Source: Candidatus Staskawiczbacteria bacterium (GTDB taxonomy: Bacteria > Patescibacteriota > Minisyncoccia > Minisyncoccales > Staskawiczbacteraceae). From it: a stretch of 64,000 nt of DNA. Made by a program: the position numbers and the translations under genes. Below the pieces are notes generated by a model. It did no database searches. It saw nothing but the letters and a program-made list of their open reading frames with translations, and had not been told where the DNA came from. Positions 1 through 64,000 of the stretch are shown one piece after another; the first letter of the stretch is position 1; each line of letters begins with the position of its first letter. Location: positions 608,148 to 672,147 of the forward strand of contig JBAZUH010000001.1 in NCBI GenBank assembly GCA_041661545.1, written 5' to 3'.

Positions 1-2
1 TA

Positions 3-1673
3 GAAATTGATGGGGTAAGTTTTAAGCCATATGCTTACAGAAAAGTAGCAGTTGTTTTAGAAACCCTAGAAAAGGATGTTAGCGAAATATATAGAAATGG
101 GGGAATTAAAGCACTTTGTGAAATTGCTGGGGTTGGCCAAGGGATAGCTATGGCCATAGAAGAGTATTTAAAAACAGGTAAAATAAAACATTTTGAAGAT
201 ATAAAGAAAAAACTACCCTTAAAAGTAGATGAATTATTGAGAGTGGAAAGCTTAGGTCCTAAAAAAATAAAAATATTATATCAAAAATTAGGAATTAAAA
301 ATTTAAAAGATTTAGAAAAACTGGCTAAGGAACATAAAATAGCGCCCCTTTTTGGTTTTGGAGAAAAAACGGAAAAAAACATCTTGCAAGGTTTAGAATT
401 CTTAAAACGAGATAAAGGAAGATTCTTAATACATGAAATATTACCCATTGCTAGAAATGTAATTGAAAAGTTAAGAAATTTAAAAGAAGTTGATGAAATT
501 AGTTTAGCAGGTTCTGCGCGTAGAAGAAAAGAGACAATTGGAGATGTAGACATTTTAGTTGTTTCAAAAAAGCCTATTAAAGTAATGGATTATTTTGTAA
601 AGTTAGATGGAGTTGAAAAAATATGGGCACAAGGCAAAACAAAATCATCTGTTAGAATGAGGGCTGGTTTTGATATGGACTTGAGAGTTTTGCCTAAAGC
701 AAGCTATGGTTCAGCTTTACAATATTTTACTGGCTCAAAAGATCATAATATTGCTACAAGAAAAATTGCTATTGAAAAGGGTTTAAAATTATCAGAATAT
801 GGCGTTTTTAAGGGTAAAAAAAGAATTGCTGGTAGAACAGAAGAAGATATTTATAAAGCCATTGGTTTGCCATATATAGAGCCAGAGCTTCGTGAAAATG
901 AAGGAGAAATACAAACAGCCCTAAACAACAAGTTGCCTAAAATTATTAGTTATAACGATATTAAGGGAGATTTGCATTGTCATTCAAATTGGAATGGGGG
1001 AAAAGACTCTATAGAAGAAATGGCAAGAACAGCAATGGCTTTGGGGTATGAGTATATAGGTATTTCTGATCACACAAAGTTTTTAAAAATTGAACATGGG
1101 TTAGATGAAAAACAATTATTAAAACAACACGAAGCTATTAAAAAACTTAATAAAAAGTTTAAAGACTTAGGTTATAAGCTTAGGGTTTTGCACGGATGTG
1201 AAGCTAATATTTTAAACGATGGATCAGTTGATATTAAAGATGAAGTTTTAGAAAAATTAGATTATGTTATTGCGGGTGTGCATTCGACTTTAAAAATGGA
1301 TAAAACAGAAATGACAACTAGAATTGAAAAAGCTATGAGAAATAAAAATATAGATATATTGGCTCATCCAACGGGAAGAATTGTTGGCCAAAGAGACGAA
1401 TATAATGTAGATTTTGATAAAATATTAAAAATAGCCAAAGAAACCGGCACTATTTTAGAAATTAATTCTTCTTCTAGATTAGATTTAAGAGATTTTTATA
1501 TTAGAAGAGCTAAAGTAGGGGGAGTAAAAATGATAATAAATACAGATAGTCATAAAAAAGAGCAGTTAAAACTAATGGAATATGGAATAAGTCAGGCAAG
1601 AAGAGGCTGGGCAGAGAAAGGAGATATAATTAATACGCAGTCACTTGTAGGTTTGCTTAAATATTTTAAATAA
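3..1673 (+). CDS. polX: Family X DNA polymerase with C-terminal PHP domain (PolX), 5' end cut by window edge
   Basis: The frame of ORF 150..1673 stays open back to nt 3 (EIDGVSFKPYAYRKVAVVLE...). It has the nucleotidyltransferase motif GSARRRKETIGDVDILV and PHP motifs GDLHCHSNWNGG and ISDHT. Confidence 0.85.
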   Translation, partial: EIDGVSFKPYAYRKVAVVLETLEKDVSEIYRNGGIKALCEIAGVGQGIAMAIEEYLKTGKIKHFEDIKKKLPLKVDELLRVESLGPKKIKILYQKLGIKNLKDLEKLAKEHKIAPLFGFGEKTEKNILQGLEFLKRDKGRFLIHEILPIARNVIEKLRNLKEVDEISLAGSARRRKETIGDVDILVVSKKPIKVMDYFVKLDGVEKIWAQGKTKSSVRMRAGFDMDLRVLPKASYGSALQYFTGSKDHNIATRKIAIEKGLKLSEYGVFKGKKRIAGRTEEDIYKAIGLPYIEPELRENEGEIQTALNNKLPKIISYNDIKGDLHCHSNWNGGKDSIEEMARTAMALGYEYIGISDHTKFLKIEHGLDEKQLLKQHEAIKKLNKKFKDLGYKLRVLHGCEANILNDGSVDIKDEVLEKLDYVIAGVHSTLKMDKTEMTTRIEKAMRNKNIDILAHPTGRIVGQRDEYNVDFDKILKIAKETGTILEINSSSRLDLRDFYIRRAKVGGVKMIINTDSHKKEQLKLMEYGISQARRGWAEKGDIINTQSLVGLLKYFK

Positions 1674-1693
1674 ATCTGATATAATAATAAATT

Positions 1694-2167
1694 ATGCCAA
1701 AAGAAAAATCAGCAGGAGCCATAATATATAGAGTTGAAAATAATATTACTTATTATTTGCTTTTACATTATGGGCCTGGTCATTGGGGCTTTGCCAAGGG
1801 GCACATTGAAGGTAGTGAAACCGAAGAACAAACAACAATAAGGGAAGTTAAAGAAGAAACAGGCATTGATGACCTTAAAATAATTCCTGGGTTTAAAAAA
1901 ATAGAAAAATATTTTTTTAGACAATACATAGACAATGTTTCACAAAAGGATAGAAAAAAAGGAAAGACTCCATGGGTTTTTAAATTAGTCACATTTTTTT
2001 TGGCAGAAACAAAAACAAAAGAAGTAAAAATTTCTCACGAGCATAAAAATTTTATTTGGTTGCCGATTAATGAGGCTATTAAAAAAACAACTTTTAAAAA
2101 TTCAAAAAAACTTTTAAAAGAAGCACACGATTATTTAATTGAAATTGGCGTTGTCAAAAGTTTGTAA
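1694..2167 (+). CDS. NUDIX hydrolase (Ap4A-hydrolase-like)
   Basis: Nudix box GHIEGSETEEQTTIREVKEETGI. Confidence 0.8.
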   Translation: MPKEKSAGAIIYRVENNITYYLLLHYGPGHWGFAKGHIEGSETEEQTTIREVKEETGIDDLKIIPGFKKIEKYFFRQYIDNVSQKDRKKGKTPWVFKLVTFFLAETKTKEVKISHEHKNFIWLPINEAIKKTTFKNSKKLLKEAHDYLIEIGVVKSL

Positions 2168-2194
2168 ATTATTATAATGTTTTTAAATAAAATG

Positions 2195-2213
2195 GGCGCT
2201 ACGGCGTCTTTTT
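2195..2213 (+). terminator. Weak intrinsic terminator after the NUDIX gene
   Basis: The hairpin GGCGC-TACG-GCGTC has 5 bp including one G-U pair, and is followed by TTTTT. Confidence 0.35.
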
Positions 2214-2229
2214 ACTTATATTTAATTTT

Positions 2230-2712
2230 ATGGTAACAAGAAGGTGTCAACAGCTCATTAACATTATGAACACTAAGCCAACGCTTTATAATCTTCTTAG
2301 AAGTAGAAACCAGCAAGGATTTGTTCTTGCAGTGGGTTATTATTTGGAGCTTGTCCATGATTCTGCAGGAATGTTGCCCATCGTTGAAAGTGACTCTGGG
2401 CAAATGGTTATAGCAACAGATATAAATTTGCTGAAACGAGTGTGTCGCACATTGCCACCCAGGAAGTTCAAGTTGGGGATTCAGCTTGTTTATATCAATT
2501 CCAAAACAGGAAGGGCATATTCTATACTGGGGTATGATAAAAGGGCTCTGATAAGAGCAACCCCGTTCCAAAGTCTTACGGACTCACGCTTCAGAAAGCT
2601 TAGTAAGAAACGCGGGGCTTTCAAGTGGTGCTCACAATGGCCAAGTGGCCTCGTCGAAGAGATTAGCATAAAGGATTTTCAAACAGCCATTAATTTTTTG
2701 CCTCAACAATAG
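2230..2712 (+). CDS. Hypothetical protein, compositionally atypical (start may be the ATG at 2272)
   Basis: A 160-aa ORF with no recognisable motif. It is more GC-rich than its neighbours and is bracketed by terminators at about 2195 and 2741. The antisense ORF 2212..2571 looks less protein-like. Confidence 0.45.
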   Translation: MVTRRCQQLINIMNTKPTLYNLLRSRNQQGFVLAVGYYLELVHDSAGMLPIVESDSGQMVIATDINLLKRVCRTLPPRKFKLGIQLVYINSKTGRAYSILGYDKRALIRATPFQSLTDSRFRKLSKKRGAFKWCSQWPSGLVEEISIKDFQTAINFLPQQ

Positions 2713-2740
2713 TTGATTGTTTGGGGCCTTTTTTTGTAAT

Positions 2741-2770
2741 AAAAAACCGGCCGAGTTGGCCGGTTTTTTT
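2741..2770. terminator. Bidirectional intrinsic terminator
   Basis: AAAAAACCGGCC-GAGTT-GGCCGGTTTTTTT has an 8-bp GC stem flanked by an A-run and a T-run. It lies between the convergent hypothetical gene and rplT. Confidence 0.7.
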
Positions 2771-3119
2771 ATTTTGTTTTTACAGCTTCTACTATTTTTA
2801 TAAATACTTCTGGGTGTTGGTTGGCTAATTCTGACAAAACTTTTCTATCTATTTCTATTTTATGTTTTTTTAATGCGTTAATAAATTTACTATATGTTAT
2901 GCCATTTTCTCTGGCCAATGCATTAATTTGTAAATTCCATAAACCTCTAAAAGTTCTCTTTTTTACTTTTCTATCTCTATATGCATAAGTCCAAGCATGC
3001 CTTAATGCATCTTTTGCTAATTTAAATTTTGATTTTCTTCCGTACGAAAAACCTTTCGCATGTTTCATTAAATGCTTTCTGTGCTTGCGGGCTTGTACGG
3101 CTCTTTTTATTCTTGACAT
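2769..3119 (-). CDS. rplT: 50S ribosomal protein L20
   Basis: MSRIKRAVQARKHRKHLMKHAKGFSYGRK... is a typical L20 sequence, in the infC-rpmI-rplT order. Confidence 0.95.
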   Translation of the reverse strand: MSRIKRAVQARKHRKHLMKHAKGFSYGRKSKFKLAKDALRHAWTYAYRDRKVKKRTFRGLWNLQINALARENGITYSKFINALKKHKIEIDRKVLSELANQHPEVFIKIVEAVKTK

Positions 3120-3124
3120 GATTC

Positions 3125-3313
3125 TTATTTAGTTAAATATTTTTTAAGATGTTGTGCTTCAACCTTTGAAAGGGGAATCCATTTTCTGCCCTTTCTTTTT
3201 TGTTCACCAGTTCTTTTAGATCTATAGTGGTTTTGACCAACTGCTCTTCTTAAAATCTTACCATTCTTGGTGATTTTAAATCTTTTTACTAAAGCTTTTT
3301 TTGTTTTATTCAT
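3125..3313 (-). CDS. rpmI: 50S ribosomal protein L35
   Basis: A 62-aa basic protein (KALVKRFKITKNGKILRR) lying between infC and rplT. Confidence 0.9.
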   Translation of the reverse strand: MNKTKKALVKRFKITKNGKILRRAVGQNHYRSKRTGEQKRKGRKWIPLSKVEAQHLKKYLTK

Positions 3314-3320
3314 TTTTCTA

Positions 3321-3827
3321 TTACTGTTTAGAGACTATCATAGTGAATCCTCTTGGTTCACGCTTCAACTCCCTCTCAGTTTTAATTGGTATTAATGAAT
3401 TTAAATTTTCTAAAAATAATTTTACTTTATCAGTGGCAAATTGTCCCATTGCTTTTTCTCTTCCCCTTAAAGACATATTTATTTTTACTTTATCACCTTC
3501 TTCTAAAAATTTCTTTGCTTGTTTGGCCCTTGTTTCCATGTCGTGTGGAGAAATATTAAAAGTTAATCTTATTTCTTTTAACTCTCCACCTCTTGGTTTT
3601 GATATTTTCTTTTCTTTCTTTTGTTGCTGATAAAGATATTTTCCGTAATTGGCTATTCTGCAAACAGGTGGTTCAACTTTTTCGGTTACTTGAATTAAAT
3701 CTAGCCCCTTTGACTTTGCTAAATCAATTGCAGAGAATATATTTATAACGCCAAGTTGCTCGCCTGTTTCAGAAATTACTCTAACCTCTTTAGCCCTTAT
3801 GAAATTGTTGATTAATATTTTGTCCAA
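3321..3827 (-). CDS. infC: Translation initiation factor IF-3, non-AUG (TTG) start
   Basis: INNFIRAKEVRVISETGEQLGV...PPVCRIANYGKYLY is typical IF-3. The first in-frame start codon is TTG (plus-strand caa at 3825..3827). Confidence 0.9.
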   Translation of the reverse strand: MDKILINNFIRAKEVRVISETGEQLGVINIFSAIDLAKSKGLDLIQVTEKVEPPVCRIANYGKYLYQQQKKEKKISKPRGGELKEIRLTFNISPHDMETRAKQAKKFLEEGDKVKINMSLRGREKAMGQFATDKVKLFLENLNSLIPIKTERELKREPRGFTMIVSKQ

Positions 3828-3841
3828 TGTATTTTTATTAG

Positions 3842-4186
3842 TGGAGATGGCGGTTTTGAAACCGCGTCTGAAAAGTTTTTAAAAGCAATTCTACAAGTTT
3901 AGTTAGTTTTTATGTTCGAGCGTTAAATAAAGAACTAACAAAATTTTTAACGCCTTATCTCCTTAGTTTCAATAGTTTTTCGGAGAATCAAACTATCTAT
4001 CCTGATAATATAACACCTTTATTCACCTATCAGGAGTGGATGATAAAGATGCCGCATTAAGCGTATGCTAACGCAGGTTGCTTATTAAATAAATTAGCAA
4101 TTATGTTTTTTCCAAAATATTAGCGAGCTCTTGGAAAGCTCAACTTGCCTTACTTAAAAGAACTAGTCATCGAAACATTCATCCCC
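3842..4186 (-). ncRNA. ssrA: tmRNA (SsrA)
   Basis: The 5' GGGGATG pairs with the 3' CATCTCC+A, giving an acceptor stem with the G3-U70 alanine identity pair. The 3' end GACGCGGTTTCAAAACCGCCATCTCCA matches the tmRNA T-arm/acceptor consensus. An internal tag ORF GCT AAT TTA TTT AAT AAG CAA CCT GCG TTA GCA TAC GCT TAA (4098..4057) encodes ANLFNKQPALAYA*. The gene lies directly downstream of smpB. Confidence 0.85.
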
Positions 4187-4199
4187 GCATTTACGGAAA

Positions 4200-4664
4200 T
4201 TACTCCGATAATTCACGATTAACCTCCATGTCTGTATCTCGCTTCTTTATTTTCTCTTTTTTGTCGTATTTTTTCTTTCCACGAGCTAATCCGAATTCGA
4301 GTTTTATTCTACCACTCTTCTCGTAAACTTTCAAGGGTATAAGGGAAAAACCCTTAGTTTTGGTCTTTCCCATTAAATAATCTATCTCTTTTTTGTTTAA
4401 AAGTATTTTTTTAGATCTTTCATCATTATAGTCTGCTCCAGCATTATTGGGTTGGTAGGGGGGCACTTTTACGCCCACTAAAAATGGTTCGCCCCTACTA
4501 AAAGATACATAAGAGCCAGATAAATTGATATGTCCGGTTTTTATAGATTTTACCTCTTGGCCAAACAAAACCAGCCCAGCCTCAAATTTTTCTAGGATTT
4601 CATAATCAAACCCCGCCTTCTTATTTTCACTATAGATTTTCATTAGATTTACTTTATCACTCAT
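4200..4664 (-). CDS. smpB: SsrA-binding protein SmpB
   Basis: NKKAGFDYEILEKFEAGLVLFGQEVKSIK is typical SmpB. I prefer the ATG at 4664 over the TTG at 4679. Confidence 0.9.
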   Translation of the reverse strand: MSDKVNLMKIYSENKKAGFDYEILEKFEAGLVLFGQEVKSIKTGHINLSGSYVSFSRGEPFLVGVKVPPYQPNNAGADYNDERSKKILLNKKEIDYLMGKTKTKGFSLIPLKVYEKSGRIKLEFGLARGKKKYDKKEKIKKRDTDMEVNRELSE

Positions 4665-4720
4665 TTTTAGGTATCGCAAGCTTTATTTTTTGGTGAAAAT
4701 AATATAAACTAATAGAAAAC

Positions 4721-5398
4721 ATGAATAATAATACAATTATAATATCTTTGGGCGGGTCGTTGGTGGTTCCAAATGAAATAGATTTAAATTTTTTAAATAA
4801 TTTTAAAAATTCGTTAGAGAAATATTTAAAAAACCACAAATTTCTAATCTTAGTAGGAGGTGGCAAAATAGCTAGAAATTATCAAAAAGCACTTTTAGAA
4901 TTTGGAGCTACTGATAACAATAGAGATTGGATAGGAATTAATGTTACCAAATTAAATGCCGAGTTGGTAAAACAAGCATTTTTAAAAGACTGTTATGAAA
5001 AAGTTATTACTAACCCAAATAATAAAGCAAAGACTAATAAAAAAATTATAGTTGGTGCTGGTTGGAAGCCAGGTTGTTCAACAGATTACGATGCTGTTTT
5101 AATGGCAAAAACTTATAATATAAAAACCATAGTTAATTTAAGTAATATTGATTATGTTTATGACAAAAACCCTAGCCAATTTTCTGATGCTAAACCACTA
5201 GAAAGTATTGATTGGTCTAGTTTTTTAAAAATTGTAGGAGATAGGTGGAGTCCAGGATTAAATATGCCCTTTGACCCTAGAGCATCAAAGTTAGCCCAAA
5301 AATTGAAATTAAAAGTAGCGGTAATTAATGGAAAAAATTTAGATGAGTTAGAAAACTTTTTAAACAATAAGTCGTTTATTGGTACAACTATACAATGA
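4721..5398 (+). CDS. pyrH: Uridylate (UMP) kinase, archaeal-type amino-acid-kinase fold
   Basis: IISLGGSLVVP...LVGGGKIARNY matches the short archaeal-type PyrH pattern. Confidence 0.7.
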   Translation: MNNNTIIISLGGSLVVPNEIDLNFLNNFKNSLEKYLKNHKFLILVGGGKIARNYQKALLEFGATDNNRDWIGINVTKLNAELVKQAFLKDCYEKVITNPNNKAKTNKKIIVGAGWKPGCSTDYDAVLMAKTYNIKTIVNLSNIDYVYDKNPSQFSDAKPLESIDWSSFLKIVGDRWSPGLNMPFDPRASKLAQKLKLKVAVINGKNLDELENFLNNKSFIGTTIQ

Positions 5399-7092
5399 TA
5401 AAGGACGAGATTAAAAATTTAATAGAAAAGGCAATTAAAGATTTTACAAAAGAATTGGTTAGTTTTTCAGTTGAAATGCCTAGCGACAAAAATAATGGAG
5501 ATTACTCTACTAACGTTGCATTAATTCTATCTAAAAAATTAGGAAAAAACCCAGCAGAAGTTGCAAATGAAATAAAAGAAAAAATTGGGGAGAATAAATT
5601 ATTTTCAAAAATAGAAGTTGCTGGGCCAGGGTTTGTTAATTTTTTTGTTGCAGACAAAGTTTTTATTGATATTTTAAAAGATGTTGATAAAAATTATGGT
5701 AAAACCAAAAGCTTTGATCATAGTAAAAAAATTATTATTGACTACACAGACCCTAATCCATTTAAGGAGTTTCATATTGGGCACTTAATGAGCAATGCTA
5801 TCGGAGAATCGCTATCTAGAATTTTTGAATTTCAGGGAGCAAAAATAAAAAGAGTTTGCTATCAAGGCGATGTTGGTTTGCACGTGGCAAGCGTTATAGC
5901 TGAAAAACTCTGGACGCAGAAAGATGACGAGATTGGCGTTTGGGTTGATGGGCTTTCAGGCACCGCTATCGCATATGTCGGAGGCGTTAAAAGAAGCAAA
6001 GAAGACTCAGAATTTACTGAATTTGTAAAAAAAGTTAATAAAAAAATTTACGATAGGACAGACCCAGAGGTTAATAAACTTTATGATTCAGGTAAAGAAT
6101 TAAGCTTAAAACATTTTGATGAAATTTATAAAAAGCTCGGCACAAAATTCGATTGGCTGATATTTGAAAGTGAGACAGGACCGGTTGGCAAAAGAATTGT
6201 AGAGAAGGGTTTGAAGAATGAGATTTTTGAAAGAGGCGATAAGGGATCGATTATTTTTAAAGGAGAAGAATATGGATTGCACACACGAGTTTTTATAAAC
6301 TCCGAAGGCTTGCCAACATACGAGGCAAAAGACTTAGGACTGGCCGAAATAAAATACAAAAAATATAAATATGATAAATCTGTTATTATAACAGGCAACG
6401 AAGTTAATGACTATTTTAAAGTTATGCTCTGTGCCATGGATAAAGTTTTACCAGATTTAGCTAAAAAAACAAAACACATTAGCCACGGCATGTTACGTTT
6501 GCCCGAAGGTAAAATGTCTTCTCGTACAGGAAAAGTTATTACAGGAGAGTCATTAATAGAACAAGTTCAAGAGTTAGTAAAAGAAAAAATTAAAGATAGA
6601 AATTTGTCTGAACAAGAAAGCAAAGAAATTATAGAGAGCGTAGCCATTGGAGCTATAAGATATTCTATATTAAAGCAATCTGCAGGAAGCGATATTATTT
6701 ATGATTTTGATAAATCAATTTCTTTTGATGGCGATTCTGGACCATATTTACAATATGCATATACTCGAGCACAATCTGTGTTGCAAAAAGCGAAAGATGA
6801 AGGCGTAAAAACTAGTTTTAAGAAATTGCCAAGTGAAATTACACAACTAGAAAAAATGATAAGTTATTTCCCAGAAGCCATATTGCGAGCAGAGCAGAAT
6901 TACGAGCCTCATTTTATAGCCTTATATCTTACAGAACTTGCTGGAATATTTAACAATTATTACTCAAAAAATAAGATTGTAGATGTGGCAGACGAGCTTT
7001 CGCCCTATAGGATTGCTTTAACAGAGGCCTTTTCTGTAGTTATGAAAAACGGCTTGTGGATGCTGGGAATAAAAACTTTAAAAAAAATGTGA
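5395..7092 (+). CDS. argS: Arginine--tRNA ligase
   Basis: The class I HIGH-type motif FHIGHLMSNAIGESL, the overall length, and the C-terminal ...LKKM all fit ArgRS. Confidence 0.92.
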   Translation: MIKDEIKNLIEKAIKDFTKELVSFSVEMPSDKNNGDYSTNVALILSKKLGKNPAEVANEIKEKIGENKLFSKIEVAGPGFVNFFVADKVFIDILKDVDKNYGKTKSFDHSKKIIIDYTDPNPFKEFHIGHLMSNAIGESLSRIFEFQGAKIKRVCYQGDVGLHVASVIAEKLWTQKDDEIGVWVDGLSGTAIAYVGGVKRSKEDSEFTEFVKKVNKKIYDRTDPEVNKLYDSGKELSLKHFDEIYKKLGTKFDWLIFESETGPVGKRIVEKGLKNEIFERGDKGSIIFKGEEYGLHTRVFINSEGLPTYEAKDLGLAEIKYKKYKYDKSVIITGNEVNDYFKVMLCAMDKVLPDLAKKTKHISHGMLRLPEGKMSSRTGKVITGESLIEQVQELVKEKIKDRNLSEQESKEIIESVAIGAIRYSILKQSAGSDIIYDFDKSISFDGDSGPYLQYAYTRAQSVLQKAKDEGVKTSFKKLPSEITQLEKMISYFPEAILRAEQNYEPHFIALYLTELAGIFNNYYSKNKIVDVADELSPYRIALTEAFSVVMKNGLWMLGIKTLKKM

Positions 7093-7670
7093 TGAAGTTA
7101 AATAATAAATATTATTTATTACGTCATGGGCAAGCAGTATCTAACGCAAAACATATTGTTTCTTGTTGGCCAGAAAAATTTAATAACCCTCTTACCAAAA
7201 AAGGTATTCAAAAAATTGAAAGTGTTGCTAAAAAATTTAAAAATAAAAAAATAGATTTGATTTTTGTTTCTCCGTTGTTTCGAACACAGCAAACGGCAGG
7301 GATAGTTGCTAAGGTTGTAAAAATAAAACCCAAAACAGATAAGAGGTTGCGAGAATTAGAATTTGGAATATTCAATGGAGGGCCCGTAAAAGATTTTATG
7401 GAATATTTTAAAAGTAAAAAAGAAAGAGTAAATAAACCAGCTCCAAAAGGGGAGAATTATAACCATATTTTAAAAAGAGTTTTAAGCTTTTTTAAGGAGA
7501 TTAATAAAAAATATAAAAATAAAAATATTTTAATAGTAAGTCATCAAGCTCCTCTTTTACTTTTATTGGGTAAAATACATAAAAATTCCATATCTGAAAG
7601 TATGGATGGATTAATAAATATAACTGGCGAGAAGGAAATAGTGCCGGGGCAATTAATAGAATTAAACTAA
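7092..7670 (+). CDS. Histidine phosphatase family protein (phosphoglycerate-mutase-like)
   Basis: The RHG motif YYLLRHGQAVSN is present. The ATG at 7092 overlaps the argS stop (TGATG). Confidence 0.7.
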   Translation: MKLNNKYYLLRHGQAVSNAKHIVSCWPEKFNNPLTKKGIQKIESVAKKFKNKKIDLIFVSPLFRTQQTAGIVAKVVKIKPKTDKRLRELEFGIFNGGPVKDFMEYFKSKKERVNKPAPKGENYNHILKRVLSFFKEINKKYKNKNILIVSHQAPLLLLLGKIHKNSISESMDGLINITGEKEIVPGQLIELN

Positions 7671-7677
7671 AAATTGT

Positions 7678-8124
7678 ATGTTGGAGAAAAGACACAAAGT
7701 TTTAGCTGCTAGTTATTTAGTCTTAATAAAAGATGGAAAAATTCTAATGTTGCGTAGATTCAACACTGGCTACAAAGATGGAAATTATAGTTTGCCTGCT
7801 GGTTGTGTTAATAAGGGAGAAACATTCACGCAATGTGTTATTAGAGAGGCTATGGAGGAAACAGGCATATTAATGGATCATAAAGCAGTAAAGGTTGCAC
7901 ATGTGATGCACAGGTACGACGAATCATTATTAGAAAATGAGACCGTTGATGTATTTTTTACAACAGATAAGTGGGATGGTGAAGCTACAAATAAAGAACC
8001 CGAAAAATGCGACGATTTGTCTTGGTTTGATTTAGAAAGTCTACCAGAGAACGCCCTTCCTCATGTTAAGCTGGCGTTAGAAAATATTAAAAATAAAGTA
8101 ATTTACAGCGAAATTGGCTGGTAA
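7678..8124 (+). CDS. NUDIX hydrolase
   Basis: Nudix box GCVNKGETFTQCVIREAMEETGI. Confidence 0.8.
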   Translation: MLEKRHKVLAASYLVLIKDGKILMLRRFNTGYKDGNYSLPAGCVNKGETFTQCVIREAMEETGILMDHKAVKVAHVMHRYDESLLENETVDVFFTTDKWDGEATNKEPEKCDDLSWFDLESLPENALPHVKLALENIKNKVIYSEIGW

Positions 8125-8129
8125 CAATA

Positions 8130-11012
8130 ATGGCATATAATTATTCAGAGGAAGAAAAAAAGGTACTACAATTTTGGCAAGAGAATAAAATCTTTGAGAA
8201 GTCTTTAGAGCAGACAAAAAATAAAAAGCCTTTTGTATTTTATGATGGGCCTCCATTTGCTACGGGTGCTCCTCATTATGGGCATTTGTTACAAAGCGTA
8301 GTTAAAGATGCAATTCCTAGATATAAAACAATGAGGGGATTTTATGTTGCCCGTCAGTGGGGTTGGGATTGCCATGGTCTTCCTATAGAAAATATTGTTG
8401 AAAAAGAGCTTGGTACCAAATCTAAAAAAGAGATAGTGGCTATGGGAGTAAAAAAATTCAATGATCTTTGCAGAGATAGGATTTTTACTTTTATGCATGA
8501 ATGGGAAACTATAATTCCGCGATTTGGCAGGTGGGTAGATATGAAAAACTCATACCGCACAATGGATTTTGAATATATGCAATCAGAATGGTGGGCATTT
8601 AAAGAATTATATAAAAAAGGCCTTATATATGAAGATTACAGGTCTATGCACATTTGCCCTAGGTGTGAAACTACACTGAGCCAAGGCGAAGTTGCTGAAG
8701 GGTATAAAAATGTTAAAGATTTGTCGGCTACGGTAAAGTTTAGGGTTAAGCCCAACTCCGCCAAGGCTTCGCTGGGCATGCCAGAAGAAATATTTCTTCT
8801 GGCATGGACAACAACTCCTTGGACTTTGTTTGGTAATGTTGCTTTAGCAATTGGTAAAAAAATAAAATATTTAGTTATAGAAAATAACGGGAACAATTAT
8901 ATTGTTGCAGAAGAAAGATTGGGAATTATTTTTAAAGATAAGGAATATAAAATAGTTAAAAATATTTTAGGAAAAGATTTAATTGGTTTAGAATATGAAC
9001 CTCTTTTTGATTTTTATACTAAAGATGAAAATTTAAATAATTTAAAAAACGGTTGGAAGGTATATGCTGGAGATTTTGTAAATACAGAAGAGGGAACAGG
9101 CGTTGTTCATATAGCACCTGCATTTGGAGCAGATGATATGGCACTTGGTAGAAAAGAAAATTTACCATTTATTCAGCATGTAAAGATGGATGGAACTTTT
9201 AATAAAACAAATGGAGAATTTTCGGGCTTAGATTTAAAACCTCGGGCTAAAGATAAATCAGAAGAAATTCGCGAAGCAGATTTAAGAATAGTTCGTTATT
9301 TAGAAGAGAAGGGGCTATTGTTTGCTTTTGAAAAATATGAGCACTCATATCCTCATTGTTGGAGGTGTGATACAGCTTTATTAAATTATGCTACTGGTTC
9401 ATGGTTTGTTGCAGTTGAAAAAATAAAATCAAAGTTACTAAAAACTGCGAAGAAAATAAATTGGTCACCAGAACATATTAAAGAGGGTAGGTTTGGGCAG
9501 TGGCTAGCTGGTGCAAGAGACTGGTCTATTTCGCGTCAGAGGTTTTGGGCCAACACAATTCCTGTATGGAGGTGCAATAAGTGTAAAAAAGAATTAGTTT
9601 TTGCTTCATCTAAAGAGCTTGAAAAAGTAAGCGGTGTAAAAGTTAATGATTTGCATAAAGATGTGGTTGATGAAGTAGTTTTTAATTGTAAATGTGGCGG
9701 CAAGTTTTTTCGGGTTCCTGATGTACTAGATACTTGGTTTGATTCTGGATCTGTTCCTTTCGCCACAAAAAGACCAATGCCAGCAGATTTTATTGGTGAA
9801 GCTCAAGATCAAACTAGGGCATGGTTTTATTATCAGCACGTATTGTCAGGTGCATTATTTAACAAAGAGGCATTTAAAAATTGTGTTGTAACAGGTATTG
9901 TATTAGCCGAAGATGGGAAAAAAATGTCTAAAAAATTAAAAAATTATCCTAATCCAACAGATGTTATAGAGAAATATGGAGCAGATGCAATGCGTTTTTA
10001 CATGTTAAACTCGCCCGTAGTCCAGGCTGAAAATCTATCTTTTTCCGAAAAAGGCGTTGATGAAATAGCTAAAAAAAATATAAGCAGATTATATAATGTG
10101 TTATCATTTTATGAGTTATATGCAGATGGAACATTAGCTAATAATCAAAGTAAAAATATTCTTGATAAATGGATTATTTCTCGACTTAGAGAGTTAATAA
10201 AAATTTCAACTGAAGGCTATGAAACCTATCAACTTGATGTTGCAGTAAGACCAACTATTGATTTTATTGATGATTTTTCAACGTGGTATTTAAGAAGGTC
10301 GCGTACAAGATTTAAGGGCGGGGAGATGGGATGGGACGAGGTTTCTAAAAGACATGAAGACACGCAAGACGCTCTTGCCACTTTAAGATATGTTTTATAC
10401 ACGTTGGCAAAAGTTATAGCCCCATCAATGCCGTTTTTTGCAGAATATATTTTTCAGAAAACTAAAGAGGCTGGTGATTGTGAAAGTGTGCATTTATCAT
10501 CTTGGCCTGATTCACCCAAAGAAGTATCGCCAGAAATTTTAACAGAAATGTTGGAAGTAAGAAATATAGTCAATTTAGCGTTGGGAGAAAGAATTTTAGC
10601 TGGAATAAAAGTTAAACAACCGTTAGCGAGGTTGAAAGTTAAAAGCTTAAAGTCAAAAGTTTTGGGAGAAGAATTATTGGGTTTAATAAAAGATGAAGTT
10701 AATGTTAAAGAAATTATCTTTTCCGCCCAAGGCGGACCAGCCTCGGGCTGGGAGGTGGAGTTAGACACACATATTACCCCAGAATTAAGAGAGGAGGGCT
10801 TACTTCGAGAGATAATAAGAGCAGTGCAAGCCGAAAGAAAAGAACAAAAATTAATGCCCCAAGATAAGATTTCTGTTGAATTAATTGTGCCCCAAAAAGA
10901 GAAAGATATTATAGAAAAAAATAAAGAGTTTTTGTTAAAAGAATTTAAAGCCATAGAAATTTCTACTCAGTTGGGCGATGAAATTATAATAAAAATAAGT
11001 TCTATTAAATGA
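8130..11012 (+). CDS. ileS: Isoleucine--tRNA ligase
   Basis: PPFATGAPHYGHLL (HIGH), WDCHGLPIE, WTTTPWTL, KMSKKLKN (KMSKS), 960 aa. Confidence 0.95.
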   Translation: MAYNYSEEEKKVLQFWQENKIFEKSLEQTKNKKPFVFYDGPPFATGAPHYGHLLQSVVKDAIPRYKTMRGFYVARQWGWDCHGLPIENIVEKELGTKSKKEIVAMGVKKFNDLCRDRIFTFMHEWETIIPRFGRWVDMKNSYRTMDFEYMQSEWWAFKELYKKGLIYEDYRSMHICPRCETTLSQGEVAEGYKNVKDLSATVKFRVKPNSAKASLGMPEEIFLLAWTTTPWTLFGNVALAIGKKIKYLVIENNGNNYIVAEERLGIIFKDKEYKIVKNILGKDLIGLEYEPLFDFYTKDENLNNLKNGWKVYAGDFVNTEEGTGVVHIAPAFGADDMALGRKENLPFIQHVKMDGTFNKTNGEFSGLDLKPRAKDKSEEIREADLRIVRYLEEKGLLFAFEKYEHSYPHCWRCDTALLNYATGSWFVAVEKIKSKLLKTAKKINWSPEHIKEGRFGQWLAGARDWSISRQRFWANTIPVWRCNKCKKELVFASSKELEKVSGVKVNDLHKDVVDEVVFNCKCGGKFFRVPDVLDTWFDSGSVPFATKRPMPADFIGEAQDQTRAWFYYQHVLSGALFNKEAFKNCVVTGIVLAEDGKKMSKKLKNYPNPTDVIEKYGADAMRFYMLNSPVVQAENLSFSEKGVDEIAKKNISRLYNVLSFYELYADGTLANNQSKNILDKWIISRLRELIKISTEGYETYQLDVAVRPTIDFIDDFSTWYLRRSRTRFKGGEMGWDEVSKRHEDTQDALATLRYVLYTLAKVIAPSMPFFAEYIFQKTKEAGDCESVHLSSWPDSPKEVSPEILTEMLEVRNIVNLALGERILAGIKVKQPLARLKVKSLKSKVLGEELLGLIKDEVNVKEIIFSAQGGPASGWEVELDTHITPELREEGLLREIIRAVQAERKEQKLMPQDKISVELIVPQKEKDIIEKNKEFLLKEFKAIEISTQLGDEIIIKISSIK
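8751..8783. repeat. GC-rich mini-element, in frame inside ileS (copy I1)
   Basis: cccaactccgccaaggcttcgctgggcatgcc encodes PNSAKASLGMP. It shares the cgccaagg(c/t)ttcg core with the tsaC copy at 35544. Confidence 0.6.
8777..8806. repeat. Perfect 30-bp palindrome inside ileS
   Basis: CATGCCAGAAGAAAT|ATTTCTTCTGGCATG. I checked all 15 base pairs by hand. Confidence 0.9.
10723..10760. repeat. GC-rich double-hairpin mini-element, in frame inside ileS (copy I2)
   Basis: CCGCC-caa-GGCGG followed by CCAGCC-tcg-GGCTGG, encoding SAQGGPASGWEV. Confidence 0.6.
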
Positions 11013-11890
11013 TGAATATAGATTTTGTATTTTTAAAAGATATTGATTTTACTAATCGCGATAATCTGTTATTTTTAGTTATAGCTTCGCTTTTAATTTT
11101 AATTGTTTTAGTGACTATAACTTTATTGATAGTAAAATTTGTAATTATAATAAGAAATTTAACTAGAAAAATTTTTGGGATTAAAAAAAATAAATCTCAA
11201 CTTAATAAAAAGACGAATATAGACACTCAGGTTGTCAATGGCGAGGTTGCACAACAAAAAATTATGGGAGGAAATTTTATAGAAAATGCTTTAATAAATA
11301 ATAAAAAATCTTCTGATGATAAAAATGATAAAATTAATGACGACCACGAATATAAAAAACCAACAGTTGATGTTAATTTCAAAATTGGAGAAAAAAAAGT
11401 TGAAGGCAAGATAGATCCAAGAGATTCTTATAAGGAAAAAGAAAGTAAAAGCATATCAGACAGTTTAAGTAAATTAACAAATGGAAAAAATATTAATAAA
11501 GATGCTCTAGGGTTAAAAGTTCCATCGAGGGTGGAAGAAAATGGAAAAGATTTGGTTGGGGGTTCTATAAATAATAAAAATAAAGATTATTCTATATTTG
11601 GAGATAAAAAAGAGATTTCTAGGGTAAAATTAAGACATAAGTTGAGGTATGATTCTAAAATATATGAAGCACAAAAAGAGGCTGGATTATATAATTTTGA
11701 TAGAGCAACACGCGAAAAATTAGAAAAAGAAGTTTTTGATCCCGTTTATGGAAGAAATATTTCTAAAACAGATTTAAATTTAAGCATAAAAAAACTTGGT
11801 CGTAAAATGCTTGATACTAAAGATCCTGTTCAGCATGCAAAGATAAGAAAGGAAATAAAATTTTTCAAGAAAATTGGAGGAATAAAATGA
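11009..11890 (+). CDS. Hypothetical membrane-anchored Lys/Asn-rich protein
   Basis: One N-terminal hydrophobic helix (LLFLVIASLLILIVLVTITLLIV) followed by a low-complexity charged region. The start overlaps the ileS stop (ATGA). Confidence 0.5.
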   Translation: MMNIDFVFLKDIDFTNRDNLLFLVIASLLILIVLVTITLLIVKFVIIIRNLTRKIFGIKKNKSQLNKKTNIDTQVVNGEVAQQKIMGGNFIENALINNKKSSDDKNDKINDDHEYKKPTVDVNFKIGEKKVEGKIDPRDSYKEKESKSISDSLSKLTNGKNINKDALGLKVPSRVEENGKDLVGGSINNKNKDYSIFGDKKEISRVKLRHKLRYDSKIYEAQKEAGLYNFDRATREKLEKEVFDPVYGRNISKTDLNLSIKKLGRKMLDTKDPVQHAKIRKEIKFFKKIGGIK

Positions 11891-12627
11891 CGACTAAATA
11901 TAAAACACAAGCAATTATTTTTGAAAAAAATAATATAAATGAGTTTGATAGAATTTTTTCTGTTTTTACTAATAGCTTTGGAAAACTAGATATTTTTGCT
12001 AAAGCAATAAGAAAAATTCCGTCTAAATTAAGAAGTGGAATTGATACCTTTTTTTTGTCAGAAATAGAGTTTGTACAAGGCAAAAGCAAAAAAACTTTAA
12101 CAGATGCTGTTGCAATAGAAAGATTTAATAATATATTTAGTGATATAGAAAAACTTAAGGTAGCAACTAATATTAGAGAGGTATTGAATAAATTTATAAA
12201 AGGAGAAGAAAGAGACAGTATTTTATTTGATTTATTAATAGATTCTTTTTATAGGTTAAATAGTGACAATTTAAAGAGAGAGAAGTGTAATTTAGTGTAT
12301 TATTATTTTTTGTGGAATACTTTATCTATTTTAGGTTATCATCCTGAAGTTAATAATTGCGCAGGTTGTCATGGAAAATTAATGCCAGATCAGGTTTATT
12401 TTTCTGGCAAAGATGGAGGGGTTATTTGTGCCGAATGCGTAAGAGTAAAGAAAAATTATCCTGAGCTATATAGAAAGATAAACTCTGATGTAGTAAAGAT
12501 ATTGAGAATTATCTTACTCAAAGATTGGCAAACATTGTTTAGATTAAAAATTGAATTATCAACCGAAAAATTATTACTAGAAATTTCAGAAGATATTATT
12601 AGTAAATTTTGCCCCAATAATTATTAA
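11887..12627 (+). CDS. recO: DNA repair protein RecO
   Basis: A RecO-like N-terminal OB region (QAIIFEKNNINEFDRIFSVFTNSFGKLDIFAKAIRK) and a zinc finger CAGCHGK...CAEC. Confidence 0.8.
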   Translation: MTTKYKTQAIIFEKNNINEFDRIFSVFTNSFGKLDIFAKAIRKIPSKLRSGIDTFFLSEIEFVQGKSKKTLTDAVAIERFNNIFSDIEKLKVATNIREVLNKFIKGEERDSILFDLLIDSFYRLNSDNLKREKCNLVYYYFLWNTLSILGYHPEVNNCAGCHGKLMPDQVYFSGKDGGVICAECVRVKKNYPELYRKINSDVVKILRIILLKDWQTLFRLKIELSTEKLLLEISEDIISKFCPNNY

Positions 12628-12639
12628 AAACAAAATAAA

Positions 12640-13806
12640 ATGAAAAAAAATAATTTTATATATTTAATATCTTTAGTATTAAGCGCTTTATTTTTAAGAT
12701 TTTATATGGGCACCTTTCTAGAAGAGAGTGTCGATGTTTGGTTAAAAATTGTAGCAATTATTGTAATAATTGGAGCCGGAGCATTTTTTGTTTTAAAAGG
12801 TATAGCAAAAATAATAGAAGAAACAACATCGGTTTTAAGTCATAGAACCAAAATAGCTAGTGGCCTTTTGCAATCTCTTGGCACAGCTTTTCCAGATATG
12901 GTTTTGGGTATTGTGTCTGCGGTGATAAGTTTAAGTTTGATAAAAGAAGATTATGGATTGGCAATAAACTTTGCTATTATAGCTGCATCAACCACGTTTG
13001 GCTCTAATATTTATAATATTGGGCATGCAGCATGGTGTGTTTTTAGACAAAATGTTTCTAATAGTAGAGAATCTTTAGTGGAAATGGTGCCTGGCATTAA
13101 AATGATGGGAAGAGTAACTCCAATGAAAGATCACAAAAGAAAACCATCGTTAAAAGAGATAGACTCCTCTTTAGATATTTTAAATGTTTTAACCGTTTTA
13201 ACAGCATTTGTTGTTATAGCAATGGTAATTTTTGGTCAAGTTAAAAATCCACCAGCAAATATGTCGGGCGATCTTTATCAACTTATAAAGCCAGTTGGAT
13301 TTGTTATTTTTTTCACATGTATTTTTATAATGTATTATTTTAGAAAAACCAGACGAGACGTTGCTTCTACAGAAGAAATTGAAAAAGAAGAAAAATATTT
13401 TGATAAAAAATCTACATTAACAATAATGTCATATTTAATAGTTTCAGGAGTAGCAATATTATTTGCAGCTGAAGCGATGATAAGAGCTGTAGAAGTTTTT
13501 TGCGATATTACTGGTACGCCATTTGTAATTGCTGGAGTTTTGGCAGGAGTTATAGGCTGTATAGGAGAAATGATTGTGGTTCACAATTTTACAGTAAATC
13601 CAAAAGGAAGAATTGGGGATGCCTTAGTTGGCGTTGCAATGGATAATATAGTTACTACTATGGGAGCTTCTATTGTTGCTATAATGGGAGGAATATTTTT
13701 AGGAGGCAACTCTTTAATCCTTATTTTTGTAATAATTTTGGCTTTAAACACTGTTTTAATATGGCAAATTTCAAAATTAAAAAATTATTTTTTAAAGTAT
13801 AATTAA
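12640..13806 (+). CDS. Ca2+/cation antiporter (CaCA) family membrane protein, putative
   Basis: A multi-TM protein with alpha-repeat-like motifs GTAFPDMVLGIVSA and TTFGSNIYNIG. Confidence 0.55.
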   Translation: MKKNNFIYLISLVLSALFLRFYMGTFLEESVDVWLKIVAIIVIIGAGAFFVLKGIAKIIEETTSVLSHRTKIASGLLQSLGTAFPDMVLGIVSAVISLSLIKEDYGLAINFAIIAASTTFGSNIYNIGHAAWCVFRQNVSNSRESLVEMVPGIKMMGRVTPMKDHKRKPSLKEIDSSLDILNVLTVLTAFVVIAMVIFGQVKNPPANMSGDLYQLIKPVGFVIFFTCIFIMYYFRKTRRDVASTEEIEKEEKYFDKKSTLTIMSYLIVSGVAILFAAEAMIRAVEVFCDITGTPFVIAGVLAGVIGCIGEMIVVHNFTVNPKGRIGDALVGVAMDNIVTTMGASIVAIMGGIFLGGNSLILIFVIILALNTVLIWQISKLKNYFLKYN

Positions 13807-13824
13807 TAGTTTAAATTTAAGCAA

Positions 13825-15102
13825 ATGAATAAAAAAGTTATTTTTATTATATTTATAATTATTGTTTTAGGCATAGGAGCATTTTTATATTATAAAGGCG
13901 CAATATTTTCTAAAGAGGTTTTAAAGTTAGATATTTTAGGACCAGAAACAGCTCAAGTGGGAGAAGAGGTAGAATATACGGTGCAGTATAAAAATAACGG
14001 CAAATTTATTTTAGAAAAACCAAAACTAATTTTTGACTTACCAGAAAATTCTTTAACAGAAGATGGAAAAACAAAATTTGTGCAAAACTTAAATGATATA
14101 TATCCTGGAGCATTAGAGTTTGTAAAATTTAAAGGAAGATTATTAGGTAAAGACGGAGATTTAAAAACCGCAAAAGCAGTTATTTCTTATACTCCTAAAA
14201 ATATAACCGTTAGATATGAGTCAGAAACAACATTTATAACTAAAATAGATGCCAATCTTATTACCTTGAGTTTTGATTTGCCTACTAAAATAGAGCAGGG
14301 AGAAAGTTTGCAATACGCAATAAATTATTTTTCTAATATAGATTATCCGTTAGATAGCCTTAGTATTAAAATTGAACCAACATCTGAATTTAAAATTATT
14401 TCTGCTAGTCCTAAATCTTTAGATAATATGGAATGGAAATTAGAAACATTAAATAAAGCAGAAGGCGGAAGGATTAATATTTCTGGAGATGTTTTAGCAA
14501 GCGCAGGTCAACCACTTATATTTTCAACATCATTGGGAAGATGGAAAAATGGAAATTTTATTATAATTAAACAAGTTACATCTCAAGTACAGGTGTCTAA
14601 ACCATCTTTGTCTATATCTCAAAGGGCATATTATTATGATTCTGATATTCAAAACTCAGGGCCAATTCCTCCTCAAGTTAGCGAGCCTACCACATATACC
14701 ATAGGTTGGGAAATTAATAATTATTTTAAAGGTGTAAAAAATGTTAAGGTGCGGGCGGTTTTACCAGAAAATATTAACTTAACAGGGCAAATTGCGCCGA
14801 TAAGCCAAGTATCAAAATTTTCATTTGATTCTATTAGCAGGGAGATTGTTTGGTTTGCGGGGGACATAGGAGCAAATGCAGATATAACAGCTCCGACAAA
14901 ATTCTATTTTCAAGTTTCTTTAACTCCAAATGAATCACAAAAAGGCAGTGTGGCCCCACTTATTGGTGTTGTGCAAATTTCTGGAGAAAATGAATTTGTA
15001 GATACTCCAATTACATCACAATATTTAGAATTAGACACTGGCTCGCCCGATGATGTTAATAGTGGAATAGTTGTAGCAAGACCACCCAACCCCCTAGATT
15101 AA
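13825..15102 (+). CDS. Hypothetical exported/anchored protein with DUF11/CARDB-like repeats
   Basis: An N-terminal TM/signal anchor and beta-rich repeats (LDILGPETAQVGEEVEYTVQYKNNG). Confidence 0.45.
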   Translation: MNKKVIFIIFIIIVLGIGAFLYYKGAIFSKEVLKLDILGPETAQVGEEVEYTVQYKNNGKFILEKPKLIFDLPENSLTEDGKTKFVQNLNDIYPGALEFVKFKGRLLGKDGDLKTAKAVISYTPKNITVRYESETTFITKIDANLITLSFDLPTKIEQGESLQYAINYFSNIDYPLDSLSIKIEPTSEFKIISASPKSLDNMEWKLETLNKAEGGRINISGDVLASAGQPLIFSTSLGRWKNGNFIIIKQVTSQVQVSKPSLSISQRAYYYDSDIQNSGPIPPQVSEPTTYTIGWEINNYFKGVKNVKVRAVLPENINLTGQIAPISQVSKFSFDSISREIVWFAGDIGANADITAPTKFYFQVSLTPNESQKGSVAPLIGVVQISGENEFVDTPITSQYLELDTGSPDDVNSGIVVARPPNPLD

Positions 15103-15180
15103 GTTGACAAAAAATTAATTATGGCTAATGTTATATTATGAGTGAATGGTTCGCTCATTGAAAACCAAAGGAGAGATGCC

Positions 15181-15747
15181 ATGAAAAGACTTGCCGTATT
15201 TGTTTCAGGGATAGGCTCCCTGCTTGAGGCAATGATTAAGGACGGTCTTGATATCGACCTTGTCCTGACTGATCGAGAATGCCGCGGACAAGATATCGCA
15301 GTGGGCGCAGGGATAGGCCTTTTAACTATAAATCGTAGTGAATTTGGACTTAGACGTGATTTCGATCGCTTCACATACACACATGAAGTTACTCGTATGC
15401 TGAGGGTGTATGGCATTGATTTTATTGCTATGGCGGGATTTATGACGGTGTTGCACCCATATATTTTTAAGCAAGGATTTAAGGGTAGAATTCTTAATAC
15501 CCACCCCGCATTGTTGCCCGCCTTCAAAGGTGATCATGCAGTTCGTGATGCATTGGCCTGTGGCGTAAAGGTTACCGGTTGCACAATTCACATTGCCACC
15601 GAAGAACTTGACGCAGGTAAAATCCTTGCCCAAGAAGCAGTGCCGGTTTTACCCGATGACACCGAGGCAACCCTTCACGAGCGCATTAAGCAAGTTGAGC
15701 GCGTGCTTTACCCGCGCACCATTCGCGAATTCGCGGAAACTTTGTAG
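15181..15747 (+). CDS. purN: Phosphoribosylglycinamide formyltransferase-like formyltransferase
   Basis: LAVFVSGIGSLLEA and NTHPALLPAFKGDHAVRDALACGVKVTGCTIHIATEELDAGKILAQ. An AAAGGAGAG SD precedes the ATG at 15181. The gene is clearly more GC-rich than its neighbours. Confidence 0.8.
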   Translation: MKRLAVFVSGIGSLLEAMIKDGLDIDLVLTDRECRGQDIAVGAGIGLLTINRSEFGLRRDFDRFTYTHEVTRMLRVYGIDFIAMAGFMTVLHPYIFKQGFKGRILNTHPALLPAFKGDHAVRDALACGVKVTGCTIHIATEELDAGKILAQEAVPVLPDDTEATLHERIKQVERVLYPRTIREFAETL

Positions 15748-15863
15748 TAGGCCTTTGCTGATAGCATCGGCTCTTTTTTTATAAAAATTAAAGGATATAT
15801 TGAAATTAGGACTTTTAAAGGGTAAGATAAATTAAAATTGAATATTAAGAGCAAATTAAATAT

Positions 15864-17150
15864 ATGAAAAATAATAGCGATTTAATGGAGAAAATTATAT
15901 CTTTGTGTAAAAGACGTGGTTTTATATTTCCTGGTTCAGAAATTTATGGTGGGTTAGCAAACTCTTTTGATTATGGACCCCTAGGAGTTGAATTAAAAAA
16001 TAATATAAAAAATGCTTGGTGGAAAAGATTTGTGCATCAAAGAGATGATATGGTTGGTATTGATGCAGCTTTAATAATGAATCCAAAAGTTTGGCAGGCT
16101 TCGGGGCACTTAGAAAATTTTTCTGATCCTTTAGTAGAGTGTAAAAAATGTCATCATAGGTTTCGTGAAGATACACTTGAAAGCAAAACTTGTCTCGATT
16201 GCAAAGGAGAATTAATGTCTGCAAAGCAATTTAATTTAATGTTAAAAACATTCCTTGGGCCAGTAGAAGATGAATCTGGAGTTGTTTATTTTAGGCCAGA
16301 AACTGCTCAGGCAATGTTTGTTGATTTTAAAAATGTTTTAAATACTTCTCGAAAAAAATTGCCATTTGGTATAGCTCAAATTGGAAAAGCTTTTAGAAAT
16401 GAAATAACTCCTGGAAATTTTATTTTTAGAACTCGCGAGTTTGAGCAAATGGAAATAGAATATTTTATTAAAGAAGAAGATTGGAAAAAAGTTTTTAAAG
16501 AATGGCAAGAAGAAATGTGGTTGTGGATGACCGATGTGCTTGGTTTAGATAAAAAAAATATTCATGAGCTAGACGTAGCTGATGGTGAGCGAGCTCATTA
16601 CTCTAAAAAAACAATTGATTTTGAATATGAATATCCTTTTGGAAGAAAAGAGCTCTATGGATTAGCTTACCGCACAGATTTTGATTTAAAAAATCATTTT
16701 AAAGAGGCGCCTTATGAAGATGTAGATACAAAAGAAAAATTATATCCACATGTTATAGAGCCAACATGGGGCGTAGACAGGTCGGTTTTAGCAGTATTGT
16801 GTGAATCATATGTAGAGGAGCCAGAAAGAATTGTTTTAAAATTAAAACCAAGCTTGGCGCCATATAAAGTTGCAGTATTTCCTCTTTTAAAAAATAAACC
16901 AGAGTTAGTTGAAAAAGCCCAAGAAATTTATCATATGTTAAAACAGAACTTTAATGTAGCATTTGATGATAGGGGTAATATTGGAAAAAGATATTACAGT
17001 CAAGATGAGATAGGAACTCCATTTTGTGTAACAATTGACTTTGATACCTTAGAAAATGAAGAAGTAACTGTTAGAGATAGGGATACTACCAAGCAAGAAA
17101 AAGTAAAAATAAAAGATTTATCATCTTTTTTAAATGCAAAAATTAGATAA
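15864..17150 (+). CDS. glyQS: Glycine--tRNA ligase (dimeric class II type)
   Basis: LCKRRGFIFPGSEIYGGLANSFDYGPLGVELKNNIKNAWW. Confidence 0.92.
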   Translation: MKNNSDLMEKIISLCKRRGFIFPGSEIYGGLANSFDYGPLGVELKNNIKNAWWKRFVHQRDDMVGIDAALIMNPKVWQASGHLENFSDPLVECKKCHHRFREDTLESKTCLDCKGELMSAKQFNLMLKTFLGPVEDESGVVYFRPETAQAMFVDFKNVLNTSRKKLPFGIAQIGKAFRNEITPGNFIFRTREFEQMEIEYFIKEEDWKKVFKEWQEEMWLWMTDVLGLDKKNIHELDVADGERAHYSKKTIDFEYEYPFGRKELYGLAYRTDFDLKNHFKEAPYEDVDTKEKLYPHVIEPTWGVDRSVLAVLCESYVEEPERIVLKLKPSLAPYKVAVFPLLKNKPELVEKAQEIYHMLKQNFNVAFDDRGNIGKRYYSQDEIGTPFCVTIDFDTLENEEVTVRDRDTTKQEKVKIKDLSSFLNAKIR

Positions 17151-17823
17151 ATATAAAGAAAAAATTGCCGCAATTGTCCCCGCGTTAAACGAAGAGGCTA
17201 ATATAGAAAAAGTTCTAAAGATCCTTTTAACTTCAGAGCATTTAGACGAGATTATTTTAGTTGATGATGGCTCGGTTGATAAAACTGCAGAAATTGGCGA
17301 GAAATTAGGGGTTAAAATTATAAAATTAAATAAAGCTGGGGGAGGTGGTAAAGGCAACGCAATGAGAGAAGGCGTGCTAGCGACTGACGCAAAAATTATT
17401 ACTTTTTTTGATGCAGATTTAATAGGTTTATCTCACGAACATATTTATTCGTTGATTCAACCAATAGTAGAAGAAGATATTAAAATGTGCGTTGGGGTGA
17501 GGGGCAGATTATTTGGATTGCCAAAACTAATTGCCAAAATAGACCCATTAATGGCTATAGGTGGAGAAAGAGCTATAAGAAGAGAATTATTTGAAAAAAT
17601 CTCTGGTAAATTTATAGAAGGTTTTGCAATTGAACCAACGCTAAACTATTATTGCAAATCAAAAAAAATACCCACAAAACATGTGTCTTTAAAAAATTTA
17701 GATGTAATAACCAAAGAAAGAAAGCGGGGTTTTATTAATGGTTTTATATCAAGATTAAAAATGATATTAGAAATTATAAAAATAAGATTAAGATTTATAT
17801 TTAACAAAAATGAATTTATATAA
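17134..17823 (+). CDS. Family 2 glycosyltransferase
   Basis: AIVPALNEEANIEKVL...VDDGSVDKT and a DAD motif (FFDADL). Confidence 0.75.
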   Translation: MQKLDKYKEKIAAIVPALNEEANIEKVLKILLTSEHLDEIILVDDGSVDKTAEIGEKLGVKIIKLNKAGGGGKGNAMREGVLATDAKIITFFDADLIGLSHEHIYSLIQPIVEEDIKMCVGVRGRLFGLPKLIAKIDPLMAIGGERAIRRELFEKISGKFIEGFAIEPTLNYYCKSKKIPTKHVSLKNLDVITKERKRGFINGFISRLKMILEIIKIRLRFIFNKNEFI

Positions 17824-19087
17824 AAAAACAACTTTAGATAATGGGTTAAGAATTATTACAGTTCCTGTAGAAAATGCTAACAGCATTACGGTTTTAATAT
17901 TAGTTGGAACGGGTTCTAAATATGAAACAAAAGATATAAACGGAATATCTCATTTTTTAGAGCATATGTTTTTTAAAGGAACAATAAAAAGGCCAAGCAC
18001 TTTAAATATTTCAGAAACTTTAGACTCAGTTGGGGGAGAGTATAATGCTTTTACTTCTAAAGAAGTTACTGGCTTTTGGGCAAAAGTAGATAAAAAACAT
18101 GCTGATGTTGCCATAGATTGGATTTCCGATATATTTTTAAATTCTCAGTTTGACGAAAAAGAAATGGAAAGAGAGAAGGGAGTAATAATAGAAGAAGTAA
18201 ATATGTATTTAGATACTCCTACAGCTTATATAGGAGATCTTTGGGAGGAATTATTATATGGGGACCAGCCAGCTGGATGGAAAGTAATAGGAGAGAAAGA
18301 AAATATTTTAAGTTTTAATAGAGAAAAAGTTGTTGATTATTATAAATCGCACTATTCTTCTTCTAATGTAATAGTTTGTGTAGCGGGCGGAATTACTAGA
18401 GAAGAAATGGAAGAAAAAGTAAAAACTTATTTTAAGGGTATAGAAAAAAATAAAGAGGGTATAAAAGTAAAAGTAATAGAAAAACAATCTGAGCCAGAAA
18501 TTTTGTTACATTATAAAAAAACAGACCAGACCCATTTTTGCTTGGGGGTAAGAGCTTATGATTTGTTTGATGAAAGGAGATATGCCTTATCTTTATTGGC
18601 TATTATTTTAGGAGGAAATATGAGCTCTAGGCTTTTTATAAAAGTTAGAGAAAGAAATGGTTTAGCATATTCTATACATACTTCAGCAGATAGCACCACA
18701 GATGCTGGTTATTTAGTAACTCAAGCAGGCATAGATCATAAAAATTTAGAAAAATCTATAGAATTAATTTTACAAGAATATAAAGATTTAAAAGAAAACA
18801 AAATTACTGAAAAAGAATTACAAAAAGCAAAAGATTATTTAAAAGGGATAACATCTTTGTCGTTAGACTCTTCAGACTATCAGGCTTCTTTTTATGGTTT
18901 GCAAGAATTATTTGAAAAAAATATTATTACTCCAGAAGAAAAATTTGCTAAAATTGACAAAATCTCTATAGATGATATAAATAAAGTAGCAGAAGATATA
19001 TTTTTACCAGAAAAATTAAATTTAGCAGTTATTGGGCCTTATAAGGAATCAGAGTTTGATAAATTTAAGAAATTATTAAAGATTTAA
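17810..19087 (+). CDS. M16 family (insulinase-like) zinc peptidase
   Basis: The inverted zinc motif HFLEHMFFKGT. Confidence 0.85.
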   Translation: MNLYKKTTLDNGLRIITVPVENANSITVLILVGTGSKYETKDINGISHFLEHMFFKGTIKRPSTLNISETLDSVGGEYNAFTSKEVTGFWAKVDKKHADVAIDWISDIFLNSQFDEKEMEREKGVIIEEVNMYLDTPTAYIGDLWEELLYGDQPAGWKVIGEKENILSFNREKVVDYYKSHYSSSNVIVCVAGGITREEMEEKVKTYFKGIEKNKEGIKVKVIEKQSEPEILLHYKKTDQTHFCLGVRAYDLFDERRYALSLLAIILGGNMSSRLFIKVRERNGLAYSIHTSADSTTDAGYLVTQAGIDHKNLEKSIELILQEYKDLKENKITEKELQKAKDYLKGITSLSLDSSDYQASFYGLQELFEKNIITPEEKFAKIDKISIDDINKVAEDIFLPEKLNLAVIGPYKESEFDKFKKLLKI

Positions 19088-19090
19088 AAA

Positions 19091-20128
19091 ATGTCTGCAG
19101 AACAAACATTAGATATTTCATGGAAAACTATAGCTAAAATATTTGTAGCTATTTTTCTTTTTTATTTAATTTATTTAGCCAGAGACATTGCCTTATGGTT
19201 ATTTTTTGGTTTAGCTATTTCTATTTTATTGGAACCAGCAATTAATTTTTTAAGAAAATTGTGGATACCAAAAATGTTAGCTATAATCCTTGTTTATGTT
19301 TCAATTTTGGGATTATTGGGAATTTTAGTATATATAACAGCACCTATTTTTATTATTGAATTAAAGCAGTTTTCTAGCTATTTGCCCGATTACTTTAATA
19401 AAATAAGCCCAATCTTGCAACAAATGGGCGTAGATGTTGCTCAAAGTTTTAGCCAACTAACCAGTTCTTTAATAGGCGGGTTAGAACAAAGCTCTAAAGG
19501 AATAATTAGTGCAATAATAGCATTTTTTGGTGGATTAGTATCAACTTTAGTAATTATCACAATCGCTTTTTTCTTATCTTTGGAGGATAGGGGTCCAGAA
19601 AGGTTTTTGGCCTTTATTTCTCCTCAAAAATATCAAGAACACATAGTTTTATTTTTTGAAAAAGCCCAGACAAAGGTTGCTGGGTGGTTTGGGGCTAGAA
19701 TAATAGCCTGTACGTTTGTGGGAATAGGTTCATTTATAGTATTTTATATCTTTGGAGTAGAATATGCATTTTTATTGGCGCTTATCGCTGGTATTTTAAA
19801 TTTTATCCCTTATTTGGGGCCACTAGTGACAGCTATTTTATTAGTTGTATTTGTAATGGTGTCTTCTGGCTCTTGGCTCATAACATTATATGTTTTGTTG
19901 GCAGTTTGGTTGGTTCAAATAATAGAAAACAATCTTTTAACGCCATTTTTAATGAAAAAGATGATAGACTTGCCACCAGTTTTAGTTTTAATTTCTTTAT
20001 TACTTGGAGCTAAAATATTTGGATTTTTAGGAACGATTTTTATTGTCCCAATAGTTGGAATTGTATATGAATTTATTAGAGAGTTGTTAGAAGAGAGGCG
20101 CGCAAATCTACCTCAAGAAGATGCTTAA
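19091..20128 (+). CDS. AI-2E family transporter (PerM/UPF0118)
   Basis: A multi-TM protein whose length and topology are typical of the family. Confidence 0.65.
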   Translation: MSAEQTLDISWKTIAKIFVAIFLFYLIYLARDIALWLFFGLAISILLEPAINFLRKLWIPKMLAIILVYVSILGLLGILVYITAPIFIIELKQFSSYLPDYFNKISPILQQMGVDVAQSFSQLTSSLIGGLEQSSKGIISAIIAFFGGLVSTLVIITIAFFLSLEDRGPERFLAFISPQKYQEHIVLFFEKAQTKVAGWFGARIIACTFVGIGSFIVFYIFGVEYAFLLALIAGILNFIPYLGPLVTAILLVVFVMVSSGSWLITLYVLLAVWLVQIIENNLLTPFLMKKMIDLPPVLVLISLLLGAKIFGFLGTIFIVPIVGIVYEFIRELLEERRANLPQEDA

Positions 20129-20575
20129 AGCTATAGAAATTATAACTACTGCAATCTGACTAAAAATTCTCCAAAAAATGTCTGCCCAACCAGGGGAGAT
20201 TTTTTTGTATTTTAGAAAGTGAATTTTTTGGTTTAGAGTATTGTGTTTCTCAGAAAACTTATTTGGCCATAGTGCATTTAAATAAGGAAAAAAATCTGGA
20301 AGTATTGCAACAAAAGCATATAAATAGGCCGTCGGATTATTTTGTGAAAATATTAGAATTAAAATAATTCCAACTAAAATGTCAGAAAAAACTTTTATAA
20401 ATTCCGGTAACGATTTTTTCCAATGTGCTTCTAATATGTTTTTAACTTTATAGTCTATATGGGGGATTAAATCTAATAAATAATGGCTTAAAAAAGCTAG
20501 AAATAAACCTAGAAAAATATTGTTCATGAGAGAGCCCAACACAGCCCCAAATGTCATATGTACTAGTAAAATCAT
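20108..20575 (-). CDS. Hypothetical integral membrane protein (YdjM/DUF-type, tentative)
   Basis: Several TM helices with His/Asp pairs (LSHYLLDLIPHIDY). Confidence 0.4.
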   Translation of the reverse strand: MILLVHMTFGAVLGSLMNNIFLGLFLAFLSHYLLDLIPHIDYKVKNILEAHWKKSLPEFIKVFSDILVGIILILIFSQNNPTAYLYAFVAILPDFFPYLNALWPNKFSEKHNTLNQKIHFLKYKKISPGWADIFWRIFSQIAVVIISIALSIFLR

Positions 20576-20625
20576 ATGAAAGTTGATTTAAAAATGATAA
20601 AATGATTAAATAATTATATCATACT

Positions 20626-22071
20626 ATGTCAAAAAAATTCTACATAACAACAAGCATTCCTTATACTAATGCGTCGCCACACATTGGTTTTGCGTTAGAA
20701 ATAATTCAAGCAGATGTTTTAGCCCGATGGCACCGCCAACTAGGAGAGGACGTTTTTTTCTTAACAGGCACCGATGAACACGGCATAAAAACTTTAAGAG
20801 TAGCCAAAGAACTAGGAAAAGAGCCAAAACAATATGCCGATGAAGTTTCAGATAAATTTAGAAAACTTACAAAAGTTTTAAATATTTCTAATGATGATTT
20901 TATTAGAACTACCGATGAAGTTAAGCACAAGCCAGCGGTGCAAAAACTTTGGAATCAACTTAATAAAAGCGGAGATATTTATAAGAAAAAATATAAAGGT
21001 TATTATTGCCCGGGGTGCGAATCATTTAAAACAGAAAAAGAAATTGTTAATGGAGAGTGCTCTATTCACTTAAAGCCATTAGAATTGATTGAAGAAGAAA
21101 ATTATTTTTTTAAACTTTCAAAATATACAAACGATATAATCAAAGCTATTGAAAGTGACAAACTAAAAATTATTCCCGAAGGCAAAAAAAATGAAACTTT
21201 ATCTATGTTAAAACAGGGCATGGAAGATGTAAGTTTTTCTAGAGCTAAAGATAAATATTGGGGCATCCAAGTGCCCGGTGATGAGGATCAAGTAATGTAT
21301 GTTTGGTGTGATGCTTTACCCAATTATATTTCGGCTATTGGATATGACAAAGAAACTTCTCAGTTTAAAAAGTTTTGGCCAGCAGATGTTCATTGTTTAG
21401 GAAAAGACATAATGAAATTTCACACAATTTTTTGGCCAGCAATGCTTTTGTCGGCAAAATTAAAACTACCAGAAACTATTTTTGTGCATGGGTTTATAAA
21501 TGTAGATGGCCAAAAAATGTCTAAGTCTTTAGGCAATGTAATTGACCCATTTGAACTGGTAGAAAAATATGGAGTTGATGCAATAAGATATTATTTGCTT
21601 CGAGAAATTGTGTCTACGGAAGATGGTGATTTTACTTTTGAAAAATTTGAGCAGAGATACAATGCAGATTTAGCCGGTGGTATTGGTAATCTTGTTGCCC
21701 GAGTTTTAGGAATAGCAAGTAAAATTTCTAATTTTCAATTTTCAATTTCTAATAAATTATTCAATAAACAATTATCAAATAAAATAAAAGAGGTCCAGAA
21801 AAATTATAAATTATCTTTGGAAGAGTTTAAGTTTAATGAAGCTTTGGCTTTAGTATGGGAGATTATTGGTTTTTGCGATAAATATATTAATGAAGAAAAA
21901 TTATGGCAAACCCAAAATCCACAAGTTATCAGTGACTTATTTATTGCAATAAAAGAAATAGGAATATTGCTTGAACCGTTCTTGCCAGAAAGTGCCGAAA
22001 AGATAAAAAAAGCCGTTGAGAGCAAATCATCAGTAAATTTATTCCCAAGAATAATTAACGAGATAAAATAA
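20626..22071 (+). CDS. metG: Methionine--tRNA ligase (short form, no C-terminal tRNA-binding domain)
   Basis: IPYTNASPHIGFALE (HIGH), KMSKSLGN, zinc knuckle CPGCESF... Confidence 0.92.
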   Translation: MSKKFYITTSIPYTNASPHIGFALEIIQADVLARWHRQLGEDVFFLTGTDEHGIKTLRVAKELGKEPKQYADEVSDKFRKLTKVLNISNDDFIRTTDEVKHKPAVQKLWNQLNKSGDIYKKKYKGYYCPGCESFKTEKEIVNGECSIHLKPLELIEEENYFFKLSKYTNDIIKAIESDKLKIIPEGKKNETLSMLKQGMEDVSFSRAKDKYWGIQVPGDEDQVMYVWCDALPNYISAIGYDKETSQFKKFWPADVHCLGKDIMKFHTIFWPAMLLSAKLKLPETIFVHGFINVDGQKMSKSLGNVIDPFELVEKYGVDAIRYYLLREIVSTEDGDFTFEKFEQRYNADLAGGIGNLVARVLGIASKISNFQFSISNKLFNKQLSNKIKEVQKNYKLSLEEFKFNEALALVWEIIGFCDKYINEEKLWQTQNPQVISDLFIAIKEIGILLEPFLPESAEKIKKAVESKSSVNLFPRIINEIK

Positions 22072-22072
22072 T

Positions 22073-23704
22073 ATGGAAAGAAGTAGATCAGAAAATATAA
22101 ATGTTGATACTGATAATGCTGCTGGCCAGGAGGCAGGAGATTATAAAGCCTTTGCTCGTGCGGCAAAAGAAGTTGGGATTGATAAAAATGAAAGAAAGGC
22201 CATGGCCAGAAATCCCGATAAAATTTTAGAAGGTGCAAGCGAGACTGTTAAAGACTACGTAACTCCAGAATCAATTGAGATGTTTTTTTCTGCCCTGCAA
22301 CGTAAAAATGTCGGAGGGAAAGAGAATCTAGAGAGACGTGGCATAAATGCTCGCAATAGGGCCGTGCTTGGTATTGGTAATTTTTTATATAACCTTCGTC
22401 CAGATGCTAAATTTAATAGTGTTGATATAGATGATTTAAATGAAAATGATTTACGTCTTATAGCCCTATCATGTAATTTGGTAGAAAATGCTTTTTATGA
22501 TGGAAAATTATCTGCTAATTTTGCTGAGGGCGAAGCTGCACCAATAGCTTTTGTAACAAATGTTTTAGCAAAGATTTTAGAGGGAGGAGATGCAGGCCAA
22601 AAATTTAAAGGTTTTGATAAGGCTAAAGCACATAGTTTTATCGCAAAAGTAAAAAAATTTGAAGAAAGTGTTTTGTTTTCAGATGTAAAAAGTGAAGATG
22701 CAACAGCTGAAAATGAAGATTCTGCCCGCGAAGAATCTATTGAAAGAGCAGATAAAGAAATAGACGCCTTACTCGCAAAAGCAGATGGAATAATGGACGA
22801 AACGGTTTGGGAAGAATATTTTGGCAACATTGCCGAAAAGCTTATTGATGCACCTCGATTGCTTAGACAGGCAGGGATGGATTTTTATGATTTTCAGGAG
22901 GAGGACATAAGAGAGATTGCAACCGCATTACAGAATTGGGGAACAATAACCGATAATATCAAAAGTAAGTCAGAGTTTGTTAGACAAAGAATAAGTACCG
23001 GAAAAGTAATTGATGACGGGCCACTTCCAGGAAAACTTTATGGGCTAGGATCTAGATACCAAAATCGTAGAATTGATCCAGCAAAACCATATGAGCCATA
23101 TTTAGATATTCAAAGATCAGCAGACGCTATAAGTGGTTGGGCTCTTGAGATTAAACAAAAATTCGAGGGTTCTAGAATTAAAGAAACAAATAAATATAAA
23201 TCTTTTAACGAAGCAGTAAAACTTGATAGTTTAAAGAAGTTGCCTGGCATAGCAGAAGCTTTGATGGCGGTTGTTGGTGAATTGCAAGGCCCTTTGCGTG
23301 AGTATGTAGAGTGTTATCAAAAAGCAATAGAAATTTCAAATAGAAGAATAGATGGAATTAAACAAGATGAAATTTTTATTAATGGTGAGCAGAGATTATT
23401 AGAGCAGTTAGAACAAAAGCGCTCAGCAGTTGCTTATTTAATTAAATCTTGTTTGATTGTTGATGATAGGATAAATAAACATTCAGAAGATTATCGTGCG
23501 AAAAAAGAAGCTGATTTGGTGAGGGGAGTGGGTCTTAGAGAAGGAATGTTCAATATAGATCTTAGGCAAGTTGTGAATGATGAAGTGCATGAATTTTCGG
23601 GTTATTTTGATAAACCTTTTGCTAAATTACATTTTAAACCCGATGATATACCATTTGCTGTTTGGGCGATAAGATATCTAAGGTCTCTTAATGAAAAAAA
23701 ATAG
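22073..23704 (+). CDS. Hypothetical 543-aa acidic protein, no recognisable domain
   Basis: A long intact ORF that starts 2 nt after the metG stop. It is somewhat more GC-rich than the flanking genes. Confidence 0.6.
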   Translation: MERSRSENINVDTDNAAGQEAGDYKAFARAAKEVGIDKNERKAMARNPDKILEGASETVKDYVTPESIEMFFSALQRKNVGGKENLERRGINARNRAVLGIGNFLYNLRPDAKFNSVDIDDLNENDLRLIALSCNLVENAFYDGKLSANFAEGEAAPIAFVTNVLAKILEGGDAGQKFKGFDKAKAHSFIAKVKKFEESVLFSDVKSEDATAENEDSAREESIERADKEIDALLAKADGIMDETVWEEYFGNIAEKLIDAPRLLRQAGMDFYDFQEEDIREIATALQNWGTITDNIKSKSEFVRQRISTGKVIDDGPLPGKLYGLGSRYQNRRIDPAKPYEPYLDIQRSADAISGWALEIKQKFEGSRIKETNKYKSFNEAVKLDSLKKLPGIAEALMAVVGELQGPLREYVECYQKAIEISNRRIDGIKQDEIFINGEQRLLEQLEQKRSAVAYLIKSCLIVDDRINKHSEDYRAKKEADLVRGVGLREGMFNIDLRQVVNDEVHEFSGYFDKPFAKLHFKPDDIPFAVWAIRYLRSLNEKK

Positions 23705-23706
23705 TC

Positions 23707-23726
23707 AGGTTAACCATGGTTAACCT
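23707..23726. repeat. Palindrome P1 (AGGTTAAC-CATG-GTTAACCT)
   Basis: A perfect 20-nt palindrome lying 11 nt upstream of the ATG of Cys-rich paralog 1. Confidence 0.9.
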
Positions 23727-23737
23727 AAGAATAAGCT

Positions 23738-25453
23738 ATGGAAGAAAAAAGTGAAATCAAGGCATGTCAGAATTGTAAGAGCGAGTTTGTAATAGAGCCC
23801 GATGATTTTGCTTTTTATGAGAAAATGAAAGTGCCTGCGCCAACCTTTTGCCCCGAGTGCAGAACAATCAGGCGTATGACTTGGCGAAATGAGCGTACAC
23901 TCTATAAAAGAAAGTGTGATGCAACTGGCAAAGACATCATTACAATGTTTTCGCCCGAACAACCACTTGTGGTTTACGAAAGAGATTATTGGTGGTCTGA
24001 TAAATGGGACCAGCTTGCCACGGGCCTAGATTATGATTTCTCGAAGTCATTTTTTGAGCAGTTTAAAGAACTATTTGAAAAAGCTCCTTTGCCCAATTTA
24101 GCTAATTCTAATTGCGTAGATTCTGAATATGGAAACCACAATGCGCATTTAAAAAATTGTTATTTAGTGTATGCATCTTATGAGGGAGAAGATTTGTCAT
24201 ATTGCTCAGGAGCGCATAATTGTAAGAATTCTTTTGATTTATATATAGCCGGTAATGATGTGCAATGTTATGAGATTGCTATGGGTGGAGGTTTAAACAA
24301 AGTTTTTTTCTCATATGATAGCGATGAAAGTGTGAGCAGTGCTTTTTTGCATGCCTGTAAAAATGTAATAGACTCTTTGGGTTGTATAAATCTTCGCAAT
24401 AAATCTAATTGTATTTTTAATGAGCAATACACAAAAGAAGAATATTTAAAAGAACGGGCTAAATATGATTTTGGAAGCTATAGAGCAATCAACGATTTTA
24501 AAAAAAAGTTTGCTGAATTTATAAAGCAATTCCCTCGACGTCATGGTTTTACTCATAGGTCACAAAATTGTATTGGAAATATTATTTTCAACTCTAAAAA
24601 TTTATACATGTGCTTTGATATATATGGTAGGGTGGAAGATAGTAAATATGCCATTCATGGATTGGATGGGCAAGATATTTACGATGCTTATGGGTTTGGA
24701 GGAAATGCTAATAATTCTTACGAAGTTGTAGATACGGGCATTGAAGCCACGCGCAATCTTTTTGCTGTTTTTACGCACGCTAGCCAAAACACAAATTACA
24801 CTTATGCATGTCAGAATTCTAAAGATTTATTTGGATGCGTGGGGCTTAGAAACAAACAATATTGTATTTTGAATAAACAATATACTAAAGAAGAATACGA
24901 AGAACTTGTGCCCAAAATAATCCAACACATGAATGATATGCCTTATACAGATAAAAAGGGCAGGGTGTATAAATATGGTGAATTTTTTCCAGCCGAGCTT
25001 TCTCCGTTTGCATATAACGAAACTATAGCCCAAGAATATTATACAAAAACAAAACAAGAAATTTTAGATATTGGTTATAATTGGAAAGAGCCAGATGTAA
25101 AACAATATAAAATTACTATACAGCCAGAAGATTTACCAGACCATATAAAAGATGTTAAAGATGATATTTTAAATCAGGTTGTAGGTTGTGCTCATAAGGG
25201 AGAATGCAATGAGCAGTGTATGGGAGCTTTTAAAATTATTCCTTCAGAGCTTCAATTTTATAGAACAATGAATTTGGCTTTGCCAAGGTTATGTTCTAAT
25301 TGCAGGCATTATAATAGATTGCGACAACGAACTCCATTTAAGTTGTGGGATAGAAAATGTGCCAAGTGTGCAAAAGAAATTAAAACCTCTTACGCCCCAG
25401 ACAGGCCAGAAATAATTTATTGCGAGCAGTGCTACAATGCCGAAGTAGCTTAG
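23738..25453 (+). CDS. Uncharacterised Cys-rich multi-zinc-ribbon protein, paralog 1
   Basis: 571 aa with 27 Cys by my count. The N-terminal module is CQNCK..F.IEPDDFAFYEKMKVPAPTFCPECR..RR. The motif FGC(V/I)(G/N)LRNK..CI(F/L)N.QYTKEEY occurs twice internally. The C-terminal module is LCSNCRHY..R...W.RKCAKC...SYAPDRPEIIYCEQCYNAEVA. Confidence 0.85.
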   Translation: MEEKSEIKACQNCKSEFVIEPDDFAFYEKMKVPAPTFCPECRTIRRMTWRNERTLYKRKCDATGKDIITMFSPEQPLVVYERDYWWSDKWDQLATGLDYDFSKSFFEQFKELFEKAPLPNLANSNCVDSEYGNHNAHLKNCYLVYASYEGEDLSYCSGAHNCKNSFDLYIAGNDVQCYEIAMGGGLNKVFFSYDSDESVSSAFLHACKNVIDSLGCINLRNKSNCIFNEQYTKEEYLKERAKYDFGSYRAINDFKKKFAEFIKQFPRRHGFTHRSQNCIGNIIFNSKNLYMCFDIYGRVEDSKYAIHGLDGQDIYDAYGFGGNANNSYEVVDTGIEATRNLFAVFTHASQNTNYTYACQNSKDLFGCVGLRNKQYCILNKQYTKEEYEELVPKIIQHMNDMPYTDKKGRVYKYGEFFPAELSPFAYNETIAQEYYTKTKQEILDIGYNWKEPDVKQYKITIQPEDLPDHIKDVKDDILNQVVGCAHKGECNEQCMGAFKIIPSELQFYRTMNLALPRLCSNCRHYNRLRQRTPFKLWDRKCAKCAKEIKTSYAPDRPEIIYCEQCYNAEVA

Positions 25454-25476
25454 CAAAATTATAGCCAAGGCTTATT

Positions 25477-25496
25477 AGGTTGCCCACGGGCAACCT
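25477..25496. repeat. Palindrome P2 (AGGTTGCC-CACG-GGCAACCT)
   Basis: 8-bp arms and a 4-nt centre, 21 nt upstream of paralog 2. It is an identical 20-mer to P3. Confidence 0.9.
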
Positions 25497-25517
25497 GAGT
25501 AATTTAAGAAAAAAACA

Positions 25518-27227
25518 ATGGAATATAAATCAGAAAATAAAAATTGTCAGAATTGCAAAAAAGACTTTGAAATAGAGCCCGATGATTTTGCGTTTTATGA
25601 AAAAATGAAAGTACCAGCTCCAACATTTTGTTGGAAATGTAGGTTTCAAAGAAGGATGTCATATAGAAATGAGCGTAAGGCATTTTTTAATACCAGCTTA
25701 AAATCAGGTAAAAAAATCTTTTCTTTATATTCAAAGCAATCAAAAATTCCTATTTATAGCGATGACGAATGGCGCGAAGATGACTGGGATGCAATGCAAT
25801 ATGGTGTTGATTATGATTTTTCAAAACCATTTTTTGAGCAGTTTCATGATTTTTCCTTAACTGTGCCTCATTGGGGTACCTCGGGCGATATCGGCAATTT
25901 GAGATCAGAATTTATAGCTAATTCAGACTATGCCAAAGATTCATATCTTATATTTAATACAAGTCACATGGAGTCGAGTGCATATTGTAACGCATCTTTT
26001 CATTGCAGGGAAAGTTTTGATTCTACGAGTATAACCGATTGTGAGCGATCATATGAATTATTTTGGTCAATGAAATGTTATCGTACGTATTTTTCGTCTC
26101 AGTGTACTGACTGTACAAATGTTTTATTTTCAAAAAACTGTAAGGGGTGCGTAGATTGTTTTGGATGCGTTAATCTGCGCAACAAGTCACACCATATATT
26201 TAATGTTCCTTATTCTAAAGAAGAATATGAGGAAAAAGTGAAATCTTTCTTAATACATATGTTCAGCGGATGTACGGCCATTCAGAAAAAAGCTCATGAG
26301 TTTTGGCTTGGGTCTCCAGTAAAATATATGCAGGGTGTTAATAATGCAAATGTCTTAGGAGAATATATCTCTCATTCGCGCAATGTTTATATGGGGTATT
26401 TGGTTCAAGGGGGAGATAACCTTAGATATTGCCAGCATCAAACAGTTCCTGGGGCTAGTGATTCAATGGACATATCTGTTTGGGGGTCTCCAAATGAATT
26501 ATGTTATGAGAATACAACTTGTGGATATGGATGTTCTAATTCTAAATTTTGCGTAGAATGTTGGCCTGAAAATAGTAAACTGGAATACTGTATGTTTATG
26601 AAAAATTGTGCCGAATGTTTCGGGTGTTTCGGTTTGATTAACAAAAAATATTGTATATTTAATAAGCAATATAGTAAAGAAGATTATCAAAATATCGTTG
26701 AAAGAATAAAAAATCAAATGAATGAAATGCCTTATGTTGATAAAAAGGGCAGAGTGTATAAATATGGCGAGTTTTTTCCTATAGAATTGTCTCCATTTGA
26801 ATATAATACTTCTGTGGTAAACGAATATTTTCCTTTAACGCGAGAACAAGCCATAGAAGAAGGATATAGTTGGGATGATACGGCAAAAACAGAATACGAA
26901 GTTAACATAAGCGCAAATGAATTACCCGATTCAATAAAAGACGTTGAGGATGATATTATTTTAAAGCTAATCGCCTGCACTAATTGTAAAAGAGCGTATC
27001 GCATTATAAAACCCGAATTAGATTTTTTAAGGAAGGAAGGATTGCCGTTGCCAAGGTTGTGCGTTGATTGTCGATATGCAGAGAGAATTTCGCAGAGAAA
27101 TCAGGCTTTTTTATTTCATCGTCATTGTATGAAAGAAGGTTGCACTAATGAATTTGAAACATCTTACGCCCCAGACAGACCAGAAATAATTTATTGCGAG
27201 GCATGCTACAATCAAGAAGTCGCATAA
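25518..27227 (+). CDS. Uncharacterised Cys-rich multi-zinc-ribbon protein, paralog 2
   Basis: 569 aa with the same N-terminal, internal and C-terminal motifs as paralog 1. Confidence 0.85.
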   Translation: MEYKSENKNCQNCKKDFEIEPDDFAFYEKMKVPAPTFCWKCRFQRRMSYRNERKAFFNTSLKSGKKIFSLYSKQSKIPIYSDDEWREDDWDAMQYGVDYDFSKPFFEQFHDFSLTVPHWGTSGDIGNLRSEFIANSDYAKDSYLIFNTSHMESSAYCNASFHCRESFDSTSITDCERSYELFWSMKCYRTYFSSQCTDCTNVLFSKNCKGCVDCFGCVNLRNKSHHIFNVPYSKEEYEEKVKSFLIHMFSGCTAIQKKAHEFWLGSPVKYMQGVNNANVLGEYISHSRNVYMGYLVQGGDNLRYCQHQTVPGASDSMDISVWGSPNELCYENTTCGYGCSNSKFCVECWPENSKLEYCMFMKNCAECFGCFGLINKKYCIFNKQYSKEDYQNIVERIKNQMNEMPYVDKKGRVYKYGEFFPIELSPFEYNTSVVNEYFPLTREQAIEEGYSWDDTAKTEYEVNISANELPDSIKDVEDDIILKLIACTNCKRAYRIIKPELDFLRKEGLPLPRLCVDCRYAERISQRNQAFLFHRHCMKEGCTNEFETSYAPDRPEIIYCEACYNQEVA

Positions 27228-27232
27228 AAAAT

Positions 27233-28939
27233 ATGAATCAAGAATCTGAAAAAAAAATATGTCAGAACTGTAAGCAGGACTTTATTATAGAGCCCGATGA
27301 TTTTGCGTTTTATGAAAAAATGAAGGTGCCCACACCAACCTTTTGCCCCGAGTGCCGGTATATTCGGCGGCTTTTAGATAGAAATGAATATAATTTTTAT
27401 AAACGCAAATGTGACGCAACAGGAGAAAATATTATTTCTATTTATCGCCCAGAGGCGCCGTTTCCAGTTTATAAGCAGGAATATTGGAAGTCGGATGCTT
27501 TTGACGCCACTTCTTATGGCCGTGATTTTGATTTTTCAAAATCATTTTTTGAACAATATGAAGAGCTCCGCCGTGCAGTGCCACATTTAGCGCTTGTAAA
27601 TTCTAACAGCCCAAACAGTGAATATACAAATCAATCTGAAGACAATAAAGATTGTTATATGCTTGTCACTAGTGGCTCAAATGAAAAATGTATGTATGGA
27701 AGTTGGAATCAATCAAAATGTTTTTTTTGCTCTGATTGCTATATGATTGAGCAATGTGAATTTTGCTATGAATCAATTAATTTAACCAAATGTTCTCAAT
27801 GCGCCTTTGCATATGATTGTGCTGATTGTGTAAATGTCTATTTTTCTAAAAATTGTCGAGGTTGTATAAATTGTTTTGGATGCGTGGGTTTAAGAAATAA
27901 GCAGTATTGTTGGTTTAACCAACAATTAAGCAAAGAAGATTACAGTGAAAAAGTTAAACAATTTGGTTGGACTCGCGAGAGAATAAAAAGTGCTCAAAAA
28001 GATTTGGCAGAATTGCAAAACAACTTGCCAGTGAAATATTATCATGGGTCTAAAATTCAAAATTCCACTGGAGACTATTTAGAAAATACTCAGAGGGCAA
28101 GAGTAGCATTTAATTGTCGAGAAAATAAGGACACCTCATATATGCAGGACGCGTGGAACCAAACCGAAGACTGCCGTGATTGCACAGAAATTATTATTGG
28201 CGAGCTGGCATATGAAATTCAAGGAGTTGAAACACCTCATCGGACAATTGTGGCGCGAAGTTGTTTCGGAAGCATCATTGATTCTGCTTATTGCGATATG
28301 TGTTTTGGAGTTAGAAATTGTTTTGGCTGTTTTGGATTAAAGCAAAAAGAATATTGTATTTTAAATAAGCAATATACCAAAAGCGATTATTTAGAATTAA
28401 AAGAGAAGATTATAAGCTACACGAGAAAAACAGGTGAGTGGGGAGAATATTTTCCATCCAATGTTTCGCCGTTTTCTTATAACGAATCAATGGCACAGGA
28501 TTATTTTCCTTTAACAAAAGAAGAAGCTCTCAAAAAAGGTTATTCTTGGTACGATAAACCAGAAACTAATTATTCTATTACGTTAACATCTGATAAATTA
28601 CCAGCAACTATTAACGACACTCAAGATGAAATTGTAAAAGAAATTATTAAATGTAAAACGCAGGAGAATGACAAAGAAAAAAATGATAATCCTCTTTGCG
28701 TGGGAGCCTTTAAATTGACACCGCTCGAATTGATGCTTTATCGTAAACTAAATATTCCTGTACCAGAGTATTGTTTTCCTTGTCGCCGAACAAAACGCTT
28801 TATGTTGCGCAATCCTCGAAGATTATGGCACCGTCATTGTATGAAAGAAGGTTGCACTAATGAATTTGAAACTTCTTATGCTCCAGATAGACCCGAGATA
28901 GTATATTGCGAACAGTGTTACAATGCCGAGGTGGCATAA
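27233..28939 (+). CDS. Uncharacterised Cys-rich multi-zinc-ribbon protein, paralog 3
   Basis: The ATG at 27233 (MNQESEKKICQNCKQDF...) aligns with the other copies. The ORF-track start at 27194 overlaps paralog 2. Confidence 0.85.
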   Translation: MNQESEKKICQNCKQDFIIEPDDFAFYEKMKVPTPTFCPECRYIRRLLDRNEYNFYKRKCDATGENIISIYRPEAPFPVYKQEYWKSDAFDATSYGRDFDFSKSFFEQYEELRRAVPHLALVNSNSPNSEYTNQSEDNKDCYMLVTSGSNEKCMYGSWNQSKCFFCSDCYMIEQCEFCYESINLTKCSQCAFAYDCADCVNVYFSKNCRGCINCFGCVGLRNKQYCWFNQQLSKEDYSEKVKQFGWTRERIKSAQKDLAELQNNLPVKYYHGSKIQNSTGDYLENTQRARVAFNCRENKDTSYMQDAWNQTEDCRDCTEIIIGELAYEIQGVETPHRTIVARSCFGSIIDSAYCDMCFGVRNCFGCFGLKQKEYCILNKQYTKSDYLELKEKIISYTRKTGEWGEYFPSNVSPFSYNESMAQDYFPLTKEEALKKGYSWYDKPETNYSITLTSDKLPATINDTQDEIVKEIIKCKTQENDKEKNDNPLCVGAFKLTPLELMLYRKLNIPVPEYCFPCRRTKRFMLRNPRRLWHRHCMKEGCTNEFETSYAPDRPEIVYCEQCYNAEVA

Positions 28940-28945
28940 AATGTC

Positions 28946-28965
28946 AGGTTGCCCACGGGCAACCT
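28946..28965. repeat. Palindrome P3 (AGGTTGCC-CACG-GGCAACCT)
   Basis: It lies between the paralog 3 stop and the tatD ATG, 9 nt upstream of the latter. Confidence 0.9.
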
Positions 28966-28974
28966 AAAACAATT

Positions 28975-29790
28975 ATGATAATAGATACACACTCACATCT
29001 TAATTTTAAGGCGTATGATGCCGATAGGGCAGAGGTTATAAAGCGCACAAAAGAGGCGGGGGTTGTTTGCATTAATGTGGGCACAAAATATGAGACTTCA
29101 AAACATGCTGTTGAGTTAGCCGAAAAAAATGAGGATATGTATGCTGCAATTGGATTGCATCCAATTCATATTAAAACCGATTTAATGAAATTGCGCATGG
29201 ATTTGGACGAGGGAGGCTTTGCGCCACTTGGTGAAGAGTTTGATGCCGAAAGATATAAAGAGTTAGCGAAATCAAAAAAAGTTGTGGCAATTGGTGAAGT
29301 TGGTTTAGATTATTATTACAAACCAAAAGGCACGGCAAAGAAAGAAAAATTTAAACAATTGCAGAAAGAAATTTTTTTTAAACAATTACAAATGGCCGGC
29401 GAACTTAATTTGCCAGTGATTGTGCATTGCCGAGTTGCATATGGTGATGCTCATGAAATGTTAAACAGTCAAAATTTACAAGGAGTAATTCATTCTTTCA
29501 CGGGAACTATTGAAGAGGCAAAAAAATTTCTTGATTTGGGTTTTTACATTGGAGTTAACGGAATAATTTTTAAGCTTAGTTTAGACGAAGTTGTTAAAAG
29601 CATTCCTTTAGATAAAATTGTAGTTGAAACAGATTGTCCTTATCTCACGCCACCCCAAGCAGGAGCCGAGCGTAACGAACCAATTTTTGTAAAACATGTT
29701 ATTCAAAAAATAGCTGAGCTCAAAGGGCTAAGTTTTGAGGAGGTCGCACAGGCGACCACCGCCAACGCTCAAAAATTGTTTAAAATTTAG
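28975..29790 (+). CDS. tatD: TatD family metal-dependent hydrolase/DNase
   Basis: MIIDTHSHLNF... and VETDCPYLTP. The ORF-track extension back to 28906 only reads through the palindrome. Confidence 0.85.
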   Translation: MIIDTHSHLNFKAYDADRAEVIKRTKEAGVVCINVGTKYETSKHAVELAEKNEDMYAAIGLHPIHIKTDLMKLRMDLDEGGFAPLGEEFDAERYKELAKSKKVVAIGEVGLDYYYKPKGTAKKEKFKQLQKEIFFKQLQMAGELNLPVIVHCRVAYGDAHEMLNSQNLQGVIHSFTGTIEEAKKFLDLGFYIGVNGIIFKLSLDEVVKSIPLDKIVVETDCPYLTPPQAGAERNEPIFVKHVIQKIAELKGLSFEEVAQATTANAQKLFKI

Positions 29791-29879
29791 TAAAAATATC
29801 AAAAAATCGCCTAAAAGGGCGGTTTTTTGCTGGGGCTTTAAAAATAATGACAATATGCTATTATAAAGTTAATTATTTT

Positions 29880-32345
29880 ATGAAGTATAATCCTAAAAAA
29901 ATTGAATCTAAATGGCAGGACAAATGGGCCTCAAAAGGGGTTTTTAAGGCTAAAAATGGCTCTAAAAAGAAGAAATATTATCTTTTGGTAGAGTTTCCTT
30001 ACCCTTCGGGAGACGGTTTGCATGTGGGCCATTGCCGAAGCTTTACTGCTTTTGATATAATTGCCCGAAAACGTAGAATGCAGGGCTATAATGTTTTATA
30101 TCCTATGGGTTGGGATGCTTTTGGTTTGCCTACCGAAAATTATGCTATTAAAAAAGGAGTGCATCCATCTGTGGTTACTAAAAAGAATACGGATAACTTT
30201 AGAAGCCAAATGCAAAATTTAGGATTGTCTTTTGACTGGAGCCGTGAAATTGATACAACAAATCCTAAATATTATAAATGGACACAATGGATTTTTATTC
30301 AATTATTTAAAAATGGGTTAGCTTATAAAAGTAAAATATCTATTAATTGGTGCCCAAAAGATAAAATTGGTTTAGCCAATGAAGAAGTTATAGATGGAAA
30401 ATGCGAAAGATGCGGAACAAAAGTTGAGAAAAGAGAAAAAGATCAATGGATGATAAAAATTACCAATTATGCTGAAAGGTTAATTAAAGATTTAGAAGAA
30501 GTTAATTATTTAGAAAAAATTAAAACTCAACAAAGAGACTGGATTGGACAAAGCCATGGAGCTTTAGTTAAATTTTTTGTTGAAGGAGTAGAAGAGCATT
30601 TAGATGTTTTTACAACTAGAATAGATACAATATTTTCTGGAACATTTTTAATTTTAGCACCTGGTCACAGTTTTATAGATAAATATAAAAATAAAATTGA
30701 AAATATAGAAGAAGTTTTAAAATATAAAGAAGACTCAAAAAATGTTTCTGATGTAGATAGAACTAACCAAGACAAAGAGATAACAGGTGTTCAGCTAAAG
30801 GGAATTGTAGTTAGAAATCCAGCAACCAACGAAGAAATGCCAGTTTGGGTAGCAGACTTTGTTTTAGAACATTATGGAACAGGAGCTGTTTTTGCAGATG
30901 CACATGACAAAAGAGATTTTAAAATGGCTAAGAAATATGGCATACCTTTGCGTACTTCAATAAAACCCCCCGCCTCCGCTGAAGGCTTCGGCGAGGCAAA
31001 GGATGATGAAGAATTTGTTCAAAAGGTCAAAAGATTAGAAGAATGTTATGAAGGGGAGGGAACGCTTTACAACTCTCAACAGTTTGATGGATTAAAATCA
31101 GCAGATGCGAGACCTCAAATAATATCTTGGTTATCTACAAAATGGTTGGCTCAACCTAAGGTTAGCTATAAACTAAGAGATTGGGTTTTTTCTCGCCAGC
31201 ATTATTGGGGTGAGCCAATACCAATGATATTTTGCAAAAAATGTGGATGGCAGCCAGTTAAAGAAAAAGACTTACCAATAACTTTGCCTAATGTAAAAAA
31301 ATATAAACCAACTGATACTGGAGAATCTCCGCTTTCTTTAATTGAGAAATGGGTTAAGACTTCTTGCCCTGAGTGTGGCCAAGATGCAAAAAGAGAAACA
31401 GATACAATGCCAAATTGGGCAGGTTCTAATTGGTACTATTTAAGATATTTAGATAATAAAAATAATAAAAAATTAGCTGACGAAAAATTAGTAAGATATT
31501 GGATGCCAGTTGATTGGTATAATGGAGGAATGGAGCACACAACTTTGCATTTATTATATTCTAGATTTATTTTTAAATTTTTATGGGATATTAAAGCAGT
31601 TCCTGCGAGCGTGGGTTCAGAGCCATATAAAAAAAGAACTTCTCACGGGATGGTTTTGGGTGAGGGGGGAATTAAAATGTCTAAATCTAAGGGAAATGTT
31701 ATAAATCCAGATACAATTATAAAACAATATGGAGCAGACACTTTGCGTATTTATGAAATGTTTATGGGGCCATTTGAGCAAATGATTCCCTGGGATACAA
31801 AAGGTGTTGTTGGATGCAGAAGATTTATAGAAAAAATTTACAATTTGGCTAACTATAAAGTAGCGTCGGGTAAACCTAATATAGAATTAAAAAAATATTT
31901 ACACAAATCTATTAGAAAAGTTAGCGAAGATGTTGAATTGTTAAAATTTAATACAGCAATTAGTTCTATGATGGAATTTGTGAATGCTTGGCAAACTTCA
32001 GCCGAGGGGCTAGACAAAAAAGATTTTGCCGATTTTTTGAGAATATTATCTCCATTTGCACCACATTTAGCAGAAGAGCTTTGGACGGAGACAGATTTAA
32101 AAGATTTATGTTGCATTCAAAAATGGCCAAAGTATGATGAAAAATTAATTGAAGAAAAAAATATACTTTTAATAGTTCAAATAAATGGGAAAGTGCGAGA
32201 TAAAATAGAAATGAAAGCTGGTGCTACACAAAAAGAAGTAGAAAAATTAGTTTTAAAGTCAGAGAAAATAAAAGCATTGATAGGTGACTCCGAAGTAAAA
32301 AAAATAGTCTTTGTTCCAAACAAATTAATTAACATAGTTATATGA
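29880..32345 (+). CDS. leuS: Leucine--tRNA ligase
   Basis: MKYNPKKIESKWQDKWA, FPYPSGDGLHVGH (HIGH), KMSKSKGN. Confidence 0.95.
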   Translation: MKYNPKKIESKWQDKWASKGVFKAKNGSKKKKYYLLVEFPYPSGDGLHVGHCRSFTAFDIIARKRRMQGYNVLYPMGWDAFGLPTENYAIKKGVHPSVVTKKNTDNFRSQMQNLGLSFDWSREIDTTNPKYYKWTQWIFIQLFKNGLAYKSKISINWCPKDKIGLANEEVIDGKCERCGTKVEKREKDQWMIKITNYAERLIKDLEEVNYLEKIKTQQRDWIGQSHGALVKFFVEGVEEHLDVFTTRIDTIFSGTFLILAPGHSFIDKYKNKIENIEEVLKYKEDSKNVSDVDRTNQDKEITGVQLKGIVVRNPATNEEMPVWVADFVLEHYGTGAVFADAHDKRDFKMAKKYGIPLRTSIKPPASAEGFGEAKDDEEFVQKVKRLEECYEGEGTLYNSQQFDGLKSADARPQIISWLSTKWLAQPKVSYKLRDWVFSRQHYWGEPIPMIFCKKCGWQPVKEKDLPITLPNVKKYKPTDTGESPLSLIEKWVKTSCPECGQDAKRETDTMPNWAGSNWYYLRYLDNKNNKKLADEKLVRYWMPVDWYNGGMEHTTLHLLYSRFIFKFLWDIKAVPASVGSEPYKKRTSHGMVLGEGGIKMSKSKGNVINPDTIIKQYGADTLRIYEMFMGPFEQMIPWDTKGVVGCRRFIEKIYNLANYKVASGKPNIELKKYLHKSIRKVSEDVELLKFNTAISSMMEFVNAWQTSAEGLDKKDFADFLRILSPFAPHLAEELWTETDLKDLCCIQKWPKYDEKLIEEKNILLIVQINGKVRDKIEMKAGATQKEVEKLVLKSEKIKALIGDSEVKKIVFVPNKLINIVI
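30966..31001. repeat. GC-rich hairpin mini-element, in frame inside leuS (copy I3)
   Basis: cccccgcctccgctgaaggcttcggcgaggcaaagg encodes PPASAEGFGEAK. GCCTC(c)GCTGAA-ggc-TTCGGCGAGGC folds into about 11 bp with one bulge. Confidence 0.6.
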
Positions 32346-33973
32346 TGAAAAAAATATTATTAGGAAATGAAGCAATAATTCAAGGAGCCTTATCGGCAGG
32401 GGTTTCTTATGTTTCTGGTTATCCTGGATGCCCTTCGGCAGAAATTGGAGATGATTTTGCTAAAATAGCTGCTAAGAATGGGGTTTATGTAGAATGGGCA
32501 ACAAATGAAAAAGTTGGCCTAGAATCAGCTATTGGTGCTAGTTTCTCTGGTTTAAAAAGCTTGGTAAATATGAAAAGCTTTGGAATTAATGTTTGTTCTG
32601 ATTCTTTATTGCCTTTAGCTTATACAGGTACTAAAGGGGCCATGGTTATTGTGGTGGCTGACGACCCTTCTTGTTGGAGCTCAGCTCAGACAGAGCAAAA
32701 CACAAGAGCTTATTCTCAGTTTGGCCACATTCCAACATTAGAGCCAGCTGACCCACAAGAATGTTATGATTTTACAAAATTAGCCTTTGAAATTTCAGAA
32801 AAATTTAATACACCGGTTATTCTGCATACTACTACAAGAGTTAATCATCAAAAGATGCCAGTCCTCTATGAGGAAATTCGAAATCCGAATATCGAAATTC
32901 GAAAGGGGGAATTTGTTAAAGATCCGCATAGGTTTACAACCATGCCCCCAAGAACTTTGGAGCAGAAAAAAGAGCTTTTAGAAAAGATTAAAAAGATTCA
33001 AACATTTGCAGAAAAATCCAAAGTAAACAAAATAGATTTGTCGAAAAACAAGGTTGGTATTGTTGTTTCGGGCGTTTCTTATTTACATGTTAAAGAAGCT
33101 TTAGAAGAATTAAAATTGAATTTACCAATTTTAAAGCTTGGATTTTTTTATCCATTACCAGAAGAAAAAATTAAAAAATTTATTAAACCATTAAAAAAAC
33201 TTTTAGTTGTTGAGGAATTAGATAATTATTTAGAAAGAGAAATTAATGTTTTAACTAGAAGTATAAATCCCAAGCTCCAAATTTTTGGTAAAAATTTATT
33301 ACCAGTAATTGGAGAGTTAAATACAGAAAAAATCTATATTGCATTAGCTAAAATAACAGGCAGAAAATTTCCTGAATTTAAAATTAAAAATTTAAAATTA
33401 AAAATTCCAAACCGAACGGCGCGGTTGTGCGAGGGTTGCCCTTATTGGTATGTATTTCCAACCTTAAAAAGAGTTGCTCCAGATGCTATTTTTACAGGAG
33501 ATATTGGGTGCAATATGATTGCAGGATTTGCCCCACACAATATACAAGATACGCTTTTTTCTATGGGAGCTAGTTTGGGAATTGCACATGGAGTTTCAAA
33601 ATCTACCAATCAAAAAGTAATTTCTATAATGGGAGATGGAACTTTTTTTCATGCAGGAATTTCACCCCTATTAAATGCTGTTTATAATAAATCTAAGCCT
33701 CTTATGATTATTTTAGACAATAGGATTACTGCTATGACGGGCCACCAACAAAACCCAGGAATGGGCAAAACTTTAATGGGTGAAGTTACAACAGAGGTAA
33801 GCATAGAAGAAATTGCCAGAGCCTGTGGGGTAAAAAATGTAAAAGTTTTAGATCCTATAAACATAAAAGAGTTAGAAAGTACAGTTAAAGAGTTTTTAGC
33901 AAAAGATGAAGTATCATTAATAATTTGTAAAAGAATTTGCGCTCTTTTAGAGAGAAGGCAAGCTAAAAAATAA
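32342..33973 (+). CDS. iorA: Indolepyruvate:ferredoxin oxidoreductase alpha subunit-like (2-oxoacid oxidoreductase, TPP-binding)
   Basis: LLGNEAIIQGALSAGVSYVSGYPGCPSAEI, and GDIGC...GDGTFFH TPP motifs. Confidence 0.75.
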   Translation: MMKKILLGNEAIIQGALSAGVSYVSGYPGCPSAEIGDDFAKIAAKNGVYVEWATNEKVGLESAIGASFSGLKSLVNMKSFGINVCSDSLLPLAYTGTKGAMVIVVADDPSCWSSAQTEQNTRAYSQFGHIPTLEPADPQECYDFTKLAFEISEKFNTPVILHTTTRVNHQKMPVLYEEIRNPNIEIRKGEFVKDPHRFTTMPPRTLEQKKELLEKIKKIQTFAEKSKVNKIDLSKNKVGIVVSGVSYLHVKEALEELKLNLPILKLGFFYPLPEEKIKKFIKPLKKLLVVEELDNYLEREINVLTRSINPKLQIFGKNLLPVIGELNTEKIYIALAKITGRKFPEFKIKNLKLKIPNRTARLCEGCPYWYVFPTLKRVAPDAIFTGDIGCNMIAGFAPHNIQDTLFSMGASLGIAHGVSKSTNQKVISIMGDGTFFHAGISPLLNAVYNKSKPLMIILDNRITAMTGHQQNPGMGKTLMGEVTTEVSIEEIARACGVKNVKVLDPINIKELESTVKEFLAKDEVSLIICKRICALLERRQAKK

Positions 33974-33974
33974 T

Positions 33975-34547
33975 ATGAATAATAAAACTTTTAATTTAAT
34001 TTTAACAGGGGTTGGTGGGCAAGGAATAATTACTTTATTACAAGTAATTGATGAAGCAGCGGTTGTTGAGGGGTTAGACGTAAAGTCATCTGAGCTTCAT
34101 GGTTTATCACAAAGAGGGGGAAGTGTTGAGGCACATGTAAGATTTGGTAAAAAAGTTTATTCTCCAATGGTGTCTAACGGGCAAGCAGATTTAATTTTAG
34201 CATTAGAAACTCTTGAAGGCTTAAGAGAATCAGCTAAGGCTGGTAAACAAACAAAACTTTTGGTTAATGAATATATCTTGCCATTAATGGGCGCTCCAGC
34301 AAAAGAAGAAATTATAAAACAATTAAAGGCCACACAAAATGATTTATATTTAGTGCCAGCTTCAGCTGATTGCAGAGAAAAGTTACAAAATGAAGTTGTT
34401 TGCACTTTGTATATGGTGGGGTATTCAGTTGCTAAAAAATTGATGCCATTGAAAAAAGAATCTGTATTAACTGCAATAAAAAATGTTATTCCTGAAAAAT
34501 ATTTAGATTTAAATATTAAAGCATTTGAATTAGGATATAATGGTTAA
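33975..34547 (+). CDS. iorB: Indolepyruvate oxidoreductase beta subunit-like
   Basis: LTGVGGQGIITL, and its position directly after iorA. Confidence 0.7.
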   Translation: MNNKTFNLILTGVGGQGIITLLQVIDEAAVVEGLDVKSSELHGLSQRGGSVEAHVRFGKKVYSPMVSNGQADLILALETLEGLRESAKAGKQTKLLVNEYILPLMGAPAKEEIIKQLKATQNDLYLVPASADCREKLQNEVVCTLYMVGYSVAKKLMPLKKESVLTAIKNVIPEKYLDLNIKAFELGYNG

Positions 34548-35292
34548 AAAAGTTATTATAGCTGTTGCGGGGCAAGGAACCCGTATGCAGGAACTGACAA
34601 AAGATAAATCAAAACATTTGATTGAAGTAAATGGTAAGCCATTTTTGTTTTATGTTTTAGATAATTTGACTAAAGCAGGCTATGATGATTTTACTCTAGT
34701 GGTGGGCTTTGAAGCAGAATTAATTAAAAAGTTTGTGGATGATTACGGTTTTAAAGTAAAGATTATCAATCAGTTTGAAATTTTAGGACCTAAAGAAAAA
34801 ATTTATGGAACCGCTTGCCCTTTAATGTGTGTAGAGAATACTCAAGAGTCATTTTTATATATTTCTGGTGATAATTTTTACTCGGTAGAAGATTTGAAAC
34901 AAGCTAATATTGATGACGAATTTAACTATATTTTTGGCGCAGAAAGTATGCATCCGGAAGACTTTGGGGTTTTGGTGCCCTTCGACTTGGCTCAGGGCAG
35001 GCCCGGCGGTGAATTTTTGAAAGAAATTGTTGAAAAACCTAGGTTGCCCATGGGCAACCTGATTAATGTAAGTTTGTATAAGTTTACGCCAGAAATTTTT
35101 AAAAAAATATCTCAAATAGAAAAATCATCTCGCGGAGAGTACGAAATTACAGATGCGGTTTCTTTATTGGCTCAAGAAAAAAAGGTTAAGATAAAAAAAA
35201 TGAAGGGCTTTTGGATAGACTTTGGTAGGCCTGAAGATGTTAAAAAACTAGAAGATTTTCTAAATGGAAATAATAAAGAAGAACAAAAATAA
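34540..35292 (+). CDS. Sugar-1-phosphate nucleotidyltransferase
   Basis: AVAGQGTRMQELTKDKSKHLIEVNGKP and EKP..P..NLIN..LYKF. Confidence 0.75.
   Translation: MVKKVIIAVAGQGTRMQELTKDKSKHLIEVNGKPFLFYVLDNLTKAGYDDFTLVVGFEAELIKKFVDDYGFKVKIINQFEILGPKEKIYGTACPLMCVENTQESFLYISGDNFYSVEDLKQANIDDEFNYIFGAESMHPEDFGVLVPFDLAQGRPGGEFLKEIVEKPRLPMGNLINVSLYKFTPEIFKKISQIEKSSRGEYEITDAVSLLAQEKKVKIKKMKGFWIDFGRPEDVKKLEDFLNGNNKEEQK
34976..35011. repeat. GC-rich mini-element, in frame (copy I4)
   Basis: gtgcccttcgacttggctcagggcaggcccggcggtg encodes VPFDLAQGRPGG. Its first 23 nt match the ybeY copy at 21 of 23 positions. Confidence 0.75.
35041..35060. repeat. Palindrome P4 (AGGTTGCC-CATG-GGCAACCT) inside a CDS
   Basis: A perfect 20-nt palindrome with the same arms as P2 and P3. 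It encodes RLPMGNL of the nucleotidyltransferase. Confidence 0.9.
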
Positions 35293-35824
35293 TATAAATA
35301 AAATAATTACTGCTCTTAAAAAAGGGGCAGTTTTGGTTTTTCCTACAGATACAGTTTATGGATTGGTTTGTGACGCTAGTAATAAAAAAGCTGTAGAAAA
35401 AATATTTAAAATTAAGAAAAGAGATAAATCAAAGCCGTTGGGAGTTTTTGTAAAAGACATCAAAACCGCTTTTAAAATTGCTGTTGTAAAAAAAGAATAC
35501 GAAAAGTTTTTGAAGAATAATAAAAATACAGTAATTTTAAAGTCCCGCCTTCGCCAAGGTTTCGGCGGGCGAAGTAAGAAAACAATAGGAATTAGAATTC
35601 CTAAATACAAATTTTTAAATTTAATTTTAGATGAATTTAAGAAACCAATTGCTCAAACTTCGGCAAATATTTCGGGCAAGCCCGCAACTACAAAAATAAA
35701 AGAAGTTTTAAAACAGCTTGGAAAAGAAAATATTTTAATTATTGATGCTGGTGATTTGATAAAAAATAAACCATCAGCCATAATAGATTTAACGGGCGCT
35801 AAAAATAAAATTATAAGAAAATAA
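35264..35824 (+). CDS. tsaC: L-threonylcarbamoyladenylate synthase (TsaC/YrdC family)
   Basis: GAVLVFPTDTVYGLVCDASN...KIKKRDKSKPL...SANISG. Confidence 0.85.
   Translation: MEIIKKNKNNINKIITALKKGAVLVFPTDTVYGLVCDASNKKAVEKIFKIKKRDKSKPLGVFVKDIKTAFKIAVVKKEYEKFLKNNKNTVILKSRLRQGFGGRSKKTIGIRIPKYKFLNLILDEFKKPIAQTSANISGKPATTKIKEVLKQLGKENILIIDAGDLIKNKPSAIIDLTGAKNKIIRK
35544..35574. repeat. GC-rich hairpin mini-element, in frame inside tsaC (copy I5)
   Basis: cccgccttcgccaaggtttcggcgggcgaag encodes SRLRQGFGGRS. Possible pairings are CCCGCC/GGCGGG or CTTCGCC/GGCGAAG. Confidence 0.65.
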
Positions 35825-35825
35825 T

Positions 35826-37070
35826 ATGAAATTAAAAAAACAAGATTCACAGATTGCTAAATTAATTGATTTAGAAACAGAAAGGCAAAAAACTTCTTTA
35901 GAAATGATTCCTTCGGAGAACCATTGTTCGCCGGCCGTTCGCGAAGCGCTAGGTTCAATTTTAACTGATAAATATGCAGAAGGTTATCCGGGGAAAAGAT
36001 ATTATTCTGGTTTAAAATATTATGATATTTTAGAGAACTTATGTATTGATAGGGCAAAAAAGTTATTTAAAGTTCCACATGCCAATGTTCAGCCATATTC
36101 AGGGTCACCAGCTAATGCCGCAGTACATTTGGCAGTTTGTGAACCAGGAGACGTTACAATGGGCATGGCGCTTCCTATGGGGGGTCATTTAACACACGGT
36201 TGGAAAGTTAATTTTTCAGCTAAATTTTTTAAGCCCGTTCAATATGGAGTTGATGAAAAAACAGGATTACTTGATTATGTTGCAATGGAAAAGCTAGCTA
36301 AAGAAAACAAGCCAAAATTAATATGGGTTGGAGCAACTGCTTATTCTAGAACTTTTGATTGGAAAAGATTAGGAGAAATTGCCGACTCTGTAGGAGCTTA
36401 TTTAGTTGCAGATATTTCTCATATTTCAGGTTTGGTTGCTGGTGGCGCGCACTCAAGCCCTGTGCCTTATGTTCATATTGTTTCTACAACAACTCACAAG
36501 ACTTTGCGTGGGCCTCGAGGTGGAATGATTATGGCCACTCAAAAAGGTTTAGACAAAGATCCTGATTTGGCAAAAAAAATAGATAAGGCGATTTTCCCAG
36601 GATTTCAAGGTGGGCCCCACATGCATCAAATTTCTTCTATTGCAGTTGCCCTTAAAGAAGCTTCATCTTCCGCATTTAAAAAATATGCTAAACAAGTGGT
36701 CAAAAATGCTAAAGCATTGGCTAAAGCTTTAAAAAGTCGAGGATTTAAGTTGGTTTCTGATGGAACTGATAATCACTTAATTTTAATAGATTTAAGAAAT
36801 AAAAATATATCTGGCGGAGATGCTGCTGATAGATTAGAAGAAGCGGGGATTACAGTGAATAAAAATACTATTCCTTATGATTCAGCTCCGCCGTTTAAGC
36901 CTTCTGGCATTAGGATTGGTACTCCGGCTATAACCACAAGAGGCATGAAAGAAAAAGATATGGAAAAAGTTGCAGAATGGTATGACAGGGTAATTTCTGA
37001 CGCAAAGTCTGTTAAAAAAGTAAGAGAAGAAATTAAGAAATTTTGTAAAAAATTTCCTTTACCAAAATAG
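35826..37070 (+). CDS. glyA: Serine hydroxymethyltransferase
   Basis: LEMIPSENHCSPAVREALGS...TTTHKTLRGPRGG. Confidence 0.95.
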   Translation: MKLKKQDSQIAKLIDLETERQKTSLEMIPSENHCSPAVREALGSILTDKYAEGYPGKRYYSGLKYYDILENLCIDRAKKLFKVPHANVQPYSGSPANAAVHLAVCEPGDVTMGMALPMGGHLTHGWKVNFSAKFFKPVQYGVDEKTGLLDYVAMEKLAKENKPKLIWVGATAYSRTFDWKRLGEIADSVGAYLVADISHISGLVAGGAHSSPVPYVHIVSTTTHKTLRGPRGGMIMATQKGLDKDPDLAKKIDKAIFPGFQGGPHMHQISSIAVALKEASSSAFKKYAKQVVKNAKALAKALKSRGFKLVSDGTDNHLILIDLRNKNISGGDAADRLEEAGITVNKNTIPYDSAPPFKPSGIRIGTPAITTRGMKEKDMEKVAEWYDRVISDAKSVKKVREEIKKFCKKFPLPK

Positions 37071-37095
37071 TCGCTCGACAATAAACTTTTTTATG

Positions 37096-37220
37096 CTCGA
37101 TAATGATTCTCCGCTAGCGTTCGCCCGCCAGCGCGGGCTCACTCAGGCTTCGGCAATTTTCCCGCTTCGCGGGACCAAGCAAAATTGCCTGCAGGGTACG
37201 CTGCGAATTCATTATCTCGC
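37096..37220. repeat. About 125-nt GC-rich structured intergenic element A (MITE-like or ncRNA candidate)
   Basis: Imperfect terminal inverted repeats (ctcGATAATGAtTC ... GAaTTCATTATCtcg). Hairpin GCCCGC-cagc-GCGGGC at 37123..37138. A 9-bp helix GGCAATTTT/AAAATTGCC (37152..37160 with 37181..37189) encloses the hairpin TCCCGC-ttc-GCGGGA. Confidence 0.6.
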
Positions 37221-37237
37221 TAAAATCTTTATTATAT

Positions 37238-37741
37238 ATGCAAATGTCAGTATTTAAGAACATAAATGGTTTTGCTGGGAAATATGAAAAACTAGATAAG
37301 TTTGCAATTTTTTGTGCTGTGCATCTTCTACCCACTATGCTGGCATTTTTACTTTTAGTAGCTGCTGTTAAGCATAATTTTCAGATGTTTTTATATCCAA
37401 CCCTAACAGGATTATTTTCAGCATTTGTTGTAAGTAAAATAATTTATATTTTTTATAAAGAAAAAAGACCCGCTAGATTAAAAGATACAAAACTTTTAAT
37501 ACCAATTCCTAAAAATCCATCTTTTCCATCTCGCCACGCTTCGCTTGTTTTTGGTTTATCATTTTGTTTGTTTTTTTATAATGAATTTTTAGCAATTATT
37601 TTTTTGTTATGTTCTTGTCTGGTGGCAATGGCTAGAGTTTTTTGTGGAGTTCATTGGTTTCGCGATGTTTTAGCTGGAATGATAATTGGTTTTGGTTCTG
37701 CGATATTAATGTATGCTTTATTAAATTATATAAACTTGTGA
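37238..37741 (+). CDS. PAP2 family phosphatase (undecaprenyl-diphosphatase-like)
   Basis: KRPAR...PSRHAS...GVHWFRDVLAG PAP2 motifs, and a multi-TM topology. Confidence 0.8.
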   Translation: MQMSVFKNINGFAGKYEKLDKFAIFCAVHLLPTMLAFLLLVAAVKHNFQMFLYPTLTGLFSAFVVSKIIYIFYKEKRPARLKDTKLLIPIPKNPSFPSRHASLVFGLSFCLFFYNEFLAIIFLLCSCLVAMARVFCGVHWFRDVLAGMIIGFGSAILMYALLNYINL

Positions 37742-38364
37742 ATATAAAACCAAAAAATTCAGTAATTATAAATGTATGCGTAATTCCCTCTAATGAAGTG
37801 GGCAATCAATGCGTACAATTGAGTCAATCGCTTAAGTCTGATGGCGCGATGTTTGTGCTTGATGGCGAAAAAAAGTTTGCTCACATGACCGTTTACATGG
37901 CTCGGTTTTCTCAAGACCAAGCTCAAGGTGTGGTAGAAGCTGTTGGGCATATAGCTGGTGGAGTGGAAAGTTTCTTATGCAAACATGCAGGATACTTTAT
38001 GACTAAAGGCAGGTATTTTGAGGTATCATATGAAAAGTCACTTCAGTTTTTGGCGCTCCATGAAAAATTGATTGAGGCACTTAAACAATACAGGATTAAC
38101 CCGGGCAATCCTTTTGAGGAAGGGTATTTTACTCCTTATACCAGCGAACAAAGAAAAAATGCAGAGGAGACTGGCTACGATTTGGCGCATAGTCTATTTC
38201 GCCCCCATGTGACACTTACGCGCTATTATGAAGGCAGAGTACCAGAAATTGATCCCGAGATGCCTTCTGTTGATTTGTCATTTCCTTTGACACGCATATG
38301 TGTTTATGAAGCAGATGATAATGGTGCAGTTTTTAGGCTACTTGGAGAATTTAACATAAAATAG
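37738..38364 (+). CDS. 2H phosphoesterase superfamily protein (LigT / 2'-5' RNA ligase-like)
   Basis: Two HxT motifs (FAHMTVYMA and PHVTLTRY). The likely GTG start at 37738 overlaps the PAP2 stop (GTGA). The gene is more GC-rich than its neighbours. Confidence 0.6.
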   Translation: MNIKPKNSVIINVCVIPSNEVGNQCVQLSQSLKSDGAMFVLDGEKKFAHMTVYMARFSQDQAQGVVEAVGHIAGGVESFLCKHAGYFMTKGRYFEVSYEKSLQFLALHEKLIEALKQYRINPGNPFEEGYFTPYTSEQRKNAEETGYDLAHSLFRPHVTLTRYYEGRVPEIDPEMPSVDLSFPLTRICVYEADDNGAVFRLLGEFNIK

Positions 38365-38394
38365 AATTTAATAAGCACATGTCATGTAAAGAGT

Positions 38395-38982
38395 ATGAAA
38401 AAAATAAATAATAAATATTTTGTTTTAAGGCATGGAGAAAGCAAGGCAAATGTATTAGAAATAATATTGAGTCACTTGAAAGATGGCATGATGGAGGAGT
38501 TTACTTTATCAGAGAAAGGCGAGCAGCAAGTCAGGGATTCTGTTAAAAAGGAAAAAAATAATGGCGAACTTGATGAAAAGACCATCATTTATTCATCTCC
38601 ATTTTCAAGGACTAAAAAAACTGCAGAAATTGCTAGAGAAGTTTTGGGGGTAAAAGAAGAGATTACTTTTGATAATCGTTTGCGTGAGCGTTGGTTTGGG
38701 GAATTAGATAAAACTCATAATAGTAATTATCATAAAATTTGGAGTAAAGATGGAGATAATCCAAATCATAAAGATTTTGGCTCAGAGAGTGCAATGGAAG
38801 TTGGGGAGAGAATAGTTTCTTTATTTGAAGATTTAGAAGAAAAATATAAAAATCGTAATATTTTATTAGTTTCTCATGCAGACATATTGTTAATATTACA
38901 AGCCTACATCAATGGAAATTCACCGGCGACGCACAGGAGTCTAGAATATCTGCTTAATGCGGAAATTAGGAAACTAAACTAA
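38395..38982 (+). CDS. Histidine phosphatase family protein
   Basis: The RHG motif YFVLRHGESKAN, and SHADIL. Confidence 0.7.
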   Translation: MKKINNKYFVLRHGESKANVLEIILSHLKDGMMEEFTLSEKGEQQVRDSVKKEKNNGELDEKTIIYSSPFSRTKKTAEIAREVLGVKEEITFDNRLRERWFGELDKTHNSNYHKIWSKDGDNPNHKDFGSESAMEVGERIVSLFEDLEEKYKNRNILLVSHADILLILQAYINGNSPATHRSLEYLLNAEIRKLN

Positions 38983-38987
38983 AAATA

Positions 38988-39017
38988 TAAAAAACACGGC
39001 TAGGCCGTGTTTTTTTG
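38988..39017. terminator. Bidirectional intrinsic terminator
   Basis: AAAAAACACGGC-tag-GCCGTGTTTTTTT. Confidence 0.75.
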
Positions 39018-39023
39018 TTTGGG

Positions 39024-39106
39024 TGCCGGAGGAGGGACTTGAACCCTCAAGATCTTTCGATCGCGGGATTTTGAGTCCCGTGCGTTTGCCATTTCACCAC
39101 TCCGGC
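39024..39106 (-). tRNA. tRNA-Leu (anticodon CAA), class II with long variable arm
   Basis: A hand-folded cloverleaf. Acceptor GCCGGAG/CTCCGGC+A, anticodon stem CGGGA/TCCCG with loop CTCAAAA, variable arm GATC-gaaa-GATC, and T-arm GAGGG-TTCAAGT-CCCTC. CCA is not encoded. Confidence 0.9.
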
Positions 39107-39158
39107 TTGATTTGGTAAATTCTATCAGATTTTAGAGTAATTTTCAACCCCAAACTTA

Positions 39159-40892
39159 TTACTCCCAAGAGGCGTCAATTACTTTATCGGGAAATTTTTC
39201 ATATATTTTTTTAAGAATACTGCAGGAACGTCTATGCAAAACTGTAGCCCTATTTTTTGCAAGATAAGCTTTAACTTTATCTCCGGGTTGGGGATTGCAA
39301 CACTTAGCAACATGAATAAGCATTCCTTTTTGTCCAGCTATATGTATTTGCTTAGTGCCTCTTTCTTGGATTTTATTTTTTTCTTCTCTTCTCTTTTTTG
39401 AGGCTTCAGATATTTCGGCAATTTTTTCTCTTATGAAATTAGGTATAGGAAATTTAAAAACAGATGCATTTTGATCGGTTAGTTTTTTAATATGAGATTT
39501 AGCCATAGATGTTTTTACAAATCTCAGCCAATCTTTTGAAGGTTTTTTATTTTTGTTTACAGATATTTCAACAACATCGCCATTTTCTAAAATATGATTG
39601 AGTGGAACAATTTTACCTCCTATTTTTGCTGACTCGCAATGATTTCCAATATCCGAATGCACCGCATATGCAAAATCAATTGGAGTTGAGTATTTAGGCA
39701 GTACAACGATATCTCCTTTAGGAGTAAAGGAAAAAACTTTGTTTATAAAAAAATCTATTTTAAAACTTTTCCAAAAATCAGGAATATTTTTAGGCCATTC
39801 AAAATTAGCGCCCTCTTTGTTTAAATTAATTTTTTCTTTATAAGACCAGTGTGCACAAACTCCATATTCTGCTTCTTTTTGCATTTCAGCTGTTCTTATC
39901 TGAATTTCTGTTATTTTTCCATCTTTAGAAAAAACCGTAGTATGAAGCGACCTATATCCATTAGGTTTAGGTTTGGCTATATAATCATTTATTTCTTCAG
40001 AGATCGGTTTAAAATATTTATGTATTATGCCTAAAACCCTATAACAGCTTTCAATGTCAGGGGTTATTATTCTTAATGCTAGTAAATCATGTATTTTATC
40101 AAAATTCATATCGCGACGAACAAGTTTGTGGTAGGTGCTCCAATAAGATTTTGCTCTATAGTTTATATCTAAAACTTTAGCCCTTTCTTTTTTAAGTATT
40201 TTTTTAAATTGAGGTATAGTTTTTTTAAGATATTTTTCTCTTTCTTCGTATTGTTCTTTTATATTTTCTTTGAGCCACTTAAATCTGTCTGGAAATAAAT
40301 AAGAAAAAGCAATGTCTTCAAGATTTCTTCTTATTTCAGATAAACCTAGTCTTCTAGCTACTGGTGCAAAAATTTGTAAAGTTTCTAAAGCAAATAGTTT
40401 TTGTTGATTTTCAGGTAGATAATGTAAAAAGTTTAATTGATCTAATCTATAAACTAAATCAACTATAATTACTCTTAAATCTCTAGATAAGGCCAAAAAC
40501 ATTTTTCTTAAATTTTCAATTTTCTCTCTGGCAAAAGTTTTTTTCTCTCTCATACCTATAGATAAAGAATAGCGAATTTTATCTAAATCAGAAATTCTTT
40601 CTACCAGATTAGATATTTCTTTGCCTAGTTTTTTTTCTACTTCTTTTAGCTGGGATGTTTTAGAAGAAACAGGTATGTCTTCGAGCACGTCGTGAAGAAG
40701 TCCCAATGCAACAGTTATAGGATCAAGGTTCATTTTATCTAACATTGAGGCAACCCTTATAGAGCGAACAATATAATTTTCTCCAGAAAGTCTAAATTTG
40801 TCTTTATAAACCAAAGTAGCAAAATCAAAAGCCAATTCAATTAATTTTGGGTCTGAGCTTTTTTTTATTATTTTTTGTATATCTTGAGGCAT
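39159..40892 (-). CDS. Bifunctional (p)ppGpp synthetase/hydrolase (RelA/SpoT homolog)
   Basis: HD motif LLHDVLEDI, synthetase motif GYRSLHTTV, and TGS region FTPKGDIVVLPKYSTPIDFAYAVHSDIG. Confidence 0.88.
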   Translation of the reverse strand: MPQDIQKIIKKSSDPKLIELAFDFATLVYKDKFRLSGENYIVRSIRVASMLDKMNLDPITVALGLLHDVLEDIPVSSKTSQLKEVEKKLGKEISNLVERISDLDKIRYSLSIGMREKKTFAREKIENLRKMFLALSRDLRVIIVDLVYRLDQLNFLHYLPENQQKLFALETLQIFAPVARRLGLSEIRRNLEDIAFSYLFPDRFKWLKENIKEQYEEREKYLKKTIPQFKKILKKERAKVLDINYRAKSYWSTYHKLVRRDMNFDKIHDLLALRIITPDIESCYRVLGIIHKYFKPISEEINDYIAKPKPNGYRSLHTTVFSKDGKITEIQIRTAEMQKEAEYGVCAHWSYKEKINLNKEGANFEWPKNIPDFWKSFKIDFFINKVFSFTPKGDIVVLPKYSTPIDFAYAVHSDIGNHCESAKIGGKIVPLNHILENGDVVEISVNKNKKPSKDWLRFVKTSMAKSHIKKLTDQNASVFKFPIPNFIREKIAEISEASKKRREEKNKIQERGTKQIHIAGQKGMLIHVAKCCNPQPGDKVKAYLAKNRATVLHRRSCSILKKIYEKFPDKVIDASWE

Positions 40893-40902
40893 TTATTTTG
40901 CT

Positions 40903-42933
40903 CTATTTTTCTTTAGAATAATCGCATTCTTTGTTAGAACATTTAATAGTTTTTTTATTTTTTTCTACTAGAATAGAATCGCATTTGGGGCATAATTCGT
41001 CTATAGGTTTATCCCATAAAGCAAAGTCGCATTTGGGAAAACTACTACATCCGTAAAATATTTTCCCCTTTTTAGTTTTTCTTGATTTTAATTTTCCTTC
41101 TTTGCATTTAGGGCAAGCTACACTTGATGTATTATTATCTTCTTCAATAGATTCGGTATGCTTGCATTCTGGAAACTTTGAGCAAGCATAAAATCTACCA
41201 AATCTGCCTAGTCGCTCTATTAATGGGGCTCCACATTTTGGACAAATTTTATCAGTTTCTTTAATTAAATCTTTTTTCTCTACATTTTTATATTTTTCTG
41301 CTAAGTTTTTTGCAAAAGGAGTATAGAAATCTTTACAGGTTTTAACCCAAGTGTCTTTGCCTTCCGCAACTTCATCTAGTTCTTTTTCCATTTTAGCAGT
41401 AAAATCGATATCAACAATTTCTGGGAAGTTTTCAACCAAAATATCGTTAACCATTATTCCCATTTCGCTTGGGAAAAATCTTTTTTGTTCATTTTGACTG
41501 ACATAATTTCTTGTCTGTATTGTAGATATAATTGGAGCATAGGTAGATGGCCTGCCAATGCCATATTTCTCTAAAATTTTTACTAAACTAGCTTCAGTAT
41601 ATCTTGCTGGTGGTTCGGTAAAATGTTGAAGAGGCTTTAACTCTATTAAATCTAAATTATCATTCTTTTTTAATTCTGGCAAAAGAGTTTCTTCAAATTT
41701 TGTTGGATAAACTTTTAAAAATCCATCAAATTTTAAAGTTTGCCCATTTGCACGAAATGTATATTCACCAGCCTTTATGTCTGTGGAAATAGAGTCAAAT
41801 ATTGCAGGTGACATTTGGCAAGCAATAAATCTTTGCCAAATTAAAGTATAAAGTTTTAATTGCCTGGCATCAAGTCCTGTAAGTGATTCTGGAGTTTTAT
41901 TGGCATAAGCTGGCCTAATAGCTTCATGAGCTTCCTGAGCACCACTATTTTTTGTTTTATATTTTACTGTTTTCCCTGCCCAATACTCTTTTCCATATTT
42001 TTGAGTTATAAAATCTTTTGCAGAATTTAAAGAATCCTCAGAAAGATTTAGGGAATCTGTTCGGTGATAAGTTATATTTCCTTCTTCATAAAGCCTTTGA
42101 GCCAAAGACATAGTCATTTTTGCAGAAAATTTAAATCTTTGCCAGGCTGCCTGCTGTAAAGTGCTGGTGGTAAATGGGGGAGAGGGATTTTTATTTATTT
42201 CTTTTTTATCTACAGATTCTACAATATATTTTGCATTGTTTAAATCATTAAAAATTTCGTCTGCTTCGGCTTTTGTTTTTATCTCTAATTTATCTATTGC
42301 TTTGTCATTTTTTTTAGATAAACTAGCATTAAATTCTTTACCGTTTTTTTCTAGCAAAGCTTCTATGCTCCAATATTCTTGTGCAATAAATTTTTCAATT
42401 TCTCTTTCTCTATCAACAACTAATCTTACGGCTACAGACTGAACTCTTCCGGCTGACAATCCCTTGGCAATTTTTTTCCATAAAAATGGAGATATCTTAT
42501 AGCCAACAAGTCTGTCTAAAATTCTTCGGGCTTGTTGGGCTTCTGCTAAATTTATATCAATATGTCTGGGAGATAGAATAGCTTTTTCAATGGCTGTTTT
42601 AGTAATTTCGTGAAACACAATTCTCTGCGGATTTTTTAACTTTAAAGCCTCTTGTAAATGCCAGGCAATAGATTCTCCTTCGCGGTCTTCGTCGGTGGCT
42701 AGTATTGTTTGGTCTGCTTTTGCAGATTCTTTTTTAAGTTCAGCCACAACCTTTTTAGCTTTTGTTGGTATAACATATTTTGGTTTAAAATTATTTTCAA
42801 CATCTACTCCCAGCTCTCTTTTTGGCAAATCTCTTACATGACCAAAAGACGATTTTATAATAAAATCTTTTCCTAGAAATTTCTGTATTGTTTTTGCTTT
42901 TGTGGGGCTTTCTACAATTACCAAACTTTTCAT
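40903..42933 (-). CDS. topA: DNA topoisomerase I
   Basis: MKSLVIVESPTKAKTIQKFLG, TDEDREGE, ITYHRTDS, and C-terminal CxxC zinc ribbons. Confidence 0.95.
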   Translation of the reverse strand: MKSLVIVESPTKAKTIQKFLGKDFIIKSSFGHVRDLPKRELGVDVENNFKPKYVIPTKAKKVVAELKKESAKADQTILATDEDREGESIAWHLQEALKLKNPQRIVFHEITKTAIEKAILSPRHIDINLAEAQQARRILDRLVGYKISPFLWKKIAKGLSAGRVQSVAVRLVVDREREIEKFIAQEYWSIEALLEKNGKEFNASLSKKNDKAIDKLEIKTKAEADEIFNDLNNAKYIVESVDKKEINKNPSPPFTTSTLQQAAWQRFKFSAKMTMSLAQRLYEEGNITYHRTDSLNLSEDSLNSAKDFITQKYGKEYWAGKTVKYKTKNSGAQEAHEAIRPAYANKTPESLTGLDARQLKLYTLIWQRFIACQMSPAIFDSISTDIKAGEYTFRANGQTLKFDGFLKVYPTKFEETLLPELKKNDNLDLIELKPLQHFTEPPARYTEASLVKILEKYGIGRPSTYAPIISTIQTRNYVSQNEQKRFFPSEMGIMVNDILVENFPEIVDIDFTAKMEKELDEVAEGKDTWVKTCKDFYTPFAKNLAEKYKNVEKKDLIKETDKICPKCGAPLIERLGRFGRFYACSKFPECKHTESIEEDNNTSSVACPKCKEGKLKSRKTKKGKIFYGCSSFPKCDFALWDKPIDELCPKCDSILVEKNKKTIKCSNKECDYSKEK

Positions 42934-43077
42934 TTTTTTTATTAATTTAGTGAATAATTATTATTTTTTACATCTTTCATTACTATATAATAGCACGAGA
43001 AACCAAAATTATTGCAATTTTTGTATTTTATAGTAGAGTATAAGCTAGCAACTTGTCAACTCTTAGAAAATAAACAT

Positions 43078-44085
43078 ATGAAAGCACGCAGAATAGATCC
43101 GCATGTTCATTGCAGAGATCAAGGATGGGCGTATAAGTCTACCATAGCTGAAACACTGAAACTTGCTGAATTGCAAGGTATTTGTGCCATTTTTGATATG
43201 CCCAACAATAATCCGCCAACTCTTCGCATAGAAGATGTTCTGCAAAGGTTAGCGTTGGTGCCGGAAGATTCTCCGGTGCAATATTTTACTTATATCGGCC
43301 TTGCCGCGGATAACCCAGACCAATGGGCAGAAGCCGTAAGGTGTTGGAATAATATTCCCCAAGTAATTGGCATTAAAATGTTTGCCGGTCATTCAACGGC
43401 AAACATGGGTATTATTGAGCCCGAACAGCAGAGGGCAGTTTATCGGTTTTTAACAGAGGTTGATTATCGAGGCGTGTTGGCTGTGCATTGCGAAAAGGAA
43501 TCGTTGCTTAGACCAGCCCTTTGGGATCCGAAAAATCCTGTAAGTCATTCTTTGGCGCGACCGCCCGAAGCTGAGGCAGAATCAGTACGTGACCAAATTT
43601 TATTTGCTGAGGGGGCAGGATTTTGTGGAAAACTACATATTTGCCATGTTTCTACCGAGAAGGCTTTGAGAGTTATAGCCAGAGCAAAAGATAAGCGATC
43701 TCTGCCCATGCGCGTTACCTGCGAGGTTACTCCTCATCATCTTCTTTATTCAACAGACATGCTTGAACACCTTGGCCAACTGGGTCAACTAAGCCATTGG
43801 TTCAAGGTGAATCCTCCAATTCGCATAGAACAAGACCGATTAGCTTTATTGGGGGCTATTATATCTGATAACGTGGTGGATTGGATTGCTACAGACAATG
43901 CCCCACATACGATGCAAGAGAAACTTGGTCCGCCTTATACATCGGGCTTTCCTTCTCTCTATTTATATCAGGGATTGCTGGCGCACTTGCGAGAATTAGG
44001 GGTTTCCGAGGAGAAAATCGATGACCTGACATTTTATAGCATCATTAGAGCGTTCAATCCAAAGCTCAATCACTTGATTGCTTAA
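43078..44085 (+). CDS. Dihydroorotase-like amidohydrolase
   Basis: RIDPHVHCRDQG metal-binding motif, with later HCE and ATDNAPH. The ATG at 43078 is preferred. The gene is clearly more GC-rich than its neighbours. Confidence 0.65.
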   Translation: MKARRIDPHVHCRDQGWAYKSTIAETLKLAELQGICAIFDMPNNNPPTLRIEDVLQRLALVPEDSPVQYFTYIGLAADNPDQWAEAVRCWNNIPQVIGIKMFAGHSTANMGIIEPEQQRAVYRFLTEVDYRGVLAVHCEKESLLRPALWDPKNPVSHSLARPPEAEAESVRDQILFAEGAGFCGKLHICHVSTEKALRVIARAKDKRSLPMRVTCEVTPHHLLYSTDMLEHLGQLGQLSHWFKVNPPIRIEQDRLALLGAIISDNVVDWIATDNAPHTMQEKLGPPYTSGFPSLYLYQGLLAHLRELGVSEEKIDDLTFYSIIRAFNPKLNHLIA

Positions 44086-44123
44086 TTATCGCACCATAGC
44101 CTGGTTTATCTGGGCTTCTTTTT

Positions 44124-46136
44124 TTATTCGCGGAATTTTTCTATGCTTTCAGCCATCATTTGAGAATATAAATTTAAACCAATTTTGTTTATGGCGCCCG
44201 ATTGTTCTTTGCCTAAAATATTTCCCGCGCCTCTTAATTCTAAGTCTCTAATTGCAATTCTATATCCCGCACCCAACTCTTGAGCATCTTCTAGCGCCTT
44301 TAATCTATCTTTTGCCAGAGGAGTTAAGTTTTTTTCTTCATACATAAAATACGCAAAACTTTTTGTTGTAGACCTGCCTACGCGTCCTCTTATTTGGTGT
44401 GCTTGAGAAAGTCCTAGTTTAGTAGCATCTTCTATAATAATTGTATTTGCATTAGAAAAGTCTATTCCGTTTTCAATAATTGTTGTTGCAATTAAAACAT
44501 TTATTTTCTCATTTTGGAATTCATCTATTATTTTCATTATATGTTTTTCTGCCATTTTTCCATGGATTGTTCCAATTTTTGCTTTTGGACACAACTTTTT
44601 TAATTCTTTTGCTTTAGTTTCAATAGTTTGCACCCTGTTGTGTAAAAAATAAACTTGGCCTTTTCTTTTTAATTCGGCAATAATAATATTTTTAATATTT
44701 TTTTCGCTATATGGTAAAACATTAGTTTTAATAGATTGTCTGCCAATTGGTGGTGTTTGTATCAAGCTGATATGTTTAAGAGAAGAAAGAGCCAAATAAA
44801 TAGTACGAGGTATTGGTGTGGCCGATAAGCTTAAAATATCTAAACTGGTTTTTAATTTACGCAGACGTTCTTTTTGTTTAACGCCAAATTTTTGTTCGTC
44901 ATCAATAATTAAAAGTTGTAAATTCTTGAATTCTACATCTTTAGACAAAAGTCTGTGTGTGCCAATTAAAATATCAATGTGCCCATCTTTTAGGTCTTTA
45001 ATAACTTTTTTTTGCTCTGTTTTTGTATGTAGTCCAGAAATTACGCCAATTTTTACCGGTAGATTTTTAAACCTTTCTTTAAAGGAATTATAATGCTGAT
45101 TAGCTAAAATTGCTGTTGGGCATATAAGAGCCGTTTGTCTGTTGTTGGCTACAGCCATTAAAGCTGTTCTCATAGCCACTTCTGTTTTTCCAAAACCAAC
45201 ATCACCACAAACAATTCTATCCATTGGTTTTGTTTTCTTTAAATCTTGTTTAATGTCTTCCATTGTTTGAATTTGATCTGGTGTCTCTTGAAAAGTAAAG
45301 CTAGATTTAAATTGTGATTCTAACTCTTTATCTTCTATATAAGGGGCCCTTTCGGTAGTTTCTTTTTGAGCGTATAGTTGTAATAATTCTTTAGCTAATT
45401 TCTCAACGTTTTCTTTTATAGCCCGTTTTGTTTTTTGCCATATAGAAGATCCAAGTCTTGAAACTTTAGGATCTTGAAAGCCAACATATCTAGACAATTT
45501 TCTTTCTAATCCAAGGGGTATATAAAGCTTATCTTCTTTATCATATTGTAATACATAGTAATCATTAGTTTGTCCCGCTTCGAGCGGGATCCCGCCCTGG
45601 CGGGAAAATTTTTCTATTCCTATAAATTGTCCTATGCCATGATCTAGATGAACTAAATAGTCTCCGGGTTTTAATCCTTTTAGCTCGGAAAATATTTTTT
45701 GAGATTTTATTTTCTTTTTTAAAATTTCTCTTGATTTTTTAAATTTTTCTTCAGAAAATTTTGAAGGGTAAAATTTTTTTTCATTTAATAATTGTATGTT
45801 GTCTACTTCGTTTCCTAAAAAATCTATTCTTACTGCTTGCAGGGCGTTAATGGGGAATATATCAATAATTCCTCCTTTTTGTGAAAACTCACCAGGGTCG
45901 GTAACCTTGAATACTTTTTCATAACCCATTTCATCAAGTTTTCTTAAAAATTGTGAAAATTGAAAGCTGTGATTTTTTTGTAAAAAAATTATATTATCTT
46001 CAAAAAAATTTTGTGAATGTCTGGCTTCTAATATTTCTTGTAAATTGTCTTGAAACCAAAAAGCCTGCTTTTCTAAAAAGTAGGGGGTAATGCCAACTAT
46101 CAAAATTTGGTTTAAATCATTAGCTGTTATATTCAT
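44124..46136 (-). CDS. mfd: Transcription-repair coupling factor, short form (Mfd-like)
   Basis: CarD/TRCF RNAP-interaction motif GDYLVHLDHGIGQFIG, plus SF2 helicase motifs GDVGFGKTEVA, DDEQKFG and QIRGRVGR. At 670 aa it lacks the long UvrB-homology N-terminus. Confidence 0.8.
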   Translation of the reverse strand: MNITANDLNQILIVGITPYFLEKQAFWFQDNLQEILEARHSQNFFEDNIIFLQKNHSFQFSQFLRKLDEMGYEKVFKVTDPGEFSQKGGIIDIFPINALQAVRIDFLGNEVDNIQLLNEKKFYPSKFSEEKFKKSREILKKKIKSQKIFSELKGLKPGDYLVHLDHGIGQFIGIEKFSRQGGIPLEAGQTNDYYVLQYDKEDKLYIPLGLERKLSRYVGFQDPKVSRLGSSIWQKTKRAIKENVEKLAKELLQLYAQKETTERAPYIEDKELESQFKSSFTFQETPDQIQTMEDIKQDLKKTKPMDRIVCGDVGFGKTEVAMRTALMAVANNRQTALICPTAILANQHYNSFKERFKNLPVKIGVISGLHTKTEQKKVIKDLKDGHIDILIGTHRLLSKDVEFKNLQLLIIDDEQKFGVKQKERLRKLKTSLDILSLSATPIPRTIYLALSSLKHISLIQTPPIGRQSIKTNVLPYSEKNIKNIIIAELKRKGQVYFLHNRVQTIETKAKELKKLCPKAKIGTIHGKMAEKHIMKIIDEFQNEKINVLIATTIIENGIDFSNANTIIIEDATKLGLSQAHQIRGRVGRSTTKSFAYFMYEEKNLTPLAKDRLKALEDAQELGAGYRIAIRDLELRGAGNILGKEQSGAINKIGLNLYSQMMAESIEKFRE
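45573..45605. repeat. GC-rich tandem hairpin mini-element, in frame inside mfd (copy I6)
   Basis: TCCCGC-ttcga-GCGGGA followed directly by TCCCGC-cctg-GCGGGA. It encodes SRQGGIPLEAGQ on the minus strand. Confidence 0.7.
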
Positions 46137-46671
46137 TCATTGTTTTTTCTATGCCCTGACTAGCTAAAGAGCCAAGGGCCTCAACTGCTCGCTCTACAGC
46201 TTCGTTTAGAATAATTTTTTCTTCTTCTGAAAAGTTTTTTAAAACAACTTTTATTGCCTCGGTCTTTTTGCTTGACCCAATCCCTATGCGAAGCCTTATC
46301 AAACCATTGTTTCCAATGCTTTTAATTATAGATTCAACTCCTTTATGGCCAGCTGAGCCTCTTTCTTGCACAATCTTAATTGTTCCCACGGGTAAGTCAA
46401 TATCGTCATGCACAACTATTATATTTGAAACTCGGTCTTTATTTTTTGATATTATTTTTTTAACAGCACTACCTGATTTATTCATAAAAGTTTGTGGTTT
46501 TACTAAAATTATTCCATCTTGCTCGGAAGTAAGCGCTTTAGACTTTTTTTGTAAAATAAAATCGGGAAAGTCGTTTTTCTTTGCAAAATCATCAATTACC
46601 ATAAACCCAACATTATGGCGAGTATTTTTATATTGTTCTCCTGGATTGCCCAGTCCTATAATTATTATCAT
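46120..46671 (-). CDS. pth: Peptidyl-tRNA hydrolase
   Basis: IIGLGNPGEQYKNTRHNVGF. Confidence 0.92.
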   Translation of the reverse strand: MIIIIGLGNPGEQYKNTRHNVGFMVIDDFAKKNDFPDFILQKKSKALTSEQDGIILVKPQTFMNKSGSAVKKIISKNKDRVSNIIVVHDDIDLPVGTIKIVQERGSAGHKGVESIIKSIGNNGLIRLRIGIGSSKKTEAIKVVLKNFSEEEKIILNEAVERAVEALGSLASQGIEKTMNEYNS

Positions 46672-46767
46672 ATTTTGGTAATTATATCATTTTATTTGGT
46701 ACTTGCAATTACTTTAAAAATATGATACTGTAGAACTATTAATCAGTCAAATTAAGGATATATTTTA

Positions 46768-47415
46768 ATGGAAGAAAATACAATAATAAACTCTACTACT
46801 CCTCAAAATAAAACAAAAAAAGTTTTATCTTTTATATGGGAGCTTGTTAAAATAGCTATTATAGCTTTTGTTATAGTTGCCCCAATACGTTATTTTCTTT
46901 TTCAGCCGTTTATTGTTAGTGGTTTATCTATGGCTCCTAATTTTGCTAATGGAGACTATTTAATAGTTGATGAAATTTCTTATAGATTTTCTAGTCCTCA
47001 AAGGGGAGATGTTGTTGTTTTTAACGCTGATTTTGTAAAAGGATATAATGGTGAAGATTTTACTAATGAGCGCTTTATTAAAAGAGTTATAGGCCTTCCA
47101 GGAGATACAGTTGATATAACAGAGGGCAAAGTAGAAATAATAAAAGATGGTAAAAAGACTATTTTAAATGAAAAATATTTACCAGCTGATTTAAAAACAT
47201 ACGGATACAATTTAGCTGGAGAATATAGTCTTTCAACTTTACCAAAAGAAGTTATTTTAAAAGAAAACGAATATTTTGTTTTGGGGGATAATAGGTTAAA
47301 TTCTTATGATTCAAGATATTGGGGACCTGTGCCTTCGCAATATATAATTGGTAAAGCAGCAATAAGAGTTTTGCCCATAACATCTTTATCAATAATTTCA
47401 ACACCAAGTTATTAA
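46768..47415 (+). CDS. lepB: Signal peptidase I
   Basis: SGLSMAPNF, RGDVVVF, GDNRLNSYDSRYWG. Confidence 0.9.
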   Translation: MEENTIINSTTPQNKTKKVLSFIWELVKIAIIAFVIVAPIRYFLFQPFIVSGLSMAPNFANGDYLIVDEISYRFSSPQRGDVVVFNADFVKGYNGEDFTNERFIKRVIGLPGDTVDITEGKVEIIKDGKKTILNEKYLPADLKTYGYNLAGEYSLSTLPKEVILKENEYFVLGDNRLNSYDSRYWGPVPSQYIIGKAAIRVLPITSLSIISTPSY

Positions 47416-47425
47416 AATTATTTAT

Positions 47426-48709
47426 ATGAGTAAAATAAAATATCAATCTTTAACAGGAATGCACGACGTGCTACCAGAAGATCAAGTTTATTTTAAAAGA
47501 ATAAATAAGATTGTGGAATCTGTAGCAAATTATTATAGTTTTGAAAAAATTGAAACTCCTATTTTAGAGTTTGCTGAAATATTTCAAAAAGCCGTAGGAG
47601 ATGATACAGATATAGTTGGTAAAGAAATGTATACTTTTAGAACTAAGGGCGGAGATTTAGTTTGTTTAAGGCCCGAAGGAACCGCTGCAATAATGAGAAG
47701 TTATTTAGAACACGGTATGCATAATTTGCCACAGCCTGTAAAGCTTTGGTATGCAGGGCCATTTTTTAGATATGAAAGGCCACAAGCGGGACGGTTTAGA
47801 CAATTTCACCAATTTGGCTTTGAGGCCATTGGAGACGCTAATTCTTCTATTGATAGTCAGATTATACAGATGAGTTATGATGTTTTAAAAGAATTAGGAT
47901 TTAAACATTTAACAATAGAAGTTAATTCTATTGGAGACTCAGAATGCAGGCCATATTTTAAGAAAATTTTAACTAGTTATTTTAAATCAAGACGCTCTTC
48001 ACTGTGTTCTGATTGTCAAAGAAGACTTAAAGAAAATCCTTTAAGAATTTTAGATTGTAAAGAGGAAAAATGCCAACGAGTTAAAGCTGGAGCCCCTCAA
48101 ATAATAGATCATCTTTGTGAAAAGTGTCATGGTCATTTTAAACAAGTTTTAGAATTTTTAGATGAATTTGAATTACCATACACATTAAATCCATATTTAG
48201 TTAGGGGGTTAGATTATTATACAAAAACAGTTTTTGAAATAATTGAAACCACAGAAGATGGAAAAGGTCTTGGCACATTGACTGGAGGAGGAAGATATGA
48301 TAATCTTTCAAAAGTATTTGGTGGTAGAAATGCTCCTGGGTGTGGTTCTGCTTCTGGAATAGAAAGAATAGTAAGTTTGATGAAGTCTAGAGAAATGAAA
48401 ACTGGACCAAAAACCGAAGAGCCAAAAATATTTTTAGCTCAATTGGGTAAGTTAGCAAAAAGAAAAAGCATGAAACTTTTTGGAGAATTTAGAGCAGCTA
48501 AAATTCCCGTAGCAGAGTCTTTTTCAAAAGATTCTTTAAAAGCGCAACTTAGAACTGCAAATAAAATGAATATAAAATGGGTTTTGATCTTTGGACAAAA
48601 AGAAGCATTAGAAGACTTCATTGTTCTAAGAGATATGGATACAGGCACCCAAATAGAAATAAAGCTAGATAAAGTTGTAGCCGAAATGAAAGAAAAAATT
48701 AAAAATTAA
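47426..48709 (+). CDS. hisS: Histidine--tRNA ligase
   Basis: GMHDVLPED and FRYERPQAGRFRQFHQFG class II motifs. Confidence 0.93.
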   Translation: MSKIKYQSLTGMHDVLPEDQVYFKRINKIVESVANYYSFEKIETPILEFAEIFQKAVGDDTDIVGKEMYTFRTKGGDLVCLRPEGTAAIMRSYLEHGMHNLPQPVKLWYAGPFFRYERPQAGRFRQFHQFGFEAIGDANSSIDSQIIQMSYDVLKELGFKHLTIEVNSIGDSECRPYFKKILTSYFKSRRSSLCSDCQRRLKENPLRILDCKEEKCQRVKAGAPQIIDHLCEKCHGHFKQVLEFLDEFELPYTLNPYLVRGLDYYTKTVFEIIETTEDGKGLGTLTGGGRYDNLSKVFGGRNAPGCGSASGIERIVSLMKSREMKTGPKTEEPKIFLAQLGKLAKRKSMKLFGEFRAAKIPVAESFSKDSLKAQLRTANKMNIKWVLIFGQKEALEDFIVLRDMDTGTQIEIKLDKVVAEMKEKIKN

Positions 48710-48742
48710 ATATTAATTAAATAAATAAAATTAAAAAATAAT

Positions 48743-48961
48743 ATGCCAGTACAAGTTACAAAAAATCAAAAAGAAACATCGCAAAATTTGGTACATCGTT
48801 TTACAAAAACAGTACGTCAGTCTGGTGTTTTGCTTGAAATTAGAAAAAAAAGATTTCACAAAAGAGCAAAATCTGCATTGGTTAAAAAAAGATCTGCTTT
48901 AAGAAGGATTAATGTAAAAGCAGAAAAAATTAAAGCCGATAAATTAGCAAAGCCAAAATAG
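48743..48961 (+). CDS. rpsU: 30S ribosomal protein S21
   Basis: A 72-aa basic protein (LVHRFTKTVRQSGVLLEIRKKRFHKR). Confidence 0.8.
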   Translation: MPVQVTKNQKETSQNLVHRFTKTVRQSGVLLEIRKKRFHKRAKSALVKKRSALRRINVKAEKIKADKLAKPK

Positions 48962-49004
48962 AATATAGAATTTGGTATATAGAAGCTGGAATAAATAAAA
49001 AAAT

Positions 49005-49397
49005 ATGGAAACCGGCTCAGCAAATAAGATTCAAAAATTTACAGATTTGTATGCTTGGCAAGAAGGCCATAAGTTGGTTTTGATGATTTATAAAGAAACA
49101 GATAAGTTCCCCGACAAAGAAAGATATAGTATTATTGATCAAATGCGTAGGGCGGTAGTTTCTGTAACCTCTAATATAGCAGAAGGTTTTTCACGAAAGT
49201 CTTCAAAAGAAAAAAATAGATTCTACTGCATGGCTCAAGCGTCATTGGTGGAATTACAAAATCAATTGATTATTTCGAGAGACGTGGGCTATTTATTAAA
49301 TAGTGAATTTAAAAAAATCGCTGACCAATCTATAACAACTAGTAAGCTTTTAAGCGGTCTTTTAAGGGCAACAAAAGATAAAAAATTTGAAGTTTAA
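49005..49397 (+). CDS. Four-helix-bundle protein (23S rRNA intervening-sequence protein family)
   Basis: FTDLYAWQEGHKLVLMIYKETDKFPDKERYSIIDQMRRAVVSVTSNIAEGFSR. Confidence 0.8.
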   Translation: METGSANKIQKFTDLYAWQEGHKLVLMIYKETDKFPDKERYSIIDQMRRAVVSVTSNIAEGFSRKSSKEKNRFYCMAQASLVELQNQLIISRDVGYLLNSEFKKIADQSITTSKLLSGLLRATKDKKFEV

Positions 49398-49439
49398 TTT
49401 TATTCAAGCTACAAGATACTAAATTCAAGATTCAAAATC

Positions 49440-49937
49440 ATGTTAAAGCAAACTATTCACGATAATACCACCGAGGCTATGAAAAAGGGTGATAAACTCG
49501 TCACAGATACACTGCGTATGCTATTGGCCTCTATTGTTACTAAAGAAAAAGAGAATAGGTATAAAATTTCTAAAGAACATCCAGATTTTGCAGAAGATAA
49601 ATTAGCAAAAGAGTCAGAATTAACAGATGAGCAAATATTAGAAGTTGTCTCAGTTGAAATAAAAAAGAGAAAAGACGCCATAGCCTTATATGAACAAGGT
49701 AACAGGCCAGAATTAGCTGAAAAAGAAAAAAAAGAAATTGATATTTTAATAAAGTACCTGCCTGAACAATTGTCTCCCGAAGCACTAAAAGAACTAGTTA
49801 TTGAATCTATCAAATTAACTGGAGCTACTGAGATGAAAGATATGGGCAAAATAATGGCAGATTTAGCCCCAAAGATAAAAGGCAAAGCAGATGGTGGGGA
49901 GGTAAGTAAAATTGTAAAAGAACTATTAACAAAATAA
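49440..49937 (+). CDS. yqeY: GatB/YqeY domain protein
   Basis: AMKKGDKLVTDTLRMLLASI...ILIKYLPEQLS. Confidence 0.8.
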   Translation: MLKQTIHDNTTEAMKKGDKLVTDTLRMLLASIVTKEKENRYKISKEHPDFAEDKLAKESELTDEQILEVVSVEIKKRKDAIALYEQGNRPELAEKEKKEIDILIKYLPEQLSPEALKELVIESIKLTGATEMKDMGKIMADLAPKIKGKADGGEVSKIVKELLTK

Positions 49938-49940
49938 ATT

Positions 49941-49966
49941 AAACCGCCTTTGGGCGGTTTTTGTTT
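49941..49966 (+). terminator. Intrinsic terminator
   Basis: AAACCGCC-tttg-GGCGGTTTTTGTTTT. Confidence 0.75.
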
Positions 49967-49994
49967 TATTTGAAAAATGGTGTAAAATATAGTA

Positions 49995-50588
49995 ATGGCA
50001 AGAAAAACTCGTAAAAAAATAGAGAAAAAAATAGAGAAGAAGGTAGATAGAAGAGTAAATAGAAACTATATTTTGATAGGCGGAGTTTTATTGCTTGTGG
50101 TGATAGGTTGTTTTTTTGCATATAAATATTTTATAAAACCACATAATTATATAATTAAAAATCAATATTATAGTTTTAGTATTCAAACTCCTAGCACCTG
50201 GATAGCAGAAGAAAAAATCTTATATTCAGAAAATAATATTTCCCAAATTCTAACTAAATGTAAGAATGATAAATCAAAAAATAATATTGATTATAAAATA
50301 GGAGAGTTTAGATTTAAAAGCCAAAAATATCCTCAGGAGCTAGAAATATTTCAATTTCCAGCAGAGGGCTTGCCCAGTGGAATTATTTTTGAAATTTCGG
50401 TTTACTGCGTTACTGAAAGTTCTAAGAAAATTGGTAGCAGTTTAGTTTTTTTTCATGATGATTTTAAATACGTAATAACTGAACATAATTATATATCACC
50501 CAAAGACAAGGGGGCAGAAAAGAAGATAGCCAAAAATTATCAAATATTATTTAATAAAATAATTTCTAGTTTTAAAATTACCAAATGA
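49995..50588 (+). CDS. Hypothetical membrane-anchored protein
   Basis: A basic N-terminus followed by one TM helix (ILIGGVLLLVVIGCFFAY). No recognisable domain. Confidence 0.45.
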   Translation: MARKTRKKIEKKIEKKVDRRVNRNYILIGGVLLLVVIGCFFAYKYFIKPHNYIIKNQYYSFSIQTPSTWIAEEKILYSENNISQILTKCKNDKSKNNIDYKIGEFRFKSQKYPQELEIFQFPAEGLPSGIIFEISVYCVTESSKKIGSSLVFFHDDFKYVITEHNYISPKDKGAEKKIAKNYQILFNKIISSFKITK

Positions 50589-51043
50589 AGATTGAAATAA
50601 ATAATTTAACTGGGCATCCTATATTGAGCCGAGCTGTGGATAAAAAGATTTTTTCCACAGTTGCAAAAATCGTATTAAAAGGCGAAAATAGAAAAACAGA
50701 AACATTATCTTTGGCATTTGTAAGTAAAAGCGAGATAAAAAAACTTAATAAAAAATTTCGTAAAAAGAATAAAGCTACAGATGTTCTTTCATTTGAGTTA
50801 GATGTGCCCTTCGGCTTCGCTCAGGGTAAAAACAAGTTTTTAGGGGAAATTATAATTTGCCCAGAAGTTGTTAGAGATAATGCTAAAAAATATAATATTT
50901 CAGTAAAGCAAGAAATGACTAAAATGCTTATCCATGGAATACTTCATTTGTGTGGATATGACCATGAGAAGTCGAAAAAGGATGAGAAAATAATGGAAGA
51001 AAAACAAGAAAAATATTTAGCTGAAATTAACCCGGTTAAATAA
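50585..51043 (+). CDS. ybeY: rRNA maturation endoribonuclease YbeY
   Basis: HGILHLCGYDHE zinc motif and TDVLSF. Confidence 0.9.
   Translation: MKIEINNLTGHPILSRAVDKKIFSTVAKIVLKGENRKTETLSLAFVSKSEIKKLNKKFRKKNKATDVLSFELDVPFGFAQGKNKFLGEIIICPEVVRDNAKKYNISVKQEMTKMLIHGILHLCGYDHEKSKKDEKIMEEKQEKYLAEINPVK
50804..50826. repeat. GC-rich mini-element, in frame inside ybeY (copy I7)
   Basis: gtgcccttcggcttcgctcaggg encodes VPFGFAQG. It matches copy I4 at 21 of 23 positions. Confidence 0.75.
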
Positions 51044-51098
51044 AATCCAAAGGATTTTAATTTTGTAAAACAAAATTATTTAACTGGGTAAAAATAAT

Positions 51099-52319
51099 AT
51101 GGCACGTAGTAACATTGTTACAGGTTTAGATATAGGAACTCATAGTATTAAAGCTTTAACTATTCAAAAAAAGGGAACTGAATGGGAGGTTTTGTCGTAT
51201 GCAGAAATTCCTTCTACTGGGCTTCGTAAAGGGGCAGTAGTGTCGGTGGAAGAAACTTCTAAAAATGTACAAGCAATAATGGCTAGCGTTGAAAAAGACT
51301 GTAACAGAAAAATTGATTCAGTTTTTGTTAATATAGGAGGTAATCATCTTTATGTAATTCCATCTGATGGGATTATTTCAGTGTCTCGTGCAGATCAAAT
51401 AATTTCTAAAGAAGATATTGAACGAGTTTTGCAGGCGACAAAAGCAATCAATATTTCTAAAAATGATGAGGTTTTAGACGTTGTTCCCAAAGATTATGTT
51501 ATTGATGACCAAAAAGGAATCAAAAATCCAGAAGGTTTAACTGGCGTTAGACTTGAGGCTAAAGTTCTTTTGCTTTGTTATTTTCAATCATACTTTACAA
51601 ATTTAACTCATGCTGTTTTAAGTTCAAAATTGCAGATAAGAGATGTCATACCATCTCCAATTGCAGCTGCTAACGCTGTTTTAACTCCACAACAAAAAGA
51701 GTTGGGGGTAGCTTTAATTGATATTGGAGCTGCCACAACTTCTTTGGCAGTTTTTGAAGAAGGAAGTTTAATGCATTTAGCTATTTTCCCAATTGGGTCA
51801 GCTAATATTACTAATGATATTGCAATAGGCCTTAAAACAGAAGTTCAAATTGCTGAATCAATTAAAAAACAACATGGTACATGTGTGGTTGCTAAAGCTG
51901 ATAAAGATAAAAAAGATCAAACTAAAAGAAAAATAGAGGTTTTTGACAGGTCAGATTCTCTTAATTTTACAAAGAAAAATTTGGTAGATATTATAGAACC
52001 AAGAGTTTCTGAAATTTTAGATTTAGTACAAAAAGATCTTAAGAAAATTGGCAGGCAAGAATTATTGCCCGGCGGAGTTGTACTAACTGGTGGAGGTTCA
52101 AAAATTCCAAAGATTAAAGATTTAGCTAAAGAAACATTAAAACTCTCTTGTGAAATAGGAAAACCACAGGGCATATTGGGCTTACAAGATGACCCTGCTT
52201 TAGCCACAGTAGTGGGCTTAGCTTTAGAGGGGGTTGATTTTAATGGAGATAGAGTTAATATAGGAACCAAGGGATGGTGGGCTATGTTTATAAAGTGGCT
52301 TAAAAATTTCATCCCGTAA
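51099..52319 (+). CDS. ftsA: Cell division protein FtsA
   Basis: An actin-like ATPase with GLDIGTHSIKAL, IDIGAATTSLAVF and VLTGGGSKIPKI. Confidence 0.88.
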   Translation: MARSNIVTGLDIGTHSIKALTIQKKGTEWEVLSYAEIPSTGLRKGAVVSVEETSKNVQAIMASVEKDCNRKIDSVFVNIGGNHLYVIPSDGIISVSRADQIISKEDIERVLQATKAINISKNDEVLDVVPKDYVIDDQKGIKNPEGLTGVRLEAKVLLLCYFQSYFTNLTHAVLSSKLQIRDVIPSPIAAANAVLTPQQKELGVALIDIGAATTSLAVFEEGSLMHLAIFPIGSANITNDIAIGLKTEVQIAESIKKQHGTCVVAKADKDKKDQTKRKIEVFDRSDSLNFTKKNLVDIIEPRVSEILDLVQKDLKKIGRQELLPGGVVLTGGGSKIPKIKDLAKETLKLSCEIGKPQGILGLQDDPALATVVGLALEGVDFNGDRVNIGTKGWWAMFIKWLKNFIP

Positions 52320-52334
52320 AAGGATAAAATTTTT

Positions 52335-53258
52335 ATGCAACCAATTATCAAAGTTATAGGAATAGGCGGGTCTGGATCAAATACAGTATCTAGAATGGAA
52401 AAGTTCCAGATGCAAGGAGTTGAATTATTGGCATTAAATACAGATGCTCAAGCATTGCATTTTTCAAAGAGTCATAAGAAGATTTTAATTGGAAAAGAAA
52501 CTACTAAAGGGCTTGGTACTGGAATGGATGCTGGATTGGGTGCAAAGTCAGCAGAAGAATCTAAACAAGAAATTTTAGAAAACTTAAAAGGGGCTGATAT
52601 GATTTTTTTGACTTGTGGTTTGGGTGGTGGCACTGGCTCTGGGGCCTCACCAATTGTTGCCGAGATTTCAAAAAGTCTTGGCATTTTAACTATAGGAGTG
52701 GTTACAACGCCTTTTTCTTTTGAGGGCCAAGAAAGAAAAAAAATTGCTGTTGAAGCAATTAAAAAATTAAAAGAAAGCGTTGACTCATTGCTTGTGATTT
52801 CTAATGATAAGCTTTTAAAAATTATTGATGAAAAAACTACAGTATCAGAAGCATTTTTAATTTGTGACGATGTTTTAAGAGAGGCAGTGCAATCTATTAC
52901 AGATTTAATTTTAGTTCCTGGAATTATAAATATTGATTTTGCTTCAGTTGTGTCGGTTTTAAAAAATTCTGGTCATGCGCTTTTTGGTGCTGGAAAATCT
53001 TCTGGAGAAAATAGAGCAGTTGTAGCTGCAGAAAAAGCTATTAGTTCTCCTTTGTTAGATTTTTCTATTCAAGGATCAAAAGGTGTTTTATTTTCTGTTT
53101 CTGGGATAGATGTTACTTTAAATGAAATTCAAGAAGCCGCAAAAGTTATTACTAAAAATGTTGATTCTAGGGCAGAAATAATTTTTGGTGCAGTTAAAGA
53201 CAACACTTTAAAGAAAGGCGAATTAAAAATTACCGTTATTGCCACAAAATTAGTATAA
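52335..53258 (+). CDS. ftsZ: Cell division protein FtsZ (core only, 307 aa)
   Basis: GIGGSGSNTV and the tubulin signature GGGTGSGASP. The protein ends right after the globular core. Confidence 0.92.
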   Translation: MQPIIKVIGIGGSGSNTVSRMEKFQMQGVELLALNTDAQALHFSKSHKKILIGKETTKGLGTGMDAGLGAKSAEESKQEILENLKGADMIFLTCGLGGGTGSGASPIVAEISKSLGILTIGVVTTPFSFEGQERKKIAVEAIKKLKESVDSLLVISNDKLLKIIDEKTTVSEAFLICDDVLREAVQSITDLILVPGIINIDFASVVSVLKNSGHALFGAGKSSGENRAVVAAEKAISSPLLDFSIQGSKGVLFSVSGIDVTLNEIQEAAKVITKNVDSRAEIIFGAVKDNTLKKGELKITVIATKLV

Positions 53259-53275
53259 ATTATCAAATAAAGTGT

Positions 53276-53304
53276 AAAAATACGGCTTATAGTCGTATTT
53301 TTTG
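53276..53304 (+). terminator. Possible AT-rich terminator after ftsZ
   Basis: AAAAATACG-gcttatagt-CGTATTTTT. Confidence 0.35.
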
Positions 53305-53356
53305 TTGAAACAGAGCAAAATAAAGTTATCCACAGGTTCTATATATGAAATAGGAT

Positions 53357-53384
53357 TTGACACGACCGTTGGTTGGGGTAAAAT
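53357..53384 (+). promoter_or_regulatory. Sigma-70-like promoter candidate for nrdD
   Basis: TTGACA (53357..53362), a 16-nt spacer, then TAAAAT (53379..53384). A consensus DnaA box TTATCCACA lies at 53326..53334. Confidence 0.5.
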
Positions 53385-53546
53385 ACAGTAATCGACAATA
53401 GTTTTTAATATTAATTAATTTTTTGAAGAAAGGCATTTTAATAGATTTGCTGTTTGTAAACTTTTAAGTCAAAATTTCTAAACAGCAGGTTAAATTAAGA
53501 GCAATGTCTTTTTTTTGTCCCTGCCTGCGTAGGTAGGCCCAATTTT

Positions 53547-55718
53547 ATGTCAGAAGAAACAAAAAAAATGGAAAATCATATAGAAAAAGTTCGTAAAAGA
53601 GATGGTAGGGTAGTTGATTTTGAGCAAGAAAAAATTGCTGAAGCTGTTCACAAAGCTGTGGTTGCAACAAATCAGGGAAATGGCCCAGAATCTAAAAGGG
53701 TTTCTGATAAAGTTGTTGTATTAATGAATCGCAGGTTTAAAAAGGAAGAAATTCCAACTATTGAGCAAATTCAAAATATTGTTGAGGAAGCCTTAATGCT
53801 AGAAGGATTAGTTGAAACTGCCAAAGCATATGTTTTATATAGAGAGCAAAGAAGATCAATACGTGAAGCTACAAAAGCAACTGATGATTCTTCAGAAAAA
53901 GTAGATAGTTATCTAAAAGAAATTGATTGGCAAGTAAAAGAAAATGCCAACATGACTTTTTCTTTGCAAGGATTAAACCAATATGTTGGTTCATATATTT
54001 CAAAAAAATATTGGTTAAATAAAATTTATCCAAAAGAAATAAGAGACGCAGCATTAAGTGAAGACTTTCATATTCACAATTTAGAATTATTAGCTCCTTA
54101 TTGCGCCGGATGGGATTTGTATGACTTTTTAGTAAAAGGCTTTGGCGGTGTTTCTGGAAAAATAGAGTGTAGGGCTCCTAAACATTTTAGGACCGCATTA
54201 GGTCAATTGGTGAATGTTTTATTTACTTTACAAGGAGAAACAGCTGGAGCAAACGCTGTTTCTAATTTTGATACTCTTTTAGCTCCATTTATTAGATATG
54301 ACAAGCTAGATTATAAGCAAGTAAAACAATCTATGCAGGAATTTTTATATAACTGTATGGTGCCAACTAGGGTAGGCTTTCAAACGCCATTTTTAAATGT
54401 TTCTTTAGATATTAAAGCGCCATCATTTTTGGCAAAACAGCCTGTAATTATTGGAGGAGAGCCACAAAACGAAACTTATGGAGACTTTCAACCAGAAATG
54501 GATATGTTTATCAGGGCTTTTTATGAAGGCTTAATGGAGGGTGATGCCTCGGGCAGGCCATTTACATTTCCAATTCCAACAGTTTCGATTACTAAAGATT
54601 TTGAGTGGGATAATCCAAATTTAAATGCAATGTGGGAAGCAACAGCAAAATATGGGATTAATTATTTTTCAAACTTTATTCAGTCTGATATGAGTCCAGA
54701 TGATGCAAGATCAATGTGTTGCAGATTGAGGCTTGATAACAGAGAGTTATATAAAAGAGGCGGGGGATTGTTTGGTTCTTCTCCTAAAACAGGTTCAATT
54801 GGAGTGGTCACAATTAATTTGCCAAGAATTGGATATACTTCAAAAACAAAAACAGAGTTTTTTGAAAAATTAACAAGATTAATGGAGTTAGCTAAAGAAA
54901 GTTTAGAAATTAAGAGAAAGGCTTTAGATGACTTTATGGAAAAAGGACTTTACCCATATTCAAGGCATTATTTAGAAGAAATGAAAAAAATGAGAAATAC
55001 TTATTTTGGAAATCATTTTTCTACAATTGGAATTATGGGCATGAATGAAGCTTTGATGAACTTTTTGGAAGAAGATATTACAACTCCTAAAGGAAAAAAG
55101 TTTGCACTTGAAGTTTTAGATTTCATGAGAGATAAAATGATTCAATTTCAAGAAGAAACCGGCAATTTGTTTAATTTAGAAGCAACCCCAGGAGAAGGAA
55201 CAAGTTATAGGCAAGCAAGAACAGATAGAGAAAAATATCCAGATATTGTTACTTCTGGAACAAAAGAAGTTCCTTATTATACAAACTCAAGCCAATTGCC
55301 CGTAGGTTTTACAGATGATATTTTTGAAGCCCTAGATTTGCAAAATGATTTGCAAACAAAATATACTGGCGGAACTGTATTACATATATTTTTAGGAGAA
55401 AAAGTTTCTGACCCAAATATGGCAAAAGCTTTGGTTAAGAAGATTTGTGAAAATTATAGCTTGCCATATATTACACTAACTCCAACATTTTCAATTTGCC
55501 CAACACATGGATATATTTCTGGAGAACACTTTGAATGCCCTCAATGTACTATAAAACAACCCTGTGAGGTGTATAGTAGGGTTGTGGGGTACATTAGGCC
55601 TGTTCAGCAATGGCACAAAGGTAAAAAGCAAGAGTTTGAAGAAAGAAAAGAATTTGCCTTTCCCGAAGAAAAAACCAATGGAGTTCTGACAAAAATGGAA
55701 GAAAAAACAGCCGTATAA
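53547..55718 (+). CDS. nrdD: Anaerobic ribonucleoside-triphosphate reductase (class III)
   Basis: N-terminal ATP-cone VRKRDGRVVDFEQEKI, C-terminal zinc site CPTHG...CPQC, and glycyl-radical motif RVVGYIRPV. Confidence 0.93.
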   Translation: MSEETKKMENHIEKVRKRDGRVVDFEQEKIAEAVHKAVVATNQGNGPESKRVSDKVVVLMNRRFKKEEIPTIEQIQNIVEEALMLEGLVETAKAYVLYREQRRSIREATKATDDSSEKVDSYLKEIDWQVKENANMTFSLQGLNQYVGSYISKKYWLNKIYPKEIRDAALSEDFHIHNLELLAPYCAGWDLYDFLVKGFGGVSGKIECRAPKHFRTALGQLVNVLFTLQGETAGANAVSNFDTLLAPFIRYDKLDYKQVKQSMQEFLYNCMVPTRVGFQTPFLNVSLDIKAPSFLAKQPVIIGGEPQNETYGDFQPEMDMFIRAFYEGLMEGDASGRPFTFPIPTVSITKDFEWDNPNLNAMWEATAKYGINYFSNFIQSDMSPDDARSMCCRLRLDNRELYKRGGGLFGSSPKTGSIGVVTINLPRIGYTSKTKTEFFEKLTRLMELAKESLEIKRKALDDFMEKGLYPYSRHYLEEMKKMRNTYFGNHFSTIGIMGMNEALMNFLEEDITTPKGKKFALEVLDFMRDKMIQFQEETGNLFNLEATPGEGTSYRQARTDREKYPDIVTSGTKEVPYYTNSSQLPVGFTDDIFEALDLQNDLQTKYTGGTVLHIFLGEKVSDPNMAKALVKKICENYSLPYITLTPTFSICPTHGYISGEHFECPQCTIKQPCEVYSRVVGYIRPVQQWHKGKKQEFEERKEFAFPEEKTNGVLTKMEEKTAV

Positions 55719-55721
55719 TTT

Positions 55722-55752
55722 AAAAGCCGCCTTTTAACTAAGGCGGTTTTTT
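55722..55752 (+). terminator. Intrinsic terminator after nrdD
   Basis: AAAAGCCGCCTT-ttaact-AAGGCGGTTTTTT. Confidence 0.75.
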
Positions 55753-55779
55753 AGTATAATCAAACTGTGATAGTCTTTC

Positions 55780-55803
55780 TCAGGTTACCATACGGTAACC
55801 TGA
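55780..55803. repeat. Palindrome P5 (TCAGGTTACC-ATAC-GGTAACCTGA)
   Basis: 10-bp arms. It lies between the nrdD terminator and the methyltransferase gene. Confidence 0.9.
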
Positions 55804-55843
55804 CAGTAGGCGTGACATGAGAAGTATAAGTAAAAAATAAAAA

Positions 55844-56611
55844 ATGAATTATATACAAAAAGTAAAACAGGACAGCATTGATGAATTTAGCTCGGAAGTA
55901 ACTCGCGAAAGGTATAAAAGAGATGCAAATGCGGGATTTTGGGAGAGCGAGGAAAATTTAATTAAAAAATATTTTACATTAAATTCAAAAATACTTGATA
56001 TAGGGTGTGGCTCTGGGAGGACGACTTTTCCTATGTTTAAAATGGGCTATTCGGTGGTAGGCGTTGATATAACACCCATGATGATTGATATTGCTAAAGA
56101 AAATGCAAAAGCTCAAAAGTTGGATATTAAATTTCTTGGAGGTGACGCAACCAGTTTAGATTTTGAAGACAATATTTTTGATGGTGCTATTTTTGCAAAT
56201 AATGGCTGGGCGCAAATTCCGGGTAAACAACAACGACAGAAGGCTTTAAATGAAATCTACAGGGTTCTAAAGCCTGGTGGAATTTATATTTTTACTGCTC
56301 ACAAAAGATATTATTCATTAAATAATTTCCTATTTTGGTTAAGTAAAAGAATCTTTAAGGATGGTGCAATAGACTTTGGCGATGTGTTTTTTAGAAGATA
56401 TGCTGAAGGTAAAAAGTTAAAGCAAAAACAGTTTTTACACCTTTCTAGCGTGAATGAAGTAAAACAACAAATTTCCAAGGCTGGATTTCACTTGGTGGAT
56501 TTTAAAAGGATGGGGGAATTGTCAAAAAAAGATGCTGAATCAAGAAGAGCGTCTTTGTGGAACGGGTTTGATTCGTTCAAATCTCCAATTTTTTATGTTT
56601 GTAAAAAATAG
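55844..56611 (+). CDS. Class I SAM-dependent methyltransferase
   Basis: ILDIGCGSGRTTFPM motif I and LKPGGIYIF. I saw no (D/N)PP(Y/F) DNA-methylase motif. Confidence 0.8.
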   Translation: MNYIQKVKQDSIDEFSSEVTRERYKRDANAGFWESEENLIKKYFTLNSKILDIGCGSGRTTFPMFKMGYSVVGVDITPMMIDIAKENAKAQKLDIKFLGGDATSLDFEDNIFDGAIFANNGWAQIPGKQQRQKALNEIYRVLKPGGIYIFTAHKRYYSLNNFLFWLSKRIFKDGAIDFGDVFFRRYAEGKKLKQKQFLHLSSVNEVKQQISKAGFHLVDFKRMGELSKKDAESRRASLWNGFDSFKSPIFYVCKK

Positions 56612-56653
56612 TTTAAAGGGGTTTTTTATTTCAAAACTATAGTAGATTTTGTT

Positions 56654-56673
56654 AGGTTACCGTATGGTAACCT
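56654..56673. repeat. Palindrome P6 (AGGTTACC-GTAT-GGTAACCT)
   Basis: It is the exact reverse complement of the P5 20-mer core. It lies 8 nt upstream of the HTH gene ATG. Confidence 0.9.
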
Positions 56674-56681
56674 GAAATAAA

Positions 56682-56873
56682 ATGTCAAAGATAATAATAG
56701 AAAAAGATTTTTATACAACAATCGAAATGGCTAAAGAGTCGGGCATTAGCAAGGTGTCTGTGCTTAAACGAATTTGGCGGGGGAATATAAAAGCTCTCAA
56801 AATGGGTAGAAATTTTATAATCTTTAAAAAGGATGTTAACATAAAAAAGTTGATTTTAGATATTCAAAAATAG
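56682..56873 (+). CDS. Excisionase-family/MerR-like helix-turn-helix DNA-binding protein
   Basis: 63 aa. YTTIEMAKESGISKVSVLKRIWRGNIKALKMGRNFIIFKKD matches the excisionase-type HTH pattern. Confidence 0.65.
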   Translation: MSKIIIEKDFYTTIEMAKESGISKVSVLKRIWRGNIKALKMGRNFIIFKKDVNIKKLILDIQK

Positions 56874-56890
56874 AAAGCATCAAAAACAAC

Positions 56891-56914
56891 TCAGGTTACC
56901 ATATGGTAACCTGA
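56891..56914. repeat. Palindrome P7 (TCAGGTTACC-ATAT-GGTAACCTGA)
   Basis: A perfect 24-nt palindrome upstream of paralog 4. Confidence 0.9.
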
Positions 56915-56932
56915 AGTAATTATAAAAAAACT

Positions 56933-58654
56933 ATGGAGCAAGAAGTAAAATCATGCCAGAATTGCAAGCAAGACTTTGTAATAGAGCCCGATGATTTTGC
57001 GTTCTATGAAAAAATGAAGGTTCCCGCACCTACATGGTGCCCGGAATGTCGAATGCAGCGTCGTTTCGCATGGAGAAATGAGTGGAGGTTATTTAGAAAA
57101 AAAGATATTAATGGAAAAGAAATTTTTTCTAATTATCATGAAGATTCTCCTGTAAAAGTGTTAGATACGGCAGAGTGGTATGCTGATAATTGGGATGCTA
57201 TGGAATATGGCAGAGATTATGATTTCTCAAAACCGTTTTTTGAACAATTTCGAGAATTATTTAACCAAGTGCCATTAATGTCTAGATCACTTACTAACCC
57301 AGTAAGAAGCGATTATTGTATGAATGCTACTGATCCAAAAGATTGCTATCTTACTTTTGCTGTTTCATATGTAGAAAACTCAGCATATTCTATTTGGGGA
57401 GCTAAATCTAAAGATATTTTTGATTGTTATATGTTTAATGATTCAGAGCTTTGTTATGACTCGGTTAATATTACCAAATGTTATAAAGCATTATATTCTG
57501 TAGATTGCGAAGATTGCAATGATATAATATTCTGTAAAAATTGTGTGGGCTGTAATAATTGTTTTGGTTGCGTTAATTTAAAAAATAAATCTTATTATAT
57601 TTTTAATGAACCTTATTCTAAAGAAAAATATACAGAAAAAATTAAAGAACTTGGCATAAGTTCTAGAAAAAATATTGACGAATTATGCAGTAAAGCGGTT
57701 GCTTTTTGGATTAAGTATCCTAATAAATTTATGCATGGCAGGCACAATGCTAATGTAATGGGAGATTATATAAGTAATTCAAAAAATGCTCAACATTGTT
57801 GGAGAATTATTGATGCTGAAAATGTTAAGTACTGTAGTAATGCTACTATTGGTCCGATGAAAGATTCTTATGATTATAGCGGTTTTGGTGAGGGGGCCGA
57901 ATTAATTTATGATTCAATTATTACTGGTATTGGAACGTATAATGTAATGTTTTCTTCGCAGTGCTATTCGTCGGTATCTAACCTTAGGTATTGTTTCTTT
58001 TGTTTGCAAAACTCATCTAATTTGTTTGGTTGTGTAAGTTTGCGCAATAAACAATATTGTATTTTAAATAAACAATATACAAAAGATGAGTACGAAGCCC
58101 TGGTCCCTAAAATTATCCAGCATATGAATGATATGCCTTATATAGACAAAAAGGGGAGAATTTATAAATATGGAGAATTTTTTCCTACAGAAATGAGTCC
58201 CATTGCTTATAATCAATCATTTGCTAATGATTTTTTTCCTCTTACAGAACAAGAGGTGGCAGATCAAGGTTTTGATTGGCAGGAGCAAAAGAGTAAAGAA
58301 TTTAATATCACAAAACCAGCGCTGAATCTGCCAGATGATATTACTAATGTTGACGAAAGTATTATGAAAGAAGTTATTGGTTGTGCTCACGAAGGTAAAT
58401 GCACTCATGAATGTGCAGGTGTTTTTAAAATTACTAAACAAGAATTACAATTCTATAAACTACTTAATATTCCTTTGCCACAAATTTGTCAGAATTGTAG
58501 GCATTACGCGCGATTTACCTGGCGTAACCCAGTTAAACTTTGGCATAGGCATTGCATGAAACCCGGCTGCACCAATGAGTTTGAAACCAGTTATGCCCCC
58601 GATAGGCCAGAGATTGTGTATTGTGAAAGTTGTTACAATAACGAAGTGGCTTAA
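56933..58654 (+). CDS. Uncharacterised Cys-rich multi-zinc-ribbon protein, paralog 4
   Basis: 573 aa with the same N-terminal (CQNCKQDFVIEPDDFAFYEKMKVPAPTWCPECR), internal and C-terminal (HRHCMKPGCTNEFETSYAPDRPEIVYCESCYNNEVA) motifs. Confidence 0.85.
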   Translation: MEQEVKSCQNCKQDFVIEPDDFAFYEKMKVPAPTWCPECRMQRRFAWRNEWRLFRKKDINGKEIFSNYHEDSPVKVLDTAEWYADNWDAMEYGRDYDFSKPFFEQFRELFNQVPLMSRSLTNPVRSDYCMNATDPKDCYLTFAVSYVENSAYSIWGAKSKDIFDCYMFNDSELCYDSVNITKCYKALYSVDCEDCNDIIFCKNCVGCNNCFGCVNLKNKSYYIFNEPYSKEKYTEKIKELGISSRKNIDELCSKAVAFWIKYPNKFMHGRHNANVMGDYISNSKNAQHCWRIIDAENVKYCSNATIGPMKDSYDYSGFGEGAELIYDSIITGIGTYNVMFSSQCYSSVSNLRYCFFCLQNSSNLFGCVSLRNKQYCILNKQYTKDEYEALVPKIIQHMNDMPYIDKKGRIYKYGEFFPTEMSPIAYNQSFANDFFPLTEQEVADQGFDWQEQKSKEFNITKPALNLPDDITNVDESIMKEVIGCAHEGKCTHECAGVFKITKQELQFYKLLNIPLPQICQNCRHYARFTWRNPVKLWHRHCMKPGCTNEFETSYAPDRPEIVYCESCYNNEVA

Positions 58655-58669
58655 ATAAATATTAAAAAT

Positions 58670-59374
58670 ATGATTATAGCGGGGTTGCAAAAAACAACAT
58701 TAATAGACTTTCCGGGCAAAATAGCTTGTGTGGTTTTTTTGGCTGGGTGTAATTTTAGGTGCCCGTGGTGTTATTCTGCAGAATTGGTGTTGCCTTTAAA
58801 AATTGCCAAACAACCCAGAATGCAAGAAGAAGAATTTTTTAATTTTTTAAAACAAAGGCAGGAGCAATTAGATGGGGTTGTAATTTGCGGGGGAGAGCCA
58901 ACTATAAATAAAGATTTGCCTCGTTTTATAGAAAAAATAAAACACCTAGGATTTTTAGTGAAGCTAGATACGAATGGCTCTAACCCCACAATGTTAAAAA
59001 ATTTAGTTGAGGCAAGGTTAATTGATTATGTGGCAATGGATATAAAAACATCAGAAGATAACCCTGCTTACAAAAATTTAATGATAGAGGGAATAACAAT
59101 GAACCATATTAAAGAAAGCGTAGAATTTTTAAAACTTGGAAAAGTTGATTGGGAGTTTCGTACAACAGTTGTAGATACAATTCATGATAAAGAGGATTTA
59201 ATGAAAATTGCTAAATGGATAGGCGGGCCCAATGTTAACTATTATTTGCAAAATTTTAGAGCTGAAAAAACAATTGACCCAGAATTTGAAAAAATAGAAC
59301 CATTTAAAGAAGAATTTTTAGAAAATATAGTTAAAGAAATTTCTCCTTATTTTAAAGATTGTAAACTTAGATAG
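58670..59374 (+). CDS. nrdG: Anaerobic ribonucleotide reductase activating protein (radical SAM)
   Basis: CNFRCPWCY (CxxxCxxC) and GGEPT. Confidence 0.85.
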   Translation: MIIAGLQKTTLIDFPGKIACVVFLAGCNFRCPWCYSAELVLPLKIAKQPRMQEEEFFNFLKQRQEQLDGVVICGGEPTINKDLPRFIEKIKHLGFLVKLDTNGSNPTMLKNLVEARLIDYVAMDIKTSEDNPAYKNLMIEGITMNHIKESVEFLKLGKVDWEFRTTVVDTIHDKEDLMKIAKWIGGPNVNYYLQNFRAEKTIDPEFEKIEPFKEEFLENIVKEISPYFKDCKLR

Positions 59375-59547
59375 CGCTTGGCAACAAACTTCTCACTCGG
59401 GATTCTGCACGAGAAGCACAGCGTCGTCTAAAATTGTATTTTAAATCTATACAATTTTATCCGCGCTTCTCACTCGGCGCCCACAACGGGGCACCTGCGT
59501 GAAGTCATTCTCTTAGCAGAAATCCCTCGCTTAGTTTGTTGCCTCGC
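59375..59547. repeat. About 173-nt GC-rich structured intergenic element B (ncRNA or MITE-like candidate)
   Basis: The termini pair over a long range (GGCAACAAACT...CGGGATTCTGC with GCAGAAATCCCTCG...AGTTTGTTGCC). An inner 10-bp hairpin AAAATTGTAT-tttaaatct-ATACAATTTT is present. The exact 12-nt direct repeat cttctcactcgg occurs at 59389 and 59466. Confidence 0.6.
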
Positions 59548-59554
59548 TTTTTAA

Positions 59555-61024
59555 ATGACTTCGTCTAAAATTTTATTCTTTTTTTGTTTGTCGCTTGTAT
59601 TGGGAATATTTCTGGAATCATTTATTAAAGTCCCCCAGCTTTTTGTATGGGGGTTTTTAATTTTAGGAATAATTTTAGTTTTTGTGTCCTTATTTGTAAA
59701 AAGAATTAATTTTATATGGGGTTTTTGTTTATTATTTTTAGTTTTAGGCATTTTAAGGATGCAAATTACTGAATTTAATATAGCCAATGATGAACTAAGC
59801 AAATATAATGATGCTGGTTTAATAACGCTAACGGGCATAATTTCTAATGAGCCTGATATTAGAGATGCTTATCAAAAAATTAAAGTAAAAATTGATGATA
59901 GCACAATTTTAGTAACAACTAACCGTTATCCAGAATATAAATATTTAGACACGATAAAATTAACAGGTAAATTAGAAACACCCAGCGAAACAGAGGAATT
60001 TAGTTATAAAAACTATTTAATGAAAGATGGTATTTATTCTGTAATGGGCTTTCCTAAGATGGAAGTGATCTCGCAAGAGCATAAACATAATATTTTGACC
60101 TATTTATATGAGAAAATATTATTTTGTAAGCAAAAAATAAGAGAAAGTATACAAAAAAACTTTTTGCCACCACAAAGCTTAATAATGGAGGGCACAATTT
60201 TAGGAAATAATGGGGCTATGACCCAAGATTTAAAAAATAAATTAAATATCACAGGTCTTCGCCATATTATAGCTGTTTCTGGAACTCACGTAGTTATTTT
60301 GTCAGCCATAATAATGAATGTATTGCTTGGTATGGGGTTGTGGCGAGGGCAAGCTTTTTATGTGTCTATAATTTTTATTTGTATTTATATAGTTTTAACT
60401 GGTTTGCCACCGTCTGGAGTTAGGGCAGGAATTATGGGTGGAACTTATCTTTTATCTCAGAAAATTGGTAGGCAAACAATGGGTTATAGGCTAATAATGT
60501 TGGCTTGTGCAATTATGCTTTTAATAAACCCCATGCTTTTGTTTTATGATGTTGGTTTTCAGCTTTCATTTTTAGCAGTTGTTGGTTTAATATATTTAGA
60601 GCCCATTATTAAAAGATTTATAAAAATTTTTACAAAACAAAAAGTAGAAAATTTTGTGGGGATTGTTTCAACTACCTTTGCAGCTCAAATTTTTACTTTG
60701 CCTATAATGATTTATAATTTTGGAAATATATCGTTTGTTTCACCAATTACAAATCTTTTGATTTTACCAAGTGTTTATGGGCTTATGGTTTTTGGCTTTT
60801 TAGCATCTATATTAGGAGTTTTTAGTAGTGTTTTAGGTTGGATTTTATCAATACCTTGTTGGATTTTGTTAAATTATTTTGTATGGATTATGGATTTTTT
60901 CTCACAGCCATGGATGGCAAAAAATATAGAAAATGTTTCTTGGGTTTGGCTGTTCATTTTATATTTTATTATTGTGGTTGGTACAACATTTTTAAATAAA
61001 AAATATAAACAAAGTTTGGTGTAA
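59555..61024 (+). CDS. comEC: ComEC/Rec2 family competence membrane protein
   Basis: A polytopic membrane protein with GLRHIIAVSGTHV, typical of the ComEC competence domain. Confidence 0.8.
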   Translation: MTSSKILFFFCLSLVLGIFLESFIKVPQLFVWGFLILGIILVFVSLFVKRINFIWGFCLLFLVLGILRMQITEFNIANDELSKYNDAGLITLTGIISNEPDIRDAYQKIKVKIDDSTILVTTNRYPEYKYLDTIKLTGKLETPSETEEFSYKNYLMKDGIYSVMGFPKMEVISQEHKHNILTYLYEKILFCKQKIRESIQKNFLPPQSLIMEGTILGNNGAMTQDLKNKLNITGLRHIIAVSGTHVVILSAIIMNVLLGMGLWRGQAFYVSIIFICIYIVLTGLPPSGVRAGIMGGTYLLSQKIGRQTMGYRLIMLACAIMLLINPMLLFYDVGFQLSFLAVVGLIYLEPIIKRFIKIFTKQKVENFVGIVSTTFAAQIFTLPIMIYNFGNISFVSPITNLLILPSVYGLMVFGFLASILGVFSSVLGWILSIPCWILLNYFVWIMDFFSQPWMAKNIENVSWVWLFILYFIIVVGTTFLNKKYKQSLV

Positions 61025-61098
61025 TAGTATGCTTATGCATCCCTCAAAAATGGTAGCATTTTTTGTGTCAAAAAATGCTATTTTTGGGGATTTTCATT

Positions 61099-61127
61099 TA
61101 AAAAAAGTCCGCAACTGGTGTTGCGGG
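61099..61127 (-). terminator. Intrinsic terminator for the minus-strand gene
   Basis: On the minus strand, CCGCAA-caccag-TTGCGG is followed by TTTTTTT. Confidence 0.6.
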
Positions 61128-61158
61128 AAGCGGTTAGGCTATGAAAGACAAAAACGAA

Positions 61159-61605
61159 TCAGAACATCTGGGTGAAACCGGGTGTGCGGGGCTCTTTGAA
61201 ATAGCCCATAACTCTGGTTCGAGAGAAATGTCTGTGCAGCATGTTGGCTGCTATGATCAAGTCGCGCCTTTTGTCAGCCAGGCTAAAGTGCCTTCGCGGA
61301 GATCCTGACTGGAGTTTACTGTAGTAGCCACAGTCGTGGCCAATGATTAAAATTCGGCCTTGGGCAGTAGGAAAAGTACCTAGGGCAAAATGGATCTGCG
61401 CGAGCAGAAAGTTGAATTCTATAGGCAGGTCTTTGGGGTAAGCCAAGCAAATTGGTCCGCCCAACACGCCAATGGGCACATACCATTCGTCGGGCGGAAT
61501 GATTTGAGCTTTGGTGCGTTTCCAAAGATGATCTCTGGGGTCGGTGCAGTACACGCAGATGCCGATGGGGGTAGCGGCAGGAGTGGCGGATGCTGTTTTC
61601 GTCAT
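61159..61605 (-). CDS. Hypothetical protein with beta-carbonic-anhydrase-like motifs (tentative)
   Basis: CVYCTDPRD (C-x-D-x-R) and ILIIGHDCGYY (G-H-x-C-G). The ATG at 61605 is preferred. This is the most GC-rich gene in the window. Confidence 0.35.
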   Translation of the reverse strand: MTKTASATPAATPIGICVYCTDPRDHLWKRTKAQIIPPDEWYVPIGVLGGPICLAYPKDLPIEFNFLLAQIHFALGTFPTAQGRILIIGHDCGYYSKLQSGSPRRHFSLADKRRDLIIAANMLHRHFSRTRVMGYFKEPRTPGFTQMF

Positions 61606-61743
61606 GTGTGTTGGTAAGGTGCAGATTTTTTGAGTATGTGCAATTGCGCGCAAACTCAAATTATATATTAGCACAAAATTTCACAATTAGCAATGGTGAG
61701 TTGTTATTAAAATTTTGTTAAAAATATAGTATAATATATTAAC

Positions 61744-63063
61744 ATGAAAAATAATTTAGAAAAAAATAAAGCTGAAAGTCCTGAGCGCAGTCGAAGGGCC
61801 TGGGTAGTTGCCGCTGATATGGGCTATGGTCACCAAAGAACAGCTTATCCATTAAGAGACATTGCTTTTTGCAACAAAGTAATTTGTGCTAATAATTATC
61901 CAGGAATTCCAGAAAAAGATAGAAAATTTTGGCAAAGAACGCGAGTTTTATATGAATTTGTTTCTAGAATAAAAAGAATACCTATAATTGGTGACTTAGC
62001 TTTTTCTGTTTTAGATAGATTTCAGAAAATTTTAAATTATTATCCTAAAAGAGATTTGTCAAAAGCAAATTTTACTTTAAAAAATATTCTATATCTTATT
62101 AAGAAGGGTTGGGGAAAAGATTTAATAAGAAGAATGGAGAAAAACCCACTACCCTTGGTTTCTACTTTTTTTACCCCAGCCTTTATGGCTGAAGAATTAA
62201 AATATCCAAAAGATGTTTATTGCGTAGTTTGCGATGCAGATATAAATAGAACTTGGGTTGCTATTAACCCCAATAAAAGTAAAATTAAATATTTTGCCCC
62301 TTGTACGTGGGTTAGAGATAGATTAAAGCTTTATGGAGTTAAACCAGAGCATATTTTTTTAACTGGTTTCCCTTTGCCTAAAGAAAATATTGGTAATAAT
62401 TTAGATATTGCAAAAGAAGATATGAGAAACCGTTTGATAAATTTAGACCCGCAAAAAAAATATAGAAAAATGTATAGCCCATTAGTTAAAAGTACTTTGG
62501 GCGCATTGCCAGATAAATCTAACCATCCATTAACTATTATGTTTTCTATAGGAGGAGCGGGTGCACAAAAAGAAATTCCTTTAAATATAATAAGAAGCTT
62601 AAAACAAGAAATAAAACACAGAAAATTAAGATTTATAATTGCTATTGGGGTTAGGGAAGAATTAAGAAAATATTATGCCGAGAACATTAAAGATTTAAAA
62701 TTAGATGGCTGGGTGCATGTTATTTCTAGTATTACAACAGATGATTATTTCAAAACTTTTAATGAAGCACTAAGAGAAACAGATGTTTTATGGACAAAGC
62801 CATCGGAGCTTTCTTTTTATGCTGGGTTAGGCATTCCAATTATTATAGCTCCAACTATTGGTTCTCAAGAAGATTTTAATAAAAGGTGGTTGTTGCATGT
62901 GGGCGCAGGAATAGTTCAAGAAAATCCTAAATATACTCATCAATGGTTTTACGATTTGCTAAATGCAGGTGACTTAGCAGAGGTTGCTATGCAAGGTTTT
63001 ATAGAAATAGAGAAAATGGGCACGTATAACATTGAGGAAATAATCAAAAATCATAAAAACTAA
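61744..63063 (+). CDS. GT-B fold glycosyltransferase (MGDG-synthase/MurG-like), putative
   Basis: N-terminal VVAADMGYGHQRTAYPL and C-terminal TKPSELSFYAGLGIPIIIAPTIGSQEDFNKRWL. Confidence 0.55.
   Translation: MKNNLEKNKAESPERSRRAWVVAADMGYGHQRTAYPLRDIAFCNKVICANNYPGIPEKDRKFWQRTRVLYEFVSRIKRIPIIGDLAFSVLDRFQKILNYYPKRDLSKANFTLKNILYLIKKGWGKDLIRRMEKNPLPLVSTFFTPAFMAEELKYPKDVYCVVCDADINRTWVAINPNKSKIKYFAPCTWVRDRLKLYGVKPEHIFLTGFPLPKENIGNNLDIAKEDMRNRLINLDPQKKYRKMYSPLVKSTLGALPDKSNHPLTIMFSIGGAGAQKEIPLNIIRSLKQEIKHRKLRFIIAIGVREELRKYYAENIKDLKLDGWVHVISSITTDDYFKTFNEALRETDVLWTKPSELSFYAGLGIPIIIAPTIGSQEDFNKRWLLHVGAGIVQENPKYTHQWFYDLLNAGDLAEVAMQGFIEIEKMGTYNIEEIIKNHKN
61779..61804. repeat. GC-rich mini-element, inverted orientation, in frame (copy I8)
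   Basis: The reverse complement of 61779..61799, gcccttcgactgcgctcagga, matches the I4 core at 18 of 21 positions. It encodes SPERSRRAW. Confidence 0.7.
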
Positions 63064-64000
63064 ATGAAAAAAACTCTTAAGAGGCTATTGTTTTTTATAG
63101 CAATTATTGTTTTTATTTTGGCTGTTATTTTTTGTTATTTTTTTGTTGGCAAAGCTCCCACTCCTAAAAATATAACTTGGGGAGTAGATTTTTCTCAAAT
63201 GCAGGCTGAATCATTAAAATTAAATTGGAAAGAATTATATTTAGCAATGATTGACGACCTAGGAGTAAAAAATATAAAAATACATACGCAATGGGATTGG
63301 GTTGAAGGAGAGCAAGGTAAATATTACTTTGACGATATAGATTGGCAATTAGCTGAGGCAAAAAATAAAGGTGTAAAAATTATATATGTTATAGGCATGA
63401 AAAGCGGACGCTGGCCAGAATGTCATTTGCCAGAATGGGCTAATAATTTACAACAACAGCAACAAAAAGAAGCCACTTTAAGTTATATAAAAGAAGTTGT
63501 TCAAAGATATAAAAACAACGAATCAATTGTTTATTGGCAAATTGAAAACGAGCCATTGTTTCGTTTTGGAGAGTGCCCAGAGTGGTATTATCAAAATACA
63601 GATTTTTTAAAGCAAGAAGTTGCTTTAGTAAAATCTTTAGACCCAGTAAGAAAAATTATTATATCTGATTCTGGAGAGTATTCTTTGTGGTTTGGTGCTG
63701 CAAAAGTAGGAGATATAGTGGGAACTACTATGTATAGACAAGCGTGGACTAATATAACAGAAACTTTTGGATTTTATTTTAAATATTTATTTTCTCCGGT
63801 ATATTATTCTAGAAAAGCTTTAATTATTGAAAAAATATTTAAAAAAGAAGTATTCTGCATAGAACTTCAAGCCGAACCATGGGTTTCTAAAAGCATTCGT
63901 AGCGTTTCTTTAAGAGATCAAGCCACAACTATGAACCCTAAAATATTTAAAGAAAATATTGAATTTGCTAAGCAGTCAGGATTAGATAAGTTTTATCTTT
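63064..64000 (+). CDS. Membrane-anchored glycoside hydrolase (clan GH-A TIM-barrel-like), 3' end cut by window edge
   Basis: The ORF runs from the ATG at 63064 and is still open at the window end, so it is absent from the ORF track. It has an N-terminal TM helix and YWQIENEP, a NEP acid/base motif. Confidence 0.5.
   Translation, partial: MKKTLKRLLFFIAIIVFILAVIFCYFFVGKAPTPKNITWGVDFSQMQAESLKLNWKELYLAMIDDLGVKNIKIHTQWDWVEGEQGKYYFDDIDWQLAEAKNKGVKIIYVIGMKSGRWPECHLPEWANNLQQQQQKEATLSYIKEVVQRYKNNESIVYWQIENEPLFRFGECPEWYYQNTDFLKQEVALVKSLDPVRKIIISDSGEYSLWFGAAKVGDIVGTTMYRQAWTNITETFGFYFKYLFSPVYYSRKALIIEKIFKKEVFCIELQAEPWVSKSIRSVSLRDQATTMNPKIFKENIEFAKQSGLDKFYL

What the first reader, a model, noticed from the sequence alone, without database searches (positions are those of the whole stretch)
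23707..56914. Palindrome family AGGTTNNC-N4-GNNAACCT with compensatory arm changes, placed 8-42 nt upstream of start codons
I found seven copies:
- P1 23707..23726: AGGTTAAC-CATG-GTTAACCT
- P2 25477..25496 and P3 28946..28965: AGGTTGCC-CACG-GGCAACCT, identical 20-mers
- P4 35041..35060: AGGTTGCC-CATG-GGCAACCT
- P5 55780..55803, P6 56654..56673 and P7 56891..56914: AGGTTACC arms

Positions 6 and 7 of the arm differ between loci (AA, GC, AC), but the partner arm always changes with them. Dyad symmetry or hairpin formation is therefore what is being conserved.

The P6 core is the exact reverse complement of the P5 core (centre GTAT versus ATAC), so the methyltransferase gene is flanked by inverted copies.

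Six of the seven copies sit immediately upstream of genes in the two insertions, including tatD at one junction. Possible roles are an operator for a dimeric regulator, an mRNA 5' or intercistronic hairpin, or a recombination or cassette-boundary site analogous in logic to integron attC or REP elements.
Basis: seen in the sequence. Interest (0 to 1): 0.7.

Follow-up and report, generated by a model that had tools for sequence, protein, structure and literature searches.

The report
Operator palindromes of a small HTH regulator
The seven 20-base palindromes are real and are most likely DNA docking sites for a tiny helix-turn-helix regulator encoded among them; the matched changes in the two arms reflect the protein's specificity rather than RNA folding, so this is a neat but ordinary kind of gene switch in an uncultivated bacterium.

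Summary
Seven exact AGGTTNNC-N4-GNNAACCT sites occur where about 0 are expected, and none has one mismatch. Six lie 8-42 nt upstream of start codons. P4 lies inside a nucleotidyltransferase gene.

The window comes from a Candidatus Staskawiczbacteria (CPR) chromosome. In relatives and metagenomes the palindrome occurs again and again as a pair flanking a 58-68 aa HTH_17/excisionase-family winged-helix gene (window 56682-56873).

Across 37 distinct HTH proteins, the arm class (AAC, ACC, GCC, GTC, ATC, GTT) partitions exactly with the sequence of the predicted recognition helix. Residue 25 is I/V/M when arm base 6 is A, and Q when it is G. Two classes coexist in one genome, each beside its own HTH.

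Within a class the arms are fixed while the centre and flanks vary. Symmetry often runs through the centre. In one class the site lies just upstream of a conserved extended -10 box, so it is not transcribed there.

The best explanation is therefore a two-fold symmetric operator bound by the adjacent HTH. The 'compensatory' arm changes are shifts in protein specificity.

An RNA hairpin role and a cassette-recombination role are not excluded, but both are less well supported.

This is a new member of a known kind, of moderate interest.

The parts
23707..23726 (.). P1, AAC-class palindrome AGGTTAACCATGGTTAACCT, 11 nt upstream of Cys-rich paralogue A (23738-25453)
25477..25496 (.). P2, GCC-class palindrome AGGTTGCCCACGGGCAACCT, 21 nt upstream of Cys-rich paralogue B (25518-27227)
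28946..28965 (.). P3, GCC-class palindrome identical to P2, 9 nt upstream of tatD (28975-29790) and 6 nt after the stop codon of Cys-rich paralogue C
35041..35060 (.). P4, GCC-class perfect 20-bp palindrome inside the NTP_transferase ORF (34540-35292). It encodes RLPMGNL. It is not an insertion: the segment aligns without gaps to EKPEIPPSNLIN of solved homologues, and the right arm is the codons of the conserved G-N-L.
55780..55803 (.). P5, ACC-class 24-nt palindrome TCAGGTTACCATACGGTAACCTGA, 42 nt upstream of the methyltransferase gene (55844-56611). It lies 19 nt downstream of a TATAAT (55755-55760) that follows the nrdD terminator.
56654..56673 (.). P6, ACC-class palindrome and reverse complement of the P5 core, 8 nt upstream of the HTH gene
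56682..56873 (+). Gene for the 63-aa HTH_17/excisionase-family winged-helix protein (P0185, WC711_03610), the proposed binder. Its predicted recognition helix is residues 24-33 (SKVSVLKRIW).
56891..56914 (.). P7, ACC-class perfect 24-nt palindrome, 17 nt after the HTH stop codon (to the 24-mer; 19 nt to its 20-nt core) and 18 nt upstream of Cys-rich paralogue D (56933-58654; 20 nt from the core). A -10-like TATAAA (56921-56926) lies 6 nt before the ATG (inferred).

Best explanation
Each palindrome is a two-fold symmetric DNA operator for a small stand-alone winged-helix protein (58-68 aa, HTH_17/excisionase family, MerR-like fold). In the window this protein is encoded at 56682-56873, between P6 and P7.

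Two protomers are proposed to bind the half-sites TCAGGTT-x-x-C head to head. The recognition helix would read arm bases 6-7. The central 4 bp would not be read base by base, but they favour flexible alternating pyrimidine-purine steps.

The protein would thereby control its own gene and the gene downstream of each site: the Cys-rich ~570-aa paralogues, the methyltransferase, tatD, and in relatives nrdG, YraN/UPF0102, gltX and gatB.

Paralogous HTH classes with different recognition-helix residues use different arm classes. This is why both arms always change together.

Shown here:
- physical linkage of the sites to the HTH gene;
- the correspondence between arm class and helix sequence;
- coexistence of two classes within one genome;
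- the position of the site relative to a conserved -10 box in one class.

Inferred, not shown:
- actual binding and the stoichiometry;
- the direction of control. I guess repression, because the site overlaps the -35/spacer region (about -41 to -18) in the GCC class and lies at or just after the likely transcription start elsewhere.
- that P1-P4 (AAC and GCC arms) are served by other HTH paralogues encoded outside the window.
For: 1. Linkage. The metagenome loci were retrieved by the palindrome alone, yet the site repeatedly occurs as a pair about 230-250 nt apart flanking a ~63-aa ORF. This ORF is a homologue of the window HTH. Of 33 distinct HTH genes, 32 have a site within 75 nt upstream and 29 have one just downstream.

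2. Co-restriction. Neither the palindrome nor the HTH occurs in about 1.2 Mb of other Paceibacteria loci that carry the Cys-rich gene. Both occur only in Staskawiczbacteria-like loci.

3. Specificity code. Arm class partitions perfectly with the recognition-helix sequence:
- AAC with ISR[IVM]SVFKRVRQGS
- ACC with ISKVSVLKRIWRGN
- GCC with ISKQSVLKRIGRGN
- GTC with IS[KR]QSVLKR..[NG]GS
- ATC with ISRVAVLKRINRGA
. Residue 25 gives a normalised mutual information of 1.0 with arm base 6: I/V/M with A in 21 proteins, Q with G in 16. The AlphaFold model puts residue 25 at the start of helix 24-33.

4. Same genome, two classes. On one 844,674-bp contig, an AAC-type HTH is flanked by AAC sites (L313) and a Q/GTC-type HTH is flanked by GTC sites (L314).

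5. Sequence constraint, not only pairing. Among 107 perfect sites in distinct contexts, the arms are invariant within each class, while the centre takes 21 different tetranucleotides (reverse complements merged) and the flanks are unconserved.

6. Symmetry through the centre. 12 of 34 unique 20-mers are self-complementary across the centre, against 6% expected. An RNA loop neither needs nor allows this.

7. Promoter position. In at least nine GCC-class loci (plus the GTT/GCT locus L303) the site is followed by GA(G/A)GTGATATAAT, often then N5-ATG. This is an extended -10 box 7 nt after the site, so the site is upstream of the transcription start there. Strong -10-like hexamers cluster 4-8 nt downstream of sites: 21 of 89 oriented sites, against 2 in the mirrored upstream control.

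8. Fold. The predicted structure is beta-alpha-alpha-beta-beta-alpha (pLDDT 82). Its best matches are the RacA-DNA complex, the MerR-type HiNmlR, BldC, Pukovnik Xis and RdfS. RacA binds 14-bp inverted repeats as a symmetric dimer (PMC12266134).

9. Location. 93 of 124 sites have an ORF start within 70 nt, with a mode at 8 nt. Only 2 of 105 perfect sites fall inside a long ORF.
Against: - No binding data exist.
- About 84% of sites are perfect over 8-bp arms. That is unusually clean for natural operators and is what a hairpin-forming element would look like.
- In the window itself P5 lies downstream of a good TATAAT, and P1-P3 are intercistronic. These copies are probably transcribed and would fold stably, at -9 to -20 kcal/mol.
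- The class-to-helix correspondence rests on few independent evolutionary events, roughly 5-6 classes. It is partly confounded by co-inheritance of a gene with its flanking sites.
- Some loci carry a different arm class just downstream of an HTH: L218 has GCC upstream and GTC downstream, and L250/L265 have AAC and then AAT.
- No AAC- or GCC-type HTH from the window's own 737,971-bp contig turned up in two protein searches. Retrieval was incomplete, though: the window's own HTH was missed too.
- The window HTH scores below the Pfam and TIGRFAM cut-offs.
Confidence: 0.72

Rival explanations
1. The palindromes act as RNA hairpins in 5' leaders or between cistrons. Possible roles are mRNA stabilisers, RNase III or other processing sites, or translational elements. 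On this view the arm covariation is true compensatory evolution.
For: - All copies fold into 8-12 bp stems of -9 to -20 kcal/mol, with z-scores of -2.5 to -6.8.
- Six of the seven window copies lie between co-directional genes, 8-42 nt before start codons.
- P5 lies about 20 nt downstream of a TATAAT.
- 84% of sites are perfect palindromes.
- Several imperfect sites carry G.U-compatible mismatches on the sense strand: L001, L075, L274 and L059.
Against: - The arms are invariant within each HTH class over 55-70% protein identity, whereas pairing alone would allow drift.
- The centre is often self-complementary, leaving no loop, and shows no tetraloop motifs.
- Sites in L303 have asymmetric half-sites (GCT, GTC, GTT against a constant AAC). 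These give C.A mismatches on the sense strand yet keep the half-site consensus.
- Wobble-type mismatches show no strand bias: about 4 on the sense strand and 3 on the antisense strand.
- GCC-class sites lie upstream of a conserved extended -10 box and so are outside that transcript.
- No Rfam family matches.
- There is no T-run on the sense strand, so the sites are not intrinsic terminators.
Confidence: 0.1
2. The palindromes are recombination or cassette-boundary sites. On this view [palindrome + gene] modules, including palindrome-HTH-palindrome, are gained, lost and reordered by recombination at the palindromes. The excisionase-like HTH would act as a directionality or architectural factor.
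For: Module content differs between relatives exactly at palindromes:
- The window has nrdD-P5-MTase-P6-HTH-P7-Cys-nrdG. L001 lacks the MTase module but keeps the same outer flanks. L287 has the order Cys-HTH-nrdG.
- L309 has palindrome-HTH-palindrome between a Cys-rich gene and gltX, where L306 has only a decayed single site.

Further points:
- Closely related HTH genes sit in many different housekeeping contexts.
- The protein belongs to the excisionase family.
- A Phage_integrase gene lies about 2 kb from the HTH in L309.
- Many metagenome contigs end at a palindrome.
Against: - The 64-kb window encodes no integrase, transposase or RAYT.
- The sites are 20-24 bp perfect palindromes. They are not 57-141 bp imperfect attC structures, and they lack the REP GTAG head.
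- The correspondence between arm class and helix, and the fixed position relative to a -10 box, are what regulation predicts.
- Reshuffling can be a passive by-product of 24-bp repeats that are direct and inverted at the same time.
- The gene clusters themselves are old and conserved.
Confidence: 0.1
3. The palindrome is a selfish, REP- or MITE-like short repeat that spreads in intergenic DNA with no regulatory role. On this view the HTH association is hitch-hiking.
For: - The repeat is multi-copy and clade-restricted, with near-identical copies inside one genome (P2 = P3).
- One copy (P4) lies in a coding region, as seen for some palindromic elements.
- Contigs break at the sites.
Against: - P4 is not an insertion. 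It fits gap-free into a conserved motif.
- The sites hold tightly constrained positions 3-45 nt before start codons.
- The correspondence between arm class and helix occurs within one genome.
- No transposase was found.
- There are no target-site duplications or longer element bodies. The conserved unit is only 20-24 bp.
Confidence: 0.05

Closest known systems
RacA of Bacillus subtilis (MerR-like winged helix; PDB 5i44)
   Same: RacA is the best structural match to the predicted HTH: TM 0.64, probability 1.0, though the E-value is weak at 0.03. It has a small MerR-like DNA-binding domain without an effector domain. It binds a short inverted repeat as a symmetric dimer (PMC12266134, citing Schumacher 2016).
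   Different: RacA is a chromosome-anchoring protein with a long coiled-coil tail and a GC-rich 14-bp site. Here the protein is 58-68 aa and the site is 20-24 bp. The sites flank the protein's own gene and sit at gene starts, which points to transcription control. Sequence identity is only about 20%.
BldC of Streptomyces and the excisionase (Xis/RDF) family: Pukovnik Xis, RdfS, D29 Gp36
   Same: These are stand-alone ~55-70 aa MerR-like/excisionase winged helices with the same fold and the same HTH_17/TIGR01764 family signal. BldC and Gp36 are transcription regulators rather than recombination factors (PMC5859096, PMC12266134).
   Different: BldC, Xis, RdfS and Gp36 assemble head to tail on direct repeats. 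Here the sites are strict inverted repeats, which implies head-to-head binding. No partner integrase is present in the window.
Classical MerR-family operators (e.g. HiNmlR, SoxR, MtaN)
   Same: The DNA-binding fold is the same. These proteins use palindromic operators that lie inside the promoter spacer. In the GCC class the site spans about -41 to -18 of an extended -10 promoter.
   Different: The HTH here has no coiled-coil dimerisation helix and no effector domain. The operator is not bracketed by a 19-20 bp -35/-10 spacer, and the site position relative to the start codon varies from 3 to 68 nt.
Integron attC sites and REP/BIME elements
   Same: Both are short palindromic repeats at gene boundaries in co-oriented gene arrays, with conserved outer bases, variable inner bases and symmetric changes. 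Gene modules differ between strains at the sites.
   Different: The sites here are too short and too perfect for attC, with no extrahelical bases and no IntI. They have no GTAG head and no RAYT, so they are not REP. The arm sequence tracks an adjacent DNA-binding protein.

Membership tests
Operator of a two-fold symmetric HTH transcription factor | Dyad-symmetric DNA site with conserved half-sites | tested here: met
   The half-site TCAGGTTxxC is conserved. 104 of 125 sites are perfect over 8-bp arms, and symmetry often extends through the centre.
Operator of a two-fold symmetric HTH transcription factor | Cognate DNA-binding protein encoded next to the sites (autoregulatory layout) | tested here: met
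   The HTH gene is flanked by sites in 29-32 of 33 distinct loci. In the window, P6 and P7 flank 56682-56873.
Operator of a two-fold symmetric HTH transcription factor | Site sequence co-varies with the protein's recognition residues | tested here: met
   Six arm classes partition perfectly with the recognition-helix sequence. Residue 25 is I/V/M with A6 and Q with G6. Two classes occur in one genome. Caveat: the number of independent events is small.
Operator of a two-fold symmetric HTH transcription factor | Fixed position relative to core promoter elements | tested here: inconclusive
   The position is clear for GCC-class HTH promoters, where the site is followed by 7 nt and then TGATATAAT. 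There is enrichment of -10-like hexamers 4-8 nt downstream. For the window's own copies the generic promoter scan found no more than in shuffled sequence, and the positions differ.
Operator of a two-fold symmetric HTH transcription factor | Direct, sequence-specific binding and an effect on transcription | not testable with these tools
   This needs EMSA or footprinting and reporter or transcript assays.
HTH_17 / excisionase-family DNA-binding domain (PF12728, TIGR01764) | Profile match above the curated cut-off | tested here: inconclusive
   The window protein scores 21.0 bits against a cut-off of 27 for PF12728, and 22.3 against 28.8 for TIGR01764. A GCC-class relative scores 32.5, above 28.8. 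Most database relatives carry a precomputed PF12728 annotation.
HTH_17 / excisionase-family DNA-binding domain (PF12728, TIGR01764) | MerR-like winged-helix fold (beta-alpha-alpha-beta-beta wing) | tested here: met
   The AlphaFold2 model has pLDDT 82 with elements E10-12, H13-20, H24-33, E38-41, E44-48 and H54-62. The top Foldseek hits are RacA, HiNmlR, BldC, Xis and RdfS with probability 0.98-1.0, although E-values are only about 0.03-0.1.
Integron attC site | 57-141 bp imperfect palindrome (R''-L''...L'-R') with extrahelical bases | tested here: not met
   The conserved unit is a 20-24 bp palindrome, mostly perfect, and the flanks are unconserved.
Integron attC site | Associated IntI tyrosine recombinase | tested here: not met
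   No Phage_integrase hit was found in any window ORF of 110 aa or more. One unrelated integrase lies about 2 kb away in L309.
REP/BIME elements with RAYT | Conserved GTAG head, extragenic position mostly at 3' ends, and a RAYT (IS200/IS605-like) transposase in the genome | tested here: not met
   There is no GTAG head. The sites sit 3-45 nt before start codons. No Y1 transposase is present in the window. The whole genome was not available.
Intrinsic terminator | GC-rich stem followed by a T-run on the transcribed strand | tested here: not met
   On the + (sense) strand the stems are followed by GA-rich or A-rich sequence. The terminator-like calls at P1, P3 and P7 are on the - strand only.
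Structured cis-regulatory RNA (any Rfam family) | Match to a curated covariance model; compensatory changes independent of protein class | tested here: not met
   The only Rfam hits in the window are tmRNA and one tRNA. The arm changes are class-linked and do not drift freely.

The most novel reading that the evidence does not exclude
The palindrome-HTH-palindrome unit, and more generally each [palindrome + gene] module, may be a mobile, self-regulated promoter/operator cassette. It would be inserted, deleted, inverted or reordered inside housekeeping operons of these reduced genomes by recombination at the palindromes. The excisionase-family HTH would double as the site-recognition or directionality factor. 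This would amount to a minimal, integrase-independent or trans-acting cassette system in CPR bacteria.
Probability: 0.1. Interest if true: 0.75.

Novelty: new member of a known kind. Interest (0 to 1): 0.4.

Why it matters
Almost nothing is known about transcription control in CPR/Patescibacteria, which cannot be grown alone and have very few regulators.

This work yields a concrete regulator-operator pair that can be tested. It comes with a natural series of specificity variants: one helix residue tracks one operator base, and at least five further classes exist. It also predicts a small regulon that includes the very abundant but uncharacterised Cys-rich ~570-aa protein family and genes next to nrdD/nrdG and metG/tatD.

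The result is a caution as well. Symmetric 'compensatory' changes in a palindrome do not by themselves indicate RNA or DNA hairpin selection. Paralogous symmetric dimers produce the same pattern.

The specificity series could serve as orthogonal repressor/operator pairs. The apparent leaderless promoters and the reshuffling of modules at the sites deserve follow-up.

Tried and rejected
- Exact look-ups of the window's Cys-rich protein D and of P0056 returned nothing. The rest of the 737,971-bp genome could therefore not be read, and a genome-wide map for this organism was not possible.
I used it only as a rough null.
- A general survey of hairpins in 78 Paceibacteria loci found no other shared palindrome upstream of Cys-rich genes.
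- Searches with GCC-type and AAC-type HTH queries found no paralogue on the window's contig. This is inconclusive, because the word-based retrieval also missed the window's own HTH, which is in the database.
- A sequence search of the HTH against the PDB gave only spurious matches to designed TIM barrels. The fold search was needed.
- Generic sigma-70 promoter scans around the window sites found no more than in shuffled sequence.
- I looked for an NTP_transferase orthologue among the fetched loci to date P4 and found none. Alignment to solved homologues showed instead that P4 is not an insertion.
- I considered an SD-sequestering hairpin (AGGU pairing with ACCU) and rejected it, because the 5' arm lies 28-60 nt from the start codons.
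- I considered a role as a -35/-10 promoter element. TTGCCC/TTAACC in the left arm and TAACCT in the right arm could serve, but the evidence is insufficient.
- Two literature searches for this motif or system in Patescibacteria returned nothing.

Full report
**1. The observation**

The pattern AGGTTNNC-N4-GNNAACCT occurs seven times in the window, at exactly the coordinates given, against 0.00 expected from shuffles. The looser pattern AGGTT-N10-AACCT returns the same seven. No copies have one mismatch, so this is a discrete family.

Arm bases 6-7 are AA (P1), GC (P2-P4) or AC (P5-P7), and the partner arm is always complementary. P2 equals P3, and P6 is the reverse complement of P5. P5 and P7 extend to TCAGGTT...AACCTGA.

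Six copies lie 8-42 nt before start codons. P4 lies in frame inside a nucleotidyltransferase gene.

**2. Context**

The window is a housekeeping stretch of a Candidatus Staskawiczbacteria (CPR/Paceibacteria) chromosome, from a contig of 737,971 bp. The gene order around the sites is as follows:
- metG, a 543-aa unknown, P1, Cys-rich A, P2, Cys-rich B, Cys-rich C, P3, tatD, leuS.
- nrdD, P5, methyltransferase, P6, a 63-aa HTH_17 protein, P7, Cys-rich D, nrdG, comEC.

These are not recent insertions. Distant relatives also have metG-Cys-tatD(-leuS). Close relatives keep HTH and Cys-rich genes between nrdD and nrdG.

The window contains no integrase or transposase. Its only Rfam hits are tmRNA and one tRNA.

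**3. Relatives**

Among 78 genome loci retrieved through the Cys-rich protein (1.2 Mb), the palindrome occurs only in three Staskawiczbacteria loci.

A metagenome-wide scan with TCAGGTTRMC-N4-GKYAACCTGA returned 99 loci. Of 110 matches, 90 are fully complementary at the free arm positions, where 25% would be expected if the arms were independent. Nearly all of the complementary ones lie on low-GC contigs of this clade.

**4. The key finding**

In these loci the palindromes often come in pairs about 230-250 nt apart, bracketing a ~63-aa ORF. This ORF is a homologue of the window's HTH.

Of 33 distinct HTH proteins, 32 have a site within 75 nt upstream and 29 have one just downstream. HMM searches find this HTH only in loci that also carry the palindrome.

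The arm class sorts perfectly with the HTH sequence:

| Arm class | Recognition-helix region |
|---|---|
| AAC | ISR[IVM]SVFKRVRQGS |
| ACC | ISKVSVLKRIWRGN |
| GCC | ISKQSVLKRIGRGN |
| ATC | ISRVAVLKRINRGA |
| GTC | IS[KR]QSVLKR..[NG]GS |
| GTT/GCT | an ISRQ...VRTGRDY variant |

The GTC class comes from four further variants that I fetched deliberately.

Residue 25 predicts arm base 6 without exception: I/V/M with A in 21 proteins and Q with G in 16. Residues 28, 32 and 35 track base 7.

The AlphaFold2 model (pLDDT 82) is a beta-alpha-alpha-beta-beta-alpha winged helix, with residue 25 at the start of helix 24-33. Its best structural matches are the RacA-DNA complex, the MerR-type HiNmlR, BldC, Pukovnik Xis and RdfS.

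On a single 844,674-bp contig, an AAC-type HTH sits among AAC sites and a GTC-type HTH sits among GTC sites. The classes are therefore paralogous systems within one genome, not drift of a genome-wide motif.

**5. DNA operator or RNA hairpin?**

If transcribed, the sites would fold stably at -9 to -20 kcal/mol. Some window copies probably are transcribed: P5 lies about 20 nt after a TATAAT, and P1-P3 are intercistronic.

Five observations nevertheless favour DNA recognition:

(i) Within a class the arms are invariant across 55-70% protein identity, while the central four bases take 21 forms and the flanks are unconserved. Pairing alone would let the arms drift.

(ii) 12 of 34 unique 20-mers are self-complementary right through the centre, and most of the others are one change away. 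The centres are dominated by alternating pyrimidine-purine steps. This suits a bendable operator centre, not an RNA loop.

(iii) The sites in L303 keep the half-site consensus but are asymmetric (GCT, GTC, GTT against a constant partner), which breaks pairing.

(iv) Wobble-type mismatches show no strand bias, at about four sense and three antisense.

(v) In at least nine GCC-class loci (plus the GTT/GCT locus L303) the site upstream of the HTH gene is followed by GA(G/A)GTGATATAAT. In several of them ATG follows five bases later. This is an extended -10 box of an apparently leaderless mRNA. It places the site at about -41 to -18, outside the transcript. Strong -10-like hexamers cluster 4-8 nt after sites, 21 of 89 against 2 in the mirrored control.

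A symmetric dimer whose specificity changes demands the same change in both half-sites. That explains the 'compensatory' pattern without any hairpin.

**6. P4**

The intragenic copy is not an insertion. EKP-RLPMGNL-IN aligns without gaps to EKPEIPPSNLIN and EKPKLYVGNKIN in solved homologues.

Its right arm is the codons of the conserved G-N-L, and the left arm recodes a variable tripeptide. It may have arisen by short-patch conversion from a P2/P3-like site, from which it differs by one base. Alternatively it may be a selected internal site. I could not decide between these, because no orthologue was available among the fetched loci.

**7. The cassette idea**

Modules do differ between relatives exactly at palindromes:
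- L001 lacks the methyltransferase module but keeps the same outer flanks.
- L287 has the order Cys-HTH-nrdG.
- L309 has palindrome-HTH-palindrome between a Cys-rich gene and gltX, where L306 has only a decayed site.

Because each site is its own reverse complement, two copies are direct and inverted repeats at the same time. Passive recombination could therefore delete, invert or reorder the modules.

With no recombinase in the window and no attC or REP anatomy, I treat this as a side effect. A dedicated mobility mechanism remains a 10% possibility.

**8. What remains open**

- Binding, stoichiometry and the direction of control are all inferred.
- The cognate regulators of P1-P4 (AAC and GCC arms) were not found. 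Two protein searches saw no such paralogue from this contig, but retrieval was demonstrably incomplete.
- The high proportion of perfect palindromes is unusual for operators.
- Some loci place a different arm class just downstream of an HTH.

**9. Verdict**

The hairpin inference drawn from covariation is not supported. The system is a new, uncharacterised member of the MerR-like/excisionase small winged-helix regulators, with RacA-like inverted-repeat recognition (PMC12266134, PMC5859096). Two literature searches found no prior description. Interest is moderate.

Noticed in passing
window 8777-8806: A perfect 30-bp palindrome, CATGCCAGAAGAAATATTTCTTCTGGCATG, lies inside the isoleucyl-tRNA synthetase ORF (8130-11012). 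It is the longest perfect palindrome in the window and is unrelated in sequence to the AGGTT family.
   Followed up: no
window 23738-25453, 25518-27227, ~27233-28939, 56933-58654: There are four paralogues of a ~570-aa Cys-rich protein, with weak treble-clef zinc-finger matches at both ends and internal CxxC...FGC...NK repeats. The database holds more than 7,900 homologues across Paceibacteria, and no Pfam family matches. The gene is conserved between metG and tatD, and between nrdD and nrdG. Arrays reach eight paralogues in L314. Function is unknown.
   Followed up: partly
L235, L244, L268, L299, L285, L303 (upstream of HTH genes); window 56921-56935: GCC-class HTH genes have TGATATAAT followed by 5 nt and then ATG, with no Shine-Dalgarno sequence. 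The window's Cys-rich D has TATAAA-N6-ATG. This suggests that leaderless mRNAs may be common in this clade.
   Followed up: partly
L001 2300-2700; L287 2400-4600; L309 1190-3230 vs L306 11660-11800: Gene modules bounded by palindromes are present, absent or reordered between related genomes. Examples are the MTase module, the Cys/HTH order, and the HTH module next to gltX. L306 keeps only a decayed site, TTGGGTTAATATATGATAATCTGA.
   Followed up: partly
L204, L207, L223, L241, L259, L262, L271, L273 and other loci: Many metagenome contigs end within about 100 nt of a palindrome. Many HTH-bearing contigs are only 0.5-3 kb long. This suggests that assemblies break at these repeats.
   Followed up: no
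L221, L231, L232, L236, L245, L248, L251, L257, L259 and others (GC 0.26-0.29): An unrelated conserved element, TCAGGTTACCCGAAGTTAACCTGA (or its reverse complement with a TTCG centre), recurs on very AT-rich contigs. It matched the scan pattern by chance resemblance and was not identified.
   Followed up: no
L213, L240, L209, L265, L313 (downstream of the HTH gene): In several AAC-class loci the gene after the second palindrome is a UPF0102/YraN-like small endonuclease-fold protein (MAEHNFVGKIGEDLA...). It is a recurrent member of the putative regulon.
   Followed up: no
window 3839-4186 (-), 39024-39106 (-), 49005-49397 (+): The window also holds tmRNA, one tRNA, and a gene for a 23S rRNA intervening-sequence protein (PF05635).
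   Followed up: no
L303 10198-10424: Three GTT/GTC-type sites spaced about 103 nt apart lie in a G-rich non-coding stretch downstream of a GCC-like HTH gene, with no obvious ORFs between them.
   Followed up: no

Follow-up and report, generated by a model that had tools for sequence, protein, structure and literature searches.

The window analysed here, a stretch of 64,000 nucleotides from a Candidatus Staskawiczbacteria genome of ~0.74 Mb, carries four paralogous genes for long cysteine-rich proteins. Their family has no annotation, its core is without a Pfam or NCBIfam model, and the literature searched on cysteine-rich, beta-helix, treble-clef and solenoid proteins does not mention it. What are these proteins, and why should ~0.9% of the genome be taken by four versions of them? 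New here are the domain architecture of the family, the age and constraint of its paralogs and its genomic link to VirD4-like ATPases. The four genes are:

23738..25453, + strand: p1, 571 aa (NCBI WC711_03460), a single ORF exactly on these coordinates, 100% identical to database protein P0001
25518..27227, + strand: p2, 569 aa with 34 Cys, an ORF
27233..28939, + strand: p3, 568 aa with 38 Cys, 100% identical to NCBI WC711_03470
56933..58654, + strand: p4, 573 aa with 33 Cys, away from the p1-p3 array

Pairwise identity among the four paralogs is 42-48% and the number of Cys per protein ranges from 27 to 38. The p2 stop codon and the p3 start are 5 nt apart; ATG 27233 is the true start of p3, since the NCBI protein is of 568 aa and 100% identical. 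No N-terminal signal sequence was found in the paralogs, which are therefore presumably cytoplasmic. Whole-protein pI is 5.6-6.0, and a DNA-mimic or nucleic-acid-binding role, judged by charge, was discarded as domain charges are unremarkable. Two candidate partnerships were also rejected. p4 is flanked by nrdD and a methyltransferase gene on one side and by an nrdG-like radical-SAM gene on the other; a functional tie to nrdD/nrdG was dropped because the same pairing is absent from other family loci. The 543-aa ORF upstream of p1 has no Pfam/NCBIfam match and no homolog in 80 loci as judged by jackhmmer, and was not retained as a conserved partner.

Terminal Cys4 modules

The AlphaFold2 model of p1 (pLDDT 93.1, pTM 0.90) has the domain order A-B-B'-X-A', where A and A' are the end modules, B and B' the repeats and X the connector. 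On this basis, each paralog is composed of an N-terminal treble-clef module, two solenoid units of ~140 residues that close with an FGC...NK.YC...KEEY cap, a connector and a C-terminal two-site module. In p1 these are:

23738..23992, + strand: N-terminal module, residues 1-85, with a treble-clef Cys4 site (C10, C13, C38, C41) in front of a degenerate half that no longer has its ligands
24023..24472, + strand: repeat 1, residues 96-245, comprising a helix, a beta-solenoid and the cap motif FGC..LRNK..C.FN..Y.KEEY
24473..24937, + strand: repeat 2, residues 246-400, a unit as in repeat 1, ending in LFGCVGLRNKQYCILNKQYTKEEY
24938..25171, + strand: connector, residues 401-478, with MPYxDKKGRVYKYGEFFPxExSPFxYN, the segment best conserved in the family
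25172..25450, + strand: C-terminal module, residues 479-571, with two treble-clef Cys4 sites

Sequence searches for PDB relatives gave chance matches only (E of at least 0.7 with both the 4-sequence and the 76-sequence profiles), and Foldseek found no PDB match to the core, either with the whole model or with a single repeat.

A preliminary description of the locus had proposed homologous zinc-ribbon modules at both ends, arisen by an ancient end-to-end duplication. The motif strings quoted there are present in the four-paralog alignment, and homology of the ends was confirmed at hhalign probabilities of 98-99%: with the 76-sequence family alignment, p1 residues 5-80 are homologous to residues 479-561 (probability 99.05%, E 1.9e-18, 75 columns), and the two modules were paired again in whole-protein self-comparison (97.6-97.8%). 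Because the domain order is A-B-B'-X-A', this is nevertheless not one simple end-to-end duplication.

The fold also differs from that first proposed. In the model, each Cys4 site consists of a CxxC knuckle in a beta-hairpin and two Cys at a helix N-terminus. The N-terminal site has its C10/C13 knuckle between strands 6-9 and 16-19, while C38/C41 open helix 39-47. In the C-terminal module of p1, site 1 is formed by C484, C494, C519 and C522, with C519/C522 at the start of helix 520-528, and site 2 by C541, C544, C562 and C565, with the exact CxxC-x17-CxxC spacing. A classical zinc ribbon takes both of its ligand pairs from beta-hairpin knuckles; here the second pair is at an alpha-helix N-terminus in all three sites. 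Thus, the ends are homologous Cys4 metal modules as proposed, but their fold in the AlphaFold2 model is a treble clef. BFVD models labelled 'putative zinc-ribbon domain' match these modules with probability 1.0 and an rmsd of 1.3 A over 42 columns.

Conservation of the ligands is very high. C10, C13 and C38 are invariant in the family and C41 is kept at 97%, while all eight Cys of the C-terminal module are at 99-100%, which makes 12 terminal Cys with little or no variation. The end modules are predicted Cys4 zinc sites, three per chain, the last being a CxxC-x17-CxxC finger; the N-terminal copy no longer has a second metal site.

Two known domains resemble these modules. The first, zf_Tbcl (PF13451, 'probable treble clef domain'), aligned with p1 residues 9-46 at 17.3 bits (E 0.0046), missing the gathering threshold of 24 bits; 7 of the 76 family members matched it at E <0.01 (best 1.4e-4). 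The likeness lies in the same pattern, CxxC-x3-F-x-I/F-x3-(D/E)-x2-FY...P-x-P-x2-C-x2-CR-x2-RR, with a knuckle and a helix N-terminus, and the treble-clef arrangement (hairpin knuckle plus second pair at the helix N-terminus) is found in the p1 model with invariant Cys. The difference is one of context: PF13451 corresponds to small bacterial 'zinc-ribbon domain' proteins, whereas in the paralogs the module caps both ends of a 570-aa protein. A precomputed PF13451 match exists for one p3 ortholog.

The second is the CxxC-x17-CxxC domain (TIGR04272/PF23477). p1 residues 539-568 scored 18.8 bits (E 0.0013) with zf_Tbcl_2 (PF23477) and 15.7 bits (E 0.0095) with TIGR04272, missing the cut-offs of 27 and 36 bits, respectively, and 9 of the 76 members matched the domain at E <0.01 (best 1.5e-5). 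Spacing in p1 is exact (C541-x2-C544-x17-C562-x2-C565) and the four Cys are 100% conserved in the family. For the CxxC-x17-CxxC domains of Methanosarcina small proteins, zinc binding has been shown by ICP-MS (PMC12704099). The Methanosarcina mazei proteins are free-standing and of ~40-60 aa, while in p1 the finger closes a multidomain chain, with two other Cys4 sites before it.

Solenoid repeats and connector

Between the end modules, both the internal duplication and the solenoid that had been suggested from Cys-spaced segments were borne out by the comparisons. Residues 107-243 aligned with residues 256-394 over 135 columns (hhalign probability 99.8%, E 5.6e-29). In the AlphaFold2 model (pLDDT 93, pTM 0.90), the strands of repeat 1 (178-181, 190-193, 202-205 and 214-217) follow each other at a 12-residue spacing, and the same spacing is observed in the family alignment for the Cys columns 141/153/165/177 and 162/174/186/198/210. 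The model predicts that each repeat is a narrow beta-solenoid with 12 residues per coil, Cys/Ser ladders lining its core. Repeat 2 folded alone reached a pLDDT of 86; its best PDB Foldseek match had an E of 5e-3, and all matches were generic left-handed beta-helix proteins. For the whole model and the single repeat, Foldseek TM-scores against the PDB were 0.05-0.31, with E of at least 4e-4 and rmsd of 9-20 A.

Left-handed hexapeptide-repeat proteins (GlmU, LpxD, gamma-carbonic anhydrase) share with the repeats short stacked strands and core ladders of small residues, and gave a local Foldseek match. Assignment as a hexapeptide-repeat transferase was nonetheless rejected: there is no Hexapep Pfam match, the coil is of 12 and not 18 residues, and no real superposition was obtained on GlmU, LpxD or gamma-carbonic anhydrase. 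The antifreeze protein of Tenebrio molitor is a 12-residue Cys-rich beta-helix, of which the repeats are reminiscent in coil length and in regularly spaced Cys; such disulfide-filled antifreeze helices are secreted, whereas the paralogs have no signal peptide. A 12-residue solenoid with Cys/Ser ladders may represent a new solenoid type.

One could expect from so many Cys (27-38 per protein) that the paralogs are metalloenzymes or metal/redox proteins, in which the stacked CxxC pairs of successive coils and the conserved Cys triads C207/C216/C225 and C358/C367/C376 would bind additional metals or Fe-S clusters and the conserved E/D/Y residues would be catalytic. The CxxC pairs come back at a 12-residue interval, most members have CxxCxxCxxC at 207-216, and the two repeats agree in their invariant E, D, Y, N and K residues. 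Those that are acidic or polar (E151/Y155, D167, Y178 and their counterparts) may just as well belong to an active site, and one family member is fused to a GNAT acetyltransferase. We nevertheless regard such a role as unlikely. No enzyme family was matched in Pfam, NCBIfam or the PDB, and one homolog is without even the terminal Cys ligands. The p1 orthogroup, the best conserved subgroup, has most ladder Cys swapped for Ser, Asp, Leu or Val; the ladder Cys thus behave as small core residues.

Beta-solenoids often polymerise end to end, as bactofilins do. Together with the homology of the two end modules and the presence of several ancient, non-redundant paralogs side by side with tightly kept length, this would fit subunits of a hetero-oligomeric assembly, a bactofilin-like filament or cage in which the N and C modules of adjacent subunits pair head to tail. 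The compact and confident monomer model (pTM 0.90), the number of copies, which varies from 1 to 7 per locus, and the absence of a Pfam bactofilin match make this assembly improbable.

The connector is mixed alpha/beta in the model and has no Pfam match. Column entropy in the family is at its minimum, 0.91 bits, over residues 401-420. Conserved termini around a variable core, as the locus was first described, is only part of the picture: residues 21-40 and 541-571 rank with the best conserved, but the internal islands 361-380, 401-420 and 201-240 are equally so. What keeps the ends, caps and connector conserved is purifying selection, acting on metal sites and on elements that define the fold, and not gene conversion or diversifying selection.

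ATPase neighbours and possible function

The family is very large: clustering yields no fewer than 7,993 groups at 90% identity, and at 50% identity the representatives number 4,900 or more (4,921 obtained). At least 569 loci were found in GTDB species genomes, almost all Patescibacteria, to which the family appears to be restricted, and no viral relatives were detected on IMG/VR contigs. Tandem same-strand arrays of 2-7 copies are present in 50 of 81 loci, the window included. No PADLOC defence model matched p1, p2 or p4. AGGTT...AACCT hairpins were rejected as a family-linked regulatory element (a single instance in 80 related loci), and upstream hairpins were not enriched before family genes (14/163 vs 27/541, p = 0.09).

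The most frequent gene neighbour is a T4CP-like ATPase, found at 30 of 80 related loci and, in 20 of those 30, located on the same strand at a distance of at most 100 bp; loci without it have ordinary housekeeping neighbourhoods. These flanking ATPases match TrwB_AAD_bind, T4SS-DNA_transf and TraG-D_C, score far under the NCBIfam TraD/VirD4 cut-offs and, in PADLOC, hit only generic HerA/mad8 P-loop models. Two forms exist, a long one with a zinc finger and a short one, and 12 loci have both. The long form carries a CxxC-x17-CxxC finger (E 4e-13) plus a DLGIEF tail. A hydrophobic segment is missing in 38 of 41 ATPases.

Patescibacteria genomes have ~2 VirD4-like T4CPs each, which are near virB4 in 148/5,713 only and have been called 'possibly exapted' (Quinonero-Coronel et al. 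2025, PMC12102498). The array-flanking ATPases fit this description of orphan T4CPs as abundant homologues away from virB4. They are without a transmembrane anchor, in contrast to canonical T4CPs, and the orphan T4CP is a neighbour of the solenoid family, not a member of it.

Since such ATPases flank the arrays in related genomes and their long form has the same CxxC-x17-CxxC finger as the paralogs, an ATPase-adaptor role can be inferred. Our best guess, made with low confidence, is that the paralogs are zinc-stabilised scaffolds or adaptors working with orphan ATPases. The explanation as a whole, namely an ancient conserved family of zinc-capped double solenoids acting as adaptors for soluble VirD4/TraD-like ATPases, is the one that we favour, tentatively and as somewhat short of an even chance. 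The paralogs would act as non-enzymatic scaffolds or adaptors for VirD4/TraD-like hexameric ATPases devoid of a transmembrane domain; the terminal zinc modules would offer a docking surface common to all paralogs, and the divergent solenoid faces would confer paralog-specific specificity. On the other side, no T4CP-like ATPase is encoded within the 64-kb window, about one third of related loci only have one, the zinc-finger scores of p1 are below cut-off, and the invariant acidic and polar residues of both repeats would fit an active site equally well. A bolder version, which we consider doubtful, is that the family is the missing partner of the abundant orphan ATPases and that its arrays together with long and short soluble T4CP-like ATPases constitute an undescribed CPR-specific cytoplasmic ATP-driven machine, whose fingers would mediate assembly while the paralogs would present different substrates or targets. 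The link provides a testable hypothesis for two unexplained gene sets in a major bacterial branch.

Adjacency to T4CP-like ATPases could also be read differently, with the paralogs as secreted substrates or effectors recruited by VirD4-like ATPases and delivered to the host of the episymbiont, the termini serving as signals and the core as the effector part. A variable middle between conserved ends is reminiscent of polymorphic effectors, and the T4SS of Patescibacteria is essential for epibiotic growth (PMC12857230). However, the ATPases have no membrane anchor of the canonical T4CP type and are almost never near virB4 (PMC12102498), export would need the unfolding of at least three structural zinc sites and a rigid solenoid, and orthologs that keep 60-80% identity across orders with an omega of ~0.07 are unlike effectors. 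We hold secretion to be quite improbable.

Evolution of the four paralogs

The preliminary description had attributed the divergence of the cores to diversifying selection or modular exchange, and had proposed a dN/dS profile as a check. Neither process is supported. In other Patescibacteria orders, p1, p2 and p3 have orthologs of their own at 60-83% identity (71-83% for p2, 59-79% for p3). For p1 against its orthologs, omega is ~0.07-0.08, with dS near saturation; windowed pN peaks at 0.28 (pS 0.66) and is nowhere above pS.

Among the paralogs, synonymous sites are saturated everywhere, termini included (pS 0.56-0.86 in every window, 0.69-0.75 overall). Where paralogs have an amino acid in common, the fraction of positions with an identical codon as well is 0.36-0.64 for the termini and 0.53-0.59 for the core, about 0.55 in both. 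In matched pairs, the termini were not more alike within than between genomes (p = 0.08 for the N module, 0.48 for the C module), and none of the pairwise codon-run tests was significant after multiple testing. All four genes are ancient paralogs with a conservative mode of evolution. Given their age and strong constraint, small genomes pay to keep several distinct versions of them.

What had drawn attention to the nucleotide level is one short element:

23792..23811, + strand: 20-mer ATAGAGCCCGATGATTTTGC in p1, codons I-E-P-D-D-F-A, identical in the four genes, with its other copies at 25572, 27287 and 56981

Conservation of the termini at the nucleotide level holds for this 20-mer; for the termini at large, saturated pS and equal codon identity in termini and core do not support it. 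It occurs once in each of the four genes, against 0 expected in shuffles.

Fast diversification of the cores, with gene conversion holding the termini together in the manner of contingency or surface-variation families, could draw on this 20-mer, on genome-specific residues of the N-terminal motif (EPDDFAFY in the four window copies, EPEDFEFY in four copies at locus L001) and on array make-up that varies by genome (84 clusters at 55% identity from 154 genes), but it is largely refuted by the synonymous saturation, codon identities, matched pairs, stable p1, p2 and p3 orthologs and low omega given above and by the lack of a signal peptide, and we consider it very improbable. The 20-mer itself is absent from all 80 of 80 related loci. 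Its 7 codons, identical in all four genes and including the minor codons ATA, GAG and CCC, form a run with p = 0.017, which makes the 20-mer a weak outlier, a residual signal.

Copy number, range and age of the family

The gene under study, p1, is a single 571-aa ORF whose product is identical to a deposited Candidatus Staskawiczbacteria hypothetical protein. It is one of four family paralogs in the window, p1 to p4, each of which carries one copy of the 20-mer ATAGAGCCCGATGATTTTGC (4 copies in the window against 0 expected):

23738-25453, plus strand, p1 (ORF with the 20-mer)
25518-27227, plus strand, p2 (ORF with the 20-mer)
27233-28939, plus strand, p3 (ORF with the 20-mer)
56933-58654, plus strand, p4 (ORF with the 20-mer)

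The mechanical ORF list places the p3 start at TTG 27194. Since the deposited p3 protein (568 aa) is 100% identical from ATG 27233, p3 starts 5 nt past the p2 stop codon. The four proteins contain 27-38 Cys each and are 42-48% identical in pairs; their genes occupy about 0.9% of the 737,971-bp contig, in a region of uniform GC (0.28-0.38).

Relatives numbered at least 7,993 of the 8,000 candidates scored at E 1e-3, with at least 4,921 representatives at 50% identity (2,141 of them scoring below 1e-30) and, in GTDB species genomes, 569 relatives among the first 600 pattern matches. The family appears restricted to Patescibacteria and was not found in viral contigs. Given this otherwise exclusive range, the few family contigs deposited under Burkholderiales, Bacteroidales, Gammaproteobacteria or Babeliales (L024, L027, L075; P0006/P0211) are probably mis-binned. 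Same-strand arrays of 2-7 copies were present in 50 of 81 loci, and at 55% identity the 154 full-length genes of these loci form 84 clusters.

Orthologs of p1 are 70-81% identical to it in other Staskawiczbacteria; in Nomura-, Lipton- and Paceibacteria the range is 57-63%. Those of p2 (71-83%) and p3 (59-79%, Nomurabacteria, Minisyncoccia and Kaiserbacteria among them) are likewise distinct, so that the paralogs must be older than much of the radiation. The preliminary description had pointed to diversifying selection or modular exchange. Diversifying selection is not supported: comparison of p1 with three orthologs gave pN 0.125-0.155, pS 0.68-0.72 and omega of about 0.07-0.08, with dS near saturation, and in no window did pN approach pS. 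Old, constrained paralogs are a well-supported evolutionary mode for this family.

Conservation of the termini at nucleotide level, also proposed from the sequence, holds for ATAGAGCCCGATGATTTTGC, present in all four genes, but not for the termini as a whole: paralog pS was 0.69-0.75 overall, and each 30-codon window, at the termini as elsewhere, fell within 0.56-0.86. Paralog pairs use the identical codon at 52-57% of shared amino acids (47-64% across the first 60 columns, 53-59% in the core, 36-62% at the C-terminus). Their longest identical-codon runs (p 0.04-0.47, not significant after multiple testing) are explained by the strong codon bias of a 33% GC genome. ATAGAGCCCGATGATTTTGC is a modest outlier: in it all four genes share a run of 7 identical codons (p = 0.017), among them the minor codons ATA (40%), GAG (25%) and CCC (14%). 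The 20-mer was found in 0 of 80 related loci. Paralogs of one genome also have lineage-specific residues in common, EPDDFAFY in the window copies and EPEDFEFY in the four copies of locus L001. In the Staskawiczbacteria lineage of the window, gene conversion over a short local tract is possible, as is co-evolution of the paralogs with a partner they share.

General concerted evolution was rejected. Across all loci, with paralog pairs matched for core identity, within-genome pairs were no more alike than between-genome pairs in the N module (0.547 vs 0.540, 0.657 vs 0.628; p = 0.08) or in the C module, and codon identity is similar in termini and core.

Domain architecture and predicted structure

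Using family alignment A2 (76 sequences, database matches to the family filtered to <70% identity), profile-profile comparison matched the N-terminal module A (residues 6-80) to the C-terminal segment, A', over 75 columns (probability 99.05%, E 1.9e-18); self-comparison of the whole-protein profile paired residues 5-80 with 479-561 at 97.6-97.8% probability. It also aligned the first central repeat B (107-243) with the second, B' (256-394), over 135 columns (99.8%, E 5.6e-29), and both repeats carry the landmarks ED..Y, D, YE, F...C and FGC..L.NK..C.(F/L)N..Y.KEEY. The kinship of the end modules and the internal duplication suggested earlier are thus confirmed, and the architecture is well supported. 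The end modules are homologous as proposed, but not through a single end-to-end event, since the order A-B-B'-connector-A' requires two separate duplications.

Column entropy was lowest at residues 21-40, 361-380, 401-420 and 541-571, low also at 201-240, and highest at 241-260, 121-200, 321-360 and 441-460. The termini are conserved, as first described, but the repeat caps and the connector (401-420) are equally so, and 'conserved termini around a variable core' describes the pattern only in part.

The AlphaFold2 model of p1 on A2 (mean pLDDT 93.1, pTM 0.90) contains three terminal Cys4 sites:

C10/C13 with C38/C41, N-terminal site
C484/C494 with C519/C522, first C-terminal site
C541/C544 with C562/C565, second C-terminal site

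In each, the first Cys pair lies in a turn between short strands and the second at a helix start, an arrangement which we take to be a treble clef and not a classical zinc ribbon, in correction of the zinc-ribbon label initially given. This reading agrees with the sole database matches, both below curated cut-offs for p1: zf_Tbcl (p1 residues 9-46; 7 of the 76 members) and zf_Tbcl_2/TIGR04272, of pattern CxxC-x17-CxxC (p1 residues 539-568; 9 of the 76), whose spacing p1 reproduces exactly (C541-x2-C544-x17-C562-x2-C565). Predicted models of a viral 'putative zinc-ribbon domain' superpose on the end modules (probability 1.0, rmsd 1.3 A, 42 columns). Ligands have been lost in the second half of A, where C60 is retained by only 33% of members and no downstream CxxC is present. 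The end domains are known, poorly characterised zinc-finger types, and representatives of the CxxC-x17-CxxC domain bind zinc, as measured by ICP-MS (PMC12704099).

Several terminal zinc ligands are gone (CEIS...CPEE and CPDE...) in P0356, a 731-aa family member with an N-terminal GNAT acetyltransferase domain, which reflects either a genuine fusion or two genes merged in the annotation. Judged from this protein, the fold may exist in a form with fewer or no metal sites.

The resemblance of the Cys-spaced middle to a solenoid was upheld by a 12-residue period. Modelled strands recur at about this interval (178-181, 190-193, 202-205 and 214-217; 350-356, 362-365 and 374-377), as do the Cys columns of the family (141/153/165/177, 162/174/186/198/210, 343/355/367 and 346/358); both central units are predicted to be solenoid-like. 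Most ladder positions are occupied by Ser, Asp, Leu or Val in the p1 orthogroup, so that the ladder Cys resemble small residues of the core more than indispensable metal ligands. The Cys triads C207/C216/C225 and C358/C367/C376 are conserved. That the proteins are metalloenzymes or Fe-S proteins seems unlikely to us.

The modelled core resembles no solved structure: left-handed beta-helix proteins were the only matches, with TM <0.1 for the whole model and, for a lone repeat (pLDDT 86), a best E of 5e-3 and a TM-score never above 0.31. PDB sequence searches found no relatives. Neither the core solenoid nor the overall architecture has described relatives.

Neighbouring ATPases and proposed function

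Clustering of all flanking ORFs revealed one dominant neighbour, in 30 of 80 loci (43 genes, 41 co-oriented); in 20 loci no more than 100 bp separate it from a family gene. Of the 30 loci whose flanks extend 3 kb or more to each side, 11 have it. With genomes of about 800 genes carrying about 2 of this kind, we estimate this adjacency at well over ten-fold above chance. The neighbour encodes a P-loop ATPase with matches to TrwB_AAD_bind, T4SS-DNA_transf, TraG-D_C and DUF87/HerA, i.e. like the coupling ATPases (T4CP) of type IV secretion, with scores far under the NCBIfam TraD/VirD4 cut-offs. Whereas canonical coupling proteins have a membrane anchor, these leave no room for one: Walker A lies at residues 35-65 and 38 of 41 lack a hydrophobic segment.

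Long forms (about 630-830 aa) carry a finger of the CxxC-x17-CxxC type (E 4e-13) as well as a disordered tail; in 11 of 15 tails a DLGIEF motif follows the finger by about 31 residues. Short forms (about 485-505 aa) lack all three. Both occur in 12 loci, the Staskawiczbacteria loci L001 and L074 among them, typically as long ATPase, array, short ATPase. Such pairs flank arrays in L001, L002, L010, L014, L069, L073, L074 and others, for example:

L069:2099-4231 and L069:7758-9224, ATPase pair

As to function, we infer, and favour, that the family are zinc-stabilised, non-enzymatic scaffolds or adaptors. End modules common to the paralogs would dock to a shared partner, and divergent solenoid faces would provide paralog-specific recognition. 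The likeliest partners would be the soluble T4CP-like ATPases, which carry the same finger; this family-ATPase link appears new to the literature. Against such a partnership, the window contains no T4CP-like ATPase, and other family contexts are ordinary (polyamine, ribosomal, aminoacyl-tRNA synthetase and dnaK/dnaJ genes). A hetero-oligomeric filament is an improbable alternative to scaffolds or adaptors. Secreted effectors are slightly less probable still. Family proteins have no signal peptide or hydrophobic N-terminus, and the zinc module begins at residue 10.

In the Nomurabacteria loci L081/L082, a p1-type gene (10001-11716) lies inside a polyamine cluster. Its neighbours on either side are a saccharopine-dehydrogenase-like gene and an Orn/DAP/Arg decarboxylase; genes for a CN-hydrolase and an agmatine deiminase follow downstream, and dnaK-dnaJ lies upstream.

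Palindromes and other features of the window

Seven perfect 20-bp palindromes, AGGTT-N10-AACCT, occur in the window against 0.5 expected and cluster around family genes:

23707-23726, palindrome
25477-25496, palindrome
28946-28965, palindrome
35041-35060, palindrome
55782-55801, palindrome
56654-56673, palindrome
56893-56912, palindrome

Their inner stems vary compensatorily (AACC/GGTT, GCCC/GGGC, ACCA/TGGT, ACCG/CGGT), and six lie 8-42 nt upstream of starts (p1, p2, tatD, a methyltransferase, a small HTH ORF and p4). Most are preceded by an A-run but not followed by a T-run and thus look like minus-strand terminators, although the surrounding genes are all on the plus strand. The 80 related loci held a single instance (L022); a repeated hairpin of its own, TTTCACGTGGCGTGAAA, precedes three family genes in L001. 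At gathering thresholds, Rfam matches in the window were limited to two RNAs, with no known RNA family overlapping family genes or hairpins.

3839-4186, minus strand, and 39024-39106, minus strand: tmRNA and one tRNA (Rfam)
22073-23704, plus strand, 543-aa ORF directly upstream of p1, acidic and probably helical
53547-55718, nrdD
55844-56611, class I methyltransferase
56682-56873, plus strand, 63-aa ORF between a hairpin and p4
58670-59374, nrdG-like radical-SAM activase

The 543-aa ORF occupies the site of the long T4CP-like ATPase in L001 and L074; searches of Pfam, NCBIfam and PADLOC gave no match for it, and the 80 related loci contain no homolog. In the p4 region (53547-59374), p4 splits the usual nrdD-nrdG pairing, an interruption that does not recur in other loci. 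The 63-aa ORF matches HTH_17 (excisionase-type helix-turn-helix) weakly, at 21 bits against a 27-bit cut-off, and could encode a small DNA-binding regulator upstream of p4.

Follow-up and report, generated by a model that had tools for sequence, protein, structure and literature searches.

A 24-25-nt GC-rich unit set in frame into genes of a Candidatus Staskawiczbacteria genome and recurring across bacterial phyla and viral contigs

Introduction

In the stretch of 64,000 nucleotides studied here (the window, covering 64 kb of a 738-kb contig), which has a GC content of 32.7% and comes from a metagenome-assembled genome of Candidatus Staskawiczbacteria in the Candidate Phyla Radiation (CPR), GC-rich patches with at least 17 G+C per 24 nt number 27. 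A preliminary description took three short GC-rich segments within coding sequences for copies of one inserted DNA element, rather than for products of convergent protein evolution. This raises the question of whether the segments are indeed one element, where else it occurs, and how its copies could have reached their sites.

Results

One unit in three genes

The sequence CCCTTCGRCNNNGCTCAGGR is present three times in the window, in genes for a sugar nucleotidyltransferase (NTase), YbeY and a DUF6938 protein, and all three host open reading frames (ORFs) are supported by Pfam. Allowing up to 3 mismatches, the pattern GCCCTTCGRCTKSGCTCAGGR still matches the window at just three places, 34977-34997 (+), 50806-50826 (+) and 61779-61799 (-), compared with a mean of 0.00 matches over 100 shuffles, and random occurrence of the three copies is excluded. 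All three lie inside genes, in frame and without stops. The earlier claim of three in-frame copies of one GC-rich element is thus borne out, with the trivial correction that 'gtgccc' at the first copy begins at 34975 and not at 34976. The host genes and the copies, which we refer to as family A, are as follows.

34540-35292: NTase gene (Pfam NTP_transferase); in-frame peptide at the core copy VPFDLAQGR
34978..35001, plus strand: NTase family-A unit CCCTTCGACTTGGCTCAGGGCAGG; 24 nt, 67% GC, codes PFDLAQGR
50585-51043: ybeY gene (Pfam YbeY), hosting the in-frame VPFGFAQG
50804..50827 (core 50807-50826), plus strand: ybeY family-A unit GTGCCCTTCGGCTTCGCTCAGGGT; codes VPFGFAQG
61744-63063: DUF6938 gene (Pfam-supported), with the family-A unit in reverse orientation
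61779..61799, minus strand: DUF6938 family-A unit, GCCCTTCGACTGCGCTCAGGA on the minus strand; in-frame N-terminal tail, codes SPERSRRA

Recurrence and exact ends of the unit

The unit also occurs outside this genome: copies with conserved ends were found in relatives and other CPR groups, in over 15 further phyla, and on viral contigs. The phyla include Acidobacteriota, Chloroflexota, Bacteroidota, Spirochaetota, Planctomycetota, Verrucomicrobiota, Pseudomonadota, Actinomycetota, Nitrospirota, Patescibacteria and others, and the cyanobacterial carriers are Nostoc, Nodularia, Microcoleus, Planktothrix and Microcystis. Cultured strains with complete genomes also carry the unit (Treponema saccharophilum, Trichlorobacter lovleyi, Sphingomonas parapaucimobilis and Microcystis aeruginosa NIES-2481). 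In IMG/VR, at least 120 viral contigs hold the unit pattern, compared with 5 for a reversed-pattern control, and the full 25-mer occurs in 33 contigs; no match was found in 5,426 complete E. coli genomes. With its presence in many phyla and in phage contigs, the unit behaves as a tiny and very widespread insertional repeat.

The window belongs to a metagenome-assembled genome, and one might suspect that assembly or binning produced the inserts artificially, for instance through chimeric reads of GC-rich organisms. This is scarcely credible and already contradicted: a Logan contig independently carries the NTase gene together with its insert, the inserts keep the reading frame, and the unit recurs in many samples and in the complete cultured-strain genomes.

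The boundaries of the unit were determined from 255 non-redundant copies (more than 15 phyla and IMG/VR contigs), which have the sharp ends CCCTTCGRCTNCGCTCAGGGCAGG[C] in common. On the 5' side there is no conservation up to the CCC of the terminal CCCTTCG itself, and on the 3' side conservation covers the five positions CAGGC and falls to background beyond. The consensus reads CCCTTCGRC-T-N-C-GCTCAGGG-CAGG(C). Five cases of tandem copies are spaced at 24 nt, and tandem spacing, flank profile and indel size all agree on a length of 24-25 nt; moreover, the profile boundaries are those of the indel in the NTase gene. Flanking inverted repeats of 8 bp or more accompany 3.5% of copies and 0.3% of controls. 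At ten variable positions, agreement is 63% for copies on the same contig and 46% for copies on different contigs (permutation p < 0.0005), a within-contig similarity which suggests that copies propagate within genomes.

The window copies form at most a GCCCU/AGGGC stem of 5 bp with a 12-13-nt loop, and their fold z-scores against shuffles (+1.2, +1.1 and +1.8) are not significant. Family A has no convincing hairpin and therefore lacks the structure used by REP and IS200/IS605-type machineries. Two Flavo-1 RNAs in locus L229 hold the unit as an insertion in the terminal (apical) loop relative to the covariance-model consensus. Identification of the unit with a known RNA family was rejected, as these Flavo-1 matches contain it merely as a loop insert and not as consensus. 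Flavo-1 (RF01705) has no match in the window even at E up to 10, and no Rfam family matched the GC patches of the window, whether at the gathering score or with E relaxed to 10.

Five of the six reading frames of the unit are open, and the peptides of all five are found in genuine proteins. The PFDxAQG reading occurs in the NTase, in YbeY and in an ORF from Saccharibacteria. A DNA ligase of Curtissbacteria contains LRLRSGQ, and PSTxLRA is found both in a ComM-like ATPase and in a Mu-type phage portal; DUF6938 has PERSRRA, and an IS91-like transposase has PALSVVEG. One DNA read in five frames, in both orientations and in unrelated proteins suggests that the element acts at the DNA level. It might still be supposed that ancestrally variable loops underwent convergent selection for a small Pro/Gly/Ala/Gln-rich peptide, the DNA likeness being a by-product, and the insert-bearing loops do vary in length in all lineages. 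This explanation is very improbable. The frame and orientation data contradict it, since one DNA yields five different peptides in different proteins; the unit also lies in non-coding DNA and in a non-coding RNA loop, and its codons are GC-rich despite a background of 33% GC.

Filled and empty sites among orthologs

At the NTase site, a codon alignment with syntenic relatives places exactly 24 nt in the window and a related 24 nt in L122, which are absent in L123 and L124; no target-site duplication (TSD) was found in this alignment. The inserts of L122 and the window are identical at 17 of 24 positions in genes that are 70% identical. About 11 of 120 orthologs have the insert, most read FGVLI-xDG-EFL, and parsimony requires at least seven changes at the site. 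The GC-rich inserts that share this loop are of the types PFDxAQG, PARSAGG and VPPRAGSRYGG.

The ybeY unit is absent in the syntenic L245 and present in L246 as AAACCCTTCGACGCAGCTCAGGGT. Closer filled/empty pairs, at 87-90% nucleotide identity, show a clean difference of 21 nt without duplication of the flank, and SFELNE-KDYLGEI is the insert-free reading in about half of the YbeY orthologs. Here too a single loop has received several GC-rich families (PFGFAQG, SAQGGPASGW and PPTRKASEGQ), with AQGGPASGW-type inserts in orthologs P0170, P0134, P0152 and P0199. Different GC-rich families in one loop suggest that the NTase and YbeY insertions were independent events. The window and L246 have an exact 29-nt run in common across the ybeY insert edge, in a gene otherwise 72% identical. 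A longer unit was rejected, as a 25-mer over this edge was found in JGI metagenomes only on the contig of L246 itself.

AlphaFold2 (AF2) models place both inserts in low-pLDDT loops, in accordance with the proposal that they occupy surface loops. More specifically, the NTase insert is predicted to follow strand 143-147 and precede strand 159-165, in a stretch of lowered pLDDT, and the YbeY loop covers residues 72-86 and falls below a pLDDT of 50 at 74-76; the inserts would thus lie in beta-hairpin turns modelled at low confidence.

In DUF6938, tails resembling PERSRRA occur in about 15 of 120 orthologs, and orthologs without one are 8-10 residues shorter. These tails form a decay series (PEQSRRA, PERNRRA, PEQSKKA, KEQSKKA), and YbeY loops of the SFGTVQD type are likewise copies decaying to ordinary residues. 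Taken together, every check reported among those first proposed supports an inserted DNA element: the residues are mostly missing from orthologs, the DNA differs by exactly 24 or 21 nt, and unrelated proteins use one DNA in different frames and orientations.

These data also bear on whether the unit is a functional cis-element that some widely conserved factor binds or reads as an RNA signal, and that is selected wherever it arises or is transferred, with suggested roles in mRNA stability, pausing, processing or nucleoid organisation. The strong conservation across phyla would fit, as would copies at hairpin apices and between tRNA genes of an rRNA operon, and the identity of the L122 and window inserts despite the divergence of their genes. 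We nevertheless judge it quite unlikely: copies erode to AT or ordinary residues, every host gene mostly lacks the unit among orthologs, either orientation and any frame occur, there is neither a significant fold nor an Rfam family, and the unit is absent from the E. coli genomes.

Other GC-rich patches

Further patches in the window had been listed as diverged relatives of the core element. The patches in ileS, leuS, tsaC and mfd and the quoted peptides are present, but none matches the core pattern, and they form separate families.

8758..8782, plus strand: ileS patch 1, GC-rich; SAKASLGMP; contains CGCCAAGGCTTCG
10722..10760, plus strand: ileS patch 2 SAQGGPASGWEVE, GC-rich; peptide type found in the YbeY loop elsewhere
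20180..20194, minus strand: insert in a hypothetical gene; 15 nt, 67% GC, PGWAD; absent in L123 and L124
30969..31001, plus strand: leuS insert CCCGCCTCCGCTGAAGGCTTCGGCGAGGCAAAG; 33 nt, PASAEGFGEAK; different family, hairpin type
35543..35575, plus strand: tsaC/Sua5 patch TCCCGCCTTCGCCAAGGTTTCGGCGGGCGAAGT, GC-rich; SRLRQGFGGRS
45570..45605, minus strand: mfd patch SRQGGIPLEAGQ; double-hairpin GC, net insertion of 18 nt

The leuS insert is clean relative to L123 and L124 (RNA fold z = -2.2), and the mfd patch is absent in L122, L124 and L245 (fold z = -3.1). The first ileS patch lies in a length-variable region of IleRS, and a lineage-specific insertion is not shown there because close ortholog DNA is missing; its string CGCCAAGGCTTCG recurs in a 24-nt insert in ftsZ of L246. 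The tsaC patch lies in a variable region, where it swaps sequence and adds no length. It belongs to one family with a 30-nt insert in porA of L124 (CCCGCCTTCGTTGAAGCTTCGGCGGGCAGG), and the two have only the ends CCC...GGCGGGC(A/G) in common with the core element. Similarly, the 20-nt palindrome AGGTTGCCCATGGGCAACCT at 35041-35060 takes the place of seven ordinary codons of the NTase gene with the length unchanged, and equals the intergenic hairpins at 25476-25508 and 28945-28977. Six syntenic genomes show about 36 indels of at least four codons, and in about 16 of these the GC content reaches 55% or more, within host genes of 27-38% GC. The sequences thus suggest the same phenomenon in other GC-rich families; that it is the same element is not shown.

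The equal-length patches (tsaC and the palindrome) look more like templated patching than insertion, and patch repair without a dedicated enzyme could be proposed for the repeats in general. Breaks in AT-rich DNA would prime on short GC-rich microhomologies of another repeat copy, some 20-35 nt would be copied and the ends rejoined, giving insertions or equal-length replacements, and GC-rich repeats would spread because they anneal best. Such length-neutral replacements speak for this, as do the GC-converted codons beside the NTase and mfd inserts, the 29-nt identical run at ybeY, the lack of both a TSD and a linked enzyme, and a PolX gene at 150-1673 in the window. However, microhomology copying should leave ragged, variable boundaries, whereas the observed ones are sharp, and it explains neither the 24-nt tandem arrays nor the conservation of the interior and both ends in carrier genomes of 27-74% GC from more than 15 phyla. 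We therefore regard patch repair as a rather unlikely source of the core copies.

Search for copying machinery

The search for a linked gene coding for a transposase, reverse transcriptase or nuclease was negative, and there was no transposase among the scanned ORFs of the window. A Pfam scan of 150 ORFs adjoining the unit at 120 genome loci gave no enriched family, the 134 families having at most three members each. In Sphingomonas, a small GIY-YIG gene with an inverted pair of motifs around it has one copy at its 3' end; the nuclease was rejected as a mobiliser, as tblastn and a motif regular expression over 2.17 Mb of motif-bearing loci gave no other adjacent GIY-YIG gene. The Trichlorobacter copies lie in frame within an IS91-like transposase gene and are passengers, not element ends, so a transposase link was rejected. 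A target consensus was discarded, since the bases before the insert vary by site (GGTG, AATA, TGTG, GAAA, TGAG, TGAA).

Templates were sought among stable RNAs. Local alignments of families A, B and C to the tmRNA and tRNA-Leu of the window were no better than those of shuffled motifs, and neither did they score better than shuffled motifs against cyanobacterial 23S, 5S and the 3' part of 16S rRNA; both templates were rejected. Full-text literature searches with peptide and DNA strings and for in-frame GC-rich inserts in CPR returned nothing relevant.

Discussion

We interpret the core copies as a discrete, non-coding and non-autonomous copy-and-paste repeat of 24-25 nt, filtered by selection, and give this reading a probability of roughly 0.55. 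It builds on demonstrated features, namely sharp ends, presence or absence at exact codon boundaries, lack of a TSD, location in loops, use of multiple frames and orientations, a wide range of phyla and within-contig similarity. A transposition-like, sequence-specific copy-and-paste origin is inferred, as is copying in trans by an unidentified enzyme.

According to this model, the unit would be copied to new sites without duplication of the target. Since its length is divisible by three and five of six frames are open, a copy landing in a gene would add eight small residues (Gly, Ala, Pro, Gln, Ser, Arg) without breaking the frame. Selection would retain copies only where the extra length is tolerated, such as beta-hairpin turns, N-terminal protein tails, hairpin apices in RNA or DNA, and spacers, and the inserted copy would then be eroded by AT-biased mutation. 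The other GC-rich patches of the window may be products of a like process on other repeat families.

The preliminary description had considered the element probably mobile or templated. The presence/absence patterns fit, but mobility is only inferred from them and was not observed. Recent mobility is not shown, as the closest filled/empty pairs are just 87-90% identical, and no new insertion was caught. Within the window, moreover, the evidence amounts to only three family-A copies in 64 kb of a 738-kb contig. Furthermore, recurrent insertions at the same codon could reflect recombination between lineages, to which the 29-nt run of the window and L246 may point.

A wider interpretation is possible but doubtful. 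The unit would be an undescribed mobile DNA of many phyla, among the smallest known, spread in trans by a conserved and unidentified machinery and possibly carried between phyla by phages; in streamlined, AT-rich CPR genomes, much of the change in loop length of essential proteins would be due to it and its sister families. If so, a length divisible by three and a sequence nearly free of stops would enable it to lodge in the loops of proteins and at the tips of RNA hairpins.

If the copy-and-paste reading is right, a non-coding and nearly structureless repeat shapes essential CPR proteins such as tRNA synthetases, YbeY, Mfd and sugar nucleotidyltransferases. Its recurrence from Acidobacteriota to cyanobacteria and phages raises the question of what copies an exact-ended 24-nt sequence in so many lineages. 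In metagenome annotation, the unit and its five peptides (PFDxAQG, LRLRSGQ, PSTxLRA, PALSxVEG and PERSRRA) explain many low-complexity segments and spurious small ORFs. Filled and empty sites provide clean strain-level markers, and insertion sites chart the positions of essential proteins that tolerate eight extra residues.

Comparison with known systems

Small dispersed repeats of heterocyst-forming cyanobacteria (SDR1-8) reportedly measure 21-27 nt, are dispersed and apparently mobile without target duplication or a linked enzyme, and are said to lie inside genes, inside other repeats and beside heptamer tandem repeats. The family-A unit resembles them in its size of 24-25 nt, in the lack of a TSD at the NTase and ybeY filled/empty sites, and in being nested inside another repeat (L132) and adjoining heptamer repeats at Nodularia and Nostoc loci. 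In contrast to SDRs, which are reported as limited to one cyanobacterial subgroup, the unit spans more than 15 phyla as well as viral contigs, and it has no supported hairpin.

The likening to mitochondrial GC clusters and to Rickettsia palindromic elements (RPEs) holds as analogy and not as membership. The mitochondrial GC clusters and 'byp' elements of yeasts are, like the unit, short GC-rich islands that spread in very AT-rich genomes, sometimes into coding sequence. Byps are said to break the frame and to be bypassed by the ribosome, whereas the window copies are in frame, stop-free and expected to be read through; byps are also organellar and unrelated in sequence. MITEs have terminal inverted repeats of 15-30 bp and a TSD, whereas family A pairs only CCCT...AGGG (4 nt), without duplication.

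RPE-1 is about 100-150 bp long, palindromic and known only from Rickettsia, whereas the family-A unit is 24-25 nt, non-palindromic and present in many phyla, its host here being a Patescibacteria genome. As far as the account of Ogata et al. 2000 given in later papers goes (cited in PMC3733652 and PMC3184786), RPEs lie in frame in many unrelated genes that are probably still functional. In-frame insertion in unrelated, intact genes is met by family A.

Intragenic GTAG- and CGTC-tagged REPs of 20-40 bp lie in frame in known genes (tRNA synthetases, DNA ligase, repair), and CGTC REPs lack a dedicated transposase (Di Nocera et al. 2013, PMC3733652). Family A likewise consists of short in-frame repeats inside genes for known proteins. 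REPs are imperfect palindromes with an 8-9-bp stem, a 4-5-nt loop and a GTAG or CGTC head (PMC3733652), whereas family A reaches a 5-bp stem at best with a 12-13-nt loop, fails the palindrome criterion and has no unpaired GTAG or CGTC head at either end. REPs are also chiefly extragenic, whereas the family-A copies of the window are all intragenic (3/3). A further REP trait is a RAYT (Y1 transposase) gene flanked by the repeats; the scanned ORFs of the window, which covers 64 kb of the 738-kb contig, include no transposase. On the best reading, the unit, while meeting the definition of none of them, resembles cyanobacterial SDRs, intragenic REPs and RPEs.

Family-A copies in the window

Exact protein matches assign the window, which has a GC content of 32.7%, to a 737,971-bp contig of a Candidatus Staskawiczbacteria (Patescibacteria/CPR) MAG. 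Within the window, the pattern GCCCTTCGRCTKSGCTCAGGR is matched three times, as against 0.00 matches in shuffles even with three mismatches allowed. This confirms the GC-rich in-frame element in unrelated genes proposed in the preliminary description. The copies, referred to here as family A, all keep the reading frame of their host ORFs, each of which is supported by Pfam:

34977-34997 (+), family-A copy in the NTP_transferase ORF 34540-35292 (sugar nucleotidyltransferase, NTase)
50806-50826 (+), family-A copy in the YbeY ORF 50585-51043
61779-61799 (-), family-A copy in the DUF6938 ORF 61744-63063

Similarity among the three copies is limited to approximately 21-24 nt, and the flanking DNA is unrelated.

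Filled and empty sites in host genes

The majority of 120 NTase homologs read FGVLI-xDG-EFLKEIIEKP without an insert, and approximately 11 carry 7-10 additional residues at one shared site (PFDLAQG, PFDFAQG, PFDAVQG, PFGMAQG, PARSAGG, VPPRAGSRYGG). At a second site directly after EKP, GC-type inserts (LGSGQA, AGQA, LGGQ and others) are found in 9 further homologs. About half of the YbeY homologs read SFELNE-KDYLGEI with no insert, and the remainder contain PFGFAQG-, SAQGGPASGW-, PPTRKASEGQ-type or other inserts in one common loop. In the AlphaFold2 model of NTase (mean pLDDT 92), the insert falls between strands 143-147 and 159-165, where internal pLDDT is lowest. In that of YbeY (mean pLDDT 85), it occupies the loop formed by residues 72-86, and pLDDT drops under 50 at 74-76. 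Both inserts are thus predicted to occupy loops.

Codon alignments were made between the window and five syntenic loci from relatives (L122, L123, L124, L245 and L246). For NTase, the length difference is exactly 24 nt, with CCCTTCGACTTGGCTCAGGGCAGG in the window, CCCTTCGACGCGGTTCAGGGTAAA in L122 and an empty site in L123 and L124. The ybeY site is filled in the window and L246 and empty in L245. In two closer ybeY filled/empty pairs (87-90% nucleotide identity), a clean 21-nt insert separates the alleles, as in GAA|CCCTTCGGCTCAACTCAGGGC|AAG versus GAA|AAG, and no flank duplication was found in either pair.

The unit in DUF6938 is located in the N-terminal tail. PERSRRA-like tails occur in approximately 15 of 120 orthologs, with a gradation toward PEQSKKA and KEQSKKA; tail-less orthologs are shorter by 8-10 residues. 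We read this series as an old copy decaying under AT-biased mutation.

A 29-nt exact identity, GCTCAGGGTAAAAACAAGTTTTTAGGGGA, is shared by window positions 50820-50848 and L246 positions 10235-10263, reaching from the 3' half of the insert in ybeY into downstream sequence. Outside this run the two genes share 72% identity, and overall the window resembles the empty L245 allele more closely, which suggests that the filled segment was transferred laterally. The degenerate 25-nt pattern CTCAGGGTAAAAAYAARTTTTTAGG, derived from this run, was found only in L246's contig among JGI metagenomes, and the run does not belong to any longer dispersed unit.

Distribution and boundaries of the unit

In IMG/VR, CCCTTCGRCNNNGCTCAGGR matches at least 120 contigs, a reversed control pattern of equal composition 5 contigs, and the full 25-mer CCCTTCGRCTNCGCTCAGGGCAGGC 33 contigs. 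Among the IMG/VR matches listed, hosts span 31-74% GC, and 2-4 copies are present on several contigs. Species-representative genomes carry the family-A pattern at a minimum of 120 loci, those listed falling in Acidobacteriota, Chloroflexota, Bacteroidota, Spirochaetota, Planctomycetota, Verrucomicrobiota, Pseudomonadota, Actinomycetota, Nitrospirota, Cyanobacteriota and Armatimonadota, as well as in the CPR groups Saccharibacteria, Andersenbacteria and Curtissbacteria. Treponema saccharophilum DSM 2985, Edaphobacter aggregans DSM 19364 and Nodularia harveyana are cultured carriers among the matches. The unit is also present on complete plasmids and chromids of isolates; no match was found in 5,426 complete E. 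coli genomes.

Because a few hundred chance matches to the bare 20-nt pattern are expected in 596 Gb by our estimate, its counts in species-representative genomes are weak proof. We regard flank conservation as the decisive evidence for a real unit. CAGGC directly follows the pattern in 41 of 127 matches, and T-N-C predominates as the central triplet. In a profile of 255 non-redundant copies, the 5' side of CCC is unconserved, the 3' C-A-G/A-G-C is conserved, and background is reached from position +6. Tandem copies in this set are spaced 24 nt apart, and the profile boundaries coincide with those of the NTase indel. Copies within a contig are more alike than copies between contigs (63% vs 46% at ten variable positions; p < 0.0005). 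The unit is discrete and not specific to the Staskawiczbacteria genome.

Reading frames and tolerated sites

Five of the six frames of the family-A consensus, read directly from the sequence, are open, with TGA in the sixth. Their consensus readings are PFDFAQGR, LRLRSGQ, PSTSLRA, PALSEVEG and CPERSRR, and peptides from each of the five frames occur in proteins that Pfam strongly supports.

Table. Frame peptides of family A and their host proteins
PFDxAQG: NTase, YbeY, Saccharibacteria ORF
TLRLRSGQA: ATP-dependent DNA ligase, Curtissbacteria
HPSTSLRA: Mg-chelatase/ComM-like ATPase
VPSTTLRV: Mu-type phage portal
SPERSRRA: DUF6938 protein
PALSVVEG: IS91-like transposase

The element acts at the level of DNA. 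Presence and absence at ortholog loci, the use of several frames and the copies elsewhere together support the earlier interpretation as an inserted repeat.

Bacteroidota copies are mostly intergenic. Two Flavo-1 RNAs of a Flavobacterium MAG contain the unit as an insertion in their terminal loop when compared with the Rfam consensus. Copies occupy the apex of host inverted repeats (stem of 8 bp or more) in 3.5% of cases, versus 0.3% for permuted controls, or approximately ten times as often. Added length is well tolerated in protein loops, at hairpin tips and in spacers; the distribution is compatible with frequent insertion followed by selection, without ruling out a target preference.

The Curtissbacteria DNA ligase (locus L189, ORF 1188-3095) carries, besides TLRLRSGQA, a second insert of approximately 35 aa (VIARNSKNDEAILEDRSPRGVYTEFVERARGDK). 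The adenylation domain of the ligase is matched as two Pfam stretches that this insert apparently separates; the insert looks like in-frame read-through of one more GC-repeat family.

Other GC-rich patches

In an approximate tally by hand across six syntenic genomes, ~16 of ~36 indels spanning 4 or more codons reach a GC content of 55% or higher, in genes of 27-38% GC. Clean examples are:

leuS, window 30969-31001, 33-nt insert
porA, L124, 30-nt insert, CCCGCCTTCGTTGAAGCTTCGGCGGGCAGG, same family as the window tsaC patch
ftsZ, L246, 24-nt insert, CGCCAAGGCTTCGGCGGGCAAGCA
comEC, L245, 18-nt insert
mfd, window, 18-nt insert

The string CGCCAAGGCTTCG is common to the ftsZ insert and the window ileS patch at 8758. 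Several patches are real hairpins (z-scores -2.2 to -3.1), and several terminate in GGCGGGCA(G/A)GC, which resembles the family-A 3' end. The ileS patches lie in length-variable regions, although only 50%-cluster representatives were compared and nothing finer was resolved. The patches in ileS, leuS, tsaC and mfd, previously described as diverged relatives, therefore belong to the same phenomenon but to families other than family A.

A perfect 20-nt palindrome, AGGTTGCCCATGGGCAACCT, lies at 35041-35060 within the NTase gene, 40 nt downstream of the GC unit. It shows 30/33 identity with intergenic hairpins at 25476-25508 and 28945-28977 and takes the place of the ortholog codons K-[DE]-F-V-G-[DN]-L with length unchanged, which gives it the appearance of a templated patch. 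Another hairpin family, TCAGGTTACCRTAYGGTAACCTGA, is present as three related intergenic copies (55762-55803, 56634-56675 and 56873-56914). In L123, an inverted GC-rich motif pair (CTTCGGCGAGCGGGC ... GCGGGGCGGGC) surrounds five small ORFs at 13696-15143, and this block may be a small cassette or MITE-like structure.

Copying mechanism

No RNA template for the unit was found in tmRNA, tRNA or rRNA, and no Rfam family matched the GC patches. No linked enzyme was found either: the 150 ORFs nearest the unit fall into 134 ordinary Pfam families, none of them enriched, and the window ORFs scanned encode no transposase. Family A itself has no significant fold. Exact ends, no target duplication, within-genome similarity and loops hit repeatedly by independent events best support the account of a non-autonomous repeat that would be copied and pasted by functions acting in trans; the copying mechanism is unresolved. 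Enzyme-free templated patch repair remains a real rival. It is suggested by equal-length replacements (the tsaC patch and the 35041-35060 palindrome, identical to intergenic hairpins), by flanking codons turned GC-rich, and by the 29-nt exact ybeY run in otherwise 72% identical genes.

On a Sphingomonas parapaucimobilis plasmid (L252, 2090-2545), a 106-aa GIY-YIG nuclease gene with a long inverted motif pair upstream is flanked by nrdR on one side and an RNA methyltransferase gene on the other, and the C-terminus of the nuclease is formed by a family-A copy (ALRLRSGRTRE). The locus looks like a compact mobile cassette. As a candidate mobiliser this nuclease was a promising lead, but the association did not extend to other motif-bearing loci.

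Other features of the window

Further genes were noted in the window:

150-1673, PolX-type DNA polymerase gene (Pol beta thumb/palm and PHP domain)
3839-4186 (-), tmRNA gene (Rfam, 109.5 bits)
23738-25453, 25518-27227 and 27194-28939 (in tandem) and 56933-58654 (29 kb away), four paralogous ~570-aa ORFs
43012-44085 (+) and 61159-61674 (-), ORFs of unusually high GC for the genome (44% and 50%)
49005-49397, 23S-rRNA-intervening-sequence protein gene (Avd-like four-helix bundle, PF05635, E = 5e-33)

The ~570-aa paralogs share DNA blocks of 60-80% identity and a Cys motif conserved at the C-terminus; the three of four scanned gave no Pfam match. Neither GC-rich ORF has a Pfam match, and homologs of both are present in L245; region 61159-61674 folds better than shuffles (z = -3.4). 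The PF05635 gene, flanked by a 72-aa bS21-like ORF and yqeY, is a lineage-specific gene insertion, since it is missing from that position in L245 and L246.

Comparison with known small repeats

In-frame small repeats have already been described as RPEs (PMC3733652, PMC3184786), and intragenic GTAG/CGTC REPs lie in frame in repair and tRNA-synthetase genes (PMC3733652). BRE is another known in-frame small repeat. REPs are defined by an 8-9-bp stem and a GTAG or CGTC head, both of which family A lacks; having no significant fold, it fails this definition. Full-text literature searches returned nothing relevant on the family-A peptide or DNA signatures. Strings such as FDKLRAG, LRSGQA, LSLSKG and PERSRRV recur in 'hypothetical proteins' across many phyla, which fits the distribution found here but is no test of it. 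Cyanobacterial SDRs are reportedly 21-27-nt repeats without target duplication. Family A resembles them in size and behavior, without a sequence comparison with SDR1-8, and adjoins heptamer repeats in Nodularia and Nostoc, but it is not confined to cyanobacteria. We place family A among the very small dispersed insertional repeats, a kind of element already known.
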